A stretch of 64,000 bases of DNA from Marsupella aquatica. Its lineage: Eukaryota > Plantae > Marchantiophyta. How positions within the stretch are numbered: position 1 is the first letter of the stretch; the number at the start of each line of letters is the position of its first letter. The stretch is from the NCBI GenBank assembly GCA_973895155.1, contig OZ316893.1, positions 496,860 to 560,859 of the forward strand. Direction: 5' to 3'. Below are positions 1 through 64,000 of the stretch, piece by piece. A model generated the notes under the pieces. The model was not told the origin of the DNA, did not search any database, and saw only the letters and a list, made by a program, of their open reading frames with translations. Made by a program: the position numbers and the translations under genes.

Positions 1-38
1 AGACGAAGCAACCAACCCCCATTCTGAAAGGGCTGAGC

Positions 39-401
39 ATGGTATTTGTGGAGGCGGGAATTGGAGAGGTTAAGTGCAAAGTGTACAAGTCCACAGTGCT
101 TGACCTAGGTGGGACAGTGGAGGAGAATATAACAGAGGACACCACTCATGTCATTACTAAGTCATATCCCAAAGCCTGCCGCAAGTTTGGGAAGGGAGAC
201 ATTCGCTTTTATGTCATGTCCCATAATGTGTTTGTGGTTTCATATGCTTGGCTTGTGGAATCAGTAGCAGCTGGGAAGCGTCAAAACCCAATGGACTATG
301 ATCTTTTTGAGGCCTGGCCATGGAAGGGTCAGGATCCTTACAGAGAGGACTATGAGACAACAAGTGAGGAATGGGTCATTAGCGATTCTGAATCAGAGTG
401 A
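39..401 (+). CDS. BRCT-domain-containing ORF/terminal exon (5' part probably outside the window)
   Basis: Translation fits the BRCT pattern: LGGTV...THVI...VVSYAWLVESVAAGK...YDL. The frame is open from the window edge. Confidence 0.7.
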   Translation: MVFVEAGIGEVKCKVYKSTVLDLGGTVEENITEDTTHVITKSYPKACRKFGKGDIRFYVMSHNVFVVSYAWLVESVAAGKRQNPMDYDLFEAWPWKGQDPYREDYETTSEEWVISDSESE

Positions 402-834
402 GGAGTAGTAGCATCAGTTTGGACACAAGTTTTTTTGTATAAATCAGATCATTGAAATAAATGTGATCTTTGAACTAATGTACCTTGTTATGGTTGGTGG
501 CAGTTGGGCTTATTTTACTGTTGGCGGATTGTTGTTTCCTGCTGCCTGGGGGTGTCACTGTAAACGTACATGCAGAGGCGGTACATTTGAGGACAGCGGA
601 GGAGGTGGTGACACCCTCCAACATTTAGAAATTTTGTGTCATTCACTTGACAATAGGTACACTACTTGCGAACCTGTTTTTTTCTTTTGGGGTGGTTTAG
701 GGTTTGTGAGAATTTAGTACACGTTATGTTAACTCTTTTGGCAGATACAGTCAGGGATATATGGAACACAAATACCACCATTAGGCATCCTTGTTCACTG
801 CTGTCCATGACTGCAGAGCTCCCAGCCTGTTACA

Positions 835-3800
835 ATGCACCCTGGTCACCACCCTCCCCAGACCCAGCCCAGGGCACAGGCACTGCCTTTGCATCATCCC
901 ACAAGGATATCACGCCATGATAATAAGCTTTGGCAGCGTGAAAGGTTACGAACCAGACTTTCAGGAGCCAGTAGGATGAGATGTCCTTGTGCAATCTGCC
1001 AAGGATCCCGTACCAGGGGTCTGAATGAGGTTTGGCGGCATATCGCGGTTCATGGAAGAGATCCACGACATCGAGTTTGGAATGATCCTGCAGAGGAAGA
1101 TTCTTCCGACGAGGAGTGGAGGTTAGAATTTGATGCTGCCAATGCTGCAAGACGGGCAAGTGAGGTTCTGCCTGGTGCATTTGAAAATGTTGTAGCTGGT
1201 CTCTGTGGGTTGTCAGCTCTCCAACGGGATGGTGCTCAGGCAGCACCACGTGACGAAGGAATTCATGTGGAAGAGATGGTGAGAGACATCTTCCAAGACT
1301 TGGATGCATTTCATGATGGGCTGGACAATGAAGAGGATACGGCTGCAGATGCAAGTGTGCCCCCTGTCGAAGAGCCTCTTGATGAGTTTGAGATAGGGCA
1401 GGAAACCCCTGGGCATGATGGGATGTTTGGCTCTCCCCTGCAAATACAGGAAGGCAGGAAGTCTTTGTACCCCGGTAGCAAATGTTCTAAACTGGGATTT
1501 GTCATCATGTTCCTGAACATTTGCGGCAACCACAATGTCCCCAACGTTTTGGTTTCTGAGTTGTTGGCATTCTTGCGAACAACTGTGCTACCAGATGGTA
1601 ATATTTTGCCCAAGAACATGTACGAGGCAAAAAGATGCATATCTAATCTTGGATTGAACTATGATTCGATCCATGCCTGTCCTGATGGGCATGTTCTTTT
1701 CAGAAAGGAGTATAAAGAATCGTTGACATGCCCTAAGTGTGGGAAGCACAGGTATCGGAACTCAGGAAAGTCTATGGTTCCCGCCAAGGTACTTCGTCAT
1801 TTTCCACTCATTCCCAGACTTCAGCGGATGTTCAGAAGCCGTGCCATCTCGGAGATGATGACTTGGGCAACTGACAAGAAAAGTGATGATGGGCTACAAC
1901 GACATGCTGCAGATTCAAGGCAATGGAAACTCATAGATGAGATGTATCCCGAATTTGCTGCTGAGCCGAGGAATGTCAGACTTGGGCTGTCATTGGATGG
2001 GGTAAACCCATTTGGAGACAAGAACAACAAATTTTCATGCTGGCCTGTAACTATTTTGAATTATAACCTTCCTCCTTGGATGACTACAAAGCGATTTTTT
2101 GTTCTGATGGTCCTACTGATACCAGGGCCAGACAGTGCTGTATCTGCCAACATAGATGTGTTTCTGGCTCCCCTAGTGGAGGAATTGAGAAAGCTTTGGG
2201 AGGAAGGAGTTCTCACATATGATGTCCTACAGAGGCTTGGGAGGTTAAACCCATTCATCCTTAGAGCCATTGTCATTCTGACTATAGCTGACTACCCAGC
2301 CCATGGGATGATATCAGGCCAAACAACAAAAGGATATTGTGCTTGTACTATCTGTGGGCGCAATGTCACCAGTGAGTACTCCAGAGCCCTGCAGAAAGTG
2401 ATATACATGGGCCATCGTCGTTTTCTGAAGACAGATCACCCTTACAGAGAAAGACAGGCACTGATTGCACACTTTGGCAATGAGATTGAGCAACGTGGAC
2501 CCCCGGCACGAGTGACCAAAGAGGAGATCAGGCAGTGGGGAGCACTGAGGGATGACTATATCAAACGAGGGGGCAGGGAAGATGGAGTGAGTGATCCAAT
2601 AAAGCGATATGGTGTAAAAAGACTGAGCATATTGGACTTGGAGCTCAAGTACTGGAGGGTAAGCCTCTTGGAGTTGATGCTAATTGGGATACATGTTTTG
2701 GTTCAGAGCATGTGCATTCATTTCGAAGAGAGAGACTAAACTTGAGGCATTTCCTGACGCTTTTGCATTGCAACGATGCAGGAGTTTGAGCCAAGCAAAC
2801 ATAACATTGATGTTATGCACATTGAAAAGAATATTTGTGAGAGTCTACTCAGATTCTTGTGTGGAGAGAAAGACACTGGTTCAGTGAGATTGGATCTTGA
2901 ACAGAGGGGAATGAAACCCCATCTTTGGTTGAGGCCACATGCCCACAGAGCTGATGTGCTCTTGAAGTACCAAGCGCCCTATGTTCTGACAGACACAGAG
3001 TGGGAACTATTTGTGCAGAGGTTGAGTTCTTTGAAGGTTCCTTCAAACTATGGCAGTGCTTTCAAGAAGCATATCATGACTAGAAAGCTTGGTAGTATGA
3101 AAAGCCATGACTACCATATGTTGATGCAACAGGTGTTGCCTTTATGCCTGAGGGGCCTGTTGCAGAAGCCTGTTCGTACTGTGATCATGCGACTCAGTGA
3201 TGTGTTTCGTCGTATTTGTGTGAAGGTTTGGGATGAAACACACTTCCCACAACTGACAGAAGATGTCGCTCAGGTGCTGTGTGACCTGGAGATTTATTTT
3301 CCTCCCGCATTTTTTGATGTCATGACCCACCTACTTGTCCATGTTGTGGAAGAGCTACACCAATTTGGGCCTGTGAGTGCTCGTTGGTTGTACCCTTTGG
3401 AACGGTACATGAAGCTACTCAAAGGTCACGTGAGAACATATTACAAACCTGAAGCAAGCATGGCTAAAGGTTACATCAAGGATGAGACTCTGGGATTTCT
3501 GACCGAATACATAGCACAATATGAGCATGTGAAGACCAGGGTGTGGAATTCTGATGAGGAGGAAGGGGTGGTAGGTGAAGTACTGGAAGGGGCTGCAACC
3601 ACAAAGAACCTGACCATATCTATGAGAGACTTGGCACATGACTTTGTATTGCACAACACTGTGGTGATGGAACCCTGGATACAGTGAGTGCATACATGTG
3701 CTATAATCCAGTTCATGAGCTTAAATGTTGTGTTCGTGTGGTTTTCTCCTTCAGCCTGTTCATGTTTACCCAAGCTAATGCTGTGTGGTTGTTCGTTCAG

Positions 3801-4566
3801 GGAGTATGAGTCATTGAAGGCGGCCCATCCCACTGCAGGAACAACTTTTCCAGGTTTCATGGAGTGGATCAGAGTGGCAATTAGAGAGCATCACGAGACC
3901 CACCCAGACATGGATGCAGATGTTTACCTACTGTCTAATGCCCCTAGCCTGAAAGTGAAGACTTACAAACGGATGAGAGCATATGGGAATCACTTCCGAG
4001 TGAAGGATGGTGACAGTGCCTACAGGGTGACGAATGACTGCGGGCTCATCACTGTATTTGAGCAACAGAGCCACAATCACGACAGGGCCTGGATGGAGAT
4101 GGGATATGTGGGAGAATTAGTTGACATATGGGCTCTGGACTATGGGGCGGTGTCCAGTCCTGTGATTCTTATGAAAGGTTCATGGGTGCGGCAGGATTGG
4201 CTTGGTAACAGGGCTACCATGAAGAGAGACAACGACGGTTTCTTGCTGGCCAATTTCAGAGGGAAATTGCCCGAATGGTCTGAGCCATTTGTGTTTCCTA
4301 GTCAGGTGGAGCAAGCTTTCTTCCTGGATGTGGAAGACTCCCCAGGTTGGCGTGTAGTGTGTCATAAACAGGCCAGGCAACGCCGGATGGAAGGATCAAA
4401 CCTTGAGTTTCATTTACACTCTCATAGTGCCTTTGATCGTCGGCGTTCAGACCAAGTGCCTGTAGTTCATGATAGCGGGGACTTCATTCCTGTGACAAGG
4501 GTAGATGCATTTGCTGAAGGAGGCGAATTCAGAGATGCAGATGCCAACAGTGTGCCTGTGCCATGA
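835..4566 (+). CDS. CACTA Tnp2/TnpD-like transposase, spliced (exons 835-2658, 2782-3683, 3801-4566; ~1163 aa)
   Basis: Motifs CPCAIC, IHACPDGHVLF, FAAEPRNVRLGLSLDGVNPF, NLPPW, IDVMHIEKN, MKSHDYH, FFDVMTHLLVH, WLYPLERYMK and EPFVFPSQVEQAFF (Transposase_21, DUF4218, DUF4216 types). GT-AG introns at 2659-2781 and 3684-3800 join the three ORFs in frame (YWR|EFEP and WIQ|EYE). Confidence 0.9.
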
Positions 4567-4722
4567 GTAATGTGAATTGTTTGCATAGACATTAGTGAGG
4601 GGAAGGATGTGTAATAAAGTAATTCTGAAGCAACACAGATGTATGGATGGATGCCTGGTGATTGTGGTTGCATTGTGTTATACGGGGTGACCATAGATGA
4701 CATGTTTTTGTGGTCCAGTAGG

Positions 4723-7700
4723 ATGGAACAGAGTGACACAGAGATGTGTGAGTATGAAAGGAAAGCTATGGAACAACGAGCATACGTGAAAGCCAAAATC
4801 GCAGAACTGGATCTGGAAAAGGATGTGGCTGAATTGTAAGGGAACGATTCTCAACTACACCCCTCCGCTGAGTTTGTGTGACATGAATAGTTCAATGTGG
4901 CACTGAAATTGTGACTGTATTCTCATATTGGAATGTCGCAGAGCCACAGCATTTTCAAAGAAACAAAAGGAGTACGCAAGAAGGGTGACCAGCACTATCT
5001 CTGGGCCTGTGCGTCGGAGTGACAGGTTGAGCAAGAAGGTCGTACCTACAATGGCAGAATGTGGAGATGACATTGATGCTGCACAGGTGGGTGCAGACAC
5101 TAGACAAGAAGATGCAGATGATGAGTATTTTCCAGAGGAAATGGATGAGGATGGGGGTTATGAAGATGAATACATTGCAGAGCAGCCCCAAAAGAAACAT
5201 GTAAGTAGTTTTCCCAACAAGGTTTTGAGTTAAAAACTCTTGTTTAGAGGTTTCATATGTTCAGTACTACACATATGTACCTTGCTTAGTTCCTGACATT
5301 GTAGTTGGTGATGTGATGCAGCGTCCTGCCAGTTCTGTTTTGCCTTCGAAGCCTGTGCATGCACCATACCAGCAGGGGGGGCTGACCTCTGATCAAGGTT
5401 GGCGAGGTGGTAGTAGTGGTAGATCCCAGGCTGGTGCCCAATACTATGGCAGGGGGCAAGCTCTAGGTTATGCCCGTGGTAGAGGCAGAGCAGGTCCAAA
5501 CCCACAATCTCGTGGGTATGGACGTCCACCTCAACCGTGGGGATGTGAGTATATATCTATATGCCAGTTCTTTGTGAAGGCATGGCACTCCTGAATTTCA
5601 GACTGCATATCAATTTTTGACATTGTTTGGGATGTATTGGATTCAGACAACATGAAATTCTGTCCACCTGCCATTGCATGCAGATTCTGCCCAACCTGAT
5701 TGGGCAAATGCTAGTAATGATCAGTTCCAATGTCCACAAGGACAGACATGGGTTGAACCAGGTTGGGAGGATGGTGGTGGGTCGTGGAATGAACAAGGTT
5801 GGGAAGGTGGTGAAGGTAATTGGCAGGGATATCAAAATTCAGTACCTACAAACGCTGGAAGAGGAGCAGGTAATGTCTGATCTTGTCAGCAATGGAAGAA
5901 CTCATTATATGTGGAGTCCATTCACGTGGGGGGGACTCTGCACATGTATAATGATAGAAAATGTATGTGTGCAGGTTGGACAGTCGAACCATCGACTCAA
6001 GTATTCACTAATGCCCCTATGCAGATGCAGCACGGAAGGGGGACAGGTATGTCGGTGAATGTTCAGTTGTTTTCCTACAGTTTGTACTTAGTTTTCAGTA
6101 CATATGTTTGCACACACATACCTAGAAAGTGACATCATCCGGCCCCTGTACTAGGCTGGACAGGTGGTCCAGGGTCGCAACAATTTCAGAGTGCAGTCCC
6201 TGCACAGGCATCTACAGGCAGAGCTACAGGTATGTATGTTTGAAGAATTTTTCTTGAAGTGAAGCATTGAATGTTGCCGTCATCCATTCTGCTATATGTA
6301 GTTCTCAAGCATGAATGGCATTGTATTTTCCCAGGTGGCTTCAGAACCCCAGGTAGGGTGAATGAAGGGGTGGCCAATACAACGCCCAGTACTACCGAGA
6401 GCAGTGCACGAGGGGAGGTGACAAAGAAAGGGAACGTAAAGTTGAATGAGAGACAATGGGTGGATGCTGAGTGTCCTCGCAAGAACCGATGGCATGCTGA
6501 TTTGAAAGCTGAAGTATTGCGTTGGTTAGATGTGAGTGTTATTAATTTTAAAAAACAGCATCCAAAAGATTGGAAGACTGTATGTGAAAATGTTGCTGCC
6601 AAATGGAATTATGTGGGCAGTGATGATGGCGTGGACATAGGTTGCCTAGAGAGTACAGCAGGTAAAATTATCAAGCAAGAGAGGTGGAGAATGCATAAGG
6701 CTTGGAAGGAAGGTGGGGAGAAGCCAGATATGCCTCCACCAGCCAGTTGTGATGATAAAGTGTGGGCAAGGTTAGTAGCTTATTTTGTAACAGATGCTTC
6801 AAAAAAGAAGAGTTCACAGATGACCGAGGCCAGGTTGAGTGTTCAGAACCCTAATCTGACAGGAAGGACCGGCACTGCACCGACAGCTAAACGTTTGGTA
6901 AGAATGAATGGCCTAGCTATGTAATTTATGCTACACTATGTACTATTTTTTAGTGTACTGTCCCTACATGTAAACTTTGTTTTTTAGTGTACGTTCCCTG
7001 AATATTGATCGATAACTTGTGTTTGCCATGCATGTGCAGAAAGCCCAATTGGGGCAAAGCCCTTCAAAAGAAGAGTTGAGGGCTGAAATTGTGAACACCC
7101 GGGCTCAAGAGGGTGCATCTGAATCCTCCAAGCATGTAAGTTATATGAGTTCTGATTGGTAATTGAATGACCTGCGTTGAATTTCAGGTGTACACTGTAT
7201 ATAACATTGATTGTGCATATATTGCCCAACATTTCATATGGAGTGATTGAACCTATACCCCTGTGTCATGTAGGGAGGTGGATCTTCACTTACAGAGATA
7301 AGTGGTCGTTTGAAGGCTGTCGAAACATGTCTTCCAGAGATCAATGAACGTTTGAATTCATTGACTGACTTGTTCCATGTGAACTTCAAGACATTAATGG
7401 AAGCTGTTGTGTCGGTGAGAGATAAAATTGATTCCAATTCTGCAGGAGTTCCACCATCACCACTTGAGGTGGCAAAGTCGATGCACTCTTCTGGCATGCC
7501 AACGACATGTAGGCTTGAAGGTAAGGCCTTTACAACTGTGTGGGATATGATTATTAAATGTATAGTTTGAATTGACATTGTTTGTTGAATGTGTTATTTT
7601 CAGTAACATATATTGTGGTTGTTGTGTCCATAGAGAATAAGACAGGTGCTACAGAGAAGAAGTATGAGAACCTGGCAAATACTCGCTGTAATTTAGAGGC

Positions 7701-8430
7701 AACAAAGTTGCAGTCTGTACAAGCAACTTGTTTGACAGAGGGCAGTCAACCATGTTTGGATGAGGATGACATTGGCAAGGGAGTGGATGATATCAATGTT
7801 GGGGCAAATGAGGATATCAGCAAGCATGACAATGATACCATTGAGCCAGATTCATGCTATGTAGATCTTGACTCCATTGCAGAGATAAATGATTTGCAGA
7901 ATGTATCATTCTCAATGACAGGTGTGCCTCTTGTTGAGATAAATCCAACCAAAGAGTTAGTTGGTATGACACTCCCAGGTGATGAACCTGCTACTGTGAC
8001 AGTCCTAACAGAGGAACCTACTGAGCCTAGCTTCACTACTGTGAAGAGAGGAAGCATGCGCACACGAAGCAAGTCTGCTGGTGGGAGCAGAGCCACGTCA
8101 AAGGTTTCATACAAACCTCCAAGAACAGTGCTGGCAGAAAGATCTAAGGTGGAAGTGGGGAAAGCACCTAATGCTGAGGGACAAAGTGGCTTGTTAGCTG
8201 TTGATGAGAGTGGAACACGAGTAGGATTTGCCAGAGTGCAGGTTGGTTCCACAACGTTCCATGGCAAGAGGATTCCCCCAGGTTATTCAGTAGTGTTAGT
8301 CACATTACTAGTGAAACCTAAAGCTGTCCTTCCCATTCCAAACACAAATGATGATCCTCCTCAAAAGACACTTGGAGATGCTGCAGGTTCTTTGGTATTA
8401 TGGCCAAGCAAGTTCATAGAGGATCCATAA
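4723..8430 (+). CDS. CACTA TnpA/Ptta-like second gene, multi-exon (exon limits approximate)
   Basis: Short exons with GT/AG sites; a Ptta/En/Spm-like segment at ~6334-6897 (PPPASCDDKVWARLVAYF...KKSSQMTEAR...TGRTG); a C-terminal Tnp1/En/Spm-like domain FHGKRIPPGYSVVLV...LPIP...TLGDAAGSLVLWP in ORF 7582-8430. Confidence 0.72.
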
Positions 8431-8929
8431 CAATGTCATGCCATTATTTGTTTGTAGTGTGAGTCATGTTATGTAGATTTTAGATGTCAAGAAACAGTAC
8501 AAGAATCATGTCCTCTTGGAGATTCATAGTATCATGCATGTGCTTTCAGTTATCTCATCCTACAGTCATCAATTATGAGTTCCTGTTTTGTCTAAATTAC
8601 ATTGATCACATTGTAAACTATTCCATTGGAATTCAAATGATCTTCATTTTTTAGCAAGATTGTGATTGTGTTTAATTCTTATGAATGTTTTATGTAGGAT
8701 CTGCTTATATGATGCTTTGTTTCATGTGGATGTCATTCATGCTATGTTCATTTCTTGTATTCAATGTGTTATATTTCTAAAGTTAGAACATCAGGTTTCT
8801 ATGTATTGTAATGTCGAGTGCTCTCTCTTCTTATGAACTGTCCCTCTGTGTTCATTAGTCATGGTTATAACTTGCATGTGATCCTTATTAGTTATAAACA
8901 TGAGTATATAGAGTCCCAAATGGTTCTGT

Positions 8930-9285
8930 TGTGTGACGCGGGCCAGGGTCTCCATTGGTCTCTCCTGTGACACTAAATAGTCACACGCTAGTCGTTGTTG
9001 AATGCGGGTAAGTCATGTATGTGATTTACGATGTGACTCGCTGAAGTCATATTGCAGTCACGTCGAAACAAGGCTAGACTCCACAATAAAGTCACAGATC
9101 AGTCACAAATGGGTATCAAGCAAGTTGCAAAGCCCAGTATCAATAGTGACTTCCATTTTTTGGTCTCAACTTTTGCAACTCCAAGGGTCACAGCGTGGGT
9201 CAAGTCACGTTGAGTCACAATGAAGTCACATGAGCCAAAATGAGTCATATATTGCGGTCTCAGTTCACCTCGGATTCTTCTAGTG
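8930..9285 (+). repeat. CACTA subterminal repeats and right TIR
   Basis: Many AGTCAC/GTGAC motifs in both orientations, ending in TAGTG at 9281-9285. Confidence 0.75.
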
Positions 9286-10725
9286 ATTGCATGGTCAGTA
9301 CAAGAGCATGAAACAAGGGCAACTAACAGAAAACCTCGTTGGCCCAGTGGGATGAAGCTTCTGGTCGATCAGCCTGCTCTTTCCAAAGACAAAGAAAGAA
9401 CACCAGAAGCAATAGGCCAACCATCCCTTGATCATTCCTTGCCATCTTCTGGTTTTCTCTGACGGCATGTCATGGAAAACTCTACAGGGTTACCCTTTAT
9501 CCAGGTTACTTATCTACGCCACTACATTTGAGGTCCCTATTTCCCAGCTACATTTATTCCCCAAGCACAACCAGCCCTCTGCAGAGAGGGAGGGGATCAC
9601 AAAAGTACGTAGTTGTGAAAACGGTTTAAACCTGCGTGAGGAACTATCGAAGCTATGCATAGACTGCAGCAAGCACTTCCTTACACATGATGCACGACTC
9701 TCGTGGGGGAAGGACGCTATGAAATTGTAGGCTGGGAACAGGACTGTGGTCGTACTAGCGGTTTGAACAACAAACAGACATCATTGGCAAGGATGCAACG
9801 CAAGGCCACCTGTAAAGTTTATTTTCTTCCGGTTATTTTCTTTTTATGGCGGGTGAGTGTTTCTTCAATTGTTTCTGATTTCTCACAAGATCTCTTAATA
9901 TACGTTTAGGTAGTGCTACAGCTCTGGCATACTGCAATCCGTATGAGACACAGCTAAAAATAACGAGGCAATGTATATGCAGCAATCGCAGACATTCATT
10001 TGATTGACGATCTCCCAGCTTGCCGTTCTCAAATCATTCTTTGACTACTTGCAAAGGATGACAACCCGCCTCTTCTACATTGTTGCACGTCCTTGTGAGT
10101 AAATACAAATAGAATAGCCACCCTTGGAAGCGAAACCCTGTTTGTAACGGTCAACACAATAGGTGAGGTACAATGTATTGGACTATCATATTTTTATCCT
10201 CCATAGGTTTTCACATTTCGACCCAGCAGTGCCTTGAATTCTTCGTGTGAGTTTGGAATTCAACCATCAGACTTAAAAAATACACATGCCTAACAGTCTT
10301 ACTTAAGAAAGGGTTGTGTTGAGCCAAGGATTCCAGCGCTAATGGTTAAATGTTCTGTTTTCATCGGTGATGCCTAGAATCCGCCACTGAATCAAGTATA
10401 GACATATGATCACAGCAGCAGTTGTCAGTCTTACAACCGCTAGAGCAACTGTACAAGAATATATTACAAAAAAGAGGCTATCTTTGTCAGAGCTACTTAT
10501 CGACGCATCATTGATATCACGGAGAGGAAGGGCGGGGCTGTGACTGCGATTACCTTGACCTTTGAGCTGCACCAAAGTCGGACAGATGCCGACCTTAAGG
10601 CATGTTGCTCCATCAAGTACATGAGAGGTCCAAGCACAGGTCAGCGGTGGTGCTTCGAAGAAATGTGTGGCTTTCAAAGTCATCACCAGTGTCCAAAGCC
10701 CAAGTCATAATCTGAGACACCCCCA

Positions 10726-11460
10726 TTATCTCCAAAAAGCAAGGCGGGCTAGCTTGGCAGACAAAGATGTTTGAAGAGTGGGCGGGGAACCATTCTCAGG
10801 CAGGTCATCTAGGTTTTCTCTCCAAAATTTCAAGACATGCAAGCTCTCCTCCTCTGTTGACCTCTGAATAACTATACGTGAAGCGAACCCTTTCTTCTTC
10901 ATGATCTGGCAGATCTCACCAGGATTGTTGGCGGTGAGAGTAAGGAGGTAAAACAAACCTTTACTTGACAAAAGCTCGTCAACAATAGCCAACATGCGAT
11001 TTATCACAGTTCGTCCGCAGTGTCCACCTGCCCATGATGATATTATACCTGCCATACCCACCTCATCTTCCGAGGTTGGAACATAAGGTGGGTTGAAAAC
11101 TAGCACATCTATAGTCCCACTAACTCTCTTCTCCAACCCTGCCACCAAATTTGTTACCACGACATCTGCCTCCACTCCATGTGCAGCCAGAGTTTGGCAA
11201 GTCACATGTGCAGCTGCCTCGTTTATGTCCGTGGCTAGAAAGTGAGCATTGCACTCTGACCCCATCAACAGGGCTAACGATGTGATTACATATCCGCTGC
11301 CACAGCCGACCTCCAAACACAAATTTGGTTGCCGCTCCACGAGGTTCACCTTGTCAGCCAAGAGGGCATCCACTAAAGCAAATGAATCGTCACACGGCTC
11401 GTAGACATCCGGGTGGCGAGCAGTCTAACCGATGGTGGCGATTCTCCGCCTTGGTGAATC
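10726..11460 (-). pseudogene. N6AMT1: HemK2/N6AMT1 (Mtq2-like) eRF1 glutamine methyltransferase with one in-frame TAG at 11425-11427
   Basis: HPDVYEPCDDSFALVDALLAD N-terminal motif, SAM-binding LEVGCGSG, catalytic FNPPYVPT and SWAGG..GR. Upstream of the annotated ORF the frame reads RIATIG*TARHPDVYEP, preceded by a candidate acceptor CTAGCAG at ~11461. The family call is strong; pseudogene status is uncertain. Confidence 0.8.
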
Positions 11461-14039
11461 CTGCTAGCACAATCCAACAGAAAGGACCAGGTTGAGAAAA
11501 TCAGAGGTTTTTACCCTAGAATTGACTTCAAGGTCCACAGCTAATGGAGCAAGTTCCATGAGCGCCAAGTCGGGAACGTATGAATTCATAGTTTTGAAAA
11601 TCCCGCATTGTGAGCCGTCAGTCATAGCCTACAAGCACAACGCCTTGGCAGGACAGGTCTAGGACGAGGGATGGCATCAATAACTTCCAGAGAAAGAACA
11701 GACGTTTATGCAAATGACAAATCTCCAACCCACCCTACGATGAGTTTGCTCAATGTCGTCCCTTAAACCCTCCTCAGGAGATATGGGAACAAAAATAGGC
11801 TATATAAGGAAGCATATGCCATGGCAGGCAATCCTAGATTGCCATCAAGAAAACAAGCAACTACTTAGGTTTGCAATTCGGAAGCCGATTGATTGTAAAT
11901 ACACGACATACAAGGCTGTTTCGACGAGAAGAAATCTTGAGCTCGGTGATGCGCAGGGGGACACGAGTAGGTGGCTCATCTTGCACGTCGTCTTCTGATT
12001 TCTCCAATTCCAGCACGTACTCCATAATCCAAAGACACCAGTGTATAAGCTCGCATACCCACTTCTTGAATCCCCTCCTACCAAAAACCTGCGCGACAGG
12101 AATTCTTTCTGGTGGCAGTACTGCGCGAATGGGAATGCTCGCCTGCCGGATTAATTTTTCACTGCCTAAGTCTTCATTCTATGAACATACAACCTCAGAG
12201 GAACCCTGTTGCAGCTACAATATCTAATATGAGCATGAGTTGAAAAAAAGCCGTAGAGCGTAGCTGGCATGACCAACAAGCAAAAGGACAGATTCAGAAG
12301 CGTCTGCAACTAGTGAAATCCGTATCCTTCTAAAAAACTAGAAAAACGATACCTGAACGAAGTCTGGTTATCTCTCAACGAGGAAAGCTTGTTTGCTTTC
12401 ACAAAAGGACCCTAAAACCTTGCGGCAACCAAAGTGGGCTCCACTTTTCACCTGAACCAAAACCAACAACCAGTAAGAACAAGACCGCTATGAACAAGGC
12501 ATTCCCTAGAGGATCATCGTGAAGAGACCTCCCAACAAGGTACGGACCGGATCGAGGACATCATTTTGCTACTGATGAATTGAGCTTACATTGCTAACAT
12601 TTCGAAATGTTGCTCCATCCATCTAACAATAAAGAGACACAAATTGTAAAGAGTCTGCGCAATTAGACGCAATTGGCAGCCTACGCAAACATGTTGCTTC
12701 AACGACTCTCTTCCTGCATCAGAATCTCCTTCCCAGACACAACCGCAGCCTTATAACCCTAAATCAGCAGTCTCATTCTTGGAGAGCAGAATTTCATCTC
12801 TGTCCTAAATGATAATTCACGCTACTTTAATTCTCCCTCGTTGGTCAAATTCCATATCAAGATATTGCAATTTCATTCTTGCAAGGTCACAACTCACAAC
12901 GCTGAGCCAAGAACATCCGATCTGGTTTCACTCACTGCCCCTCGTTACCGCCTGGACCCACAACAGTCTTTCAAAAGACCAAATAACCTCCTCTTCGTCG
13001 CATCTCCTCCTCTTGGTTGCATCTCCTCTTGGTTGCATCTCCTCCTTGTCGCAGCTCCTCTTGGGGTTCACAGCTAGCGCGCAGCAGCGCTCGATGGTTG
13101 ACAATGCGCAGCTGAGCTAGGAGAAGAACTGAATGACTGTGGCTGCTCTTCTCTGCAGTCCAAGCACCCGGCTGGCAGAATGCTACGACACCTGAAAGAA
13201 GCGCACTTTCAGCTGCATGGCCGGGACTAACCTTTGGCTGATGACACTGATAACCAATGGCAGCATTGTCAACTGCTTCCTCCTAACAAACAACCGGCTC
13301 CCGATTCTGCAACTGCTCTTTAAGCTCCACGACCTCCTTCACAACTCCAATGTCCACCTTCCGCAGTGGTTGCCTTCCACAGCGCCTTCACAACTCCAAT
13401 GTCCACCTTCCGCAGCAGCAAATGATTGCCACCCTGCTCACGCCTCCTTTGAATGCCTTGGCAACCTTAAGGACACACTACAATTAAACTTCCGCAGCAA
13501 TCGCCTCACCTTACGATAGACCTTGGCACCGCAACACCTTCCCAGATCACAGCTGCTCCCCTCAGCTAAACCCTCAGCACCTCAGTCCCCAGATCACAGC
13601 TCCTCCCGAACTGCAACTCACTCAAAACCTAAGCACTCAGGAGTGCCCTCGACAATGAACAATGGGGCAACTCAGATCGGAAGCAAAGAGTCCTGCGACT
13701 GTAAAAGCCTTGGAACAGTACGCAGCCGCGCAAAACCTCAACATTTGACAGGCATTCGATGCTCTACCCTAACCAACACTCACTAAACCAAGACTTAGTG
13801 TGGCCGTCTCCTCAGCAGCTCGCGATCCGTAGACACTGATTGTAGCTCGGCAGAGGACAACCGAGGGTCAAGTTCGTAAGAATCCCCCGTTTCCCTCGCA
13901 AAACCCTTTGCAAAACCCCGATCCTCCCACCCCGTCTCCCTAAACTGTGCGACCCTAAACTCCCTCCGGCTGTTGTGTTAGTGCCCCTACAGAGAGAATG
14001 AGGGGACCCTATGCCAAAATGTGGGCAAAAGGATTGACC

Positions 14040-14855
14040 GTTGGGGTGAGCCGTTGAGTGGGGCGAGGCATTAAGTGTGACCCCAAAAATTCATTTAGGC
14101 AAAATGAATTGTGGTAAATTGTGACCTGTTTTGAGAGTTGAAAGATAATCAGAAGTAAAGGGACCATGGAGAAGACGGGGCCAATGTAATTAAGTCAAGC
14201 ATCACTCATTCAAAATCCACATGGACATAGTTGGGTACTATATGAGACACAAGGGGACAAGACATTTTTGAAGGGTTGGCATATTTACCCTCATCCCTAA
14301 ACTTGGATGTGGTGCACATAACATCCACTCTCCTACCCCAAGTACAAAACAACTCCTAACAACTTAGGCCCAATGTAGTCACTTGTGCCCAACCATGTTC
14401 ATTAAGAGCCTAAATGTTTTCATTTCACCCACATTGCATGTTGTTGGGGGTTCCATGGTCTGTTATTATAATGTAACTCCTCATGTGAACTTTGTGAAAT
14501 TTAGTATTTAAGGGACCATGGAGAAAGTGGGCCAATGGAGTAATTGGAACCATGAACCTTTTTGGTCACAAATAAGGCCATCTAATGAGTTATGCCCCTT
14601 GCTATCACCATCTTTATAGAATTAACCCTCTTCAACATAAGTGAACATTACCCATGTAGTGCTAGACTATTCACCGTTCACAAAGTAGCAAGGACCCTTC
14701 TCATAGTCTTTTAGAGAACCATATAACACTAATAGTCTTTTGTAGTCTTCAACAAAACCGGCACAATGGGAGCGAGTCGTTTCAAGTATGGAAAAAGGAC
14801 TTAGTGGGCTTAGTCCTATAAGGTATGGTCTAAATGGCCCCGGTTTCTACTAGTG
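14040..14855 (+). mobile_element. Second CACTA-type terminus and subterminal region (partner end not found)
   Basis: Ends ...CCCCGGTTTCTACTAGTG (reverse complement CACTAGTAGAAACCGGGG). It is preceded by non-coding DNA with a repeated AAGGGACCATGGAGAA motif (~14159 and ~14510). The left limit is approximate. Confidence 0.5.
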
Positions 14856-14887
14856 TCTGGAACCTTTTGAAGGACTCATGAAGACAA

Positions 14888-15290
14888 CTACTTCATTGTC
14901 CACTGATTGCAAAATGATTCACGGTAAGCTGCATCTTGATCCCTGGCTAGCTGACTAACAGTTGCATCCGTGACACGCCCATTCAGTAGCCTGCGAGCCA
15001 GCCTATCCTTCACCGTTGGTTTCTTTCGCAAGAGAGCAGTCAGCCCACCTCTTGGCTTTTCTGTACGAGAGTCAGCATTGCCCCCTTTCACCAAAAGCCC
15101 CACTAGGAGCCTCACCAAATTCTCCTAATCTAATTTGAGTAGTAGCTGCTTCTCTTAAGCAGGCCTCGTTGTGCTCTCTAGTTCTTTTTGCTCTGTGTCT
15201 CCATGCTAGTGCCTTGGCTTGTTCGTCCATCTTCCTAACGTTCCCTATCGCCTGCTCCACTAGCTCGACCGGGTCTAAGCTTTGATGACC
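14888..15290 (-). pseudogene. Probable frameshifted host-gene exon, unknown product
   Basis: Two overlapping minus-strand ORFs (15072-15260 and 14888-15118) read as one natural-looking peptide if joined by a frameshift. A candidate acceptor TTACAG lies at ~15290. Confidence 0.3.
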
Positions 15291-16043
15291 TGTAAGGATG
15301 CCAGTTTCAGCGGGTCATTGTAACGTGCGAGTAGACAGTAAATAAATTCCTCCTGGAACATTTTCTCCTTGCCCTATGCAAAATCTGGCATGGAAATTAC
15401 CTCTGTAGCATGAATTGACACTGGCTAGCCTAAAAGTAATTTGTTTTACAACAGAAACTTCATTATTACATTACATTACGAAACCTATCGTCGGCAGTAT
15501 ATTTGTACATATCATGTATTTCTCGCACAACCGGCCACTCAAACCAACCATAATTGACCCTACTATTTGAAAGTACATCAGGCCAGCAAAATCGCTAGCC
15601 ATCGTGCAGCCCATAATTCTCCCACAAACTTTGGCATGCGGTCTTTAACAACGTGAAAAATGCATCATGAGAACGGACTGGGAATAACGGTCTTTGACTA
15701 AAGCAATCTTGGTAGCGCATCCCCGGACAGAATCCAAAGTTCCATACGGCTATCAAGCGTGACACTCATCGTACCCCCTAACAGACCGGATCCCAAAACC
15801 GTTGTGTAGGATCTCCCGCTTTCCACCATCCCCTATATCTCACTCGGACCTTCCGAACCATTTCCATTCCTTCCATTTCGGTCATTGTTTTGCGCTCTCC
15901 TTCTCTTCGTCGTGAGACTCCAAACGCGCTTCTCTTCTTCTCTTTGCGGGACTCGAAGGCCTGTCATGTTCTACTATCATTGCAGCATTGCAAAGAGTTC
16001 CTCGACAATCATACGCACCAGGGATTTGTAAGTTGGTTCCGGA

Positions 16044-16765
16044 TTGAGGTGGGGGTGAGGGTGGGGGAGCTGTTCAATTCCATGGGGGTTGAGGGTGAGG
16101 GTGCCCCCCAGTTTTGAGGGTGCGAGTACTAGGGGGCGTGTGCAACCCTACTGTAGCATTTGGGGGTGTAATGAGTTGGGGGTGAGGGTGGGGGAGTGGT
16201 TCCATGGGTGTTGAGGGTGAGGGTGGCCCCCAGTTTTGAGGGTGCGAGTACTAGGGGGCGAGTGCCACCCTACTGTAGCTTTTGGGGGTGTAACAAGCTA
16301 GGGTGAGGGTGGGGGAGGGGTTCCATGGGGGTTGAGGGTGAGAGTGCCCCCTAGTTTTGAGGGTGCGAGTACTACGGGGCGTGTGCAACCCTACTGTAGC
16401 ATTTGGGGATGCAACGAGCTGGGGGTGAGGGTGGGGGAGGGGTTCCATGGGGTTGAGGGTGAGGGTGCCCCCCAGTTTTGAGGGTGCGAGTACTAGGGGG
16501 CGTGTGCACCCCTATTGTAGTATTTGGGGGTGTAACAAGCTGGGGGTGACGGTGGGGGAGGGGTTCCATGGGGGTTGAGGGTGAGGGTGCCCCCCAGATT
16601 TGAGGGTGCGAGTACTAGGGGGCATGTGCAACCCTACTATAGCATTTGGGGGTGTAACGAGCTGGGGGTGAGGGTGGGGGAGCGGTTCCATGGGGGTTGA
16701 GGGTGAGGGTCGCCCCCAGTTTTGAGGGTGCGAGTACTAGGGGGTGTGTGCAACCCTACTGTAGC
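16044..16765. repeat. G-rich tandem satellite, ~121-bp unit, ~6 copies
   Basis: Repeated unit GGGGGTGAGGGTGGGGGAGGGGTTCCATGGGGGTTGAGGGTGAGGGTGCCCCCCAGTTTTGAGGGTGCGAGTACTAGGGGGCGTGTGCAACCCTACTGTAGCATTTGGGGGTGTAACGAGCT. Confidence 0.95.
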
Positions 16766-17167
16766 TGTGCATATCTTCTCCGCACAGCGCGTGTAATGAG
16801 GCCGGTCTTCAGGCCATTTCAGGGTATTTAGGGAGCCTAGTGCACGGTCTCCTACATGCGGTGCACGGTCTCCACGTTTCAGCATTTGGACTCCCACAAC
16901 ATTATTGTTTAAACCTTTAAACTCCGCTAGTATTGATTTGGGTGACTTACGGGTGGTTACCATAGACTCCCATAACATTATTTTTTAAATATTCATACAC
17001 CACTAGCATTGATGGTGACTCACTGGCAATCTTGCACTCCCATAACATTTCCAGCTAAACTCTTTTGCAGCTATAGCATTCATGTCGAAACCTTTGGACT
17101 CCGTTAGCATCAAAAGTGTCACCGTTCAATTAGGTACGTGGGAAATGACATACAAAGGAAACAAAGC

Positions 17168-17498
17168 TTGGTCGGGAAGCATTGGCCTTCTAGAATTCCT
17201 GTTGCCCGCCTTCAATCTGGTTCCTTAATGTGCTCGTCGCCTTCAATTTCCCTTCTGCGCCATGGTTGGGCTGGTATTTTGGACGGGAAGCATTGGCCTT
17301 CTAGAATTCCTGCCGCCCACCTTCAATCTGGTTCCTTAATGTGCTCATCGCCTTCAATTTCCCTTTTGCGCCATGGTTGGGCTGGTATTTTGGTCGGGAA
17401 GCATTGGCCTTCTAGAATTCCTACCGCCCGCCTTCAATTTTGGTTCCTTAATGTGCTTGTCGCCTTCAATTTCCCTTCTGCGCCATGGTTGGGCTGGT
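17168..17498. repeat. ~112-bp tandem repeat, 3 copies
   Basis: TTGG(T/A)CGGGAAGCATTGGCCTTCTAGAATTCCT...CCATGGTTGGGCTGGTAT starts at ~17168, ~17280 and ~17390. Confidence 0.92.
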
Positions 17499-20400
17499 AT
17501 ATACATTTTTGTGCAGCCCAACGATCGCAATGCCCGATCTTTGCGGTCTTTTTTGTGGTCTTTTTGCCATGAGTGCCCGAAAAAGACCGTCCCGCCATGA
17601 ACATACAAGGAACCAACATTACAAAGCAAGTCGATCCCCGCGCCATTCTTCAAAAGTCACTACTTTGGGAGCCCGGATAGCACTGCGGCCTTCTTCCCAT
17701 ACTCCCCTTGCATCAACTCTGTCCACCCTCCCTCCCCGTCATATAGGGTTTATTATAGGGTTCCCTTACCCTTGCGTTGTTCCTCGTGGCTCCCTCCCAC
17801 GGCCCCCAATACACCAAGGGATCAACTACAATCCTGTCATCCTCCAAATGTCAACTCACGTTTACGGTTCAGGGTTTACCCTAGTTTTGTGTTCTTCTTG
17901 CCACAAACGCCCAAAAAAGACAGTCGTGCCATGAAAATTCAAAGTAAATCAATCCCCACACCATCTTCAAATGTCACTCCTTTGGGAGCCCGGATAGCAT
18001 TGTGGCCGTCTTTCCGTACTCCCCTCGCACCAACTCTGCCCACCCTGCCATCTATCGCGTAGAGCCTCTCCATACACTGTGGCCACTGTGGACTGCCTCA
18101 CCTCTGCCTCTCCTGAAACTTCACTCACAGGATTCACCTCTTTCTGGCCAATTCCGTAACACTCACTCATTTCCCAGCCATCTAATTTTGCGACACCCGA
18201 TTCCTGGCTTTACAGCAACCAGGACGCGTGACCCTAGACCCTCAACCCACGTTCACTCCATGGGCACAGCACTTGCCTTAGAGAACACAAACACCCTCCA
18301 CAAAACTATACTAGCACCACTACTGTACTAGTCCCACCTTTGCCTTCTTCCACCTCCCCGTTGCACGACTATCGCGTAGAGCCTCTCCCTGTGCGGCTGG
18401 CCAGCTCACACCCGCCCAAAGTTTAGGGTTTATTAAGGTTGCCCGAACCTGGAATTACCTCAAACTCCATTCATGGCAGAAAACCAGGGCACCCCTCAGC
18501 CTTACCTCCCGGCGGTTAGGGTTTTGTGTTTACGTGTTTAGGGGTTTTCCCTAAACCCTTACCTTCTTCGTCGTGGCTCCCTGCCCCGGCCTTGCACACA
18601 CAAAGGGATAACTCCAATCCTGCCATTCTTGAAATGTCAACTCATGATCACAACCCCGCATAGTGCAGCAATCTCATCACGAGCCCCGATGGTATCAAAC
18701 CAGGGCACCACTCAGCCTTCCCTCCTGGCAGTTAGGGTTTTGTGTTTACAGGTTTAGGGGTTTTCCCTAAACCCTTGCCTTCTTCCACTCCCCGCTGCGC
18801 GACTATCGCGTAGAGCCTCTCCCTGTGCGGCTGGCCAGCGCACACCCGCCCGAAGTTTAGGGTTTATAAGGGTTGCCCAAACCTGGAATTACCTCAAACT
18901 CCATTCATGGCAGAAAACCAGGGCACCCCTCAGCCTTCCCTCCCGGCGGTTAGGGTTTTGTGTTTACGTGTTTAGGGGTTTTCCCTAAACCCTTACCTTC
19001 TTCATCGTGGCTCCCTGCCCCGGCCTTGCACACACAAAGGGATAACTCCAATCCTGCCATTCTCAAAATGTCAACTCATGATCACAACCCCTGTATATAT
19101 CTTCTCCTCACTGTGCGTGCAATGAGGCCGGTCTTCAGGCCATTTCAGGGTTTTTAGGGAGCGCGGTGCATGGTCTCCTACATGCGGTGCACGGTCTCGA
19201 CGTTTCAACATTTGGACTCCCACAACATTATTATTAAAACCTTTAAACTCCGCTAGTATTGATTAGGGTGACTTACGGGTGGTTACTTGTATATATCTTC
19301 TCCTCATTGCGCGTGCAATGAGGCCGGTCTTCAGGCCATTTCAGGGTTTTTAGGGAGCGCGGTGCATGGTCTCCTACATGCAGTGCACGGTCTCGACGTT
19401 TCAACATTTGGACTCCCACAACATTATTATTAAAACCTTTAAACTCCGCTAGTATTGATTAGGGTGACTTACGGGTGGTTACCGTAGGCTCCCATAACAT
19501 TATTTTTTAAGTGTTCATACACCACTAGCATTCATGGTGACTCACTTGTAATCCCGCACTCCCATAACATTTCCAATCAAACTCTTTTGCAGCTATAACA
19601 TTCATGTTGAAACCATTGGACTCCGTTAGCATCAAAAGTGTTACCATTCAATTAGGTTCGTGAGAAATACAAAGGAAACAAAGCTTGGTCAATGCTCCTA
19701 GAATTCTTGTACCAGCCTTCAGTCTGGTTCCTTAATGTACACATCCATGGTTGATGTATTCATGCCTTGCTACTCACCTCCATCTGTGTTGCAACTCCAT
19801 TTAGACACTCTTAGGACCCAAATCGCCTTCACTGTCCAACCCACCATACAAGACTCTTATGTAAAGGCTGTGTCTCACATGCGATGCATGGTATGTCTCC
19901 AAGTTTCAGCATATGGACTCCCACAACATTTCCGGTTAAACCGTAGACTCCCATAGCTTTCATGTTGAAACCTTTAAACTCCGTTAGTATCAAGTGTGTC
20001 ACCATTCAATTTTGGACGTGGGAAATGAGATACAAATTAAAGAAGACCAGGCTTCTTGATTAGAACTAATTCACTCTATATAGTTGTGATATATTATTTA
20101 CTCTCTAGACTCAATGCTAATCCACACCTGGGTCTATGCTCGATTCGCCTCAAACTCTTGGGCCCGTAATGCCAGGTGTTGTAATTCAGCTTCAGGGTTG
20201 GGTGGGGGGTTGAGTTGGGTTGGAGTTGTGTGTTGGGGGTGTGGGGGTTGTGGGTTGTGGGTGTGGGAGTCGTGGGTTGAGTTGGGTTGGAGTTTAGGGA
20301 TCTATATGTGTTGGGGGTGTGAGAGTTGTGGGTTGGGGGTTGAGTTGGGTTGGGGGTTGAGTTGGGTGTGGGGGTTGTGTGTTTAGGGTTTAGGGTTGTG

Positions 20401-20584
20401 TGTTGAGTTGGGTTGGAGATATGTGTTGGGGGTGTGAGAGTTGTGGGTTTAGAGTGTCATCCCCAGTTTTCACATGTGGCATACCAGATTTTTAAGTATT
20501 GGTATGATTATTGTATATTGGGGGTGAGTTTGACCCCCAGTTTGTTGTGTGCGCATTTTGGAGGGGTTAGGGGTGGGGGTACCC

Positions 20585-21285
20585 CTGAATTTTCGGGGTG
20601 CGTGTACTAGGGGGCGAGTGCCACCCTACTGTAGCTTTTGGGGGTGGAACGAGCTGGGGGTGAGGGTGGGGGAGGGGTTCCATGGGGGTTGAGGGTGAGG
20701 GTGCCCCCCAGTTTTAGGGGTGCGTGTGGTGTAACGAGCTGGGGGTGAGGGTGGGGTAGGGGTTCCATGGGGGTTGAGGGTGAGGGTGCCCCCCAGTTTT
20801 GGGGGTGCATGCACATGGGGTCGTGTGCAACCCTAATTGAGCATTTGGGGGTGTAACGAGCTGGGGGTGAAGGTGGGGGAGGGGTTCCATGGGGGTTGAG
20901 GGTGAGGGTGGCCCCCAGTTTTGGGGGTGCATGCATATGGGGGCATGTGCAACCCTAATTGAGCATTTGGGGGTGTAACGAGCTGGGGGTGAGGGTGAGG
21001 GTGCCCCCCAGTTTTGCGGGGTGTGCACATGGGGGCGTGTGCAACCCTAATTGAGCATTTGGGGGTGTAACAACCTGGGGGTGAGGGTGGGGAAGGGGTT
21101 CCATGGGGGTTGAGGGTGAGGGTGGCCCCCAGTTTTGGGGGCCGTGCACATGGGAGCGTGTGCAACCCTAATGTAGCATTTGGGGGTGTAACGAGCTGGG
21201 GGTGAGGGTGGGGAGGGGTTCCATGGGGGTTGAGGGTGAGGGTGGCCCTCAGTTTTGTGGGTGCATGCATTGGGGGTGAGGGTGA
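20585..21285. repeat. Second array of the ~121-bp G-rich satellite (variant units)
   Basis: Same unit as 16044-16765 with substitutions (GCATGCACATGGGG, CCCTAATTGAGC) and some shortened copies. Confidence 0.92.
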
Positions 21286-22946
21286 TCAAAATTGGGGGTG
21301 AATCACCCCCAATTTATGCATACTAGGAGTGAGTCCACGCTCCTATATACATTTTCGTGCAGCCCAACGATCGCAATGCCCGGTCTTTGTGGTTTTTTTG
21401 TGGTCTTTTTGCCACGAGTGCCCGAAAAAGACCGTCCCGCCATGAAAATACAAAGGAACCAACATTACAAAACAAGTCGATCCCCGCGCCATTCTTCAAA
21501 CGTCACTGCTTCGAGAGCCCGGATAGCACTGCGGCCTTCTTCCCATACTCCCCTTGCATCAACTCTGGCCACCCTCCCTCCCCGTCATTTAGGGTTTATT
21601 TTAGGGTTCCCTTACCCTTGCGTTGTTCCTCGTGGCTCCCTCCCACGGCCCCCAATACACCAAGGGATCAACTACAATCCTGTCATCCTCCAAATGCCAA
21701 CTCACGTTTACGGTTTGGGATTTACCGTTTCCGGTTCAGGGTTTACCGTTTAGGGTTTAGGGTTTACCCTAGTTTCGTGTTCTTCTTGCCCCGAACGCCC
21801 GAAAAAGACAGTTGTGCCATGAAAATACAAAGTAAATCAATCCCCGCACCATTTTTCAAACGTCATTGCTTCGGGAGCCCGAATAGCACTGCGGCCTTCT
21901 TCCCATACTCCCCTCGAATCAACTCTGTCCACCCTCCCTCCCGTCATATAGGGTTTATTATAGGGTTCCCTTACCCTTGCGTTGTTCCTCGTGGCTCCCT
22001 CCCACGGCCCCCAATACACCAAGGGATCAACTACAATCCTGTCATCCTCCAAATGCCAACTCACGTTTACGGTTTGGGATTTACCGTTTCCGGTTCAGGG
22101 TTTACCGTTTAGGGTTTAGGGTTTACCCTAGTTTCATGTTCTTCTTGCCCCAAACGCTCGAAAAAGACAGTCGTGCCATGAAAATACAAAAGTAATCAAT
22201 CCCCGCACCATTCTTCAAACGTCACTGCTTCAGGAGCCCGGATAGCACTGCGGCCGTCTTCCCGTACTCCCCTCGCACGAACTCTGCCTACCCTGCCATC
22301 TATCGCGTAGAGCCTCTCCATACGTTGCGGCCACTGTGGACTGCCTCACCTCTGCCTCTCCTGGAACTTCACTCACGGGATTCACCTCTTTCTGGCCAAT
22401 TCCGTAACACTCAATCATTTCCCCGCCATCTAATTTTGCGACACCCGATTCCTGGCTTTACAGCAACCAGGACGCGTGACCCTAGACCCTCAACGCACGT
22501 TCACTCCATGGGCATAGCACTTGCCTTAGAGAACACGAACGCCCTCCACAAAACTATACTAGCACCACTACTATACTAGTCCCATCTTTGCCTTCTTCCA
22601 CTCCCCGCTGCACGACTATCGCGTAGAGCCTCTCCCTGTGCGGCTGGCCAGCACACACCCGCCCAAAGTTTAGGGTTTATTAGGGTTGTCCGAACTTGGA
22701 ATTACCTCAAACTCCATTTGACGTGCCGACAATGTAGTTAGATGGTTAGAAGCTAGTGTAGAGAATTTTAGAGTGTTGGGAAGTGATTTTGGCCCAGCTC
22801 GCTAGCCTTGCTGTATGTGGACCATACGGTCACCTCCCCGTGATTTCATTAATGTGTTCCAAGTTCTGTCCGTTGATAAGTACATGGCATATATATGACA
22901 ATTGAGAAAGGCGTACCAACGGTTGGGGTATTAATCGATATGGCAC

Positions 22947-25900
22947 CTCTCCTCCCGGGTTGCTCTTAGCTCCTTGTCGAGCTCCGCTACGACCTCAGAC
23001 TCCATGTTATTCATCTTGGCATAAGTCTGGTCGAGCTGGGCGTCCTTCTCCCGCAGGTCGGCCTTGAAGCTGGCCGTCAGGGACGCAAGCTCCTGCTGTA
23101 GCGCAACAATCCCTTGATAGGATTTCCCTAACTCGGCCTCCTTCTGCTCAAGGGCTCCGCGGATTTTCTCGAGCTCCCCCTTCAACGCCCATTCCTTTCT
23201 TTGGGTCTCCGCCATGGCCCGGTTGTTGGCTATTATGTGGGCCTCCTCTGTATTCCTCAGCTCTCGCTTCCACTTCTCCCTCTCTTTGATCGCGTCGGCC
23301 AATTCTCCCTCGGTCTGAGTCAGTTTATCCTTGATAATCTGATTATCAGCCTGCGTGGTGTCCAACTGCCCCTGCATGATGTTCAGCTCATGCCGCTTAA
23401 TCCGCAGTTCATCTTGGGCTTTCTTGGCCGCCCTTAGATCTTCAATCTCGGCTTCCATCCTCCTAAGCCACCGGATGACCTCGTCCTTCTTGCTTCTCTC
23501 TAAAGCCACCGCTTCTTCTAATTGGTGCTTCTCCAACTGCTCCCTATGGAAAAAGGGTCCTACCTCCAACTCCTCCCCAAAGATGCCGAGCGCAAGTTCC
23601 CCACATATCTCACCATACTCCATGGCTCTATTCTTAGCGTAGGTGGAGTAAGTAGAAGTGATCGGCATCGCCCATCGCGGCCTCTGCTCCCAAGCCGTCT
23701 TGCGGATCTCTTCAATCGTGGCTAGAGGTTTGCTTCCTTTTTCGGCTAGCCGCCTGATGTCCTCCGGCCAATCTCCTCCTGGAAAATCCTTTTCCCTAGC
23801 CAGGGCTGCCTTTTCTGCTTCCCTAAGTCACTCCTGAAATTCCTGTGCCGTTTGCTTTATGTCGTCAAAGCTCGGGGGAGCGACATCAGGTGGGGGAGAC
23901 TCGGGGCTGCTCTGCTGGCTTGGGTCTCCTCGAACTACTCTTGGGAGCATGGGGATGAACCGGCCACAAGTCCTTACTCCTGGAACATGATGATCCGACC
24001 CGTAGCCGGAGTCATCATTGCTGTAGTCCTCTACCGCCTCCTCCTCGGCTTGGACTACCGGCTTCTCCCGTTGTTCTCCTGGTTCTGTTGATAACACGGC
24101 TTCACCTCTCACCGGTCTTGGTTCCTCCTTCGGCTTCCGTGTTGATCTCTTGTTCTCCTTGTCGTGGCCGGGAGCTACGGCCTGCTTCTCCTCGGCTTCG
24201 GGACTTAAGGCTCCGACATTCATGCGGACTCCCGGCTCGTGTTCCGGCCTCCTTCTCTCCTTGACCCCAGTAAAAGGGTTTCCCCTTGTAAGCCGGCTTA
24301 GGCCCACCTCTGGAGCAGTGTCCTGCATTGGTGTCGTTGCCGTTGTCGTTGCCGTTGCCGTTCTCTTTTCCTTCTCCAATAATTTCAGCAGATTTTGCAT
24401 GCCTGGTTGCTGCATCGGCAAGTCCTCCGTCCTTGGTCTAAACACCTGCTCGATTGTAGGACTGTCGGGCGGGTTGGGTTTCTCCGTTGCCGGCGTCTGC
24501 TCTGGGTCCTCCTCCGATGCTCTTGCCGATAGGGGAAGTACTGGGGCAAAGATTTGACTTCTGGCATACCGGCACAACAGCGGCATGTGATAGCCAAGCC
24601 GGGACACGCTTCCCACACCGATCACCTGCTGTTCCTCCTTCAAGATCTTCTTCAGTTGGTTGAGGAGGTACCCGTTGTAATCCGGGCTTGGGTCTGGCCT
24701 TTCTGCCAGGTAGACCTGAGCCTTGCCGATCTCTGCCCTCGGCAAGTTACAATGCATGGTCACCCGCAAGAAGTCGATAATCTCTCCTATGTGCGGGTTG
24801 GTGCAAGTGTTCCAGAAGAAGCCATTCTTCGTTGATGGCCCGGGGAACGACCGGAACTCCTTGTCAGGCAAGGTCTTCCTAGTATCAACTTTGGTCTTAT
24901 TGCCTATTGGCAAGCCAAACACTTCGGCAATCACCTTGGGAGTAAGATAGAAATCCTTCCCATATATCCTCGTGGAATTGGTCTCGGGTTCCCATGACCC
25001 TACGAATTCTAATAGGTCTGAATCCGGCACCTCCGGCTTCAGCCATGGTAATCTTACAAAGGCCTCTAAGCCGGATCCGGCCATGAAGCCTTGGTACTTC
25101 TTGGTCTGCATGGCCGTAAAGCATGCATCCTCCTCCCGGGCAAAATGTAGTTGCACCTCCACTGGTAGGGTTGCCGCCCAGCCTTTCTAGGTGTCATCCC
25201 TGGTTGGAATGGCATTGATGGGATCGACCTCCTCCTCTTCGGCTTCTCCCTGCCTCCTGCTCTGCTGCTCGGCTGGCTTCTTTGGTGCCGCCGACCTCGT
25301 TCTTTTTGCCGGGGTGGCTTCATCGTTGACGGCTCCCTTCCTCTTCATCTCTGCTGCCGTGGAGGTTTCTCCTAGCACGGTTGCCTTTGTCCACCCCTCC
25401 GTGCTACCCTTCAACTCCCAGTGTATGTTGTTGCAGCGTTTGATGGCTTCTCGGATGCCGACGACTCTATCTTCGCAAAACAGAAGATCATCGAGCTGAT
25501 TGGAAGTAGGAGTCCACAAGAACTCGGCCTTGATGAGTTCGCCTCCTAAGAAAGCCGTCTTCTGCAGCTCCCACAATCGAGCGAGCTCTTGCCGTTCTTG
25601 AGCTGCCCTTTCTGATTCTTCGTCCTCGTAAGTCTTGATGTACTCAGTTGCCCGTTCGAACAGGCATCCCCAGAAATGTGCCGCTTGATTGACGTTGCTC
25701 ATACCCTCCTTGAGTCGATCGTTGGTATCTGTTCCCACCCCGAGTGCTTGTCTAAGCAGCTGACAGCATTTGGCCTCCCGTAGTCGTCTGCCCAGTTCGT
25801 TCTTGCAAATGAGCCACTATTCCTCGCGAGCGGTCCTTCCCCTCTCCTCTTCCGGTCCTTCCTTCCGTTGATCCTTCCTAGCCGCCAACGCTTAGCGCGC

Positions 25901-26077
25901 CCTAACCCTAATCTTGTTTTCACCCCCAGCGTCCTTACCTCCGGCCTCGGCCCGGGTTCCATAGTCGCCCCTAATTGTTTATATTTTCCTTGTTTTGTCC
26001 CTATACTAAGGTGTTTCTAGGGTGCATTCCTGCTTTACCCACTTAACTGGCCGAGTGATTCCTGGCTAGGCATCACA
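22947..26077 (-). mobile_element. Family-3 Gypsy LTR, copy C, 3'-truncated, carrying a disrupted LTR ORF
   Basis: Starts on the minus strand with TGTGATGCCTAGCCAGGAATCAC at 26077. ORFs 25187-25738, 23828-25162 and 22931-23668 closely match the proteins at 46750-50117 and 58490-61899. Internal stops at 25187 and 23828. Confidence 0.9.
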
Positions 26078-27680
26078 GAAATGCTATTGTTATTTACGCG
26101 AGCACATTGGTACAAATAGTGGACAGATGAGGAAGGGCCGTCAAAGCGGATGTAGGCATGGATGGGGAGAGATGAATTAGGGCCAGGCTTTACAATTTGC
26201 TAATCTTGGCAGAAGTTTCCAAAGAGAATCCGATGCTCAGATGGGAAAGTGAGCCAACATTAACCAAGGCACAGCTCTAGGTCTGCCCCCCCACCCGCGA
26301 CACCATTCATGATGAAATTCAGATCAAACAAGAATGAGAAGCGGGGACTTTTGAGGAATACTGGGAAGGAGATGTTCTCAGTGCTGGAGAAACCCCGAGT
26401 GAAATTAAACAAACAAAAGACGCCTTCTTGAGCAAAATGCATGGAGACGCCGCAGGTGGGTGCGCGCAGCTGCATGCATTCAGAATTAACGCAAGGAACA
26501 TAAAGTTGGCTTTAATGCAGCTTTTGCAGCGCAATTTGGTCTCCCATTGATTGAGGCAGGCGAGCGTACAATAGTAGAGACAGCTGACCACACTTAAAAA
26601 AAAGTTTATTAAAATGCTTGGAGAGGTAAGGAGTAGGTACATCTGTCAAAGTCGGGATTACCAATAAATTCATCGTAATGGGTTAGATATTTTTTTCCCT
26701 CTTTCATAATCGATCCTTACTTGTTGAATAGCTAACGAGGGTTGTGTTCGGAGACATCCTGTTCGGATAGTTTATTCGGTGATGGTGACGGTGACACTAG
26801 CTAGGACAAGAATGCCAACGAGTATTGATGCATAGATTGGGAAGTTGTTCGTCCCGAGATTCCGGTATTTTATATTTTCCACCGATATATTGCTGGTAAC
26901 CCTTTGCGTTTCCGGAGAGCCTAACGATTGGGTTGTCTGTATGAGATTTGGGAGCTCATTGACTGTCTGCATTTTGTCATAAAAATGCTTATAGCGTAAC
27001 CTGGGTGCAAAAGGTGTGCCCTCAAAAAAGGCAAGTTAAAGTATCATAGAGTAGTAGAATCGCGTCCTCATAGCCAAACACAACATTCATGCATGAAGGG
27101 AGAAATCTTGTTTGGACAAAGTGTCCAGGCAACCTTGGGTTGGTTGCTCCCTGTGCTCCACCTTTAAGTTCCCCCCCTCCATCCCTAATAGAATTGAAGG
27201 ATTAAAGGAGACTCTTAATGTCTTGGATGTACATTCATTGAAGATGAAGCTGAGGGAGTTAATTCATTCAAGCGCGCGAGGGACATCAACAAGTTTACGG
27301 TTTAACATCCCCAAGAGGTAGTACATAGAATCTTGGAGTACACATGGAATGCAGGTAACGTGTGCGTCATAATAAAACTCATAGATTGGTCAATTCCCGT
27401 AGGTACTTGAACCATATATAGGGAGCCAATAATAGCAGCCAGACAAGCAGATTCCCCTCAGTTGCTCGGTATCATATCACACCAATGATATGTAATTATT
27501 AGACGTTGCCATTGCCATTGTAAGTTTTTGGTAAGTCGGGAGCAACTTCACAGGACCGATTAATATCATTTAGGGTTTTAGAGTACAGGACCCTAAATCC
27601 TGATTGAACCCGAGATTGAACCCTAAAGCAAACCAATAATAAAACGTACCATTCACAGCATAGGCCACCAAAGGGCTCGG

Positions 27681-27748
27681 TGTGATGCCTAGCCAGGAAT
27701 CATTGTGCTAGTTTAAGGGGAAAAGGGAAGTGTACCCTAGAAACACCT
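27681..27748 (+). mobile_element. Family-3 LTR 5' tip (copy D), interrupted by a LINE insertion
   Basis: TGTGATGCCTAGCCAGGAATCA...GTTTAAGGGGAAAAGGGAAGTGTACCCTAGAAACACCT matches the reverse complement of 62208-62275 and is followed immediately by a T-rich tract. Confidence 0.85.
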
Positions 27749-28058
27749 CTTTTTTTTCTTTTTCTTTTAAATTTCATCTTTATTCCGCGTGAACCCCACG
27801 GATGAGGGAACCAGCAGGCCCAAGGCAAAAGGGCCACAAGGCCAAAAAGGACAACAACAGATGCACCTTGCATACCAGAGGGGAACAACACCACAAGACC
27901 AATCCCGAGCCAATTCAGGAGCTAAGCAATAATCTTAATACTCCATGCAACAGTGTTCAGCCAAATCATCATATGAACAACAGAGCATCGAAGTATCTAA
28001 ATGGGTCCCTACATTAGGTGAAGATCATTCACCGTCATGATCCTGTCAGATTCACTGG

Positions 28059-29237
28059 TCATTGGGATGTTAGTTTCTGTACCCTACCCCTAAGTAGCCT
28101 ACGTTGCTCTGCCTCCACCATAGTCCTAGCCAAGGAAAGCCGCCCAATCTTACGGCCAGAGCAAGATGAAGCAGCCACAGCCGACAGGTGATCAATAGTC
28201 TCCGTGCAGATATTAATCTGATCAAAAACGCGGTGTCTGGTCCGATCAAACGTCTGGCCATTCCTGGCAAGCCACAGGGACCACAAAGTTTGGTACATCA
28301 AGAAAACCTGTAACGTATGCAAAGGGGTCTTCCCCTGCATCGACAACAGGAGATGCACCAACCCAAGGGCCCGGTTAAATAATCTCCCATTCAGCCAGCC
28401 CTGCATTACCAGCCAGCAAGCCCCAGCATGGCGGCAGTCAAAGAAAATGTGCGGGATAGTCTCCACCACACCGGAGCAGAGTGTACATACCCCATCAGAC
28501 TTCCCAATCCTCAGAGCTTTGGAGCCAAAAAATAAACCCAGGGCAAGGATGCGCCATAAGAAGGTTCGGGCACGAGTGGATAGATCTGCAGTCCATATAA
28601 CCTGCCAGACCTTACACCATTCAATCTCAAGCAAGTTCACATTCCAGATCCTGTTAAGCCTGCAGAAATCAGATCCCTTGGGTCTTAGCAACTCAAACAC
28701 CCTGAGATTGGGAAGCCCAAATTTAGTCAGGGGCACACTGTCCTTATCGATCCATCTCCATAGTCTTGCTCCTGAGTCCCCAGTTGTTTCTCTGCAGATA
28801 GATCTGTGAAGAGTGGCAATAAAGGATAGACAAAATCTCCTATCGTCTTCCGGTAGACCCCTCAGTCTGAGCATGTTCTCATTCATATCCATCCACTGAT
28901 TATTCAGAGCAGACCGCAAATCGTTGACTTTCTTGACACCCAGCCTTCCACAGATCTTAACTACACCCAAAATGTTGGCCTCAGGGAGAGTGTAAAAATC
29001 CAATAGACAGCGCAAAACATCTTCAATCCCCCAGTGTCCAGGGATGGCCGCAGTGCCAGGACAAAGGACCAGGTTCTCCCAAACCAAGGTCCAAGCACAC
29101 CAAAGCTGGCTAGTATAACAGAGCTTCCCAAATGAGCGAGGAGTACTGAGCAGGACCTTATCCTTCATCGAGTAGTTGTTCCTACGTACCGTCTTATAGT
29201 TGCGCCACTTAGTTAGCTTTAGATTCTCCGCATACAT
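28059..29237 (-). pseudogene. LINE ORF2 C-terminal remnant (zf-RVT region)
   Basis: W..IW......RARTFLWR...CTLC....ETIPHIFFDC...CW and LWSLWLARN, typical of plant L1 ORF2 C-termini. The RT core is missing. Confidence 0.85.
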
Positions 29238-31597
29238 CCTGGCCCATTCCGATTCCGGTCTATCAAGCGCCCCAGTAAACCATTTACTTAGTAGATGCCA
29301 GCACTTTATATGCAGGATTCAGAAGAATAGCCGTTCCGCCTCTACCATCGTCAGGAGCAGAGTAAAAGTGTTGATAGTTGGGCAAGATCGTGCGTAGGGC
29401 CAGATCCAACCAAAAGCTATCCGCCTTTACTTCCTGTAGAGCGAGAGCATCTAGGGGCAATTTTCAGAGAGGATGTCCATTTCATTACAACATTTTTCCG
29501 GTCAGGGTCACACAGACCGCAGACGTTCCAAGACGCAAAATTAAAGGGCGCCATCCATATATATGACACCACAAAAGGTATACCACCCACGGCTTAGCCT
29601 CTCATCCCAAGCTGAGCAGCACAATTTAAGCAGAGGGGATAGAACCAGCGGGAATTCCCGTTAAAATATCAGAAGAACCGGGTACCATGCCAGGGGAGGT
29701 GCTGCGAGATATAGCCACTGTCGTATCTACCTCCAGGGAAGAGCCCTCAGATTGCTTCTTGTGATCACGTTGCAGCTTACATCCAGGTGTCACCCATCCT
29801 CCCGCGTCCTGCAAGGTAGAATCAGGGATGAATTGTAAGGATTTCTGATTTTTTGCTTTCTTCTTTTCCTTCTCTTTTTTCTTATCTTCAGGCGGTGATC
29901 TTCTTGCCAGCTTTCGGGCTCTCTCCTTTTTTTGGGCGGTGCGGGAGATAAATCCCTCGTACTCAGAAACCTCCATGTCAAATGGAATCTCAGGGGTAGA
30001 ATGCTCATCCTCGGCCTCTACCATTTTGTTAGAAACACCAGCGTTTAAAAGCAAAGGCACTACTGGTTCAGCTTCTGGGGCACTAGGACTAGTTCCAGAA
30101 TGCAAGAAAGAAAGCTCAAGAGTAGCGACAGTGTTCAAAATAGGCTCGTCCCTGTTCATAGCTTGCAAGTCATGCAGCACTCCCGGGCCGGGATGGCATT
30201 CATGTCAGAAAAAAGATGAGCAGACGTTACTTGCAAATTCAATCCGTCAGTAGATTCGTCAATTTCCCTATCAATAGCAACTGCACGAGAATCCCCCTCA
30301 AGATCTTGAGAACTCCCAAAAAGCGCAAATTCTCCTTCCGCATTCATAGGTAGTCTTTGAGCCAATGGAGTGATACTCCTCCCCGTTGATAGGGGCAAGG
30401 TAGCAACGGTCGCAGGATGGCTTGGCTGATCTGAATTAAGGGCATCAGCCTCCAATGCAACAACAACCAATGGCTCAGTAGTCGCAGGCACCAGGGGAGT
30501 TGGCAGCTCCTCAGCAAGTTGAGTGGCTGCAGGCGCAGGCACCTCATTTACTCGACAGTCCCGGGCTAAATGGCCCTTCTTATTGCAGCTAAAGCAATGA
30601 AATGGAATATTCTTGAATATTACTGGTTGCCATATAGAAAGATCAGCCTTGATCTGAACCTCCACACTCAATGGCACCTCCCGCTTGGTATCCCAAATGT
30701 CACGTCGTAGGCTTCGGCCTTAACTCAGACTTGAGCTTAGACGGGCACATCCCTCGTAAATCTGAGGGTTCGGGCAGGAAGGGAAGCACGGAATGCACCT
30801 TATTATCGTAAACTAGCGCTAAGTGCGCATACTGCTAAATACGGACACCTCCTAGGTATGGTTTGTGTTCCGCCGCCGGAACGTACCTTAGTCGATAGCA
30901 GGATCGACCCCGGCTTAAGGGCTTCTAAGCCTTCGTGCTGTCCGCCTTCGATCCGGATTCGATGATACAGGTCCTCAACCCGTGCTCGCAACCACTTACC
31001 CGCAGGCTGCACCCTGTGCACGTCTCGGGTAGTGCGTTCGGCCCGGCGCTGCCACCCATATACGAGAAACCCACACACATATGCGCACACATGCATACAA
31101 TCTCGATTTACACGAAGGAAAAATGATGGGAAAGGATTTTACTACAAAGGGAACATATGCGTACACTTAGTTGACACGACAGCCCTGGAATGCACAGGTT
31201 CAAGGCCAAGGGTGCACACTACAACGGAGCCCGGCTCCGCACTCACCCGACGAGCTTAGTCCTACCCCCTCCCCTTGGTACTCTGTCATTCCCAGAGGTC
31301 GGGACTCCCCGCATATCCCGCGGATGTCCGACTCTGAAACTAAAAACCCCCCCCTTGCCTCTACCGAGGGGTGCACTAAATACTAAGAGCCGAGGAACGG
31401 GGTGTCCTCCCGCCGAAGATTCGCTGACCAAGGTCCTAACTAAGCTGACAGTCAGGCCGGAAAACGGCTATGTCTTATTAGAAGATCCTAATCTACGCAG
31501 GCTGGACAGCAAGGCAGCGCTGCTGTACCTAAGGTAGGTGCCTGTCCCAAGAGCCTGACTAAGCCAATCCTAATCCTAATCTATTCCTACTCCACCG

Positions 31598-34228
31598 CTA
31601 ATGCCTGGCACGCTTGCCAGAGCCGCCCGAATGGGAACGGCCATCCCGCTGCCTTCGAAGCCTGTCATTGTCCGCTTTGAGGAGCTGGACCTGGTCCAGC
31701 AGAGATTCGTTCTCTCGCCTCGCCGCGTCCGTCTCCTCTGCTGCCTCCTGACATGCCTCCTCCAGCTGCTGGGCGTCGCTCGTCAGTTTACTCGCCAGCT
31801 GGTCCTGCTTCTCAGCCTCGGTTTGGAGCCGCGCCATCTCGGCCTGCAGCGTGGCTATCTCCGTCGCGTCCCGCTGGGCTCGCTCCTCGGCCTCCTCCAA
31901 GTCTTTCTGCCAGGTGACAGCTTGTTTCTTCAAACTGTCAATCTGGTTCCGGAGTCGTGTAATCTCGGCCTCGTTCCCAGCTTTGGCCTGTTCGGCTAGG
32001 GCGGTAAGAGCGTACGCCTTTGCTAACAACTCATCGGCGGCTGCAACCTTGGGTCGTAGTTGCAGAAGCTCAGCCTCTTGAGCCGCCACTTCGTTCTTTA
32101 GGTACACGGACTCCACCCGGTACCGCTCTATCCTCTGAAGGGCCTCCGACTGGGCCCGCCCTGCCTTTACGGCGGCAACCAACTCCTGATTGAAGAAACA
32201 GGCTACCTTCCGGGCCATGAACTCCCCGGTATCCCGGGCAATTTGATGAGAGAAATCTCCCAGAAGCCCGTTCAGAAACGTACCCTGTACGAAGAGTTCC
32301 GGGTGGTCCAAGTTGTGCCTGTCCGGATTTGGGCACGGGCAGACATCAACACGCGCAGGGGCCGGGGCAGTGACGTCCAGCCCTGGGGACATAACGTTGG
32401 AAGGGGCTGGAGTGTCCTCCTGTAGCAATGTCCGGTTCTCCGGAATTGCCACTGGCGGGTCCTTGGGAGACCCGGGTTCGGGTAAGACCTCTGCCGTACC
32501 AACTTCTGTACTTAGCCCGGCTAGTTGGGTCGCATCAACGGTTGCGACGACCGACCCCTCCGGCGCCTCCTCGGTTACGATTACAGCTATTTGTGGAGGT
32601 GGGGTGGGTGAAGCTGGCGTGTCCACTGGACTTCGGGCCTCGGGTTGGGGCCGTCTCTCCAATGCCGGAAAAACCCACCTAGCTGGGACCAGCTTTGTAA
32701 CGTTGATGCGGGGAAGGGTTCGTCGATCAAACCGGGCGTACCACTCAAGAATGATTTCGATGTGGCTAGCGAAATACGCCTTCCCGCCAATGTACAGCGT
32801 CTTCCTTCGCCGCTCCATCTCTTCATGGAATTTCTTAGCGAAGTACGACGCCCATTTCCTAGGTCGATAGTTCTCGACCTGGATGACCTGGGCGGCGGAG
32901 ATCTCCCCCCGGGGTTCCATCATGTGGAGAGCGTACCTCTGGAACTCCAGCCGCTCAGCTATCTCGGGCATGAGGCAGGTCCTCATCACGAACCCGTTGT
33001 CTACTGATCCCTCTGAGGGAAAACTTGAAGATTGGTACTTGGCCCCCTTGCCACCGGGAGCCCGTGATTCGACTCGATGGTCACCTTCGGGTAACCCGAA
33101 GATCATCTTGAGCCGTTCTTCTGTGAGGGACATATTCCTTCCCCGCAGCCGAGTCTGTTGACGTACGTCGTCATAATTCTTGACGAATTCTGTCATGTCC
33201 TCCCCGTAGTACCTGCAAGTGTTCCAGGGGAGAGAGGCGAGGTGCTCAAATCCCTGAGTCTTCAGGTACACCGCATGCTTGGGATGGAGGATGTTGCTGT
33301 GAACGTTTTCCCCCATGCGATGCATCGTTACCTTGGCTACAGCTACCGTGGCCAACGGTAACCCGGATGCACTGGCGGATTCCTTCCTCTTCTTTCCCCG
33401 TGACTGACTCGGGGAAGGTGATACTTCCCCATCCTCCCGATCGGGCCTGGGGAGTGCCACTGCGGTTGGTAACGGGCTCGGGGCGGCCACGGTCACCATG
33501 TTGTCTGCTGGGGCCGCTTCTGGGGTCAGAGCAGGGGGTGGGGACGATATAGTGTCGGCCCCCCGAGCGCTTGTTCCTCTGGGCCGCCTGGTCAAGGGTG
33601 GGGGAGCCTCGTCGTCATCGCTAAGATCCACAGCGTTGATGACGGAGCGTACCTGTGCTGGCTGGGTGATAGGTGGTGGGGTTTGGCTAGGCTGCGGCTG
33701 AGGCTGAAGCTGAGGTTGCATGGGCACGGGTACGGGTACGGGCCCGGCTGAGTTGGTCATGTTGGTTGATGGCCGAGTTCCCATGAAGCTCTGTAGGTGC
33801 TGGTAGAAGTTCTCCGAAGCGAGTGCAGACGCCCTTGTCGAATGGTTGGTACTGGACTCGCCGTTAATGACAGCCCGAACCTGGGCAGGGATGTGGTCAA
33901 AGTGATGTCGCTGCAGGTCGATTGTACCCGGGATATTGAAGACCTCGTCCGGAAGCCGAAGCAATGCTTCCCAAAACCCGATATATTTGTCTCCGTTGAA
34001 GAAGTACCCAGATACCTCAGCTGGTCGGTAAAGCTCGCTCTGAGACGGGTAGTCAAAGTTAAGGACGTAGTGGTGTCGTCCTGCTAGGCGGATGGCTCTC
34101 TCGTATTCGCGTTCGATCTCGTATCGGCGCGGGTTGGCGTGTTTCAATGAATCGGCCAAGTGCCTTCCGGTAGATAGGAACTACGTCCAGAATCGAATGG
34201 CCGAGCTAGAGAGGATCGTGTGCGACAT
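31598..34228 (-). CDS. LTR-encoded protein, family 1 (~876 codons from ATG 34228; one TAG at 34181-34183, then 853 aa open): PMD-like core plus coiled coil
   Basis: The in-frame ATG gives MSHTILSSSAIRFWT*FLSTGRHLADS. Core GFEHLASLPW...EFVKNYD...TRLRGRNMSLTEERLKMIFGLPEG, Pro-rich linkers, a C-terminal heptad-rich region and a basic tail. Confidence 0.75.
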
Positions 34229-34329
34229 TCAGAGGAGATAGTAGTGGCGACCTAGAGAGAACGAGAGAGCTGGGGTCAAAGCTGGCGCGCGGACTGATGG
34301 ACTGGTGCACTACAAAGGGTTGGCTCCCC

Positions 34330-34336
34330 TTTTATA
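34330..34336 (-). promoter_or_regulatory. Candidate LTR TATA box, family 1
   Basis: TATAAAAGGGG on the minus strand, ~360 bp inside the LTR start and ~100 bp upstream of ATG 34228. Confidence 0.55.
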
Positions 34337-35124
34337 CTTTGAGGGCTTGTCGATCCCTGACGTCTCCTCGACGCCCATAGGTTGAACCGCTCACGCTTGT
34401 GGTGTACCGGCCACTCCGCCGGTCTGAGTCAGCGTGCGTCAGTGGCCGCTTCCTTAAGTTCGTTATACGGACCCGAGGGAGGGGCCCCTCCACGCTCGTA
34501 ACCCGGGTGTGCGAATAGCGACCCGCCGCCAGCCCGAACCTGAAGTCCCCCTTATTGCCTAATGATGTCCTACCCCTAATGATTACCTAAATACTGTCGT
34601 TATGCTAATAATAGCGGCCTAAGACCCACCTAACGCGCGTGCCGAGCGCAGTTAGACTGAATCACTCATTAACCGCCGTACCGGCGGCGTCACACCAAAG
34701 TACACAGGCCCTGTCGTGTGGATAAGTGCTCAGGTCGTCACCCTGAATATAGTGAAGAATGTCGCCCAAGGACGCAGCAAGCTTCCGACGACAAGGTTCA
34801 AGTAGCAATGCACCGAATGGAATCTCAATCCACACAGGCAATAAGGTATAAGATTCACTTCTGATGTCAAAGGAAGGATCCCAAGGGAAAGTGAATACAA
34901 ATTTTTGCTCCAAGAACCAGGGGGCACAAGCCAGTGCAAAATCTCGATGTTTGGGATTCCTGAATGCTACCATATAGAAGTTTTTCCCAATGAATTTGAC
35001 TTGCGAAACAGGCCAATTCATCTCAGAAACGAAGGTCTTCTCCACCCAGAACTTAAATGTGGACAGCATCGGTGCGCGATTAGTAAAATAACACATCATG
35101 GAGCAGTTATACAGTTTGGTCACC

Positions 35125-38100
35125 TGTCACTTGCCTATCCAACGATTAATGCGTGCCAACCGTACTTTTCCTTGCTTAAACCGTTGGTATCGTATTACGG
35201 GGTCGTGGAGGGACGCTATTTGGAGGATTTTCACACCTAAGGATGAGTATGTTTGATTCCGCTCCCGGAAGTGTACTTTTTGATCAAGTCTACCGACTGG
35301 TCTCTCCGTTTTTGATCAAGTCCAAGGGACTGGTCCTACCATCTACAACTCATGCCCACCGGGTGAGTGCTGTCACCACCCCCCTCCTCTTTTGGGCAAG
35401 CATACCAACATTTACAATAAGATTTGAACACTAGTGACAAGAGCAAATGTTTCCACAAGGACACCGACCACACACACTAGGGGAGGAAAACAAACAACAC
35501 AAGCAACAACAAGTGACACACGAAATATTGGAACCTCAAGCCAAATCCATATCTCTTGGTGTTTCCCGTAACACATGCAAGGACAACCCGGCCTCCTGCC
35601 GTCTGCCCAACTCCTGCCTCCCGGGACAAGTGCTACGTTCTCCACCTCACTACTCTGGCTTGAACTTCTCCTAATCGGTGCGCTACTCACAAAAGCTACT
35701 CCAAAGCCAAGTACTACGCTGAGTTCCCCCCCTCACTACTCTGGGGCTCTCCCCCTAAATACCAAAAAACACACCAAAGCACCCCTCACGGGGCCACAAC
35801 GAAGGCGGCTTACCCTAGCGGCGCCGCTAAACCCTTCACTAAGAAACCCCTAAACTAAAACCATGCGGCACACACATGCGTCTAAAAACCCTAAACCCTA
35901 AACTAACAATGGGGCCGACGGTGCCTTCGACGGTGCCCCAACGTTATTCCGTGAACCGTGAAATTGCAAGGAACCCCACAATGGCCGAAACTAGGCGCCC
36001 CTCCACTTGCACTTCTGAGTTCACCCCTGGATAGCTCTCCTCCTCCTGATCACGGATCACTTCAACCGCTCTCTAAACGGACATTGGACGACCAAGTTAT
36101 GACCGTTTCCGTATCCCGTAAACACAACTTCGCCGGGCCATAACCTGCTCATCCTGGCTCCGTTTGAGGAGCGCCGCCTCTTGTTGGAATCAGCTCCGTG
36201 AGCTCTTTCCAACAAGCCCGTGAGTGACCCCTCACAAAAAGTTGGAAAGTCCAGGGGCCGTACAACCACGTCCGTACGACCACTCTAATCCTCCTCCTCT
36301 TCACTCACGGTGCCCTGGCTTGAGCCCCGTGAGTGGGCCTCCTCATCACTCTCCACTGGAGTGAGTGCCACTTCACTTCTCTTCTTCTTTACCGGGGTAC
36401 TCCTTGTGCTAGTGCTCCCCTGCTTTCTCAAATTGGCCAAGGCCTGCCACGCTTTAATGTACCCCTCACCAATGGTGTCCTTCCATAGGGTAGCCTCTTC
36501 TCCGGACCGCAACTCCAACGGTAGAACTTGCCCTGTGGCCATGGGAGTCCCGGGGGTGACAGACCTGGGTGGCATCCCTGTACTGACCTGAGCCTCCCGT
36601 AAGGATTTCCGTACCTCCCGGAGCTTCTTCTCCAAGCCCTTGCTCTTCTCCTGACTCTTCTTGGCTCCATCCAACAAGGGCCCATACTTCTCACTAACCT
36701 CCTTCACCACCATCTCAATAGCCTGGGAGATCAAATCCGGAGAAAGTGTGGAGCTAGGAGTGCCGGGGCTCTTCCGTTTCCCCAGACTCAAGGCCTCACT
36801 CCTCTTTGCTCGTGTCTCAAAGGCGGCCACCTGACTCCGTAGTGCTCCCACCTGGTTTCTCCACTCCACCACTTCTCCAGAATTCTGCTTCTCTTTGGCC
36901 AATGCTTGTCTCAATGCTCCCACCTCTTCTGCTTCCTTGGCCTTGGTGGACAAGGCTCCCTTCAAGTTGGAGATCTCTACGTGAGCTTCTTGGAGAAGCT
37001 TAACCTTCTCATGAATGGTCCCCTCCTTGGCCTTGATCACCTCCTTCAGAGACAGGGTACTCTGCTCTAACGTCTCTACTCTGGCTGTGGTGTGCTTGAG
37101 AGAATCTCTCAATGCGTGGACTAGCTTGAGTCCCTCATGGACTCCCTCTCTGAAATCCCGTAGCTCTGCCAGGTAAACATCCGGAATGTTGTAGGCCAGG
37201 GGCTCTTTCGGATCTCCCACGAGTGATTCAAGCCACTCCAATGTGTAGTCCTCATCTTGGTTTTCTTCTCCTCTATCTTCATCCCCACCAGCCGACGATG
37301 ATTCCTCCGTGAGCTTCCCTATAACGGTAGTGGCAATACTCCGGATCTCCATGGTGAGAGATGATTCTGTGTCTTCCTGTCCTGGGGAACCAATCAACCC
37401 TTCTGCCCTGGCCAATACAAATGACCCCATCAAATGTACAGCCCCACCTGGTTTCACACTCCCGAGGTCAGCGGCCAACAGCTTCTTCAACCCGTAGTAC
37501 CACCATCCGTACACATGGGCTGGGTGGTTCTTGATGTCCATAGCTACCACGAAATGCTCTTCATTCACCACCCCTGATTGCACGTTGCCAAGGACCCGTT
37601 GATGAACCTTGGCCAGGAATCCCTTATACTCAACATCCTTGACAGCGGAAAGAGAGATGGCAGTGGTGGAGGTGGGATTAATCACCCAAGTGGCCACCAT
37701 CTTCAACGTGAGTTCTCCCCTGATGTGCCGAGGTGTGAATGAGAATTTCTGATTCTCCAGAAACAGCAGCCTAGCCAACTCTACATGGGGCACTACACGT
37801 TTGAGACATTCAAAGTAGATTCCCTCCGTTCGTAACTCCATCCCGGCCTCAATGTCCCAGCTCTTCCCCGGGGGGATGGTAATCTCCACCTTCATGAATT
37901 CTGTAACCCCGGTGGCTTGGAAAATATTCCGACAATCCTCCATCACCTTGGCGGAGGTCTTGGGATAAATTCGACGAAAAATCCTCCTACCCACCGGTGT
38001 GGAACCTGCTGCCAATCCCGTGCTCATCGTAGCTTCTCTCTCTTCTCTCTCCCTTGCAATCAAAGTCTCCACATAGTCACGGTAAGCAGCCTTGTATCTC

Positions 38101-39523
38101 CGAATGCGTGCCACACTGAACTCCGGTTGATCTAGCATTCATGCATCCCGAAATCAAATCCTCAATCACCAAATCCCGTCACCCGTAGCAATGTCAATTC
38201 CCTGGCCCGAAACAGCCCCCGCATCCCGATCAATCGATTACTCTCAATTCCCCCAGAAGCCACTCCGGGCTGCTGCCGCTAATGCCCGGAAGAATCAGGC
38301 CACCAAGCCCCACCAATCTACCATGAGAGAGAGCTTCAAAAATAATTAGGAGGTGAGAGCTTTCGGCAAGGTGTTGGGAGAGAGTTTTGAGTTTTGCTTT
38401 CGGCAAGGAGAAGGTCGTGCAAAAGAGGGAGAAAAGAAGGGAAGAAAAAAAAAGAAAAAAAATCCCCCTCGACACCTCCTTTCGCCTTGTGCCCCGGGCC
38501 CTCCTTTAATGGCCCTCCCCGGTGCCCTCTTTCGCCTGGCTCACGGGAGCCCTAAATGCCTTGGGCACGCAGCCCTATGGGCTCGCCCCGGCCACCTGCC
38601 ATCTCACTTTTCTCGCGGGAGTCCCGGCTGCGCTCTCGCCCCGATGCCCCCCTGCGCCACTCGCGGGAGCACTTAGTGCTCGGCTACTCGCGGTTCAAAC
38701 GGGGGATTTAATTCCCCCCCCGACAGCCCTCTTTCGCCTCACGGCCACCCCCCGTAGCGCCCTCTTTCGCCTGGCTCGCGGGAGCCCTAAATGCCCTGGG
38801 CATGCAGCCCTATGGGCTCACGGGAGGGTTTTAATACCCCCCCCTTTACTCCTCGGCTGCGGCCCGGCTGCCCTTGCCCTGCTTGCGGGAGCCCTTACCT
38901 GGGGATTCCACGTGGCGGCCCTAGGGCTGCCCCTTATGGGCCCTTAAGTGCTCGCCCTCTGCCAGGCCACTTAAGGGGTATTTAACCCCCCTCCGCGACC
39001 TTCCTGCACCGGCCTCCCTACTTGGTACTCGCGGTGCCCCTTAAGGGGGAATTTTAATTTCTCCCCCACCCTCGGCGCCTTGCTTCCTTCAGCTCGCGGG
39101 GCTCCCCTCAAACGGGGGATTTAATCCCCCCTTTTCTTCTCCTGAACGCGGCCCTATGCAGGGCTCGCGACAGCCTCCTCCCTGTCCAGCCCGGCTCCGG
39201 CTGCCCATAAAAAAAAACTTCCCCCTAATCACACTGCCGGGGTCACCTCTACTCAAAAACTTCCTTGCTCCCGGTCCTGTTTTATTTCTTCTTCCCACCA
39301 ACCTTGCTATTGAGTTCTCTAAAAATGGCCCTAAAATAATGGGGAGTCCCCCAAAGGTAGGGCCCTCCTCCCAACATAATTGCAGAACAATTAGGGGATA
39401 AAAATAAATACAGTTCTTCGATCACAGGTGATGAAAAAATGGTTATTTACAATGGTTATTTACACTGCGCGACACTCCGCGACCAAGTTATTCGTGATTT
39501 TATGTGACGGGGACCCCGTCACA
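35125..39523 (-). repeat. Family-2 3' LTR (4399 bp)
   Basis: On the minus strand it starts TGTGACG directly after the purine tract AAGAGAGGAG-CTA and ends GCAAGTGACA at 35125, where LINE ORF1 resumes. Its last 231 bp match the 5' LTR remnant. Confidence 0.8.
36285..38138 (-). CDS. LTR-encoded protein, family 2 (617 aa, open), with coiled-coil C-terminal half
   Basis: Uninterrupted ATG-initiated ORF wholly inside the 3' LTR, on the same strand as gag-pol. It has heptad-like LETLEQ/LKEVIKAKE stretches and NLS-like GKRK and PVKKKR motifs. Confidence 0.75.
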   Translation of the reverse strand: MLDQPEFSVARIRRYKAAYRDYVETLIAREREEREATMSTGLAAGSTPVGRRIFRRIYPKTSAKVMEDCRNIFQATGVTEFMKVEITIPPGKSWDIEAGMELRTEGIYFECLKRVVPHVELARLLFLENQKFSFTPRHIRGELTLKMVATWVINPTSTTAISLSAVKDVEYKGFLAKVHQRVLGNVQSGVVNEEHFVVAMDIKNHPAHVYGWWYYGLKKLLAADLGSVKPGGAVHLMGSFVLARAEGLIGSPGQEDTESSLTMEIRSIATTVIGKLTEESSSAGGDEDRGEENQDEDYTLEWLESLVGDPKEPLAYNIPDVYLAELRDFREGVHEGLKLVHALRDSLKHTTARVETLEQSTLSLKEVIKAKEGTIHEKVKLLQEAHVEISNLKGALSTKAKEAEEVGALRQALAKEKQNSGEVVEWRNQVGALRSQVAAFETRAKRSEALSLGKRKSPGTPSSTLSPDLISQAIEMVVKEVSEKYGPLLDGAKKSQEKSKGLEKKLREVRKSLREAQVSTGMPPRSVTPGTPMATGQVLPLELRSGEEATLWKDTIGEGYIKAWQALANLRKQGSTSTRSTPVKKKRSEVALTPVESDEEAHSRGSSQGTVSEEEED

Positions 39524-42500
39524 TAGCTCCTCTCTTAATTGCGAAGCGCCCCCGCGAGCACCATACTCCTCCTCCGTGTAATACTTCTTTAGACGTTCTT
39601 GATTGATCCGTGTGTTGAGTAGTTGCCCCTCCAATGTCCTGAGTTGAACTGATCCGTTGGAGTAGACGGCGTCTACTACGTAGGGCCCCATCCAACGTGT
39701 ATGCAACTTCCCGGGGAAATGCATAAAACAACTGTCGTACAGGAGTACCAAATCTCCCTCCTCAATGGACACACGACGGAGACGAGAATCGTAATGTGAC
39801 TTCCGTTTGCTTTGCTCCTGCTCCGTACGGGTCAAAGCCTCTTCTCGTGTCTCAGTGAGTTGCTCCAACTGTTGGATCCGTGCTGCTACACTCCTTTCTT
39901 CCCCTTCCCTTTCCCGTGTGAGGATCCGAATGGTGGGCACTTCAAATTCCACCGGCACAAGAGAGTGTTGTCCAAACATAACGAAATAGGGGCTGTGGCC
40001 CGTGGTAGTCTTGTGAGCCAGGTTGTAGGCGTAAGTAGCAGCCAACAACTTCAAATCCCAATCGGTCTTGTGAGCTGATACCGTCTTGTTAAGAATCGTG
40101 CCCATGATCCCGTTTGCTCTCTCAGTGAGCCCGTTGGCTCGAGGATGGTACGGAGTGGTCTTCCTATGTGAGATCAGGTAGTTCTCCGTCAGACGTTCAA
40201 TTGTATGATTGAGAAAGTGAGTACCCCTGTCACTCACCAGCTCCAATGGGGGACCAAATCGTGTAAAAATCTGCTCGTACAAAAAACGTGCCGTGGTGTT
40301 GGCATCATCCTTGGCAGTGGTTCGGGCCTCCACCCACTTTGTGGCATAGTCCGTTGCAAGAATGATGTAGCGCTTCCTCCCTCTTCTAGTGATGGGAGTG
40401 AAGGGGCCAATGAAATCAACCCCCCACTTCTCAAAGGGTGCAAGAGGAAGTATGGGCACCAATGGGTGGCGTGAGGAGGGGCCAGGTTTGCCTTGGCGTT
40501 GGCAGGGGTCACATCTTTGGATGTACCGGTGCACATCCCGGAAAAGAGTTGGCCACCAATATCCAGCATCTAGTATCTTCCTTGTTGTGGTCTCCCGTGC
40601 AAAGTGGCCACCAGCTTCCTCCTCATGTAATGCTGCCATGACTGTACGTATCTCAGCTTCTTCCAAACAACGACGAAGATGGCCATCCATGCCGTACTTG
40701 TGAAGTACTCCCCTCACAAGCAAGTAGGGACCTGTCTTACGTAAAAACACTGCTGCTCTCTCCGGGCCCAAACGTGAGGGAACTCTTGCCGTACGGAGAA
40801 ATTCCAAAATTTCCCCATACCAAGTAGTGGCCTCCGTAGTCACCCTGAAGACTTCTTCATCGGGAAAACGATCATCAATCTCTTGAGAGTCAGATGCTCC
40901 CTCAATACGGGAGAAGAAGTCCGCATTGCTGTGACTCTTCCCGGATCTCACCTTCACCTCATAGTTGAACTCCTGCAATAATAGGACCCAACGTGCAATT
41001 CTCCCCGACAAGTCTGGCTTGTTGACCATGTACTTCAAACTATTGTGATCCGTGTGGAACACAACCTTGTAACCCAACAAATAATGACGATACTTCTTAC
41101 AAGCATAAATGATACCAAGTGCCTCCCTATCGGTGGGTGAGTAGTTCTTTTCTGCCGGGGCCAACTGCCTACTGGCAAAGTAGATGGGATGGTCCCTTCC
41201 ATCATCATCCAACTGACTCAACACGGCACCGATGCAAAATCCTGATACGTCTACGTAAACATGGAACTCCTTATTCCAATTAGGCATAATGAGTACGGGG
41301 GCCTCTAGCAAACGTTTCTTCAATTCATCAAAAGCAGCCTGTCGGGGTGGAGTAGGTTCAAATTCACTTCCCTTCTTCAACATGGAGGTGAGTGGCATGG
41401 CTACCTTGGCAAAGTCTTTGATGAAGCGTCGATAGTATCCAACACACCCTAAGAACCCTCTCACTTCCTTTACGTTCTTGGGAAATGAGACTGCTACCCA
41501 CACGGCCACCTTCTCGCGGTCAACTTCAATCCCCCGTGCAGACACTTTGTGGCCCAATAGGATCCCCTCCTCAATTCCAAAGAAACATTTCTCAGGATGC
41601 AGCCTCAAGCAAGTCTCCCGGCACCGCTGAAAAGTCAACCGTAAGTGTTCCGGATGCTTGACTCGTTTGCCATAGACAACAAAGTCGTCAATAAAGATCT
41701 CCAAGAACCTGCGTAAAAAGTCATGAAATATATTCATCATGAGCCGCTGGAACATGCCAGGGGCATTGCACAACCCAAAAGGCATTCTACGGAATGCAAA
41801 AATCCCCCACTCCGTAGTGAAAGCCGTCTTGAGTTGGTCCTCCTCCCGTATCCAAATTTGGTTGTAGCCAGAGTAGCCATCCAAGAAGCTGTAAATCTCC
41901 CAACCAGCTACCATATCCAACACGATATCGGTAAACGGCAGTGGGTAGTGATCCTTCTTGGTCGCCTCATTCAACTTTCGAAAATCTTGGCACACCCGTA
42001 TTTTCACCTTCCCGTCTGGCCCCTTCTTCTTGGGCACGATCACGATGGGTGACACCCACTCACTATGCATGACCGGATAAATGAAGCCTGCATCCAACAA
42101 ACGGTCAATCTCCTCCTTCACCATGAGTGAGTACTTGGGGTTGAGGCGGTATTGGCGTTGCCTTACAGGTCGTGCTCCTGACATCAGGTCAATGCCGTGC
42201 TCACCAAACTCAGGTGGCACTCCTTTCAAATCTTGGTGGCCCCACGCAAATACGTCTTGGTACTCCTTCAACAATTCTTGAATCTTGCGTTGCTCCGTAG
42301 CATCCAACTTACTACCAATGTTGAGTGTCTTGCCCTCACCCACTTCCACCTTGGTGTACTGCTCCGGCCTGATCACGTCCAGCTTGTTGCGTGTCTCCTC
42401 ATCAAAGGTCTCTTCCAACCGTGCGAGCCTCATCCCTCCATACACAGGTGCATCACTCTCCTCCTGGTCTGGCCGGGTTGGAGGTGGATCTTTTGTCACA

Positions 42501-44150
42501 TGGGCCATCATTTCTTCCACATCAGATTCTTTGTAATGTGACAGTAGCTCCTCTCTAAATTCTTCATCCAAGAGGTCATTCAACCACTCCTTCCTTCGTT
42601 CATCGTCAAACAAGATGGCTTGAGCTTCCTGGCCCTCCTCCTCCGTTTGTTCCTCCTCCTGAGTATCAACAAGCTGGGCCATTGGTGGTGTAGGTGGCTC
42701 TTCTCTGGTTTTCTTCTGCACAACACAACTTTGGTCAAGTGGTACCTCCTGAATTCTCTCCTCGGGGGTAGCAGCTTGTGGGCCAAATACATCTTCCTCC
42801 GTCAGATGAGAAATCAGCTTCACCATGTATACTTCATCCTCGTCCTCATCTGAGGTGACCTCTGAATCATATTGCTCTTCCATAGAGGTAGTCTCCCCTT
42901 GAGGTGACTCCGCTGACCAGGGAATGGTAATAGTGGGGGTGCCAAACCGAAATTGCCGTTTGCCCCAATCACTGGTGACCTTGGCCACATACAACCATGG
43001 CCTGCCAATTAAGATGGGAAAACCGTATGGCCGAACGGGTCGCATCACCAAATAGTTGAGGGGGAAAGATTTTCCCCCAATCATTGTTGGAATCTTGGTG
43101 AGACACCCCAACGGCACCACCCGTGCACCATCAGCCAACCTCATGGCACGTGCTGGTGGCTCTAACTCCGTATACCCCAACCGGTTTGCCGTCTCCTCAG
43201 TCATGATGTTGACTCCCGAGCCCTCGTCCACTGGTACAAACCGTATTGCACATCCGTTGATGTCTACCGTGAGTTCTGGGGCACCCAAATCCTCCGTGAC
43301 CCAGTTGACTTGTATGGGGTCAACCCCGACTTTGGGTAACCTTCGTCTACGTCTCCTCCTCATAAGAATCTCCTTGACTTGGCGGCGGTAGAGGGAGCTA
43401 TCACGTAGCAGTTGCCCAATCGTGGCACTGACTGGACAATCTAGAATATCTTGAGCAATGTTGTACGCAGTTGCAGGAGGTATGGGTGGGATGACCTCCT
43501 CTCCTGGTTTCCAACGAACAACTTTCTCCTCCGCTTTCTTTCTGGCCTTTGCCTCCTCTAGGTCTTTGTCAATGGCCGCTTGCATGGCTTGTGCTTCTAG
43601 TTCCTCCAGCTGCTTGCGTACCTCTTCTCCCACCTTTGGGTAGAACAACTTGGGGTTATCCCGGTCAAAGTCGCTATCTTCCATGGGTGGCACCTCCGGT
43701 TCGTGTGAGGTGCCCGATGTGGAAGCTTGATGCACCTCCTTGTACTTCTGCTTGAGTTCAGACTTGTCCTTCTTTTTCCCAGACCGAGTGGAGACCCGGT
43801 AACAAGAGTAGTGTCTCCTCTCATCATCACTGTCGACCTCCGGCAAATTTTCAGCGTGAGTCCACTCATGACTTGGGGACCGTGTGTGCTCAACAACTTC
43901 CGAAGTGACAACGACCACCAAAGGCGCCTCCACAACTGGAGATACTACAACGACTGATGGTACTAACTGTTCCTCGATGGTGACCAGCCTCTGCTTGGGA
44001 ACGTCCACTACGGGCTCTTCCCGTTTGGTGACCAACTCCTTTGCAGGGATGAACTCAAGCGGGTCAACCGCTTCCGTGGCAAGAAAGTTGACGTTAGCCT
44101 CTTTGAGCGGGGGTGGTGGTCCCTTCTTCTCCGGTCCTCCAGCTTGTTGA
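39500..44150 (-). CDS. pol: Gypsy pol polyprotein (protease, RT, RNase H, integrase), open for 1511+ aa
   Basis: PR VPVDEGSGVNIM; RT KDHYPLPF, FLDGYSGYNQI, MPFGLCNAP, IFIDDF; RH FHVYVDVS...EALGIIY...HTDHNSL; INT HEEEAGGH..CDPC, WGVDFIGP, SDRGTHF, NGLTER, WMGPY. Confidence 0.95.
39524..39536 (-). other. Polypurine tract of the family-2 element
   Basis: AAGAGAGGAGCTA immediately before the LTR start TGTGAC, overlapping the end of pol. Confidence 0.65.
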
Positions 44151-45889
44151 GCCTAGCTTGATTGCTTCCAAGGTTGGACAGTGTGGTGCAAGATGACCCT
44201 CCCCCTTGCACAATTGACACAACCGGGCAAAATCTCCGTTCCCTTGACGTGTGGGCTCCGGGCACACGTTAGCGTAGTGGCCAGCCACTCTACAATTGTA
44301 ACAAATAGGGATCTTCCTCACTCCAGGATACGGTGGCCTATTTCCGGGAGTAGCGTTGGAATAGTTAGCATATGGGGGTGCTTGAGCGTTAGTTGAGATC
44401 CCATGAATGCTCCTTGGTCCCGGGTTGAGCGGCTGCACACTATACACATTGGACTCTGGTGGCTCCTCCATGAAGTACTCAACTGGCCCCTCCGCTGCAT
44501 AGGAAGAGGTTGAGTAGCTGGCTCCTTCAACGTCCTCCTCCCGTACTTGGAAAACCTTGGCTGGTTCTCCCGCTGGGCACTCTTTCGGGGCATGACCAAA
44601 CTTCATGCACTTGGTGCACCACACGTTGGCTCTCTCTACTGGAACCTTTCTCCTCTCTGGCTTGAGACCTGCAAAGTGCACCTTCAACGCTTTCATTTGC
44701 TCTGTCAACTCATCATACCTGGCCTCTTGCTCCTTGAGATGTCTTGCCGTAGACAATGGGGTAATGGCCACCGTGGGTATCACCACTTCTCGATGAGACG
44801 ACTTCTTGGTCTTCTTGGACAACTTCTTCTTCCTCTTCTTTCGCTTCTCAGCTTCTGACTCCGTAGTGTCCGACTCCGTAGCGCTCTCAGAATCCTCAGA
44901 TTCATCACTACTATCCAACTCAGATCCACTGGATTCATCACTAGACGAACTGTCAACCGGCTTCAGCTTCTTTCTTCGGCAACGCTTGCTTGTGGCATCA
45001 GCTGCAGTGTATGACTCCGCTGCTGCAATAGCTTCAGCCAATGTGGTTGGCTTGGCTTGACGTACAAAGAACCCCATCTTGCTTGGTAGGGCAGCTACAA
45101 ACCACGCTTGACGCATAGCATCATCGGTACGGGCTTGTATCCGTCGTACTAACTTCTGGAACCTTTGCAAAAACCTCCGTAATGACTCCTTCTTCTTCAT
45201 CCTAAGTTGGCCCACCTTCAATAGCGACGTGGCCTCCACTCCGATGGATCTGAACTCCTTCAAGAAGGCTTGCTTGAACAAAGCCGGCAATCGGCTTTTA
45301 TGTTGGGCAACAACGAAATAAACCATGGGCCTGCCTCCCCTCTCATCATTCCAAGAATGATAGTGAGCTTATGTGCAGACTCCCCATTAGCTTCGGCAAT
45401 CCCTTCAAACTCCTCAATCCATTCGTCTGGATCATCTTTTGGTCTCCCCTTGAAGGGTACGTACTGAACACGGGTACGTTGTGCAGCTGGTGCCTGTATC
45501 AACACAGGTGGTAATGACGTACGTTGGGCCACCGGTAACAGCACCGATGATAGGTGTGAGACGATTTGTGGCAATGCAGTGAGCTCTGGAATGAGATTTT
45601 GTTGTAACTCAGACTGCACCAACACAAAGGGCTCTCCTTCTTCTAGCTCGTGATCTATGTCTGGCTCTTCGTCTAGGCGTATGGCCTCATTACGTTGAGC
45701 CTCTCCTGGTTGCACACCAACTTGTTCTTCCAGCACCAGTGGCAACCTCCTCTCTTCTGCAAGCCGTAAGCGTTCTTCGGCAGCAACACGTCGTCTGGTC
45801 CCAATCCAAGAGGGCCCCCGTTCTAGCTCGGGTAGTGGGGTACGTGTGTGTTGGGGACTTCCTCTACCTCCCCTTCTCCCTCTCGGCAT
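44094..45889 (-). pseudogene. gag: Gypsy gag, family 2, with a frameshift near 45270-45320 and a frame change before pol
   Basis: FKGRPKDDPDEWIEEF...GEAGPWF...FKQAFLKEF (retrotransposon gag) and three CCHC-type knuckles (CTKCMKFGHAPKEC, CYNCRVAGHYANVC, CQLCKGEGHLAPHC). Confidence 0.88.
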
Positions 45890-46105
45890 CCCATTGAGAC
45901 CTGCATTCCAAACTCACACCATTGTCTTAGAAAGCAATCTTTGTGAATATCAACCGTCGCACGATGCGTTGTGGTTGACGTACAATAACAAAGTAACCAA
46001 CAAACTTCTCACGTATCAACCGTCACAAGTTGCATTGTGGTTGATAGGCTTGAATTCCAAATAGACGTAGCTCTACCTCTTCGTGTAGTCAAACAAGAAG
46101 AAGGG

Positions 46106-46123
46106 TCCCCGGCAGCGGCGCCA
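46106..46123 (-). other. Primer-binding site, Athila-type (tRNA-Asp-like)
   Basis: TGGCGCCGCTGCCGGGGA on the minus strand, nearly identical to the Athila PBS TGGCGCCGTTGCCGGGGA. Confidence 0.8.
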
Positions 46124-46142
46124 AAAACAAGGACCACACTTA

Positions 46143-46373
46143 TGTCACTTGCCTATCCAACGATTAATGCGTGCCAACCGTACTTTTCCTTGCTTAAACC
46201 GTTGGTATCGTATTACGGGGTCGTGGAGGGACGCTATTTGGAGGATTTTCACACCTAAGGATGAGTATGTTTGATTCCGCTCCCGGAAGTGTACTTTTTG
46301 ATCAAGTCTACCGACTGGTCTCTCCATTTTTGATCAAGTCCAAGGGACTGGTTCTACCATCTACAACTCATGC
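46143..46373 (-). repeat. Family-2 5' LTR remnant (U5 end)
   Basis: Matches 35125-35355; cut at 46373 by the family-3 LTR start. Confidence 0.93.
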
Positions 46374-46467
46374 TGTGATGCCTAGACAGGAATCACTCGG
46401 CCAGTTAATTGGGTAAAGCAGGAAGGCACCCTAGGAACACCTTAGTATAGGGACAAAACAAGGAAAA

Positions 46468-46473
46468 TATAAA
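46468..46473 (+). promoter_or_regulatory. Candidate LTR TATA box, family 3
   Basis: AAAATATAAAC is conserved in copies A, B and C, ~95 bp inside the LTR start and ~280 bp upstream of the ORF ATG. Confidence 0.45.
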
Positions 46474-46749
46474 CCATTAGGGGCAACCATGGAACCCGGG
46501 CCAAGGCCGGAGGTAAGGACGCTGAGGGTGAAAACTTGATTAGGGTTAGGGCACGTTAAGCATCGGCGGCTAGGAAGGATCAACGGGAAGAAGGACCGGC
46601 AGAGGAGAGGGGTAAGGAGCGCTTGCAGGAGATGGTGGCTCATTTGCAAGCACGAACTAGGCAGACGACTACGGAAGGCCAACTACTGTCAGCTGCTTAG
46701 GCAAGCACTCGGGGAGAGAGTAGATACCGACGATCGACCTAAGGAGGGT

Positions 46750-49700
46750 ATGAGCAACGTCAATCAAGCGGCACATTTCTGGGGATGCCTGTTCAAACGG
46801 GCAACTGAGTACATCAAGACTTACGAGGACGAGGAATCAGAAAGGGCAGCTCGAGAACGGCAGGAGCTCGCTTGATTGTGGGAGCTGCAGAAGACGGCTT
46901 TCTTAGGAGGCGAACTCATCAAGGACGAGTTCCTGTGGACGCCTACTTCCAATCAACTCGACGATCTTCTGTTTTGCAAAGACAGCGTCGTCGGCATCCG
47001 AGAGGCCATCAAGAACTGCAACGACATACACTGGGAATTAAAGGGTAGCACGGAAAGGTGGACCCAGGCAACGGTGCTAGGAGAAACCTCCACGGCAGCA
47101 GAGATGAAGAGGAAGGGAGCCGTCAACGATGAAGCCACCCCGGCAAAAAGAACGAGGTCGGCGGCACCAAAGAAGCCAGCCGAGCAGAAGAGCAGGAGGC
47201 AGGGAGAAGCCGAAGAGGAGGAGGTCGATCCCATCAAGGCCATTCCAACCAGGGATGACACCTGGAAGGGCTGGGCGGCAACCCTACCGGTGGAGGTGCA
47301 ACTACATTTTGCACGGGAGGAGGATGCATGGTTCACGGCCATGCAGACCAAGAAGTACCAAGGCTTCATGGCCGGATCCGGCTTAGAGGCCTTTGTAAGA
47401 TTACCATGGCTGAAGCCGGAGGTACCGGAGTCAGACCTATTAGAATTCGTGGGGTCATGGGAACCCGAGACCAATTGCACGAGGATATATGGGAAGGATT
47501 TCTATCTTACTCCCAAGGTAATTGCCGAAGTGTTTGGTTTGCCGATAGGCAATAAGACCAAAGTTGATACCAGGAAGACCTTGCCTGACAAGGAGTTCCG
47601 GTCGTTCCCTGGGCCATCAACGAAGAATGGCTTCTTCCGGAACACCTGCACCAACCCGCACATAGGAGAGATGATCGACTTCTTGCGGGTGACCATGCAT
47701 TGTAACTTGCCGAGGGCAGAGATCGGCAAGGCACAGGTCTATCTGGCAGAAAGGCCAGACCCAAGCCGGGACTACAACGGGTACCTCCTCAACCAATTGA
47801 AGAAGATCTTAAAGGAGGAGCAACAGGTAATCGGCATGGGGAGCGTGTCACGGCTTGGCTATCACATGCCGCTATTGTGCCGGTATGCCAGAGGTCAGAC
47901 TTTTGCCCCAGTACTTCCCCTGCAGGTAAGGGCACCCGAGGAAGCTCCAACGCCGAGGCCGTTGGCTGAGAAGCCTCAACCACCTGTTAGCCCTACGATC
48001 GAGCAGGTGTTTAGGCCCAGGAAGGAGGACTTGCCGATGCAGCAACCAGGCATGCAGAGTCTGCTGAAACTACTGGAGAAAGAAAAGAAATCGGCATCGG
48101 CAACGGCAACGGCAACAATGCAGGACACTACTACAGAGGTAGGCCTACACCGGCTCACAAGAGAAAACCCCTTTGCTGGAGACAAGGAGAGAATCAGGCC
48201 GGAATCCAAGCCAGGTGTTCGAATGTACGTGGGAATCTCAAGCTCCGAATCTGAGGCAGATTGCCCGAAGCTCCTACCGACGAAGAGGAGAGGGAGAAGC
48301 CGGACGTCCAAGAAGTAGAGGAGGCAGTGGAGGACTGCAGCCATGATAATTCCGACTATGGGTCGGACCATCACGTTCCAGGAGTAAGGACCTGTGGCCG
48401 GTTTGTCCCCACACTTCCAAGGGTAGTGCGAGGGGACCCCAACCAGCAGAGTAGCCCTGAGTCTCCCCCACCAGATGTTGCTCCCCCGAGCTTCGACGGC
48501 ATAAAACAGATGGTGCAGGAATTTCAGGAGCGAATCAGGCAGGAAGAGGAGGCAGCCCTGGCTAGGGAAAAGGATTTACCAGGAGGAGATTGGCCGGAGG
48601 ACATCAGGCGGCTAGCCGAAAAAGGAAGCAAACCTCTAGCCACGATTGAAGAGATCCGCAGGACAGCTTGGGAGCAGAGGCCGCGATGGGCGATGCCGAT
48701 CACTTCTACTTACTCCACCTACGCTAAGAATAGAGCCATGGAGTATGGTGAGATGTGTGGGGAACTTGCGCTCGGCATCTTTGGAGAGGACTTGGAGGTA
48801 GGACCCTTTTTCCATAGGGAGCAGTTGGAGAAGCACCAATTAGAAGAAGCGGTGGCTTTAGAGAGAAGCAAGAAGGACGAGGTCATTCGGCGGCTTAGGA
48901 GGATGGAAGCCAAGATTGAAGATCTAAGGGCGGCCAAGAAAGCCCAAGATGAACTGCGGATTAAACGACATGAGCTGAACATCATGCAGGGGCAGTTGGA
49001 CACCGCGCAGGCTGATAATCAGAATATCAAGGATAAACTGACTCAGACGCAGGGAGAGTTGGCCGACACGATCAAAGAGAGGGAGAAGTGGAAGCAAGAG
49101 CTGAAAAATACAGAGGAGGCCCACATAACAGCCAACAGCCGGGCCATGGCGGAGACCCAAAGAAAGGAATGGGCGTTGAAGGGGGAGCTCAAGAAAATCC
49201 GCGGAGCCCTTGAGCAGAAGGAGGCCGAGTTAGGGAAATCCTATCAAGGGATTATGGCGCTGCAGCATGAGCTTGCGTCCCTGACGGCCAGCTTCAAGGC
49301 CGACCTAAGGGAGAAGGACGAGATGCTCGAATAGACTTACGCCAAGATGAACCAGATGGAGTCTGTCATCATTGCAGAGCTCGACAAGGAGCTAAGAGCA
49401 ACCCGGGAGGAGAGGACTACCTTGAAACAAGAACGGGAGGAAGCCCAGAAGGAACTAGAGGAGGCATGCAAGGACCTGGATGAGACCCAGGAGGAGTTGG
49501 AGGAAATCACGAGGAAGATGGAGAACCTCCAGCGGCGGGCCGACAACCAAACGGAGCGGCTGAAGAAACAAGCCGTAGTATTTAAGTGCTTGTCTTCATC
49601 AGGCCCAACTCCAATTGGGGCAACCAAGTTACCAGGAGTGGTACTGGCCGAAGAAAAAGCCGCGCCAACTGCACCAGTGCCGGAAGTAAGTGGGAAGGGG

Positions 49701-50117
49701 AAGGGACCAGCTGCCGAACCAGAAAAGAAGAAAAAGCGGAAACCTTCTGGGTCAAAGAGTAATCCGACTCCACAAGCCGTGGTGACCAAAGAGGTAGAAC
49801 CAGCACCATCCTCCGGCATGAATACGGCAATAGATCCCGCTATCATCACAGGTGGGGGTGGTGCGGCCCAAGCCGAACTACTCAGTAAGGAGGCCGGTAT
49901 TCCAGATCCGCCTCTTGAGCAGGCCGGGGAGACCGTAGCCGAGGCTGAGGCCATACCCGATTCCCGAGCCGATGCCGACGCCGATGGTGGACCCAGTCAG
50001 GCCGATGGAGAGTTGACTCAGTCAAGGGCAGGTAATCTGTCAGGGAATGAGCCTACGGCAGTGGCTGAGGAGGAAGCGTTGGGGGTGTCCATTAAGGATC
50101 CACCACCGGTGTCGTGA
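46750..50117 (+). pseudogene. LTR-encoded protein, family 3 copy A (~1100 aa when repaired): PMD-like core plus long coiled coil
   Basis: Starts MSNVNQAAHFWGCLF. Stops at ~46873 and ~49332 and a frame-shifting deletion near 48260 relative to copies B/C. ORF pieces 46876-48318, 48261-49334 and 49347-50117. Confidence 0.85.
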
Positions 50118-51033
50118 CGGTGCAAGGGCGCCGTTCCTTTTAGGGAGGGCGGACGTGGAGGGAGGAGGCGTGAGTGAGCAGGGCAGGCGCGGATCTCCAA
50201 GTTTAGGATTAGGATCAGGACCAGGAGCGGCCCTGACACTTAGCTTAGTGGGATTGCGGTCCCACTGGTAGGAGCAACACTTGTGCTCCTGCCTTGCTGT
50301 ACATAGGTAGATTCGGGCAAGTAGATTACTGTTAAGTAGATTAGGCTTACGATGCAAAGAATGGCGGATCCACTACCAGGATAAGTACCTGGGCAGCGGG
50401 GAGCTCAGGGCCTCTTCTTTAGCAAGTTTTTAGTTTGCACCAGCCGGGCTGGGATCAAGTAGTACGAGAAGCTCTCGGTTAGTCATACATTGACCCTTGT
50501 GTATATTCATGTTTCCTCATGCCTAAGAGCTGAATAGAGTTGGCCTCACGGCTTAGTTCGCAGAGCTTGTGTATGAGATGTACTGTTTGTATGGCAAGTG
50601 CATGGTATGACTCAGTCAGAATGAGTCATTTTGCTATTTGTGTGTCGCATTAACTTGTGTGAAGAGTGCCCACATCAACCAAAAGGAAGGAAAGTAAGCA
50701 GGGGAGTGAGAGTTGGATGTGTCCAGCTGAGAGAGGTCTTAGCGGCTTAACCAAGCCTATTGGGGATCATTCCGGCGGCGGAATCCAAACATACCTAACA
50801 AGACGGAGGGGAAGACAGGGGAAGGCCTAGATTAGGCTGGCTACGTATCTCATGACCCGATGAAGGATCTGTCCAGTATATGTGTGTAAAATGTTAATAG
50901 TAGTAGTAGAAGGTTAGCAGCGTCCCATGCCGCTAAGCCGCGGAAACGGCCTCGCCAAGCGCGAAACCTGCGGGAATCGGCTTGAGCTGGGGGGTTTCTT
51001 GGGTTTAGGGAGCCATGGGACGCACCACATTTT

Positions 51034-51050
51034 TGGCGCTAGATGGAGGG
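51034..51050 (+). other. Primer-binding site, family 3 copy A
   Basis: TGGCGCTAGATGGAGGG, 4 nt after the LTR-terminal CA; tRNA not assigned. Confidence 0.75.
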
Positions 51051-51098
51051 GGCATTTCTTAAGCCATGAGATATGAAGTTAGAACGGAAGCGTAGGTA

Positions 51099-54000
51099 AT
51101 GATTGACCTTACGCCGAGGGAAGAAAGAGTGATTCAACGGGAGAGAGCTCGACTGCAGCAGCTCGCCGGGTGGCATGATACACAGCAACTGAGAGGGGCA
51201 GAAAGAGCTGGTAGCTCCAAAACTGGAAGTAGCGTCGAAGAAGACATACCAGAAGAAGAGTCGGTAAGGAGAAGTGAGTCTCCAACCGACATGGGGGAAC
51301 CAGAGGCACGGCCAGACGAGAGGCCAGGGACCAGATTGAGCCAGCGGTCGCGCATACATTACAAGGCATTTTATGGGAGAGGAGATGAGGATCCGGACGA
51401 ATGGTTGGATGATTTCGAGGGAACCGCTGCAGCAAATGGAGAATCGGCCATCAAGATGCAGATTCTTCCCGGCCTGTTCAAGGGTGAGGCTAGGCCTTGG
51501 TACAGAGCATTGGATGTGGAAGATCAAGCCATCTGGGATATCTTCAAAACACTCTTTGTTAAGGAGTTTCGACCCATTGGAACTTCAGAACTAGCAGTGC
51601 TGAAGTTGGGACAACTTCGGTTCAAGGAGAACAAATCCTTCAGGAAGTTCTTGCAACGCTTTCAGAAACTGGTAAGACGTACAAAGACCAATGCATCTGA
51701 AGGTATGCAACTTCAATGGTTGGTGAATGCTTTGCCACAGAAGATGAGTTTTGCAATTAGGAAGGAGAACCCTGAGACTTTAGCCGAAGCAATTAAGGAT
51801 ATTCAATTATACATTAATGCAGATATCACAAGCCGGAAGAAACAGCTTAAGTCTGAGAGTTCCTCATCAGAGGAGGGATCACCCCATAAGAAAAAAGATA
51901 AGAAGAAGAAACATTCTAAGAAGTATAGAAGTGATAAGTCAAGCTCGGATAGTGGGAGTAGCAAGAGTGAGTCATCTTCTAGTTCTGAAGAAGAAAAAAC
52001 TAGGAAAAGGAAGGGCAGAAGGAGAGGGAAGACGAAAGTCAAGCTGGAGGCTAAGCCACCAGATAACATCGTAGCCCTTACCGAGCAACTTAAGGCTATC
52101 ATTGCAGAGGTAAAACCGAAGAAGAAGGTAGTACAGGAGGATAGCTCTGTATGGTGTGCCTTATGTTATAAAACCGGACACCATAAAGATGCGTGTCCTA
52201 AGCTTAATACTAATCATGTTCGGCATGTGGCCGAGATCAGACCATGTCAGGGAGAAGTAGAGTACTTTTTAGGAGATGCCGCTGATAGTGTTTTCGGCAT
52301 CAGTGAGACTGGAGCACGAGACCTATCCAACAGACCTGCATCTCTATGGTCAGGGTTAAGGAACAATCCAGGAGAGATGTATCCTCGGATTATTCAGAAC
52401 CCGTCAGTACCTCCTAGGCCGAATGTGCAAAGATTTGCGGCGTGCTATAATTGTGGTCAACCTGGCCATTTTGCTAGAGAATGCCCGAATGCACGCAAAC
52501 AGGGTGATGGACAACCAGCTCAGCTATGTATGGGATGCCGACAAGAAGGTCATATGCTAGGGCAATGTTCTACTTGGTTGGCAGGCCTGGCCGCAAATCA
52601 TAAACTTTTGCCGGTCAAGATCTTACCGCCAGGTACTACCCCCGGAGGAGTTCAAATCAACCACATCGAACTAGGATGGCAAGTGGATGCCGAGGCAGAG
52701 TTCGTACCATCTGATGATGAGGCCGAAGCCCTATCAACCTTCTCAGAGGAGGATTTAGATCATGATTGCTACCGGGTCTCTACTCAATCTACCAGAAGGA
52801 AGGAAAGGTGGGATGGGCTGGCCAAAAATAAAGGGAAGGTTACGGAGGAAAAGATCGACTCTTCGTCAATATCAACAGAAGGAGAAGGGAGGGCTCCGGC
52901 AATACAGGTAAGCCATGAGCCCACCAGTGAACCCAATCCTTCACAAGATAGCGACTTCAATCGAGATCATCCTAAGTTGTTCTACCCCTCTGTTACGGCT
53001 AGTGTTAAGGAACAACTAAGAGAATTAGAAACCCTGGAGAATACCGAAGCCATTGCCAAGGATGTAAAACGAGCAAAAGCATTGTTCGCTTCGGAAGACC
53101 CAACAGCTGTGGAGACTAGCGTGGCAAAACTGGCCGAATCCAAGACGGAAACACCACCAGAGGAGAAGCCGATTGTTCCCTATGACCTGGCTAAAGATGT
53201 ACTAGAATCTAGAGTCTCGGCAACAGTAGGTCAACTATTGAAAAATAGCCCGTACTTCCGGAAGCAATTAAGGAAGGCTATTCTCGGCAAGCCGAGATTA
53301 CCCAAGGTAGCAACCAGATCCGACGTACTAATGATAGAAGAAGATCAAGGAGCCCCAACATTACCATTAATGATTCAAGGAGAATTATTACTATGGGTAC
53401 CCATCGATGGAGGATCAGGGGTATGTATTATGATTGATTCAACAGCAAAAGGGTGGGGTCTAACACCGGAGATGACTGGAAGAGTGTTGAACATGGCCAA
53501 TGGATATCAGGTCATTCCCACGGGAGTGTTAACCGGCATCAAGACAGAGATAGGAGGTATCTTCTTTAGCATTAACTATGTAGTAATGAAGCCGGTAAAT
53601 CCTACGTCATTCCGGCTATTGATTGGTAGGCCATGGCTGTACCTAGCCGAGGTAATAGAAGATTGGGGTAAAAAGTAGTTCACTTTCGGGACCCCCTCTA
53701 TCACGATATCCTGGGACACTAAGGATGACCGTAGGAAAAGCATAAGGGAAGTAGATGGGTACGACAGTGGACTGGAGTCAGCCGATGAAGTACGTTGGTT
53801 AGAATGCCTCACTGACCTAACCGAAGAAAGTGTCTTTGGACCAGAGGTACCCCCCAGCGGATTATGGCAAGAACCAATGGAAGGTGACTTGGAAGAAGAA
53901 GACGAAGAGGTCGAGGACTGCTTTACAATAGAATCCACCTTTTTAGCTGCAATTCCGGAGGAAGTAAAGGATGTAGACCAATTGGATGAAACGGCTAAGT

Positions 54001-55368
54001 GGGGAGCAGTAGCAGGGACAGTGGATTTTCTGCAGGCGTTGTGGCAGAGCCGGCAGGGTTCACAACGCCATCGATCATCGGCAAGGAATTAAATACCAAG
54101 GGATCGGCATACAAGCCGATTACGAGGGCAGAACAAATTGAGGCCCTATTAGAAGCCGAGAGAGCACAGCGGCCTGACTCTCAGGAGCAAGAGGTGGATG
54201 AGATGGACAGACACAATCCAGAGCCAAGGCAGGAAGGGGAGCCGACCACCAATTCAAAACCGAATAGACCGGCAAGGGGACAATCTATGGACACCAAGGA
54301 AGGGACCGACTCGGCTAGTCCAGCCGAGATTCCAGTTTATGGAGGTATGAGATTTTAGAGACTGGAAGCCGAACTGGACCCGAATTTGAAGAAGCAGATT
54401 AATATGATCCAAGCACGGCAATATCGGAAGCTCGACTTAGGAGAGGGAAGAGAACTGAACTTAGGGAGAAACCTAGCACCTGAGCTCGAGAAAGAGATCA
54501 GTGACTTATTGATTGAATTTCAGGATGTGTTTGCATGGAGTCACCAAGATCTAAAGGGAGTAGATCCAACACTAGGGGAACATCGAATTGATCTCATGTT
54601 AGGAGCCAAATCATTTCGACAACCAATTCGAAGGATGAACCCGAAGTATTCCCTGCTGGTCAAAACAGAAATCGACAAACTAGTGGAAGCTGGATTCATC
54701 ACTCCAGTCCTGCATTCAGACTGGGTGTCTCCAATTGTGATAGTTCCCAAGAAAGCTGGACCCGATGGTAAACCCAAGATCCGGGTTTGTCAGGATTACA
54801 GGAAGCTGAATGAAGCAACATTAAAAGACCATTTTCCTTTACCGTTTACTGATATGGTACTAGACATGGTAGCCAGTCATGAACTATATTCATTCATGGA
54901 TGGATACTCTGGTTATAACCAAATCAGGATTCGGCAGGAAGACCAAATCAAGACGGCCTTCATCACGGAATGGGGGATCTATGTCTTCAATCGTATGCCG
55001 TTTGGACTCTGCAACGCACCAGCTATGTTTCAACGATTAATGGTGAACATTTTTCATGATTACTTGAGAAAGTTCATGGAAATCTTCATTGATGACTTTG
55101 CAGTATTCGGGAAGGCATCGAAACATGCTAAATACCTCAGGAAAACCTTCATGAGATGTAGAGAGGTGGGTCTCAAGTTACACCCAGATAAATGTTTCTT
55201 TGCAGTAACCGAGGGGGTGCTACTAGGTCACAAGGTATCAAGGAAGGGCATTGAGATTGACAAAGGTAAGCTAGCAGTATGGCTAGATATCATGCAACCT
55301 AAGAACATAAAGGATGTAAGATCCTTCTTGGGATGCATTGGTTACTATCGCCGGTTCATCAAGGATTT
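51099..55368 (+). pseudogene. gag-pol: Family-3 gag-protease-RT, disrupted and truncated
   Basis: gag FYGRGDEDPDEWLDDF and CCHC knuckles (CYNCGQPGHFAREC); protease VPIDGGSGVCIM in the same ORF; stops at ~53676 and ~54356 plus a frame change; RT (KDHFPLPF, FMDGYSGYNQI, IFIDDF) in 54386-55375. Confidence 0.92.
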
Positions 55369-57502
55369 TCAATAGTTGACCTACTGTTGCCGAGACTCTA
55401 GATTCTAGTACATCTTTAGCCAGGTCATAGGGAACTATCAGTTTCTCCAGTGGTGTCTCTATCTTGGATTCGGCCTGTTTTTTCACGCTAGTCCCTACAG
55501 CCGTTGGATCTTCCAAAGCAAACAATGCTTTTGCTTGTTTCATATCCTTGGCTATGGCTTCAGTATTCTCCAGGGTTTCTAATTCTTGCAGTTGTTCCTT
55601 AACACTAGCCGTGATAGATGGGTAGAACAACTTAGGGTGGTCTCGATTGAAGTCGCTGTCCTGTGAAGGATTGGGCTCACTGGTGGGCTCATGGCTTACC
55701 TGTGTTGACGGTGCCCTTCCTTCTCCTTCCGTTGATGTTGACGAAGAGTCGATCTTTTCTTCCTGAACCTTCCCTTTATTTTTGGCCGGCCCATCCCACC
55801 TTTCCTTCCTTCTGGTTGATCGAGTAGAGACCCGGTAGCAATCACAATCCATATCCTCTTCTGAAAATGTTGATAGGGCCTCGGTCTCATCATCAGATGG
55901 TCCAAATTCTGCCTCGGCATCCACTTGCCATCCGAGTTCGATGTGGTTGATTTGAACTCCTCCTGGGGTAGTACCTGGCGGCAAGACCTTGACCGGCAAG
56001 AGCTTATGATTTGCGGCCAATCCCGCCAACCAAGTAGGACATTGTCCTAGCATGTGACCCTCCTGTCTACATCCCATACATAGCTGAGCTGGTTGTCCAT
56101 CACCTTGTTTGCGTGCATTCGGGCATTCTCTAGCAAAATGGCCAGGTTGACCACAATTATAGCATGCCGCAAATCTTTGCACATTCGGCCTAGGAGGTAC
56201 CGACGGATTCTGAATAATCCGAGGATACATCTCTCCTGGATTGTTCCTTAATCCTGACCAGAGAGATGCAGGTCGGTTGGATAGGTCTCGTGCTCCAGTC
56301 TCACTGATGCCGAAAACACTATCAGCGGCATCTCCTAGAAAGTACTCTACTTCTCCCTGACATGGTCTGATCTCGGCCACATGCCGAACATGATTAGTAT
56401 TAAGCTTAGGACACGCATCTTTATGGTGTCCGGTTTTATAACATAAGGCACACCATACAGAGCTATCCTCCTGCACTACCTTCTTCTTTGGTTTTACCTC
56501 TGCTATTATAGCTTTAAGATGCTCGGTAAGGGCTACGATGTTATCTGGTGGTTTAGCCTCCAGCTTGACTTTTGTCTTTCCTCTTCTTTTGCCCTTCCTT
56601 CTCCTAGTTTTTTCTTCTTCAGAACTAGAGGATGACTCACTCTTGCTACTTCCACTATCTGAGCTTGAGTTATCACTTCTTGACTTCTTAGAGTGTTTCT
56701 TTTTCTTATCCTTTTTCTTATGGGGTGATCCCTCCTCCGATGAGGAACTCTCAGACTTAAGTTGTTTCTTCCGGCTTGTGAACTCTGCATTAATGTATAA
56801 TTGAATATCTTTAATTGCCTCGGCTAAAGTCTTTGGGTTCTCCTTCCTAATTGCAAAACTCATCTTCTGTGGCAAAGCATTCACCAACCATTGAAGTTGC
56901 ATACCTTTAGATGCATTGGTCTTTGTACGTCTTACCAGTTTCTGAAAGCGTTGCAAGAACTTCCTGAAGGATTTGTTCTCCTTGAACCGAAGTCGTCCCC
57001 ATTTCAGCACTGCTAGTTCTGAAGTTCCAATGGGTCGAAACTCCTTAACAAAGAGTGTTTTGAAGATATCCCAGATGGCTTGATCTTCCACATCCAATGC
57101 TCTGTACCAAGGCCTAGCCTCACCCTTGAACAGGCCGGGAAGAATCTGCATCTTGATGGCCGATTCTCCATTTGCTGCAGCGGTTCCCTCGAAATCATCC
57201 AACCATTCGTCTGGATCCTCATCTCCTCTTCCATGAAATGCTTTGTAATGAATGCGCGACCGTTGGCTCAGTCTGGTCCCTGGCCTCCCGTCTGGCCGCC
57301 CCTCTAGTTCCCCCATGTCGGTTGGGTAAACGTTTCTTCCTACCGACTCTTCTTCTGGTATGTCTTCTTCGATGCCACTTCCAGCTTCGGAGCTACCAGC
57401 TCTTTCTGCTCCTCTCAGTCGCTGTGTATCATGCCACGAGTTGCTGCAGACGAGCTCTCTCCCGTTGAATCGCTCTTTCCTCCCTTGGCGTAGGTTCAGT
57501 CA
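55366..57502 (-). pseudogene. gag: Family-3 gag, copy B (5' frameshift, 3' truncated)
   Basis: Protein closely matches the copy A gag up to ATVGQLLK, then reads into antisense RT of copy A. Confidence 0.88.
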
Positions 57503-57550
57503 TTACCTACGTTTCTTTCCTAACTTCATATCTCACGGCTTAAGAAATGC

Positions 57551-57567
57551 CCCTCCATCTAGCGCCA
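57551..57567 (-). other. Primer-binding site, family 3 copy B
   Basis: TGGCGCTAGATGGAGGG on the minus strand, 4 nt from the LTR end. Confidence 0.75.
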
Positions 57568-57571
57568 AAAA

Positions 57572-60500
57572 TGTGGTGCGTCCCATGGCTCCCTAAACCC
57601 CAGAAACCCCCCTTCACAAGCCGATTCCCGCGGGTTCCGCGCTTGGCGAGGCCGTTTCCGTGGCTTAGTGGCATGGGACGCTGCTAACCTCCTTCTACTA
57701 CTACTATTAACATTTTACACACATATACTGGACAGATCCTTCATCGGGTCATGAGATACGTAGCCGGCCTAATCTAGGCCTTCCCTTGTCTTCCCCTCCG
57801 TCTTGTTAGGTATATTTGGATTCCGCCGCCGGAATGATCCCCAATAGGCTTGGTTAAGCCGCTAAGACCTCTCTCAGCTCGACACATCCAACTCTCACTC
57901 CCTTGCTTACTTTCCTTCCTCTATTAGTTGATGTGGGCACTCTTCACACAAGTTAATGCGACACACAAATAGCAAAATGACTCCTTCTGACTGAGTCATA
58001 CCATGCACTTGCCATACAAACAGTACATCTCATACACAAGCTCTGCAAACTAAGCCGTGAGGCCAACTCTATTCAGCTCTTAGGCATGAGGAAACATGAA
58101 TATACACAAGGGTCACTGTATGACTAACCAAGAGCTTCTCTTACTACTTGATCCCAGCCCGGCTGGTGCAACTAAAAACTTGCTAAAGAAGAGGCCCTGA
58201 GCTCCCCGCTGCCCAGGTACTTATCCTGGTAGTGGATTTGCCTAACTCCTTGCAGCGTAAGCTTAATCTACCTAACTGAATCTACCTATGTACAGCGAGG
58301 CAGGAGTACAAGTGTTGCTCTTACTAGTGGAACCGTAATCCCACTAAGCTAAGTGTCAGGGCCGCCTCCTGGTCCTGATCCTAATCCTAAACTTAGAGAT
58401 CTGAGCCCGCCCTGCCCACTCACGCCTCCTCCCTCCACGTCCGCCCTCCTTGAAAGGAGCGGCCTCCACCACCGTCATGGCAGCGGTGTCTATTCCTCAG
58501 TGGACGCCCCCAACGCTTCCACCTCAGCCAGTGCCATAGGTTCGTTCTCTGATAGATTACCTGCCCTTGACTGAGTCAACTCTCCATCGGCCTGACTGGG
58601 TCCACCCCCGGCAACGGCATCGGCTTCAACATCAGCCTCAGCTACGGCCTCAGCCACGGCTACGGCCTCCCCTGCACACTCAAGTGGCGGATTGGGTACC
58701 TCGGCTTTGTCATCCCCTTCTTCTAGGGTAGTTGGATCCTCCGCCGTAACCCTGCCTGAGGTCGGTGTTGGGTTTACCTCCTTGGTCACCACGGCTTGTG
58801 GAGCCGTATTACTCCTTGACCCTGAAGGTGTCCGCTTCTTCTTCTTTTCTGGTTCGGCAGCTGGCCCCTTCCCCTTCCCACTTACTTCCAGCACTAGTGC
58901 AAATGGCGCGGCTTGTCCTTTGGCCAGTACCACTCCTGGTAACTTAGTGGCCTCAATTTGAGTTGGCCCTGATGAAGCCAAGCACTTAAATACTGCGGCT
59001 TGTTTCTTCAGCCGCTCCGTTTGGTTGTCGGCTCGTCGTTGTAAGTTCTCTAGCTTCCGCGTGCTTTCCTCCAACTCTTCCTGCACGTCGTCCAGGTCCT
59101 TGCGCGTCTCCTCCAGCTCCTTTTGGGCTTCCTCCAATTCCTGTTTAAACGCAGCTCTCTCCTCCCGGGTCGCTCTTAACTCCTTGTCGAGCTCTGCAAT
59201 GATGACAGACTCCATCTGGTTCATCTTGGCGTAAGTCTGATCGAGCATATTGTCCTTCTCATGCAGGTCGGCCTTGAAGCTGGCCGTCAAGGACGCAAGC
59301 TCCTGCTGCAGCGCAATAATCCCTTGATAGGATTTCCCCAACTCGGCCTCCTTCTTCTCAAGGGTTCCGCGGATAACCTCGAGCTCCCCCTTCAATGCCC
59401 TTTCCCTTCTCTGGGTCTCCGCCCTGGCCCGGTTGTTGGCTGTTATGTGGGCCTCCTCTGCATCCCTCAGCTCTCGCTTCCACTTCTCCCGCTCCTTGAT
59501 CGAAACGGCCAACTCTCCTTGGGTTCGAGTCAGTTTATTCTCCATAATCCGATTATCAGACTGTGCGGTATCCAATTGGCCCTGCATGATATTTAGCTCA
59601 TGTCGCTTAATCTGCAGCTCATCTGGGCTTTCTTGGCCGCCCTCAGGTCTTTGATTTCGGCTTCCCTTGCCCTGAGCCGACAGATGACCTCGTCCTTCTT
59701 GGTTCTTTCCAAAGCCACCGCTTCTTCTAATTGGCGCTTCTCCAACATCTCCCTCTGAAAAAAGGGTCCTTGCTCCAACTCTTCCCCAAAGATGCTGAGC
59801 GCCAGCTCTCCACACATTTCCCCATACTCCATGGCTCTATTTTTAGCATAGGTGGAGGAAGTAAAAGTCATCAGCATCATCCACCGCGGCCTGTGCTCCC
59901 AAGCCGCCTTGCGGATCTCTTCTATTGTGGCTGGAGGGATGCTTCGTTTTTTTGCAAGCCGCCTGATGTCCTCTGGCCATTCTTCTCCTGGTAAATCCTT
60001 TTCCCTAGCCAGGGCTGCCTCCTCTTCCTCCCTGATTTGCTCCTGAAATTCCTGCGCCGTTTGTTTTATGCCGTCAAAGCTCGGGGGAGCGACATCTGGT
60101 GGGGGAGACTCGGGGCTGCTCTGCTGGCTCGGGTCTCCTCGAACTACTCTTGGGAGCGTGGGGATGAACCGGCCACAGGTCCTTACTCCTGGAACATGAT
60201 GATCTGACCCGTAGACGGAGTCATCATTATTGTAGTCCTCTACCGCCTCCTCCTCGGCTTGGACTACCGGCTTCTCCAGCTGTTCTCCTGGTTTTGTTGT
60301 GAACACGGCTTCACCTCTCATCGGTCTTGGTTCCTCCTCCGGCTTCCGTGTTGATCTCTTGTTCTCCTTGTCGTGGCCGGGAGCTACGGCCTGCTTCTCC
60401 TCGGCTTCGGGACTTGAGGCTCCGACATACATCCGGACTCCCGGCTCGTGTTCCGGCCTCCTTCTCTCCTTGACCCCAGTAAAGGGGTTTTCCCTTGTAA

Positions 60501-62275
60501 GCCGGCTTAGGCCCACCTCTGGAGCAGTGTCCTGCATTGGTGTCGTTGCCGTTGCCGTTCTCTTTTCCTTCTCCAGTAATTTCAGCAGATTTTGCATGCC
60601 TGGTTGCTGCATCGGCAAGTCCTCTGTCCTTGGCCTAAACACCTGCTCGATTGTAGGACTGTCGGGCGGGTTGGGTTTCTCCGTTGCCGGCCTCTGCTCT
60701 GGGACCTCCTCCGGTGCTCTTGCCGATAGAGGAAGTACTGGGGCAAAGATTTGACTTCTGGCATACAGACACAACAGCGGCATGTGATAGCCAAGCCGGG
60801 ACACGCTTCCCATGCCGATTACCTGCTGTTCCTCCTTCAAGATCTTCTTCAGTTGGTTGAGGAGGTACCCGTTGTAATCCCGGCTTGGGTCTGGCCTTTC
60901 TGCCAGGTAGACCTGAGCCTTGTCGATCTCTGCCCTCGGCAAGTTATAGTGCATGGTTACCCGCAAGAAATCGATCATCTCTCCGATGTGCGGGTTGGTG
61001 CAGGTGTTCCGGAAGAAGCCATTCTTTGTTGATGGTCCTGGGAACGACCGAAACTCCTTGTCAGGTAAGGTCTTCCTGGTATCAACCTTGGTCTTATTAC
61101 CCATCGGCAAGCCAAACACTTCAGCAATCACCCAGGGAGTGAGATAGAATTCCTTCCCATACACCCTTGTGGAATTGGTCTCGAACTCCCATGATCCCAC
61201 GAATTCTAACAAGTCTGAGTCCGGCACCTCCGGCTTCAGCCATGGTAATCTTACGAAGGCTTCCAAGCCGGATCCGGCCATGAAGCCTTGGTACTTCTTG
61301 GTCTGCATAGCTGTAAAGCATGCATCCTCCTCCCGTGCAAAGTGTAATTGCACTTCCTCCGGTAGGGTCGCCGCCCAGCCTTTCCAGGTGTCATCGTTTG
61401 TTGGAATGGCATTGATGGGGTCGACCTCCTCCTCCTCGGCTTCTCTCTGCCTCCTGCTCTGTTGTCCTGCTGGCTTCTTTGGTGCCGCCGACCTCATTCT
61501 TTTTGCCGGGGTGGCCTCTTCGTTGTTGTTCCCCTTCCTCTTCATCTCTGCTCCCGTGGATGTCTCTCCTAGCACGGTTGCCTTTGTCCACCCCTCCGTG
61601 CTACCCTTCAACTCCCAGTGTATGTTGTTGCAGCGTTTGATGGCTTCTCGGATGCCGACGACTCTATCTTCGCAAAATAGCAGGTCGTCTAGCTCGTTGC
61701 CAGTAGGCGTCCATAGGAATTCAGCCTTGATGAGTTCTCCTCCTAAGAAAGTAGCTTTCTGCAGCTCCCACAATCGGGCGAGCTCCTGCCATTCTCGAGC
61801 TGCTCTCTCCGATTCTTCGTCCTCATAAGTCCCAATGTACTCAGTTGCCCGTTCGAACAGGCATCCCCAAAAATGTGCCGCTTGATTGACGTTGCTCATA
61901 CCCTTCTCGAGTTGATAGTCGGTATCTATTCCCACCCTGAGCGCTTGCCTAAGCAGTTGACAGTAGTTGGCCGCCCGTAGTCGCCTGCCTAGTGCGTGCT
62001 TGCAAATGAGCCACTACTCCTCGCGAGCGGTCCTTACCCCTCTCCTCCTAAGGTTCTCCCTCCCGTTGGTTACCCCTAGCCACTGGCACTTAGTGTGCCC
62101 TAACCCTAATCGTATTCTCTCCCCTGGCATCGTTACTTCCTGCCTCGGCTCGGGTTCCATAGTCACCCTTAATTGTTTATATTTTCCTTATTTATGTAAC
62201 TATACTAAGGTGTTTCTAGGGTACACTTCCCTTTTCCCCTTAAACTAGCCCAGTGATTCCTGGCTAGGCATCACA
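57572..62275 (-). repeat. Family-3 5' LTR, copy B (4704 bp)
   Basis: Minus-strand termini TGTGATG...CACCACA; homologous to the copy A LTR. Confidence 0.85.
58490..61899 (-). pseudogene. LTR-encoded protein, family 3 copy B (~1135 aa with a single frameshift near 59620)
   Basis: ORFs 59593-61935 and 58490-59815 join at AAKKAQ/DELQIKRH by comparison with copies A and C. Confidence 0.85.
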
Positions 62276-62357
62276 CCGTTGAAGCTCGCATGTTATTAGT
62301 GTCCACCGATCATAGTCCTTTGGTAGTCACTACATCAACCTTTTGGACTCACTAGAT

Positions 62358-62540
62358 CGATAAAGGTGCTGACCTTGTCAATAAAGGTGCGGACCTTGTC
62401 GATAAAGGTGCGGACATTGTCAATCTGGTTGCGCACTTTAAGGCAAGGTGCAAACATTGTCGAGCTAGGTGCGGACCTTACGGCAAGGTGCGGACGTTGT
62501 CAAGCTGTGTGTGGACATTGTCGAGCTGGGTGCGACCACA
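62358..62540. repeat. Degenerate ~21-bp minisatellite
   Basis: GATAAAGGTGCGGACCTTGTC-like units, about 8 progressively diverging copies. Confidence 0.6.
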
Positions 62541-64000
62541 TGGAGAGGAAGGAACCAATGTCATTGGACGAGATGCTTGCCTTCTTCAGTCCTTCCCGAG
62601 TTTGACCGATGGAGAGCCACTTCAGCTCCTTCGAATCAGTTCGTGTCGACACTGAGACCAAGACATCGACATTTTGGAACCATAATTCTCTTCCTTATGA
62701 TGAGGCAATTAGTTTTGGGGAGAGAAATATTCCGTGGACTGGAGACCGACAGACTCCACACAAATTTGCGGATCAGTTCTCATTTCATGAAGTTGTTCCT
62801 GCTGATGGTCAGCAGCCCATTGAACGTCGTGTGCAAGAGTGATTGGGGCGCATCGACTTCCTTGATGCAAATTTTCCGGGCCCCGGCCAAGCTCATGCTG
62901 AGCGTCGAGTTCCCTCTACGAATTATATTCGGCTCAGGGGTTTAGGATTCAAGAGAAACTACAAGCGGGCGAGGGCGGGAGTCGATGATGACTGTGAATC
63001 ACAGAGCTAAAGGTGTTCCAATCGCAGGTGCTTAGGATATTTGGGAGTGCATCCATATGCCGATTAGGTTTCTAGGCAGTGATATTTAAGCTAGCGCCGA
63101 GCGCTGCTAAAGCTGGATGCTTTCCATCTCCATTTTTCAGTACTCAATGTTTTGTTAGGATTGGTAATCTGGGTAATATGTGTTCGCCCATTTTGATAAG
63201 GAATGCTTTTTGGATCGACCCAATTCCCTCTCCATGGCGTTACACATGGAAGGGCGGGATTTGTTGTTTTGAGCTAGCGTCGGGAGCTACTTATACTCAT
63301 TGCTTTTTGTTGCCCATGTAATCTCGGTGATATGTTTTCGCCCATTTTTGAAGTAAATGAATTTTGGATCGGCTCAATCTCCAATGTCTGGTTTTCCTCT
63401 CGATGCCGTTAAACATGGATTTTGGGAATTTGAGGTTTAAGCTAGCAACGAGATCCGGATTTTGTTGTTGTATGACCCTGCCTCTGTTGATTTGAATTGC
63501 CTCATTTTAAGCCGCTCATTGTCTTCTCGATTGAGGTTATGTAGATTTTAGTTGACTTTTCCCTTCTTCTATGAAACCCTACAACCTTTCCATTCGGTTC
63601 ATTGAGACCAGCGCTGGGCGCTGGTAATCATCGTAAATTTCGGTCGGACTACCTGATGGGATATTTTCTCCGGAATGAGACGGTTTTAATGAAAGTGACT
63701 CAAATAGGCTTTAATTTTGATTGTTTGGAATCCTTTTTTTGGTCCGATGTTTTCGGTTTTTACCTCCAATTCTCCTAGTATCAAAAACTGTTTCCTGTTA
63801 CTATTTCCTGGTTCCTGTCTTTTGTAAATACCTTGACCCATTGCAGACTGGACCATTTCCGTTTCCACACCTTCGGAAGTGCCAAGTCCCAAGTGGTATG
63901 TCTACTTCATGTACAGCTGGTATTCGCCGAGGTGGAATATGAATTGGTTCCCCTGTACCAAGAGGAGATACAGCTTCTTCATGCAACGGCCTTGGAATTT

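Follow-up and report, generated by a model that had tools for sequence, protein, structure and literature searches.

Accessory genes in the long terminal repeats of probably Athila-like retrotransposons from a liverwort

Three retrotransposon families, termed F1, F2 and F3, are found in a 64,000-nucleotide window of the Marsupella aquatica genome. In F1 and F3 a gene is located within the LTR itself, and the same is likely for F2. The overall reading, which we consider probable, is that these are Athila-like elements whose 4–4.7 kb LTRs carry a whole accessory gene for a likely nuclear DNA-binding protein with a predicted VANC/PMD-type fold, which would counteract silencing of, or activate, the LTRs of the element itself. 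LTRs of plants are regarded as non-coding, and what the additional open reading frames of Athila, Ogre and Retand do has long been debated. No precedent for an LTR-borne gene in plants was found in the literature searched, where earlier Athila or VANC papers, REXdb sequences or supplements could hold one.

Boundaries and structure of the LTR units

The LTR units and their motifs are as follows (positions are those of the window):

22947 to 26077, minus strand: F3C, the opening 3.1 kb of the third F3 LTR copy; its gene is truncated
27681 to 27748, plus strand: F3 LTR-start fragment, 68 bp
30698 to 34694, minus strand: F1 solo LTR, 3997 bp, TGTGA..TGACA ends, target site duplication (TSD), inserted in a LINE
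30868 to 30881, no strand: palindrome, F1 LTR 3′ end
34331 to 34336, minus strand: TATAAA of F1, ∼105 bp upstream of the ATG, likely promoter
35125 to 39523, minus strand: F2 3′ LTR, 4399 bp, TGTGA..TGACA, 5′ boundary inferred from polypurine tract and TGTGA
35257 to 35270, no strand: palindrome, F2 3′ LTR
39524 to 39536, minus strand: F2 polypurine tract at the end of pol, adjoining the LTR start
46143 to 46373, minus strand: F2 5′ LTR remnant, last 231 bp, cut by the F3A insertion
46275 to 46288: palindrome, F2 5′ LTR remnant
46374 to 51029, plus strand: F3A 5′ LTR, 4656 bp, TGTGA..CCACA
50770 to 50783: palindrome, F3A LTR
57572 to 62275, minus strand: F3B 5′ LTR, 4704 bp, TGTGA..CCACA
57821 to 57834: palindrome, F3B LTR

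The coordinates, the LTR lengths (3997, 4399 and 4656/4704 bp) and the TGTGA...CA ends of the original prediction all hold. In F1 and F3 the TG..CA termini have a short inverted repeat, and the open reading frames of all three families are sense relative to the TGTGA start.

F1 is a solo element flanked by a TSD, as had been proposed. The 5-bp duplication CCAAA is present at 30693–30697 and 34695–34699, and an empty site, in which 30692 is joined to 34695 and 4002 bp are skipped, is found in four of four runs. Behind F1 there is a mixed loose end (4 contigs among those listed) with a T run and TGG, a weak sign of a primer binding site (PBS).

The F3 LTR start is fixed, as it is seen four times with four different flanks. 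At the other end, the F3A and F3B LTRs are both followed by four T residues, a PBS-like tract and then gag, and the proposed PBS-bounded 5′ LTRs are thus confirmed in two copies. Summed contig depth, which is not a copy number and comes from runs that may include the source sample, is 5.2 (run X3) and 4.4 (run X4) times higher in the F3 LTR than in the internal region, with the step exactly at the PBS; with the bin straddling the PBS left out, 15/15 LTR bins lie above 14/14 internal bins in both runs. The gene is therefore positioned between the element 5′ end and the PBS in F3 and in a TSD-flanked solo unit in F1, which means that each insertion must carry two copies and that a solo LTR keeps the gene. 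No element was seen entire, with both LTRs at full length: the F3 copies lack their other end, no run contig spans an element, and none with the shared domain described below is present among 80 metagenome loci. A composite layout of short LTR, open reading frame and short LTR is ruled out for all three units, as no terminal direct repeat was found inside F1, F2 or F3, nor any internal repeat that would give a short F3 LTR.

The LTRs had been described as without obvious DNA similarity beyond their termini, which is not the case. All three share the palindrome TTCCG-N4-CGGAA with a conserved flank, situated 146–263 bp from the LTR 3′ end. This pattern has five matches in the window, all in F1, F2 or F3 LTR ends, with a chance expectation of 0. 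The F1 LTR has a single TATA[AT]A match over its whole length, and F3A has TATAAA at LTR position 95. CpG observed/expected ratios are 0.90 in F1, 0.63–0.67 in F2 and F3, and 0.34 in CACTA.

The LTR genes and their proteins

The genes found within the LTR units are:

ATG at 25702, minus strand: F3C gene, truncated, two stops
31598 to 34228, minus strand: F1 gene, 876 codons from an upstream ATG, in-frame stop at codon 16
32723 to 33376, minus strand: F1 shared domain, ∼210 amino acids
36285 to 38138, minus strand: F2 gene, intact 617-codon open reading frame, C-terminal coil-like region
46750 to 50117, plus strand: F3A gene, broken by two stops and one frameshift with deletion
58490 to 61899, minus strand: F3B gene, ∼1136 codons, frameshifted once near 59620, with the shared domain at 60715–61380

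The open reading frame sizes first proposed can be retained in part. The 617-amino acid frame of F2 is intact. The F1 frame is 860 codons from stop to stop, and the proposed 876 needs read-through of the stop at codon 16. A 906-amino acid homologue (P0191) aligns to the F1 N-terminus, domain and coil, beginning at F1 residue 8–13; thus, the upstream start is likely to be real and the F1 copy broken. No F3 copy has an open frame of 1135 codons, and the breaks in F3A, F3B and F3C fall at differing places.

The F1 protein consists of an N-terminal domain, a Pro-rich linker, a VANC-like domain and a C-terminal coiled coil. Long coiled coils, with weak coil-type Pfam matches, are found in the F1, F2 and F3 proteins, and basic runs that resemble nuclear localization signals are also present. 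No transmembrane or hydrophobic segment is present in the LTR-gene proteins (max KD19 1.28), which rules out an env-like membrane protein. The F1 and F3 proteins are homologous, with 28% identity over 185 amino acids and a common domain of ∼210 amino acids, and this protein family is conserved although the DNA of the two families no longer aligns. Between F3 copies, dN/dS is 0.09–0.12 in the shared domain and 0.14–0.47 elsewhere, against control values of 0.16 for gag and 1.5–1.8 for shifted frames. The F3 LTR gene is under purifying selection; a dN/dS value near 1 had been named as the outcome that would speak against the original prediction, and the range found is 0.09–0.47.

The proposal of a gene inside the LTR stands for F3, by the fixed start, PBS end and depth, and for F1, by the TSD, empty site and 3′ motif; F2 is the likely third case. 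The F2 3′ LTR had been described as bounded by a polypurine tract. The tract and the TGTGA are indeed present, and the pol frame reads through the tract to a stop 24 bp inside the LTR, but this 5′ boundary is the weakest of the set. Only 231 bp of the F2 3′ LTR have a twin (35125–35355 and 46143–46373, 99% identical), and a second purine tract with TG, at 35393–35378, could delimit an LTR of 254 bp. F2 could then be an ordinary Athila-type element: an LTR of ∼254 bp would follow the 35393 purine tract, the open reading frame would occur a single time, between pol and this 3′ LTR, and the extra depth would come from non-autonomous copies, so that coding LTRs would be confined to F1 and F3. We regard this as unlikely. 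The 5′ 1.1 kb of the F2 LTR (38275–39324) is at 0.03–0.33 of internal depth and hence rare among copies, and the F2 protein scores −2.8 bits against the F1/F3 profile, below detection, both of which fit a short LTR. However, the TGTGA start corresponds to the TGACA end and agrees with the starts of F1 and F3, whereas the inner candidate starts with TGGTG, and no depth step is present at 35378 in X3 or X4. The depth of the F2 open reading frame is 2.7, 1.4, 3.6 and 2.4 times that of the internal region in four runs, and long single contigs give a ratio of ∼2.2 (1599 versus 686–724 in X3; 6012–6330 versus 2754 in X4). It is far less probable still that the 4-kb units, instead of being true LTRs, represent a captured host gene or a non-autonomous gene cassette of their own, with open reading frames that are decaying cargo. 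F1 is without gag-pol in the window and the F1 and F3 copies are broken, but a PBS adjoins two F3 copies with the depth step at that point, the TG..CA ends and 5-bp TSD are those of an LTR unit, selection is strongly purifying and the protein is retained between families whose DNA has diverged beyond alignment.

Lineage, domain relatives and predicted fold

The internal regions comprise:

39500 to 44152, minus strand: F2 pol, PR-RT-RH-INT, without a second RNase H, no chromodomain match
44094 to 45913, minus strand: F2 gag, in two frames
46106 to 46123, minus strand: F2 PBS-like tract, 19 nt from the LTR end
51034 to 51050, plus strand: F3A PBS-like tract
51096 to 55375, plus strand: F3A gag-PR and RT, cut at an inverted junction with F3B
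55366 to 57567, minus strand: F3B PBS-like tract and gag, truncated

In a quick RT tree of 101 rows, built without REXdb references, F2 and F3 fall in a clade with Riccia and metagenome sequences (SH-aLRT 98), which is sister to angiosperm rows, two of them carrying PF20167. RT identity is 63–66% to Riccia, the nearest named relative, and 44–52% to the angiosperm rows. The PBS-like tracts resemble the tRNA-Asp type in F2 and the tRNA-Asn type in F3A; the window has no tRNA gene for comparison. Asp and Asn PBS types are described for Athila (PMC6317226). The best reading is that the elements are Athila-like Ty3/gypsy retrotransposons. As in Athila (non-chromovirus, OTA), the F2 pol has PR-RT-RH-INT without aRH or chromodomain, a 5-bp TSD is present (F1 only), the element is large (15.4 kb inferred for F2), and an extra open reading frame is known there (ATHILA ORF-1, PF03078; Transposase_32, PF20167). 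Reviews place the Athila extra frame between pol and the 3′ LTR (PMC7264820). It is here in the LTR instead (F3; likely F2), hence present twice and in solo LTRs, and in contrast to Athila its protein lacks a transmembrane segment. Phygy, a bryophyte non-chromoviral clade, has a 4-bp NCGN TSD, a Trp PBS, a length of 7.7–10 kb and no extra open reading frame, and differs from the present elements in TSD, size and extra frame.

The shared domain has 69 relatives; the organism is named for four of the ten looked up, all liverworts. Word-index searches gave no homologue of the F1 domain or the F2 protein, viral contigs searched with pol and the domain gave no match, and a first metagenome scan was likewise without a match. 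A second scan gave 80 loci, of which one (L038) alone is in the same RT clade; it has the shared domain in a sense open reading frame behind pol.

The predicted model of the F1 domain is confident (pLDDT 92.7). Its top Foldseek match is VANC21 (TM 0.55, prob 0.95, E 0.073), and VIA-align against 48,161 chains also gives VANC21, at Z 8.0–8.1, rmsd 4.3 and 197 aligned residues, with the next chain at Z 2.4; Z 8 is borderline by VIA-align's own note, and the match is at 10% identity. A BFVD fold search gave nothing at E ≤ 0.001. Among 41 domain-family members, Pfam DUF1985 and PMD have no match and PF20167 has weak matches in three. ESM leads are DUF1985 (0.90) and PMD (0.89) for F3, and ATHILA and Transposase_32 (both 0.86) for the N-terminal part of F2, where a single-sequence model has no confident fold (pLDDT 35). 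The LTR-gene domain is thus predicted, with good likelihood, to have a VANC/PMD-type fold; the match is that of the F1 domain model only, and a common fold shows no function.

VANC proteins are described as binding DNA motifs of transposable elements and removing methylation (PMC5735166), and as dicot-specific accessory proteins, encoded by the elements, that contain variable regions and a coiled coil (PMC13547354). VANC21 is encoded by VANDAL21, a Mutator-like DNA transposon of Arabidopsis, and carries DUF1985. The predicted fold of the F1 domain resembles it over ∼197 residues, and the LTR-gene products are likewise accessory proteins in which variable regions accompany a coiled coil. They differ in the low identity, the lack of a Pfam DUF1985 match and the location of the gene in Gypsy LTRs of a liverwort. 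A further difference is that no motif arrays were found, the top 7–9-mers in the non-coding LTR parts being not clearly above shuffled controls in a search for short arrays of the VANC-target type; there is one conserved palindrome per LTR. PMD and DUF1985 are reported to be structurally alike (bioRxiv 2024.09.27.615353), and PMD-A of Ogre is Gypsy-borne, with the origin of PMD in Gypsy elements or host genes under debate (PMC5418596). PMD-A and the host PMD proteins MAIN/MAIL1 are thus in the same reported structural superfamily, to which the ESM lead of 0.89 also points, although PMD-A is reported from angiosperms as an internal extra open reading frame and no Pfam PMD match was found here.

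In MMTV sag and lentiviral nef, coding sequence is located in the LTR and duplicated with it. These retroviral genes encode immune-related proteins, and the LTRs are 0.6–1.3 kb. The gene is copied with the LTR as it is here, but the protein is unrelated. The LTR genes probably constitute a single family whose predicted fold is of the VANC/PMD/Athila-ORF1 type, which ties them to the extra open reading frames of Ogre, Tat and Athila and not to the retroviral genes of the parallel first drawn. Rice Retrosat2 is described with LTRs >3.2 kb, in which a TATA lies close to the 5′ end, and with an additional ORF0 placed upstream of gag-pol, its LTRs being considered regulatory (PMC3485330). It shares very long LTRs, the place of the TATA and the presence of an extra frame with the present elements.

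Proposed role of the LTR genes

The match to a DNA-bound VANC21 fold suggests a concrete function, the binding and de-silencing of cognate LTRs, and on these models an anti-silencing or self-activating role of the gene product has about an even chance of being correct. The plus-strand priming site directly behind pol may have led to an Athila-type open reading frame downstream of pol being copied into the LTR. A TATA promoter close to the start of the LTR would allow the gene to be transcribed from every LTR as a unit of its own, be it a 5′, a 3′ or a solo LTR. The gene might lie in U3, with a second promoter for the genomic RNA, or in R/U5, with read-through from the same promoter. The coiled coil would likely dimerize the protein.

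A role after transcription or at integration, such as in the particle, in tethering of RNA or chromatin by the coiled coil or in target-site choice, is rather unlikely. The long coiled coils of all three proteins and the lack of VANC-like motif arrays are consistent with it, and Athila and Retand frames are described as without proven function (PMC7264820, PMC11963269). However, VANC21, the sole structural match, is an anti-silencing protein bound to DNA, and the TATA box and the basic runs suit a nuclear factor that is expressed separately.

With a conserved gene of 600–1100 codons in the LTR itself, solo-LTR recombination, the host's main deletion route, would keep the gene. An extension of the anti-silencing reading, offered tentatively, is a bryophyte Athila-like lineage in which a VANC/PMD-type anti-silencing gene is a self-contained LTR unit and the many solo LTRs act as an amplifying, dispersed gene family through which element chromatin is kept open. 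If so, it would represent the first such factor from a plant LTR retrotransposon. The presence of the VANC/PMD fold in Gypsy elements would then predate the split between bryophytes and vascular plants, and a retrotransposon origin would be favoured for MAIN/MAIL1 and VANC; the fold match bears on the debated origin of PMD in either case (PMC5418596). Coding LTRs are likely to be annotated as host genes, as may be the case for three Calypogeia 'unnamed protein products' among the domain relatives, and LTR finders with short length limits may miss them.

Boundaries of the elements in the nest

Pfam and self-BLAST show the window to be a transposon nest. Three Gypsy LTR families (F1, F2 and F3), each with a long open reading frame (ORF) within the LTR (probably so in F2), are delimited as follows; F3A and F3B are the 5′ LTR copies of F3.

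28059–35124, minus strand: LINE, interrupted by F1 and F2 (Pfam, self-BLAST)
30698–34694, minus strand: F1, with TGTGA..TGACA ends and CCAAA on either side
46123–46106, minus strand: F2 PBS-like tract, then gag, pol and a purine tract
F2 pol: 1550 codons, PR-RT-RH-INT, with the purine tract behind it; TGTGA follows at 39523
46374–51029, plus strand: F3A LTR, with a CCACA end, four T, a PBS-like tract and gag
62275–57572, minus strand: F3B LTR, with a CCACA end, four T, a PBS-like tract and gag

For the F2 LTR, a 231 bp twin (99%) at 46143–46373 sets the end at 35125, and the F2 5′ LTR is cut by the F3A insertion (self-BLAST). F3A and the inverted F3B, 85–87% identical, are joined head-to-head at window positions 55366–55375, with F3A cut in RT and F3B in gag; this junction probably cost both copies their 3′ halves and F2 the rest of its 5′ LTR. 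The F3 LTR start occurs four times in the window, with four different flanks. A composite of the form short LTR-ORF-short LTR was rejected, as terminal direct repeats are absent in all three units. A near-perfect 21 bp palindrome opens the F2 LTR (39503–39523, minus strand) and also encodes the last pol codons. A hairpin is also found at the F1 LTR start, and a 21 bp tandem repeat lies beyond the F3B start at 62317–62534.

LTR status of the gene-bearing units

Of seven public sequencing runs that contain such sequence, contigs of four were compared with the window over 30400–46142 and contigs of two of these (X3 and X4) over 46330–55300; the source sample itself may be among the runs. F1 had been described in the original prediction as a TSD-flanked solo element, and this holds: CCAAA is present on both sides, and the empty site, a joint of 30692 to 34695 (3997+5 bp), is found in all four runs. 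F1 is a survivor of solo-LTR formation. The proposed PBS-bounded 5′ LTRs of F3 are likewise borne out by the PBS-like tract after the LTR and by a fall in depth at that point, LTR/internal ratios being 5.2 (X3) and 4.4 (X4) in summed contig depth, which is not copy number. The lowest of 15 LTR bins is deeper than the highest of 14 internal bins (a straddling bin is excluded), and the gene region equals the remaining LTR in depth. The stretch between the 5′ end of the element and the PBS is LTR, and therefore each insertion duplicates the gene, which is retained when a solo LTR forms.

For F2, a PPT-bounded 3′ LTR had been claimed. The purine tract followed by TGTGA at 39523 agrees with this, but two 5′ bins (38275–39324) have only 0.15, 0.03, 0.33 and 0.21 of internal depth in the four runs; therefore most F2 copies differ in this 5′ part. 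The ORF region is at 2.7, 1.4, 3.6 and 2.4 times internal depth in the four runs (again summed contig depth, not copy number), and at ∼2.2 times in long contigs of a dominant subfamily. The segment at 38430–39480 is GC-rich, has dispersed repeats (61 bp at 95%) and is rare among run contigs; it is likely a fast-changing regulatory region. The F2 LTR could instead be 254 bp, as defined by a second purine tract that is present at 35393. However, this inner candidate starts with TGGTG, a poorer match to the end of this LTR, and X3 and X4 display no depth step at its start. In all five LTR ends, those of F2 included, the palindrome TTCCG-N4-CGGAA lies 146–263 bp from the 3′ end, next to a conserved flank. 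With its flank the palindrome is absent elsewhere in the window (five found, compared with none in 100 shuffles).

The LTR-borne gene is a real feature. A full copy with two LTRs was not seen in the window or run contigs. The element kind and the domain superfamily are known, and the arrangement was not found described for plants: no plant LTR holding a whole conserved gene was found in the literature searched, which covered few subscription papers.

Coding capacity and predicted fold of the LTR proteins

Long ORFs of ∼876, 617 and ∼1135 aa had been predicted. That of F2 is intact (617 codons), but the F1 ORF (876 codons) has a stop at codon 16, and the F3 gene is broken in all three copies, each at different places. 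The dN/dS across F3 copies, where a value near 1 would have spoken against a conserved gene, is 0.09 (CI 0.04–0.17), 0.10 and 0.12 in a ∼210 aa VANC-like domain common to F1 and F3, 0.14–0.17 in the N-terminus, 0.24–0.33 in the linker and 0.31–0.47 in the coil. The gag control gives 0.16, and the domain in shifted frames 1.5–1.8. These are pairwise NG86 values on F3 copies, with gapped and stop codons skipped; F1 and F2 have one copy each.

The F1 and F3 proteins have ∼185–210 aa in common (28% identity, E about 1e-15). A profile from four window sequences found 69 domain relatives among 1.84 billion representatives. Ten were looked up: three are from Calypogeia fissa, one is from Riccia sorocarpa and six are without organism name. 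A homologue, P0191 (906 aa), aligns with the F1 protein over the N-terminus, domain and coil. Pfam on 41 members gave Transposase_32 alone, below cut-off, in three. The gene models of two relatives, P0169 and P0177, fuse the domain to a DDE_Tnp_4 fragment, hinting at a domain in or beside a DNA transposon in Riccia.

The AlphaFold domain model (41-row alignment) has pLDDT 92.7 and pTM 0.88. Its best Foldseek match in the PDB is VANC21 bound to target DNA (TM 0.55, prob 0.95, E 0.073), with subsequent rows at TM ≤0.18. VIA-align against 48,161 chains also gives VANC21, at Z 8.0–8.1, with 197 residues aligned at 10% identity and an rmsd of 4.3; the next chain reaches Z 2.4. Independently of the fold search, the ESM atlas lists DUF1985 (0.90) and PMD (0.89) clusters as leads for F3. 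This structural link of the LTR gene to VANC, as modelled, is new. For F2 the atlas offers a lead only, ATHILA ORF1 and Transposase_32 (0.86); the domain profile had no match in the F2 protein, a word search found no homologue, and modelling from its own sequence gave no confident fold. A coil-like C-terminal region and runs of basic residues occur in all the LTR proteins, and none has a hydrophobic membrane segment.

Lineage, predicted expression and possible role

RT identity between F2 and F3 is 69%. In a quick tree without REXdb references (101 of 122 rows, with at least 230 aligned residues), the two RTs fall in one clade (SH-aLRT 98) with Riccia sorocarpa and proteins from metagenomes, and this clade is sister to angiosperm rows, two of which carry Transposase_32. 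The host is probably a liverwort or another bryophyte. The PBS-like tracts resemble Asp-type (F2) and Asn-type (F3) sites. Absence of aRH, the 5 bp TSD and the putative PBS types agree better with Athila than with Tat or Phygy, as these are characterized in PMC6317226. Among 80 metagenome loci, one of the same RT clade, L038 (66% RT-RH identity), carries the domain in a 606 aa sense ORF behind pol (15.4 bits, against −1.3 for the best shuffle). A purine tract plus TGT and a TATA box stand ahead of this ORF, and the contig ends before an LTR could show. Repeated CGGAA-type words lie beside these features (L038:2313–4978).

With the PPT directly at the pol stop, the segment that the extra ORF occupies in Athila would be copied as part of the LTR. 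The sole TATA[AT]A in the F1 and F3 LTRs is upstream of the ORF, at positions 359 and 95, respectively; therefore each LTR likely transcribes its own gene from there. Genomic RNA might start at a further promoter close to the conserved palindrome, which would place the gene in U3, or arise by read-through, which would place it in R/U5. Between F3A and F3B, dS is 0.41–0.48 over the 5′ two thirds of the ORF vs 0.22 in gag, which hints weakly at inheritance of ORF and gag from opposite RNA ends.

The predicted fold makes DNA binding by the LTR protein likely. VANC is reported to bind short motifs within the elements that encode it and to remove methylation (PMC5735166), and PMD-C proteins of similar structure oppose Polycomb silencing (bioRxiv 2024.09.27.615353). 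Perhaps the LTR protein has a self-directed anti-silencing or activating role, for which the odds are about even. A fold match alone is not proof of function, and no dense motif array was found in the LTRs, which counts against such a role.

Elsewhere in the window are:

811–8430, plus strand: CACTA/En-Spm genes of several exons (Pfam Transposase_21, DUF4218, DUF4216, Transposase_24)
10726–11424, minus strand: methyltransferase reading frame, 232 codons, no evident intron (Pfam MTS)
16043–22720: strand-skewed tandem arrays, periods 122, 111, 218, 196, 214 and 359 bp

The methyltransferase frame is taken to be HemK2/N6AMT1-like. The CACTA/En-Spm region is strongly CpG-depleted (o/e 0.34), and the tandem arrays are partly duplicated at a spacing of about 4 kb.

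Follow-up and report, generated by a model that had tools for sequence, protein, structure and literature searches.

A 3,997-bp insert that interrupts a LINE in the liverwort Marsupella aquatica is most likely a solo long terminal repeat (LTR) of a Ty3/gypsy family that itself carries an 876-codon gene, the protein of which has a predicted VANC21/plant-mobile-domain-like fold and a coiled coil; we put the probability of this reading at roughly 0.65. The window analyzed here is the whole 64,000-nucleotide stretch of contig OZ316893.1 (positions 496,860 to 560,859; GenBank assembly GCA_973895155.1), and all coordinates are positions within it (Table 1). That the insert is a solo LTR is well supported but not proven. 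If true, even leftover solo LTRs would retain a gene for a VANC-like protein. What is new relative to the Ogre-type arrangement is the place of the gene, which would lie upstream of the primer binding site and inside the LTR.

Table 1 Positions of the features discussed in the text.
Feature	Position	Strand	Details
Insert, inferred solo LTR	30698..34694	-	3,997 bp; minus (element) strand reads TGTGACGCC...CGACGTGACA
Target-site duplication, left copy	30693..30697	.	CCAAA; contig joins 30692/34695, 5 letters fit both sides
Target-site duplication, right copy	34695..34699	.	CCAAA; in-silico removal
Interrupted LINE ORF1-like frame, upstream half	34700..35126	-	DUF4283 match 34662-35126, E 1.4e-08
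Interrupted LINE ORF1-like frame, downstream half	30156..30697	-	CCHC knuckle match 30156-30719, E 7.2e-05
Short motif, TTCCGGCGGCGGAA core	30853..30883	-	Shared with family A LTR, 29 nt, 90%
LTR-borne gene	31598..34228	-	876 codons, ATG 34228 to stop 31600-31598; TAG at codon 16
Predicted promoter TATAAAA	34330..34336	-	Sole TATAAAA in insert; element position 359; 108 nt upstream of ATG
In-frame TAG, codon 16	34181..34183	-	Private to this copy; Gln in sibling copies
Conserved N-terminal region	33806..34228	-	FWxxF ... LP..I..LPG motifs; low-confidence helices in model
Central globular domain	32720..33340	-	Residues 281-487 of 860-aa frame; predicted VANC21-like fold
C-terminal long helices	31640..32299	-	Residues 628-847; predicted coiled coil
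Element A 5' LTR	46374..51029	+	4,656 bp; TGTGATGCC...GCACCACA
Element A primer binding site	51034..51051	+	18 nt, tRNA-like; 4 nt past LTR end
Element B 5' LTR	57572..62275	-	Family of A, inverted; then same primer binding site and gag 57499-55283
Copy C, truncated A-family LTR	22946..26077	-	A/B terminus, different flank

An integrase-type insertion in a LINE

The edges of the insert are exact. On the forward strand it reads TGTCACG...CGTCACA, i.e. it has TG..CA ends, and it is flanked by a perfect CCAAA/CCAAA duplication, as the sequence-only reading had described. In-silico removal of the insert together with one CCAAA restores, again as proposed, a single LINE-ORF1 frame with DUF4283 and CCHC matches that is open across the junction; a zf-RVT domain lies downstream at 28059-29318. 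In public contigs (three from run X1 and two from run X2), position 30692 is joined directly to 34695, and LINE paralogues without the insert therefore exist. TG..CA ends with a 5-bp duplication are the pattern produced by an LTR integrase. Within the insert we found no terminal or internal direct repeats (no repeat family at its ends), no k-mers of at least 9 nt common to its first and last 400 nt, and no long transposase-type terminal inverted repeats. Pfam detected no gag, pol or other domain in it except for weak coiled-coil matches below the cut-off. The earlier statement that gag, pol and internal direct repeats are missing is thus borne out, and the insert is not a small element with short LTRs of its own. 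Together, the TG..CA ends, the 5-bp duplication, the empty site and the lack of an internal LTR pair support an insertion of the integrase type.

The insert unit is very abundant in public runs: the summed contig depth in X1, which is no copy number, was 75,380-489,077 on bins wholly inside the insert versus 506-1,114 on the LINE flanks. Past the 3' end of the insert, five short X1 contig ends agree with one another (0.88) and resemble the post-LTR region of a neighboring element, D; past its 5' end, 13 X2 contigs disagree (agreement 0.43).

A gene with a predicted VANC21-like product

The TATAAAA, the ATG and the TAG at codon 16 named by the sequence-only reading are all present on the minus strand, and the frame that stays open after the TAG (stop to stop, 34180..31598) counts 860 codons instead of the 853 given there. 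On the element strand, the gene starts 467 nt into the ~4-kb insert. An open frame of 860 codons at ~58% G+C is far beyond chance. Among 1.84e9 representatives, 41 homologues were found at E<=1e-3, which cover the N-terminal, central and C-terminal parts of the protein at 20-56% identity with conserved motifs; the named ones are all from the liverwort Calypogeia fissa. Seven of the 12 indels listed (from a total of 16) fall inside the insert, and of these seven, the five 1-nt indels are all non-coding and the two 6-nt indels are both within the ORF. A frame that arose by chance or has decayed, and that yields no protein, would fit the lack of a Pfam family, but this is already very unlikely given the number of open codons, the homologues with their conserved motifs, the confident fold model described below and the in-frame size of all ORF indels among those listed. 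The sequence comparisons support the view that the gene is real and conserved.

Sibling copies carry a sense codon in place of the TAG at codon 16, a point that the sequence-only reading had put forward as a check. In particular, position 34183 is G, not A, in 313,520 of 318,257 depth units in X1, 30,441 of 31,335 in X2, 50.8 of 50.8 in X5 and 4 of 4 in X6. In the homologues, the corresponding column, which lies inside the FWxxF motif, holds L, N, R, Q or F. Because of the TAG, this locus probably makes no full-length protein. Private changes of the C-to-T type are also present in this copy.

The central domain was modeled with a pLDDT of 86.7 and a pTM of 0.80. With this model, Foldseek returned VANC21 with its target DNA (9lnj_A; E 4.5e-03, probability 0.99) and no other match below E 1. 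Structural comparison with VANC21 gave a VIA Z of 8.5, in the middling range on the tool's own scale, with an rmsd of 4.3 over 209 aligned residues; VANC21 was the sole chain with Z of at least 2 among the 48,161 compared. DUF1985 (0.87) and PMD (0.86) are among the nearest Atlas clusters that bear a name; with values below 0.9, they serve as leads only. At the sequence level, identity to VANC21 is 8-10%, Pfam matched neither PMD (PF10536) nor DUF1985 in the ORF or in any of 32 relatives, and a PDB profile search gave coiled-coil noise only. The modeled C-terminal helices span residues 628-651, 653-731 and 737-847, and no candidate binding motif forms tandem arrays in the non-coding parts of the insert. 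We predict from these models that, in the encoded protein, a coiled coil comes after a VANC21/plant-mobile-domain-like fold. VANC itself is reported in PMC13547354 to be a structural homologue of MAIN, a plant-mobile-domain protein, with predicted coiled-coil multimerization.

It is possible, although we think it doubtful, that the insert is a solo LTR with a real gene, but that its protein serves the element in cis, in an accessory or structural role like the 5' extra ORFs of Ogre or Retrosat2, or promotes silencing like the plant-mobile-domain proteins MAIN and MAIL1. It would be translated from full-length genomic RNA only, as the first cistron, and solo LTRs would be silent relics with nothing to supply in trans. 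Extra ORFs upstream of gag to which no role is assigned are common in the superclade (PMC3485330, PMC6317226), and MAIN and MAIL1, for which this fold class is reported, contribute to silencing and do not oppose it (PMC5418596). The lack of tandem motif arrays in the LTR also favors this reading, as do the stop codon in this copy and its private C-to-T type changes, which fit a methylated, decaying copy. However, the sole matching solved structure is that of DNA-bound VANC21, and the succession of conserved domain, variable linkers and coiled coil parallels the layout reported for VANC; moreover, a solo LTR retains its TATA box and ATG like any LTR.

Related elements in the window

Residues 301-483/522 of the insert protein align with three further ORFs of the window (28% identity; tblastn E 4e-19 to 3e-18; blastp E down to 9e-21). 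In elements A and B and in the truncated copy C, the layout of the insert recurs, with a homologous ORF equally far from a terminus of the same type, and the termini themselves are alike (TGTGACGCC in the insert, TGTGATGCC in family A). In A, the homologous gene is broken into ORFs 46876-48318, 48255-49334 and 49335-50117. The short motif near the 3' end of the insert (Table 1) recurs in the family A LTR about as far from its 3' end; the motif of the insert also shows 82% complementarity, across 22 nt, to the LTR 5' terminus. A, B and C have one terminus in common (46374, 62275 and 26077, respectively) but three unrelated flanks, and this terminus is therefore an element end; no other LTR was found upstream of it in any of the three, and no pol was found beside copy C. 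At the other end of the unit, both A and B have GCACCACA (CACA), which in inverted form agrees with the start, TGTGATGC, at 7 of 8 positions and is followed by TTTT, the 18-nt tRNA-like site and gag (ATG at 51099 in A). The post-LTR stretch is identical in the two elements except that the G-run of B is one G shorter, and identity across the boundary between LTR and primer binding site is 89-92%. From plant tRNA ends, we take the 18-nt site to be tRNA-like, possibly Asn; a scan of the window with ARAGORN gave no tRNA gene for comparison.

Summed contig depth, again no copy number, steps down at this boundary. Over 46723-51041 of element A it was 488k-1,020k in X1 and 299k-598k in X2, as against 111k-270k and 74k-169k, respectively, over gag (51042-53500), i.e. 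a step of 3-4 fold at 51041/51042, with one contig departing exactly at 51029. The depth of the A-family ORF is that of the LTR and not that of gag. In element D, by contrast, the extra-ORF region showed no excess of depth over pol in X1 and an excess of only ~2-3 fold in X2. As the unit that runs from the ORF to the CA end precedes the primer binding site and gag, and the depth steps there, the gene of this family lies inside the LTR.

These observations bear on whether the insert might be not an LTR but a non-autonomous cassette that carries only a VANC-like gene, be it a DNA transposon whose terminal inverted repeats are 7 bp long and imperfect and whose target duplication is 5 bp, or another integrase-mobilized unit, with related cassettes standing before gag in A and B by chance. 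VANC is itself a DNA transposon gene, no gag-pol parent was found for the insert's family, and protein searches for fused forms gave none, which is weak evidence. We nevertheless regard such a cassette as improbable, in view of the element end that A, B and C share, the order of CA end, 4 nt, tRNA-like site and gag in A and B with its well-conserved boundary, the coincidence of the depth step with the gag-side boundary of the LTR of A, and the lack of long transposase-type terminal inverted repeats in the insert. A 5-bp duplication was moreover reported for 93.4% of 13,863 plant elements (PMC6317226). Thus, the proposal that the insert is a gene-bearing solo LTR holds as regards the integrase hallmarks and a related family with the gene inside its LTR; related A/B units adjoin both a primer binding site and gag, but the insert's own parent was not found next to gag-pol, and the window contains no element with two gene-bearing LTRs or with a 3' LTR adjoining pol.

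Proposed history and known systems

According to the solo-LTR reading, a full element would have entered the LINE by integration; its two LTRs would then have recombined, leaving a single LTR with the target-site duplication intact. Since the gene precedes the primer binding site, it would pass into both LTRs during reverse transcription, and each LTR, including a solo LTR, would hold the promoter and the gene. Should the sole TATA box be the promoter of the LTR, the genomic RNA would have this gene as its first cistron, and an LTR alone could also yield the gene product. The protein would oligomerize via its coiled coil, bind the DNA of its own family via the VANC-like domain and thereby have a trans effect on silencing similar to that of VANC on VANDAL transposons. 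A silencing-related function, which we only infer, is the weakest step of this proposal.

In a literature phrase search, genes inside an LTR were returned in retrovirus papers only. MMTV sag lies in U3 and HIV nef overlaps U3. Like the gene described here, these are protein genes within LTR sequence and hence occur twice in a provirus; unlike it, they are U3 genes of animal retroviruses with unrelated proteins and upstream promoters, so the likeness is one of analogy only. The rice elements Retrosat2, RIRE3 and RIRE8 resemble the insert in their long LTRs (over 3.2 kb) and in a fast-evolving extra ORF (ORF0) ahead of gag-pol, and the LTR ends of Retrosat2 and RIRE8 (TGTCAC...GTGACA; PMC3485330) are similar to those of the insert (...CGTGACA). 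ORF0, compared by description only, differs in that it is placed upstream of ORF1 with the LTR treated separately, whereas the ORF of the insert starts within the inserted unit. VANC21, the anti-silencing factor of the Mutator-like Arabidopsis transposon VANDAL21, is the only structural match, and it too is transposon-encoded and combines a conserved domain with variable regions and a coiled coil. In contrast to VANC21, the protein of the insert has no DUF1985 match and comes from an LTR retrotransposon instead of a DNA transposon; its LTR lacks tandem target-motif arrays, and its DNA binding and anti-silencing activity are predictions.

Among known arrangements, the extra ORF of Ogre elements, with its plant mobile domain, comes closest. 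In Ogre, ORF1 is located between the LTR/primer binding site and gag. Ogre/Tat elements share with the insert the Ty3/gypsy context, the 5-bp duplication, LTRs 4-5 kb long, a large ORF that precedes gag in sense orientation and, by way of VANC and MAIN, a fold class tied to the plant mobile domain; according to PMC6317226, 57% of Ogre elements have this domain in their extra ORFs. Unlike them, the insert has no PF10536 sequence match and resides in a liverwort, whereas Gypsy-encoded plant mobile domains have been described in angiosperms (PMC5418596). Above all, the ORF described here precedes the primer binding site and forms part of the LTR, such that both LTRs and any solo LTR would carry it.

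The insert and its target site

Plant transposons are nested throughout the window, namely a CACTA transposase, a LINE and two gypsy families (Table). The insert splits a frame resembling ORF1 of the LINE, and the sequence-only reading had described it as a unit lying between perfect CCAAA repeats whose removal restores that frame. The position of the insert and its perfect duplication proved exact, and a scripted deletion of the insert together with one CCAAA left a frame that runs through the junction without a stop. As it stands, the frame carries DUF4283 in its upstream half (34662-35126) and a CCHC knuckle in its downstream half (30156-30719), and a zf-RVT ORF comes next (28059-29318); we take this combination to be the make-up of plant LINE ORF1, for which 'LINE ORF1' is a fair label. 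The empty site was also found in contigs of public sequencing runs (here X1 and X2). In particular, three X1 contigs and two X2 contigs join 30692 straight to 34695, with five letters fitting either side, and one more contig joins 30697 to 34706. The contigs joining 30692 to 34695 show that paralogous copies of the LINE exist without the insert, and the join falls at the duplication. The LINE itself seems to be internally shortened; its zf-RVT ORF lies only ~840 bp from the ORF1-like frame (28059-30204), and no RVT_1 domain turned up in the ORFs tested.

Features of the window and regions of the protein encoded by the insert (window positions, or residues of the full-length model)
Feature	Position	Strand	Description
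CACTA-type transposase	811-4566		broken into three frames; Transposase_21 (E 2e-70), DUF4218, DUF4216
Copy C	26077 to 22946		truncated; self-comparison
Homologous ORF, copy C	25186-23828	-	
Left target-site duplication	30693-30697		CCAAA
Insert	30698-34694		TGTCACG...CGTCACA, 3,997 bp
Right target-site duplication	34695-34699		CCAAA
Element D pol	44152-39500	-	1,550 aa
Element D gag	45368-44094	-	intact
Copy A	from 46374		self-comparison
Homologous ORF, copy A	46876-48318	+	
Copy B	from 62275		inverted; self-comparison
Homologous ORF, copy B	62013-59593	-	
Protein, N-terminal region			helical, weakly predicted
Protein, disordered linker	residues ~130-280		
Protein, globular domain	residues 281-487		confident
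Protein, second disordered linker	after the globular domain		
Protein, long helices	residues 628-847		about 220 residues

The TG...CA termini of the insert form a short inverted repeat (6/7 positions). We found no direct repeat between its ends, no internal LTR pair and no polypurine tract within it and, as in the sequence-only reading, no gag, pol or primer binding site; short internal LTRs at both ends, which would be at odds with a solo LTR, were searched for in the insert and none was found. Comparison of the insert with the window by blastn returned only the self-match. Past the 3' end of the insert, five X1 contigs share one sequence (agreement 0.88), which resembles the stretch between the LTR end and the primer binding site of element D, a neighbouring gypsy element on the minus strand (35125-46373); ahead of the 5' end, 13 X2 contigs disagree (agreement 0.43). 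Differing 5' neighbours and a recurrent 3' neighbour are what would be expected from many insertion sites together with one recurrent internal neighbour. Taken with this behaviour of the ends, the TG...CA termini, the perfect 5-bp duplication and the lack of internal repeats leave a solo LTR as the only conventional reading of the insert. The structural part of the claim is well supported by the integrase-type ends, the duplication, the empty site and the lack of internal repeats, and a solo LTR is the probable reading; no parent was found, and the window held no element with two gene-bearing LTRs and no 3' LTR following a pol and polypurine tract.

A conserved gene within the insert

The minus strand of the insert carries a frame that is open from stop to stop over 34180-31598 (860 aa); counted from an ATG at 34228 there are 876 codons in total, codon 16 being TAG. 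The ATG, the TAG and a TATAAAA inside the insert, all of which had been called from the sequence, were confirmed, the last as a single occurrence 108 nt upstream of the ATG, and the 853 open codons counted past the TAG have to be corrected to 860. (Note that a second 860-aa ORF, at 51096-53678, was set aside as an unrelated gag, its same length being a coincidence.) Position 34183 is A in the insert copy and G in its siblings, as judged from 313,520 of 318,257 depth units in X1 (47 contigs), 30,441 of 31,335 in X2, 50.8 of 50.8 in X5 and 4 of 4 in X6, the last two being further public runs. Codon 16, whose state in sibling copies had been singled out for checking, thus encodes an amino acid (Gln) in the family. 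When the homologues were aligned with the stop written as X, this codon fell within a conserved FWxxF motif, at a position that is L, N, R, Q or F in the homologues, whose start codons lie similarly far upstream. The siblings differ from the insert copy by indels, at least 16 in all; seven of the 12 listed lie inside the insert, and among these the five 1-nt indels are all non-coding and the two 6-nt indels are in the ORF.

Among 1.84e9 representatives, an exhaustive HMMER search recovered 41 matches at E<=1e-3, 17 of them at <=1e-10, which cover the protein from its N-terminal region through the central domain to its C-terminus; the best match is 33% identical. A cluster mate of 906 aa has the same full-length plan, and the sole matches with an organism name come from a leafy liverwort, Calypogeia fissa, as unnamed proteins, which makes a liverwort or another bryophyte the probable source of the window. 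Contigs carrying the known relatives are 1-3 kb long, and a search for homologous proteins of near or greater length found none, which is weak evidence and silent on fused forms. The gene is real. The copy of it in the insert, which has the codon-16 stop and differs from its siblings by many private transitions, is probably inert.

Homologous genes beside gag, and element D

When the 860-aa frame was used as a tblastn query, three more ORFs were detected in the window, with 28% identity over residues 301-483/522 and E values of 4e-19 to 3e-18; blastp matched the same three ORFs. Self-comparison of the window assigned them to three copies (A, B and C) of one gypsy family. All three copies share the start TGTGATGCC and have three mutually unrelated flanks, so that this terminus is a true element end; on its coding strand, the insert starts TGTGACGCC. 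In A and B the gene, which stops and frameshifts disrupt, begins some hundreds of nt in from the terminus. Some 900 nt of non-coding sequence come next (912 nt from the ORF end to the CA end in A), and the unit ends ...GCACCACA (51029 in A), an inverted match to the start at 7/8 positions. The insert, with its terminus, 466 nt, the ORF, 900 nt and ...GTGACA within 3,997 bp, follows the same plan.

Immediately after the end of the A and B unit (CACA) come TTTT, an 18-nt stretch (51034-51051 in A) and the ATG of gag (51099 in A), and all of this is the same in A and B save for one G fewer in B. The 18-nt stretch is shaped like what we take to be the complement of a tRNA 3' end, and hence a putative primer binding site; ARAGORN found no tRNA gene within the window. 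Depth, given here as summed contig depth, was 488k-1,020k in X1 and 299k-598k in X2 across the seven bins of A from 46723 to 51041, and 111k-270k and 74k-169k, respectively, across the four gag bins from 51042. The ratio of mean depth between LTR and gag is thus ~3.7 in X1 and ~3.3 in X2, depth being a proxy and not a copy number, and the 90% identity filter applied to contigs would, if anything, favour the coding gag. The step at 51041/51042 indicates that the ORF of the A family has the abundance of the LTR and not that of gag. Moreover, one X1 contig departs exactly at 51029, which argues that the A unit also ends there outside the context of the primer binding site. If depth is equated with copy number, there would be ~1.3-1.7 solo or truncated LTRs per full A-family element, a figure that is only indicative. 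With 12,475 X1 contigs aligned to the sequence (contigs of the public runs are ~150-300 nt long), the depth in bins wholly inside the insert was 75k-489k versus 0.5k-1.1k on the LINE flanks; by depth, the insert family is as abundant as the A-family LTR.

A is cut in RT at ~55366 and B in gag, and no pol adjoins C. A (LTR, gag and RT) and B (inverted, LTR and gag) stand tail to tail over 46374-62275, both cut at the same place, and because the flanks of the A-B block carry no target-site duplication, we attribute the block to rearrangement and not to simple insertion. The insert LTR and the A-family LTR are otherwise unalignable and have in common a 29-nt stretch with a TTCCGGCGGCGGAA core (30853-30883 and 50770-50797; 90%), located 160-260 nt ahead of the LTR 3' end. 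In the insert this stretch is complementary to the 5' terminus of its own LTR over 22 nt (82%), and it may be a cis element. Tandem and dispersed repeats form a large block (16045-22718; 75-98% identity by self-comparison) that adjoins the truncated end of C and contains ORFs of no known family at 21333-22112.

Element D has two stretches that are 99% identical, one comprising its last 231 bp ahead of the LINE (35125-35355) and one at 46143-46373, ~20 nt before a tRNA-like site that is possibly of Asp type. The 5' copy breaks off exactly at the terminus of A, which means that the LTR of D is longer than 231 bp; no similarity to the remainder of this LTR was found beyond 62275. Between pol and the LTR end, D carries a 617-aa ORF (38138-36285) with a C-terminal coiled coil, which had no BLASTP match to the insert gene and no match with a profile of the insert-gene homologues. 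No clear polypurine tract with a TG start was found after the pol of D, and depth over the extra-ORF region exceeded that over pol by only ~2-3 fold in X2 and not at all in X1. Judged by its position, the 617-aa ORF may be another LTR-borne gene. Upstream of it, the minus strand at 38450-39150 is G+C-rich and holds loosely repeated 'GGGGGATTAAATCCCCC...CCGCGAG'-like units, beside which lies a long pyrimidine tract (38420-38470); the lowest contig depth in D (2.2k, X1) falls over the GGGGGATTAAATCCCCC region, marking it as the most variable part. AAACCCT, a plant telomere-type unit, occurs 2.6 times at 35886-35903 in the LTR-side region, and one X1 contig carries the letters ...CCCTAAACCCTA at a nearby joint, 35620 to 36264.

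Predicted fold, proposed function and known systems

The full-length model of the protein has a mean pLDDT of 61, as expected from its long disordered linkers. Modelled alone (32 sequences), the central domain reached a pLDDT of 86.7 and a pTM of 0.80. The sole Foldseek match in the PDB below E 1 was VANC21 with its target DNA (9lnj_A; E 4.5e-03, probability 0.99, 240 columns, 8% identity), and among 48,161 representative chains compared by VIA-align the sole chain with Z>=2 was again VANC21 (9lnk_A; Z 8.5, rmsd 4.3, 209 residues aligned, model residues 1-231 on chain residues 295-585). A Z near 8 is middling on the VIA-align scale, and a lone match to VANC21 over the whole domain is worth more than that label implies. 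In an Atlas feature search, DUF1985 (0.87) and the plant mobile domain (0.86) were among the nearest named clusters, all of which scored <0.9 and serve as leads only. Pfam returned only weak coiled-coil matches for the ORF, all below cut-off; the plant mobile domain (PF10536) and DUF1985 (PF09331, which we take to be the VANC domain) were not listed for the ORF at E<=1 or for 32 relatives at E<=0.1, and a PDB sequence-profile search gave coiled-coil noise only. The models suggest a fold shared with VANC21, and the link to the plant mobile domain would run through the published homology of VANC and MAIN. In particular, PMC13547354 describes VANC as structurally homologous to the plant-mobile-domain protein MAIN and predicts coiled-coil multimerisation.

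We propose that an element of the insert family integrated into the LINE and that LTR-LTR recombination then left one LTR. If the gene lies ahead of the primer binding site, it would belong to the RNA segment that is reverse-transcribed first and then transferred, and both LTRs of every new copy would therefore carry it. Should the lone TATA box be the LTR promoter, the gene would lie in R/U5 as the first cistron of the genomic RNA, and an LTR on its own could give a monocistronic message, provided that transcripts end within the LTR. The protein is predicted to oligomerise through its coiled coil, to bind DNA through the VANC-like domain and to modulate the silencing of its own family. VANC proteins, according to PMC5735166, bind short, often tandem motifs in the non-coding parts of their own VANDAL transposons and bring about a loss of DNA methylation at these sites. 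Scanning the LTRs for tandem repeats revealed nothing substantial in the insert and no tandem motif arrays; this, together with the very low identity to VANC21 and the action of the related MAIN and MAIL1 in silencing, speaks against the silencing-modulator step, and anti-silencing or modulation of silencing is a prediction. The full reading is tentative: in this plant lineage, a regulator with the VANC/plant-mobile-domain fold would have moved into the LTR of gypsy elements, making each of a very large number of LTRs, solo copies among them, a promoter-plus-gene unit whose sequence-specific product acts in trans across the family. LTR-LTR recombination, by which the host mainly deletes retroelements, would then strip out gag-pol and leave a distributed, multi-copy pool of anti-silencing or silencing-modulating genes, which would also be a source of domesticated plant-mobile-domain genes. 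We give it a probability of about 0.2.

The extra genes of plant LTR retrotransposons are described as belonging to the internal region, which LTR-LTR recombination removes. A gene before the primer binding site changes this, as it would be copied into both LTRs in each round and would survive, with a promoter, in each solo LTR. Should the protein act as VANC21 does, it would be the first retrotransposon counterpart of a transposon anti-silencing system, in a bryophyte. It would also extend the transposon-linked history of the plant-mobile-domain/VANC fold back to long before the angiosperms, a point relevant to the origin of MAIN-type host genes. The system is directly testable, as it needs a single protein, a single abundant LTR family and a binding assay.

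Genes inside LTRs are familiar from retroviruses, as in sag of MMTV and nef of HIV, and a limited search of the literature on ORFs inside LTRs found, among the matches listed, only retroviral cases and none for a plant retrotransposon LTR. Likewise, a limited search on extra ORFs and liverwort LTR elements did not find a gene inside a plant LTR described; LTR-borne ORFs may be hidden in published tables. The nearest known arrangement is that of Ogre/Tat elements, which have very long LTRs and a plant-mobile-domain ORF ahead of gag. In angiosperms, clades A1 and A2 of the plant mobile domain are reported to be encoded by Gypsy elements (PMC5418596), and 57% of Ogre elements have the domain in extra ORFs (PMC6317226). 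A further near arrangement is that of rice Retrosat2, RIRE3 and RIRE8, with LTRs >3.2 kb and an ORF0 ahead of gag-pol (PMC3485330). Copies A and B resemble the Ogre type in carrying a sense ORF of >=250 codons upstream of gag. However, the Ogre-type ORF sits in the internal region, past the 5' LTR and the primer binding site (a review places extra ORFs 'in the internal region'; PMC7264820), whereas the ORF described here comes before the putative primer binding site in A and B and, in the insert, lies within a duplication-bounded unit. The arrangement differs from known systems in having no sequence-level family, in its probable bryophyte host and in that the gene would lie within the LTR itself, ahead of the putative primer binding site.

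Follow-up and report, generated by a model that had tools for sequence, protein, structure and literature searches.

The question raised by this locus was whether the accessory gene of a Ty3/gypsy retrotransposon, the family-2 element, stands between pol and the 3' LTR or is part of the LTR itself. The element was found in the window, i.e. the whole stretch of 64,000 nucleotides that was analysed, and carries an intact reading frame of 617 amino acids (ORF617) downstream of pol. In the available text of the surveys, extra ORFs of plant LTR retrotransposons are placed internally, either ahead of gag or in the stretch that separates pol from the 3' LTR (PMC6317226, PMC7264820). A first-pass annotation of the window had instead put ORF617 inside the LTR, and the flank junctions, the roughly twofold depth of the ORF and two further families with the same layout in the window agree with it. 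We concluded that the LTR very probably spans 4.4 kb (39523-35125) with ORF617 inside. An LTR-borne gene in a liverwort Ty3/gypsy element, with the mechanism and function proposed below included, is probably the best explanation of the whole.

The family-2 element shows the gag-PR-RT-RH-INT order, the primer binding site (PBS), the polypurine tract (PPT) and the TG...CA LTRs of Ty3/gypsy elements, and its length would be about 15.4 kb, assuming two full LTRs. In the Pfam search INT formed the end of the pol ORF; no additional RNase H (aRH) family was found in pol, a second RH family being absent, and no chromodomain family was found in the element. The native RH kept D, E, D and D at positions that we take to be those of the catalytic-type motif. 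The PBS TGGCGCCGCTGCCGGGGACCC is presumably of the tRNA-Asp type, and the 5' LTR/PBS junction was also present in a contig of the public run X3. The 5' LTR is interrupted by a family-1 element beginning at 46374, and just the 231 bp counted in the first-pass annotation are left of it, with 2 differences from the 3' LTR. This match set the 3' end of the 3' LTR. Its 5' end was set by loose contig ends at 39523 in runs X1, X3 and X4 together with the conservation in a related locus, L001. The Met of ORF617 lies 1385 nt into the LTR, in line with the earlier estimate of about 1.4 kb, and 1160 nt of LTR remain past the end of the ORF.

Table 1. Features of the family-2 element and of its sister families in the window.
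Feature	Position	Strand	Remarks
3' LTR, family 2	35125..39523	-	4399 bp, TGTGAC...GTGACA
LTR-initial hairpin	39503..39523	-	perfect 9-bp stem, RNA fold
Accessory ORF617	36285..38138	-	617 aa, intact, starts with Met, within LTR
PPT-like 15-nt purine run AAAAGAGGAGGGGGG, then TGGTGACA	35379..35393	-	268 nt from LTR end
Motif TTCCGG-NN-GCGGAA...CAAACATAC	35247..35270	-	common to the 3' regions of the three families' LTRs
Polypurine tract AAGAGAGGAG, then CTA, then LTR start	39527..39536	-	aligns with L001 tract
pol ORF, PR-RT-RH-INT	39500..44152	-	1550 aa stop-to-stop
gag region	44094..45913	-	Retrotrans_gag and zinc knuckles, spread over two reading frames here
Primer binding site TGGCGCCGCTGCCGGGGACCC	46103..46123	-	19 nt after 5' LTR end
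Surviving 5' LTR	46143..46373	-	231 bp, 229/231 identical to 35355-35125
Family-3 solo LTR	30698..34694	-	3997 bp, TSD CCAAA, TGTGACG...CGTGACA, inserted in LINE ORF1
Family-3 LTR ORF	34180-31598	-	intact 860-codon frame, inside solo LTR
Family-1 5' LTR	46374..51029	+	4656 bp, before PBS TGGCGCTAGA (51034)
Family-1 LTR ORF	46636-50117	+	~1160 codons, broken in this copy, inside 5' LTR
Further family-1 copies	62275-57572; 26077-22946

The limits of the LTR were examined in contigs of the public runs X1-X4. Contigs of three of the runs left the element at 39523 and continued into flanks that were unlike one another. In X1 two contigs had a loose end at 39523 (agreement 0.58) and three at 39524 (0.62); at 39523 there were six such contigs in X3 (agreement 0.46, median 240 nt) and eight in X4 (0.45, median 141 nt), and none among the 24 of 73 entries listed for X2. 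Two of the listed contigs matched 76-88 nt of the LTR side, past the palindrome, before they departed from the element. These junctions derive from a minority subfamily that resembles the window copy. The bulk of the copies part from the window sequence 10-35 nt after the LTR begins, and coverage of 38211-39503 is low, so that for these copies we infer the LTR start. Neither the window nor the public-run contigs showed an intact family-2 copy with both LTRs complete. The depth of ORF617 relative to that of RT-RH-INT was 1.95 (X1), 1.10 (X2), 3.10 (X3) and 1.84 (X4), and the same ratio for single long contigs was 2.25 in X3 (1 vs 5 contigs) and 2.19 in X4 (4 vs 2). Contigs reflect depth only roughly, and these values would also be raised by non-autonomous derivatives bearing the ORF.

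A metagenome scan gave 17 loci, four of which were looked at closely, and L001 was the sole informative one. Its integrase is 63% identical to that of the family-2 element, and the two align over 73 columns comprising the pol end, the tract GAGAGGGGGG, CTA and TGTGA, a stretch that is non-coding in L001. The L001 sequence covers no more than about the first 75 nt of its LTR. In the family-2 element the pol frame crosses the purine tract and CTA into TGTGAC at 39523, with the end of the stop codon 24 nt into the LTR, where about 20 bp had been reported before. The first-pass annotation regarded this overlap of pol and PPT as the cause of the layout, a view that the relatives contradict: the purine tract of L001 has equal spacing but follows the pol stop codon, and in the close homologues P0001 and P0004 pol ends at the same conserved motif. 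Because L001 shares the layout with the tract behind pol and yet stops before the tract, the read-through was likely produced by loss of the stop codon in this family and likely did not give rise to the layout.

Genes within LTRs were also present in the two sister families of the window. The GTGACA end is common to the family-3 solo LTR and the family-2 LTR, and the family-3 target site duplication (TSD) is 5 bp long. The family-1 ORF was located between element start and PBS in two copies. Its core domain gave dN/dS values of 0.08-0.11 (3/3 pairs), against 0.17-0.46 elsewhere, and the family-1 LTR ORF is under purifying selection. The same core matched the family-3 ORF at 28% (E 6e-18). No homology of ORF617 to the family-1 and family-3 ORFs was detectable; with the N-domain profile the hhalign probability was 1.1%, which 1 of 20 shuffles equalled. 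Since this profile match was not above shuffles, we make no case for a common origin of the LTR genes of the three families. The motif TTCCGG-NN-GCGGAA, a pattern picked after being seen, lies 146-260 nt from the LTR end in the three families, and in pairwise comparison it exceeded shuffles for family 3 vs family 1 alone (0/200), the two pairs that include family 2 giving 6/200 and 48/200. Gene-bearing LTRs, 4.0-4.7 kb long, are found in three families of the window and appear to be characteristic of the lineage.

As to the mechanism, plus-strand synthesis would be primed by the purine tract that immediately follows pol, and all sequence downstream of the tract, ORF617 included, would be copied into both element ends. 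ORF617 would thus be in the LTR because of this priming site, and its location, by analogy, would more probably be U3 than another part of the LTR. A promoter within the 1.4 kb that precede the ORF would drive its expression, with termination at the LTR's own signal, and as a consequence solo LTRs would retain the complete ORF617 cassette.

This arrangement could have arisen by a shift of the PPT. The ancestral order would have been pol, ORF, PPT and short LTR; a new PPT behind pol would have drawn the ORF into U3, and the purine run at 35379-35393 would be the relic of the former PPT. Such an origin is conceivable, but we hold it to be rather doubtful. The relic-like tract, 268 nt from the family-2 LTR end and followed by TG, fits the shift. 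In family 1 CCAAAAGGAAGGAAAG is similarly placed, 348 nt from the LTR end, but the 3' part of the family-3 LTR has no purine run of at least 13 nt. Weak ATHILA-ORF1-like leads for the LTR proteins are consistent with the shift, as are the 3' extra ORFs that the accessible part of one survey gives for Athila (47%, PMC6317226). The pol-proximal tract is however already present in L001, the relative with 63% identity, so any shift would be old and unrelated to the read-through. Moreover, no relative with the ancestral layout (internal ORF, distal PPT) was found among the 17 loci, of which four were examined. Other origins for the LTR-borne ORF617 may be insertion into U3 or capture into R/U5.

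If ORF617 lay in R or U5, transcription would start upstream of it, and it would be a 5' leader gene, as are Ogre ORF1 and Retrosat2 ORF0, that had been drawn into the LTR from the PBS side; we consider this improbable. PMD is present in Ogre extra ORFs, according to the accessible part of a survey (PMC6317226). TATAAA is found upstream of the ORFs at LTR position 95 in family 1 and 359 in family 3; the family-2 LTR is without a TATA box and has AATAAA/ATTAAA matches at 238-1014 and 3066, and the PBS of the family-2 element is displaced by 19 nt. These observations would suit an upstream start, but the sequence past the ORF is T-rich and probably terminator-like (36% T at LTR 4001-4200 in family 2, 28-29% T at LTR 4001-4400 in family 1). 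In addition, an ORF in R/U5 would require minus-strand strong-stop DNA of more than 3 kb.

A short LTR of about 251 bp (35375/35378-35125), preceded by a PPT of its own, would leave ORF617 between pol and the 3' LTR in an Athila-like position, and we find this very unlikely. The first-pass annotation had allowed for an alternative PPT and TG start, and one was indeed found at 35393-35375, where a 15-nt pure purine run, stronger than the pol-proximal tract, is followed by TG(G)TGACA; AAAAGAGGAGGGGGG-TGGTGACA was equalled in 31 of 1000 dinucleotide shuffles. Furthermore, the surviving 5' LTR ends 20 nt short of this start, and the LTR-end bin was 1.6x (X1) and 1.3x (X2) as deep as the next bin. 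In X3 and X4, however, the end bin reached just 0.83x and 0.82x of the next one, and a short LTR conflicts with the flank junctions at 39523, with ORF617 depth about 2x that of pol in three of four runs, with the pol-proximal tract and TGTGA conserved in L001, and with the ORFs in the LTRs of two sister families. A weak further point is that no loose end at 35375-35378 was present among the 24 of 1762 entries listed. Flank, depth and L001 data favour the long LTR.

The ORF617 protein comprises an N-terminal globular part (~45-250), an acidic linker, predicted coiled coils at 320-451 and 467-519, a basic KKKR at 584 and an acidic tail. An exhaustive search yielded 14 unnamed homologues with 27-67% identity, jointly spanning both ends including the first Met, and a word-based protein search found no relative among 7997 candidates. 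One of the three listed variants was silent and two changed a residue. No Pfam family was matched at E<=0.01, and ATHILA-ORF1, Transposase_32 and PMD (PF03078, PF20167, PF10536) gave no Pfam match at E<=10. The ESM Atlas led from the LTR proteins to ATHILA-ORF1/Transposase_32 with scores of 0.78-0.83, which is a lead only; ORF617 is possibly a very diverged relative of the ATHILA-ORF1/Transposase_32/PMD proteins. Structure prediction was of low confidence both from the single sequence (mean pLDDT 45.3) and for the N-domain with 8 sequences (49.7). No fold in PDB or BFVD matched these low-confidence models at E<=0.001, and a PDB sequence search returned coiled-coil noise only. We tentatively suggest that the product might be a nuclear coiled-coil accessory factor, acting in trans on the transcription or silencing of its family. 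That it is an Env-like protein is highly improbable: the sense orientation downstream of pol is the site of env-like ORFs (PMC7264820) and the coiled coil is long, but ORF617 has no transmembrane-like segment (Kyte-Doolittle 19-residue maximum 1.09) and no viral or PDB match with the low-confidence model.

In a quick RT-RH tree (midpoint root, no outgroup, hits without lineage labels) the family-2 element grouped with Riccia and Marchantia in a clade of 27 rows (SH-aLRT 100), separate from 21 rows of angiosperm-type hits, which does not establish the Athila link drawn earlier. Judged by sequence, the element groups with liverwort elements; it likely comes from a liverwort itself and appears to belong to the non-chromovirus Ty3/gypsy retrotransposons. 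As far as the consulted parts of the sources describe it, Athila shares with it the apparent non-chromovirus Ty3/gypsy type, the lack of aRH, a TGGCGCC-type PBS and a sense extra ORF downstream of pol; the Athila ORF is however internal, from pol to the 3' LTR, whereas the family-2 tract adjoins pol and ORF617 very probably belongs to the LTR (PMC6317226, PMC7264820). The PBS, called Athila-type earlier, is of the TGGCGCC type. It lies, however, 19 nt from the LTR end, compared with 0-5 nt for the tRNA-Asp PBS of Athila, and the accessible survey text lists a tRNA-Asp PBS for TatII too (PMC6317226).

Tat elements with aRH (TatI-III, Ogre, Retand) have an additional RNase H and a degraded native RH, and the family-2 element has neither. 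Closer in this respect are Tat Z1/Z2, which lack aRH, keep an undegraded native RH and occur in liverworts, Marchantia included, and in further non-flowering plants; the accessible portions of their descriptions, by which they were compared, mention no LTR-borne ORF (PMC10508981, PMC13468544). Ogre and Retrosat2/RIRE3/RIRE8 are similar in that their LTRs are giant (1.9-6.5 kb; over 3.2 kb) and that they carry a fast-evolving extra ORF without assigned function, but in the available text these ORFs are internal or upstream of gag-pol and not part of the LTR (PMC6431247, PMC3485330). In Phygy/Selgy the polyprotein likewise occupies almost the whole internal region; Phygy is given there as 7.7-10 kb long with a tRNA-Trp PBS, a 4-bp NCGN TSD and no extra ORFs (PMC6317226), whereas the family-2 element has a TGGCGCC PBS and an extra ORF, and the related family-3 solo LTR a 5-bp TSD. 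The closest analogue of the LTR-borne ORF617 is sag of MMTV, a complete accessory ORF in an enlarged LTR and hence at both ends. According to the part of the source available, MMTV is a retrovirus with a 1.3-kb LTR, and its sag is a superantigen made from spliced RNAs (PMC3026287). The plant LTRs measure 4.0-4.7 kb and encode proteins of ~600-1200 codons, and no sequence relation was detected.

A literature search, judged by titles and abstract openings, retrieved no plant retrotransposon whose LTR holds a conserved gene. ORF617 would be a plant parallel to MMTV sag. Such genes would be missed by extra-ORF surveys and are open to annotation as host genes. It is possible, though speculative, that a liverwort Ty3/gypsy lineage moved its accessory gene into giant LTRs and that solo LTRs are selected, self-contained cassettes, which supply a trans-acting anti-silencing or transcription factor after the loss of gag-pol. 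If true, the cassette in each solo LTR would consist of a promoter, a 600-1200-codon ORF and a terminator, and element-killing recombination would spare the regulator of the element and seed PMD-like genes for the host. Because the cassette occurs naturally without gag-pol, it offers a clean test of the role of a retrotransposon accessory protein. The solo LTR would be redefined, as recombination would leave an intact gene and not an inert promoter, and every end repeat, orphaned ones too, would be a gene by itself.

Family 2, a minus-strand Ty3/gypsy element, lost most of its 5' LTR when this was broken off at 46373 by another element, the family-1 copy beginning at 46374; a second copy of the sequence just past the cut was sought within the window and none was found. 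Since the two family-2 LTR pieces differed at just 2 of 231 sites, the insertion is young. The gap between the 5' LTR end and the PBS was 19 nt (46124-46142) compared to 4 nt in family 1. The same gap recurred in a contig of X3 (X1-X4 denote public sequencing runs) and is puzzling, because reverse transcription should begin adjoining the LTR end. The pol frame crossed AAGAGAGGAG-CTA into TGTGAC (39523) and stopped 24 nt beyond, which confirmed the read-through of the purine tract described in the first-pass annotation. ORF617, the intact 617-aa ORF, started 1385 nt into the stretch behind pol, with 1160 nt left after its end.

Positions of LTR-element features in the window
Feature	Position	Strand	Remarks
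Family-2 5' LTR remnant	46373-46143	minus	231 bp
Family-2 PBS	46123	minus	
Family-2 gag	45913-44094	minus	two frames
Family-2 pol	44152-39500	minus	PR, RT, RH, integrase
Family-2 stretch behind pol	ends at 35125	minus	4.4 kb; ends GTGACA, there interrupts LINE ORF1
Family-3 unit	30698-34694		3997 bp; TSD CCAAA; ends TGTGACG...CGTGACA; intact 860-codon frame
Family-1 5' LTR	46374-51029		4656 bp; TGTGATG to CA, then TTTT and PBS (51034); ORF of ~1160 codons inside
Shared motif sites	35247-35270; 30861-30881; 46269-46288; 50770-50790; 57834		

L001, a relative locus from the metagenome scan with an integrase 63% identical to that of family 2, aligned with family 2 over 73 columns spanning the pol end, the purine tract, CTA and TGTGA. 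Its pol stop precedes the tract, the stop codon being aligned with a Glu codon of family 2, and the homologous proteins P0001 and P0004 terminate at the same motif as L001 pol. From this alignment and these protein ends we concluded that the lineage has a conserved PPT, namely the tract that immediately follows pol. Loss of a stop is the best reading of the 22 extra pol codons of family 2. Across the final 140 nt ahead of the LTR, 26 variants were checked; 19 were silent and none created a stop, so the read-through looks family-wide. The proposal that the pol overlap had brought the ORF into the LTR was not supported, as L001 stops before the same tract. In L002, a second relative locus (2-7150), the pol frame ran ~450 codons past the integrase, with an apparent second protease-type motif, LLDSGAD, recognised by eye; a TGGCGCCGCTGC site was located at 9854.

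The PPT primes plus-strand DNA and thereby sets the start of an LTR, whose end lies near the PBS; whatever follows the PPT is therefore duplicated. We consider the PPT behind pol, the terminus at 39523 and the position of ORF617 downstream of it to be established or strongly supported. ORF617 probably lies in U3, where it would be served by an upstream promoter and by the LTR's own terminator. The scan for an alternative PPT+TG suggested at first pass did return one at 35393-35375, where a run of 15 purines precedes TGGTGACA. This run might be what remains of a former PPT, as required by the first-pass proposal that the ORF entered the LTR through a shift of the PPT, but we regard such an origin as doubtful and the 3' part of the family-3 LTR contained no such run. 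GC-rich repeats and a CT-rich stretch were found 5' of ORF617; its placement in R or U5 is less probable than in U3. A short LTR of ~251 bp starting behind the second run, which would make ORF617 internal, is very improbable. When the non-coding 3' part was dinucleotide-shuffled 1000 times, 31 of the shuffles matched the run. As shuffles matched this tract and the surviving 5' LTR stops 20 nt short of the rival start, the window alone leaves the LTR start undecided.

Contigs from four of the seven listed public runs (two studies) were aligned to 39374-39673. Loose ends behind 39523 were detected in two contigs of X1 (agreement 0.58; another three at 39524), six of X3 (0.46) and eight of X4 (0.45), and the sequences beyond them were unlike one another, while no loose end at 39523 was present among 24 of the 73 rows of X2. 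Two of the listed contigs matched 76-88 nt on the LTR side and continued into unrelated DNA, thus the junctions are not a terminal-palindrome artefact. Such loose ends are characteristic of LTRs, 5' or solo, that begin at 39523 at different insertion sites. Further contigs agreed across the pol end and for another 10-35 nt into the LTR before they diverged, and contig depth was low, though above zero, over 38211-39503. We infer from this that the initial 1.3 kb of the LTR varies among subfamilies, with the window copy in a minor one. The run with the best matches may stem from the sample of the window itself. The region 38211-39503 consists of GC-rich short repeats, poorly common to the copies, unlike the flanking pol and ORF; one possible role is that of an exchangeable promoter module.

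Summed contig depth over ORF617 relative to RT-RH-INT was 1.95 (X1), 1.10 (X2), 3.10 (X3) and 1.84 (X4), where contig depth is not equal to copy number and X2 was nearly without excess. Single long contigs gave ORF/internal ratios of 2.25 in X3 (one ORF contig, five internal) and 2.19 in X4 (four and two), the latter omitting one internal contig of depth 58, a rare variant. An approximately twofold depth of ORF617 is the expectation for duplication in both LTRs; ORF-bearing non-autonomous derivatives would yield the same excess.

From its sequence the family-3 unit reads as a gene-carrying solo LTR; it is 4.0 kb long and nested in LINE ORF1, and its protein has one outside homologue, P0135 (57%). 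The family-1 layout was repeated in a second copy, a third being truncated and a fourth represented by its start only; the LTR status was assigned from termini and PBS, as the copies are without a 3' LTR in the window. dN/dS was 0.078, 0.084 and 0.109 in the core of the family-1 ORF, 0.17-0.46 in its other parts and 0.24 in gag, and this ORF is under purifying selection. The family-1 and family-3 ORFs are homologous (28%, E 6e-18); no direct homology of ORF617 to either was demonstrable. Each family's LTR opens with a stem-loop at or directly behind TGTGA (39503-39523; 34694; 46374). The motif TTCCGG-NN-GCGGAA...CAAACATAC (CAAAC), common to the three otherwise unalignable families 146-260 nt from the LTR end, is a candidate R/U5 element, with four exact matches against zero expected for a pattern picked after the fact. 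Of the first-pass annotation, the accessory ORF inside the LTR was real and extends to three families; its explanation by pol overlap was not supported.

Two family-1 copies, ~89% identical and both truncated within gag-pol, occupy 46374-62275 tail-to-tail near 55366-55372 as an inverted structure of 16 kb, and an isolated 68-bp family-1 LTR start (27681-27748) lies beside the 3' end of the LINE. Elsewhere the window contained CACTA-type transposase pieces (Transposase_21, DUF4218, DUF4216; 811-4566) and complex arrays, built of ~120-, 217-, 360- and 434-bp repeats, in which telomere-like TTTAGGG words occur (16043-22718).

The top RT-RH-INT match over the whole region reached 74%; named neighbours were Riccia sorocarpa (at most 58%) and Marchantia (46%). 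In a quick tree without outgroup, built from 46 of 48 matches chosen from 120 listed plus two window rows, family 2 was placed beside Riccia and Marchantia rows, separate from angiosperm rows (SH-aLRT 100). Because family 2 has an intact RH and no aRH, its sequence would fit a sister of Athila as well as the Tat Z1/Z2 elements without aRH, which the accessible text of two papers reports from liverworts (PMC10508981; PMC13468544). Athila, Phygy and Tat labels were all reported from one liverwort genome (PMC12885004, accessible part). The host is probably a bryophyte, such as a liverwort.

Neumann et al. (PMC6317226) and Vicient and Casacuberta (PMC7264820) placed the extra ORFs of plant LTR retrotransposons in the internal region, either ahead of gag or between pol and the 3' LTR. 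Ogre and Retrosat2 have giant LTRs too, but their extra ORF is described outside them in the accessible parts of the sources (PMC6431247; PMC3485330). MMTV sag, as far as the accessible text goes, is the real analogue (PMC3026287); no plant counterpart was found in the literature searched, subscription papers mostly lying beyond it.

ORF617 matched no Pfam family and contained no transmembrane-like segment. It has 14 homologues (27-67% identity), sharing the N-terminal Met with one, carries a KKKR cluster and is predicted, at low overall confidence, to form long coiled coils (320-451, 467-519). In the ESM Atlas, the N-domains of ORF617 and of the family-3 protein fell near ATHILA-ORF1, Transposase_32 and PMD clusters with scores of 0.78-0.83, which shuffled proteins attain one-third of the time. 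According to the accessible part of one source, Arabidopsis PMD proteins function in transposon silencing and TE-borne PMDs were proposed to be counter-silencing factors (PMC8616336). Because of this role of PMD in silencing, ORF617 might have a PMD-like, silencing-related function, which we offer only as a lead.

Follow-up and report, generated by a model that had tools for sequence, protein, structure and literature searches.

Introduction

LTRs are treated as non-coding control regions, and annotation pipelines mask them; where plant retrotransposons have extra ORFs, these have been described from the internal region. In MMTV, the sag/naf ORF lies within the U3 of the LTR and has its own promoter in U3 (PMC9412291). 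Among plant Ty3/gypsy retrotransposons, the Ogre/Tat group carries a 5' extra ORF and has LTRs of up to ~5 kb (PMC6317226), and Retrosat2, RIRE3 and RIRE8 carry an ORF0 ahead of gag (PMC3485330). In Athila, Bagy2 and SIRE, sense-oriented, env-like extra ORFs follow pol and precede the 3' LTR (PMC7264820). The plant mobile domain (PF10536; MAIN/MAIL1) is called angiosperm-only in a review (PMC8616336). A term look-up for ORFs in LTRs over the text of the additional-ORF review (PMC7264820) found none. Similarly, searches of the full-text literature outside subscription journals gave no case of an ORF within the LTR of a plant retrotransposon, and MMTV was the sole confirmed LTR-borne ORF there.

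Here we analyse a 64-kb stretch of DNA (the whole of it is called the window below) in which a 4.66-kb stretch is very probably the 5' LTR of a Ty3/gypsy-type retrotransposon, with an accessory gene of ~1,120 codons under purifying selection inside it. The likeness to MMTV sag is that a whole protein gene sits in the LTR, and hence at both ends of the provirus; here, too, the ORF appears to lie wholly inside the LTR. The differences are that sag belongs to a vertebrate retrovirus and is a much shorter ORF for an unrelated protein, whereas this element is a plant Ty3/gypsy type with ~1,120 codons whose place may be in U3 or in R. With Ogre/Tat and the Retrosat2/RIRE elements it shares a plant gypsy setting, very long LTRs and an extra ORF right before gag that evolves faster than gag-pol. 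The extra ORFs of Ogre/Tat are described there in the internal region, whereas the one studied here lies upstream of the PBS-like site and in a solo LTR, and is unmatched by the Pfam plant mobile domain.

Results

Three copies share one unit with a common TG start

Copies A, B and C of this family (family 1) have a common TG start, and their flanks, as read from the letters in the window, are unrelated to each other (Table 1). An earlier note on this DNA had placed the start of copy A exactly at the break of a family-2 LTR, and this position, 46373/46374, stands: TGTGATGCC begins where the family-2 LTR stretch 46143-46373 leaves off, and that stretch has a 99% match at 35125-35355. The same family-2 LTR was found without the interruption in eight contigs of public run X1 and 11 of X2. 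Copy A has the termini TGTGATGC...GCACCACA, i.e., TG...CA with short inverted termini. Re-reading its far boundary gave the same result as before, with 4,656 bp to CACCACA, then TTTT, then the PBS-like site. We also recovered the inverted layout of copy B, with the common start, the end, TTTT and the PBS-like site, as well as the start and ORF claimed for copy C, whose frame holds two stops. The arrangement of A and B was corrected, however. The two copies meet tail to tail at 55366-55375, and neither a 3' end nor a 3' LTR of either one is present within the 64-kb window.

In both A and B the order is a unit ending in CA, TTTT, a site starting with TGG, and gag-protease-RT. The PBS-like site in B is the same as in A except for one missing letter. 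No tRNA genes were found within the window with which to compare the site. The internal part of copy A gave Pfam matches to Retrotrans_gag (4.4e-10), zf-CCHC (1.3e-8) and RVT_1 (1.6e-24). The protease region and RT are separated by only ~226 codons, to which no family was assigned, and no integrase precedes RT. The Ty3/gypsy traits found were TG...CA ends with short inverted termini (A and the related unit X described below), a 5-bp target duplication (X) and the gag-protease-RT order.

Table 1. Positions of the features discussed, numbered from the first letter of the window.
Feature	Positions	Strand	Remarks
Copy A, putative 5' LTR, 4,656 bp	46374-51029	+	TGTGATGCC...CACCACA; sits in the 5' LTR of a family-2 element
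Copy A, TATAAA, the sole one in the LTR	46468-46473	+	277 nt upstream of ATG; same place in B and C
Copy A, accessory ORF	46750-50117	+	ATG at 46750, stop 50115-50117
Copy A, putative non-coding LTR tail, 0.9 kb	50118-51029	+	A-B distance 0.053
Copy A, PBS-like stretch	51034-51053	+	TGGCGCTAGATGG...; TGG start; 4 nt (TTTT) past the LTR end
Copy A, internal part, gag-protease region-RT	51096-55375	+	cut off at 55375
Copy B, putative 5' LTR, 4,704 bp	62275-57572	-	start letters and end as in A; then TTTT, PBS-like site, gag
Copy B, accessory ORF	61899-58490	-	one 1-nt shift near 59623
Copy B, gag	57499-55283	-	behind TTTT and PBS-like site
Copy C, putative truncated LTR	26078-22946	-	start letters as in A; equivalent to A 46373-49415
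LINE ORF1, part before X	34695-35126	-	DUF4283, E 1.4e-8
Target-site duplication TTTGG, upstream copy	34695-34699	-	other copy at 30693-30697
X, 3,997-bp solo LTR from a distantly related family	34694-30698	-	TGTGACGCC...GACGTGACA; no internal direct repeats
X, TATAAA(A), the sole one	34330-34336	-	108 nt upstream of ATG; CT-rich leader follows
X, ORF	31598-34228	-	ATG 34228; TAG in frame at codon 16 (34183-34181), followed by 860 codons without a stop
LINE ORF1, part after X	30156-30692	-	zf-CCHC, E 7e-5; in frame with the part before X

The accessory frame is under coding constraint

The accessory ORF is ~1,120 codons long and runs in the same frame in A, B and C; its ATG and stop in copy A are where the earlier note had them. 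Each copy is disabled at different positions, again as had been claimed, and none of the lesions is common to two of the three. Copy A is interrupted by two in-frame stops (46873-46875 and 49332-49334) and by a 1-nt shift near 48258, and it has an in-frame gap of 84 nt relative to B and C. Copy B is open for 806 + 448 codons apart from its single 1-nt shift, and copy C has in-frame stops at 25187-25189 and 23828-23830. At both stops of A, nearly all aligned contigs of runs X1 and X2 have a different letter. T content on the ORF strand is 17.5%, and at this composition chance alone would not be expected to leave more than 800 codons open in a row.

We estimated dN/dS for the three pairs of copies by the Nei-Gojobori method, using the other two reading frames as controls. 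In-frame values were 0.27 (A-C), 0.23 (B-C) and 0.21 (A-B), and the other two frames gave 0.99-1.37. When the A-B comparison was split by half, the N-terminal part gave 0.159 and the C-terminal part 0.345, with control frames at 1.04-1.45. For comparison, gag had a dN/dS of 0.156 between A and B, and the 38 codons preceding the ATG had 0.94. Alignment gaps were multiples of three in 6/8 cases inside the frame vs 2/12 outside it. The contrast between the coding frame and the control frames indicates coding constraint, and the accessory frame is a real gene with constraint as strong as that of gag. The synonymous/non-synonymous bias that the earlier note had named as a check is thus present (0.21-0.27 pairwise in frame, controls ~1 or above). 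Its proposal of an ORF that was still intact, and maintained, in the active ancestor is supported by the full in-frame range of 0.16-0.35 and by indels mostly in threes.

Divergence between A and B differs along the element, with distances of 0.053 for the 0.9-kb tail, 0.159 for the ORF and 0.244 for the first 376 nt, next to a gag dS of 0.218. Identity along the ORF forms a mosaic among A, B and C. The first 376 nt of the LTR (0.24) have diverged about as much as the synonymous sites of gag (0.22), so they give no argument for a constrained promoter there.

A homologous frame lies in a solo LTR within a LINE

X has the ends TGTGACG...CGTGACA, which are short imperfect inverted termini, and it interrupts ORF1 of a LINE, whose reading frame closes across it. 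No terminal direct repeat of more than 13 nt and no gag were found in X. We considered the zinc knuckle after X as a gag of its own and rejected it, since it belongs to the LINE ORF1. The ORF of X matched the family-1 protein by tblastn (E 8.7e-17), with 28.6% identity in the domain. Its product begins with the same MS...FW...L start and has a coiled-coil-like C-terminus. X also carries a similar 0.9-kb tail, including a 29-nt block in common with the tail of copy A (about 50770-50797 in A). X represents a family other than family 1, with a DNA match of only these 29 nt, so evidence transfers from one to the other by homology of layout. Because TG...CA ends lie within a 5-bp duplication, without gag or internal repeats, X is, judging by its sequence, a solo LTR holding a homologous gene and tail, and this places the gene inside the LTR.

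Contigs of public runs

Evidence from the public runs comes from contigs only. Summed word depth, which is not copy number, was higher over 46442-51256 than over 51257-55400 by 3.7x in run X1 and 3.9x in X2, and depth over the ORF equalled depth over the tail in contigs of both runs. Run X2 contained two joints leading from 51029 into other copies, which marks 51029 as an element end. Before 46374, a short G-rich purine run ends three contigs (one from run X6 and two from X5, representing two related organisms); two further X5 contigs, at 46372, are A-rich and have an agreement of 0.55. In run X2, 32 contigs pass from the ORF end into the tail across 50130, all with the B-type variant. A loose end at 50130 was considered as an LTR start and rejected, since it is the end of the ORF in its B-type variant. 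At 50118-50130 the run contigs showed neither a terminus nor a loose end of polypurine-like sequence. Overall, these contigs agree weakly with a gene inside the LTR. The earlier note had held that the ORF lies inside the LTR and is not a separate unit before a 0.9-kb LTR; this is supported by the duplication around X, which encloses a homologous frame and tail, and the G-rich purine runs and the B-type contigs that cross 50130 lean in that direction too.

The accessory protein

In the family-1 protein, a conserved domain of ~230 residues is accompanied by a basic stretch and by a long C-terminal part that is coiled-coil-like. In database searches, 18 relatives reached E<=1e-3, with a best value of 1.6e-48. 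A word-index protein search with an 806-residue piece returned no match at near lengths, and the same type of search using the domain alignment matched P0013 alone. Among metagenome contigs, a protein scan gave no relative and the exact LTR-start pattern had 0 matches. No Pfam family was assigned to the ORF, with just sub-threshold rows of coiled-coil type (e.g., ATG16, GAS and Phage_scaffold), and no transmembrane or env-like feature was found in the protein. The best rows of a PDB profile search had E values of 0.31 and 0.7. An AlphaFold model of the domain, built from 15 sequences, had a mean pLDDT of 54.3; Foldseek of this model against PDB yielded nothing at E<=0.001, and a VANC21 row at E 5.7 was given no weight.

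Look-alikes found by Atlas, a language-model search, were plant-mobile-domain clusters with scores of 0.84 and 0.78. The plant mobile domain and the accessory protein also presumably have in common a motif of the form W-x-ET-x-T...G-x-x-x-x-L-T...GLP. With hits up to E<=10 allowed, the Pfam model PF10536 still matched neither the family-1 protein nor X nor any of the scanned database relatives. We regard the likeness as only a lead. A further difference is that the plant mobile domain is angiosperm-only according to the review cited above, whereas the only named relatives of the family-1 protein are from a liverwort.

Discussion

How likely is it that the gene is not part of the LTR? In an arrangement of the Ogre/Tat kind, the ORF would belong to the internal part as a 5' extra ORF, a short stretch at the TG start would be the true LTR, the primer site would precede the ORF, and the TGG site at 51034 would not be a primer site. 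Extra ORFs ahead of gag are known from Ogre, Retrosat2 and RIRE3/8 (PMC6317226, PMC3485330), and the higher-scoring Atlas look-alikes (0.84) are clusters of the plant mobile domain, which is the domain of Ogre extra ORFs. We nevertheless find this arrangement very unlikely. One target duplication encloses X, which lacks terminal direct repeats yet has the ORF and tail inside; the first 376 nt of A are not repeated further on; and word depth over the ORF is that of the tail, at 3.7-3.9x gag-pol, with joints that mark 51029 as an element end. It is also highly improbable that the true LTR is confined to the 0.9-kb tail, with the ORF block as an independent unit, be it another element or a captured gene, that lies ahead of it by chance in A and B. 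The low A-B distance of the tail (0.053 vs 0.159 for the ORF and 0.244 for the first 376 nt) and the mosaic identity of the ORF would suit that idea, but A and B share the TG start and differ in their flanks, so the whole unit moved as one. The X duplication, moreover, spans both ORF and tail, and the 32 B-type contigs of X2 run from the ORF end into the tail with no terminus or polypurine-like loose end at 50118-50130.

The isolated position of X, its target duplication and its short, imperfectly inverted ends could also suggest a mobile gene cassette of another class, such as a DNA transposon with short inverted ends, of which one copy was taken up before a retrotransposon. We give this little credence: TG...CA ends with a 5-bp duplication are the signature of an integrase, the ORF contains no Pfam transposase family, and A and B pass unbroken into the PBS-like site and gag-pol. 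That the frame is a chance or decayed one in purine-rich DNA, with no function, might be thought from the T-poor strand (17.5% T) and from the breakage of all three family-1 copies. This is already refuted by dN/dS (0.16-0.35 in frame vs at least 1.0 in the controls) and by the protein relatives, and the indels in threes speak against it as well.

With the gene inside the LTR, a copy of it would likely arrive at both ends of each new insertion, since it has the minus-strand primer site on its downstream side and a predicted plus-strand primer site on its upstream side. The 3' LTR of family 1 would then be the full 4.7 kb, with a polypurine tract ahead of it. Each LTR would likely be a gene in its own right, as suggested by its sole TATAAA 108-277 nt before the ATG and a poly(A)-like motif near the LTR end. 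The latter is A/T-rich and lies ~110-130 nt upstream of that end. There is one TATAAA per LTR, always ahead of the ORF (A, B, C and X); once per 4-4.7 kb is about what composition leads one to expect, and only its position is unusual (~0.07 x 0.05, estimated from compositions).

Where the genomic RNA starts is a more tentative matter. It may well start in the strongly conserved 0.9-kb tail, with the gene in U3 as in MMTV sag, and we hold this to be nearly an even bet. Such a layout could derive from a 3' extra ORF if the polypurine tract shifted to the upstream side of the ORF. The alternative, in which the only promoter lies upstream of the gene and R is giant (~4.4 kb), seems rather unlikely to us. 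A model with the ORF in U5 was dropped, since X has just ~70 nt from the predicted start to the ATG and no poly(A)-like signal there.

The accessory protein would help the element itself to spread, since copying success is the only route by which selection reaches a retrotransposon gene. A bolder and doubtful proposal is that each LTR of these families, even when solo, works as an independent gene with a TATA box, a leader, an ORF of 880-1,120 codons and a poly(A) signal. Its product would be a coiled-coil protein of the nucleus whose domain is a deep relative, of bryophyte age, of the plant mobile domain. If this were true, LTR-borne genes left over from LTR-LTR recombination would give retrotransposons a direct way to seed host genes of the MAIN/MAIL kind, and the size of 4-5 kb that some plant LTRs attain would be accounted for. 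More generally, a gene held in an LTR is doubled in each element, borne by the most abundant part of the family, able to outlive the usual deletion to a solo LTR and expressible wherever an LTR lands. It would account concretely for giant LTRs and open a testable route from transposon gene to host gene.

If the gene does lie in U3, the genomic RNA would carry its accessory gene on the 3' side, as in Athila, Bagy2 and SIRE; the difference is that the LTR boundary here is upstream of the ORF. The family-2 element in the same window has a 617-codon ORF that showed no similarity to the profile of the accessory domain in hhalign (probability 0.5%). This ORF (38138-36285) lies ahead of a 257-bp LTR, which is the layout of Athila-type 3' extra ORFs.

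Copies of the unit

A long gene very probably lies inside the LTR of family 1, a Ty3/gypsy-type retrotransposon. The observation is real, and the interpretation offered in the earlier note is supported. The window consists of nested plant transposons with a G+C content of about 50%, and comparison of the window with itself revealed three copies of one unit (A, B and C), which have identical first letters, TGTGATGCC, and unrelated flanks.

Features of the window (window positions)
Feature	Position	Strand	Description
Copy A	46374 to 53244, on to 55375	+	Self-comparison
Copy B	62275-55366	-	Self-comparison; 89% identity to A
Copy C	26078-22946	-	Self-comparison; equivalent of A 46373-49415
Unit X	34694-30698	-	3,997 bp; start TGTGACGCC, end GACGTGACA; contains the frame matched by tblastn
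Family-2 element	35125-46373	-	Looks nearly whole; gag and an uninterrupted 1,550-codon pol frame (39500-44152)
Family-2 extra ORF	36285-38138		617 open codons; coiled-coil-like C-terminus; between pol and 257-bp 3' LTR
LINE remains	28059-35126	-	ORF1 (DUF4283 and zinc knuckle) split by X; endonuclease-like ORF2 start near 29560; zf-RVT domain 28059-29318
CACTA/En-Spm-type transposon frames	811-8430	+	Transposase_21 (2.2e-70), DUF4218; weaker, below-cutoff rows for DUF4216 and Transposase_24
Tandem repeats, period 121-122 bp	16045-16805 and 20563-21278		Blocks in region 16045-22718
Methyltransferase-like frame	10726-11424	-	232 codons; small methyltransferase domain (MTS 4.3e-8)

Copy A is inserted in the 5' LTR of another LTR element (family 2), and its start is, as had been claimed from the sequence alone, the break point of that LTR. 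The stretches 46143-46373 and 35125-35355 are 99% identical, and contigs from public sequencing runs contain the family-2 LTR uninterrupted (8 in run X1, 11 in run X2), and the sequence that follows it in them is exactly that found from 35356. By its appearance the family-2 element is young; copy A, inserted 26 bp inside its 5' LTR, is therefore younger still. About 20 nt after the family-2 LTR is a PBS-like site, TGGCGCC..., which we take to be tRNA-Asp-like.

The unit in copy A is 4,656 bp long and ends in CACCACA at 51029. It is followed by TTTT, TGGCGCTAGATGG... and, after 45 nt, the ATG of an 860-codon frame. This frame matches Retrotrans_gag (4.4e-10) and includes a zinc knuckle (1.3e-8); a protease-like region and a reverse transcriptase (RVT_1, 1.6e-24) come next. 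In copy B the equivalent end, at 57572, precedes TTTT, the same primer-like site and gag. The two copies meet tail to tail at 55366-55375, where the reverse transcriptase of A abuts the gag/protease region of copy B. Since these positions are not equivalent, both copies have lost their 3' parts, most simply through a single deletion that joined two convergent elements. We found no family-1 3' end within the window.

Constraint on the reading frame

The earlier note described an ORF between the TG start and the PBS-like site in two complete copies and one partial copy, and we found the frame in all three. Copy A is broken by two stops and a 1-nt shift; copy B has a single 1-nt shift between 806 and 448 open codons, and copy C two in-frame stops. 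As that note had stated, each copy is broken at different positions: no lesion is common to A, B and C. At both stop sites of A, nearly all contigs of runs X1 and X2 have a different letter. Six of the eight alignment gaps within the frame are multiples of three (6, 84, 6, 12, 6 and 21), the remaining two being the shifts; outside the frame, 2 of 12 are.

The ratio of non-synonymous to synonymous change, a comparison set beforehand, indicated clear in-frame constraint in the pairs of copies. In-frame dN/dS (Nei-Gojobori) was 0.27 for A-C, 0.23 for B-C and 0.21 for A-B, versus 0.99-1.37 in the other two frames. For A-B, the N-terminal half gave 0.159 and the C-terminal half 0.345 (control frames 1.04-1.45); gag gave 0.156. 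The view that the ORF was maintained in the active ancestor is thus borne out (0.16-0.35 in frame against 0.99-1.45 in control frames). Because decay after insertion moves dN/dS towards 1, constraint in active lineages was at least as strong as measured. We take the ATG at 46750 as the probable start, since the 38 codons upstream of it give 0.94.

The copies also form an identity mosaic: at alignment columns 1500-2100, for example, B and C are 95-97% identical, versus 75-82% for A-B and A-C. This pattern is expected of recombination between subfamilies during reverse transcription.

A solo LTR containing a related gene

A tblastn search with the copy B protein matched 33280-32732 (-) with 28.6% identity over 185 residues (E 8.7e-17). 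The match lies in unit X, which has TTTGG on either side and splits a LINE ORF1 into a part with DUF4283 (E 1.4e-8), which precedes X, and a part with a zinc knuckle (E 7e-5), which follows X; when X and one TTTGG are removed, the two parts share one frame. We detected no terminal direct repeat in X (best self-match 13 nt), and no primer-binding site or gag downstream of it. As one TG...CA unit flanked by target duplications, X is a solo LTR. Solo LTRs are the product of recombination between two full LTRs, so in the family of X the gene was inside the LTR. Although X belongs to a family other than family 1, it is the best evidence within the window that the unit is an LTR. The reverse transcriptase part of the LINE seems to be missing.

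X and A have the same layout of short leader region, ORF and tail, and family 1 has it directly upstream of the primer-like site. The frame of X starts at 34228 with MS...FW...L, in common with family 1 and a liverwort relative; an in-frame TAG at codon 16 is followed by 860 open codons, which include the domain shared with family 1 and a coiled-coil-like C-terminus. The tails of X, about 0.9 kb long, and of A have a 29-nt block in common. This solo LTR, not listed in the earlier note, encloses a homologous ORF and tail and so supports its reading of an ORF inside the LTR. The 29-nt block (TTCCGGCGGCGGAA...AAAC.ATACCTA; about 50770-50797 and about 30853-30881 (-)) is the sole DNA similarity of the two tails and may be a conserved cis signal.

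Contigs from public runs

The public-run data are contigs only, from coded runs of unrecorded kind. In run X2, two contig joints pass from 51029 to further copies of the unit, which makes 51029 an element end in addition to the border between LTR and primer site. A boundary at 50130 was ruled out: the loose end there (32 contigs, run X2) is a B-type ORF end continuing into the tail. Summed word depth, which is no copy number, was 3.7 times (X1) and 3.9 times (X2) higher over 46442-51256 than over 51257-55400, and was alike in ORF and tail. Upstream of 46374, one 376-nt contig of run X6 and two of run X5 terminate in a short stretch of G-rich purines, the ending expected of a polypurine tract; the sequence of two more X5 contigs, at 46372, is A-rich and in poor agreement. 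Each of these points is weak alone, and all point in one direction, that the whole unit is the LTR.

Layout and expression

The putative primer-binding site is positioned downstream of the gene. The plus-strand primer site is predicted on the upstream side, and reverse transcription would then copy the gene to both element ends. Each LTR has a single TATAAA, always 108-277 nt upstream of the ATG: it is at position 95-96 in the three family-1 copies and at 359 in X. Composition by itself leads one to expect about one per LTR; the chance of its falling in the short pre-ORF part in both families is about 0.07 x 0.05, as estimated from composition. Together with an A/T-rich motif about 110-130 nt before the LTR end, this predicts that the LTR would drive expression of the gene.

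The A-B distance is 0.053 in the tail, compared with 0.244 in the first 376 nt and synonymous distances of 0.218 in gag and 0.36-0.47 in the ORF, which indicates strong constraint on the tail, of the kind seen in promoter-R-U5-leader regions. We tentatively favour an LTR with two promoters and the gene in U3, as for sag in MMTV, over a single upstream RNA start with a giant R, which seems somewhat less likely. Such a two-promoter LTR could come about if the polypurine tract shifted and a 3' extra ORF was thereby taken in; the adjacent family-2 element has the unshifted layout of pol, 617-codon ORF and 257-bp LTR.

Sections of three papers place the extra ORFs of plant LTR retrotransposons in the internal region (PMC7264820, PMC6317226, PMC3485330), and one records non-chromovirus LTRs of up to about 5 kb with no coding explanation in that section (PMC6317226). 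Our full-text literature searches for an ORF within an LTR returned no plant retrotransposon case. In the excerpts retrieved, the only confirmed LTR-borne ORF was that of MMTV, whose sag gene is in the U3 of the LTR (PMC9412291); like the family-1 ORF, it is a gene inside an LTR.

The encoded protein

Neither the family-1 nor the X protein had a real match in Pfam. A phmmer search against 1.84 billion representatives yielded 18 proteins at E<=1e-3; the top hit, at 1.6e-48, is 40% identical over residues 198-424. No Pfam family scores above threshold in any of the 18, and several are built alike, with the domain followed by an acidic or proline-rich stretch and then a coiled coil. Only two of the ten relatives whose clusters were checked carry an organism name, that of the liverwort Calypogeia fissa; both are unnamed products. 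The nearest Atlas clusters are of the plant mobile domain (0.84 for family 1, 0.78 for X, scores below the reliable level), a kinship that we regard as a lead and not as membership. Fold prediction was of low quality (pLDDT 54.3), and a structure search with the resulting model found nothing.

Other features

More duplicated segments lie between the two tandem repeat blocks, in a region that adjoins the truncated end of copy C. The methyltransferase-like frame is possibly a host gene exon.
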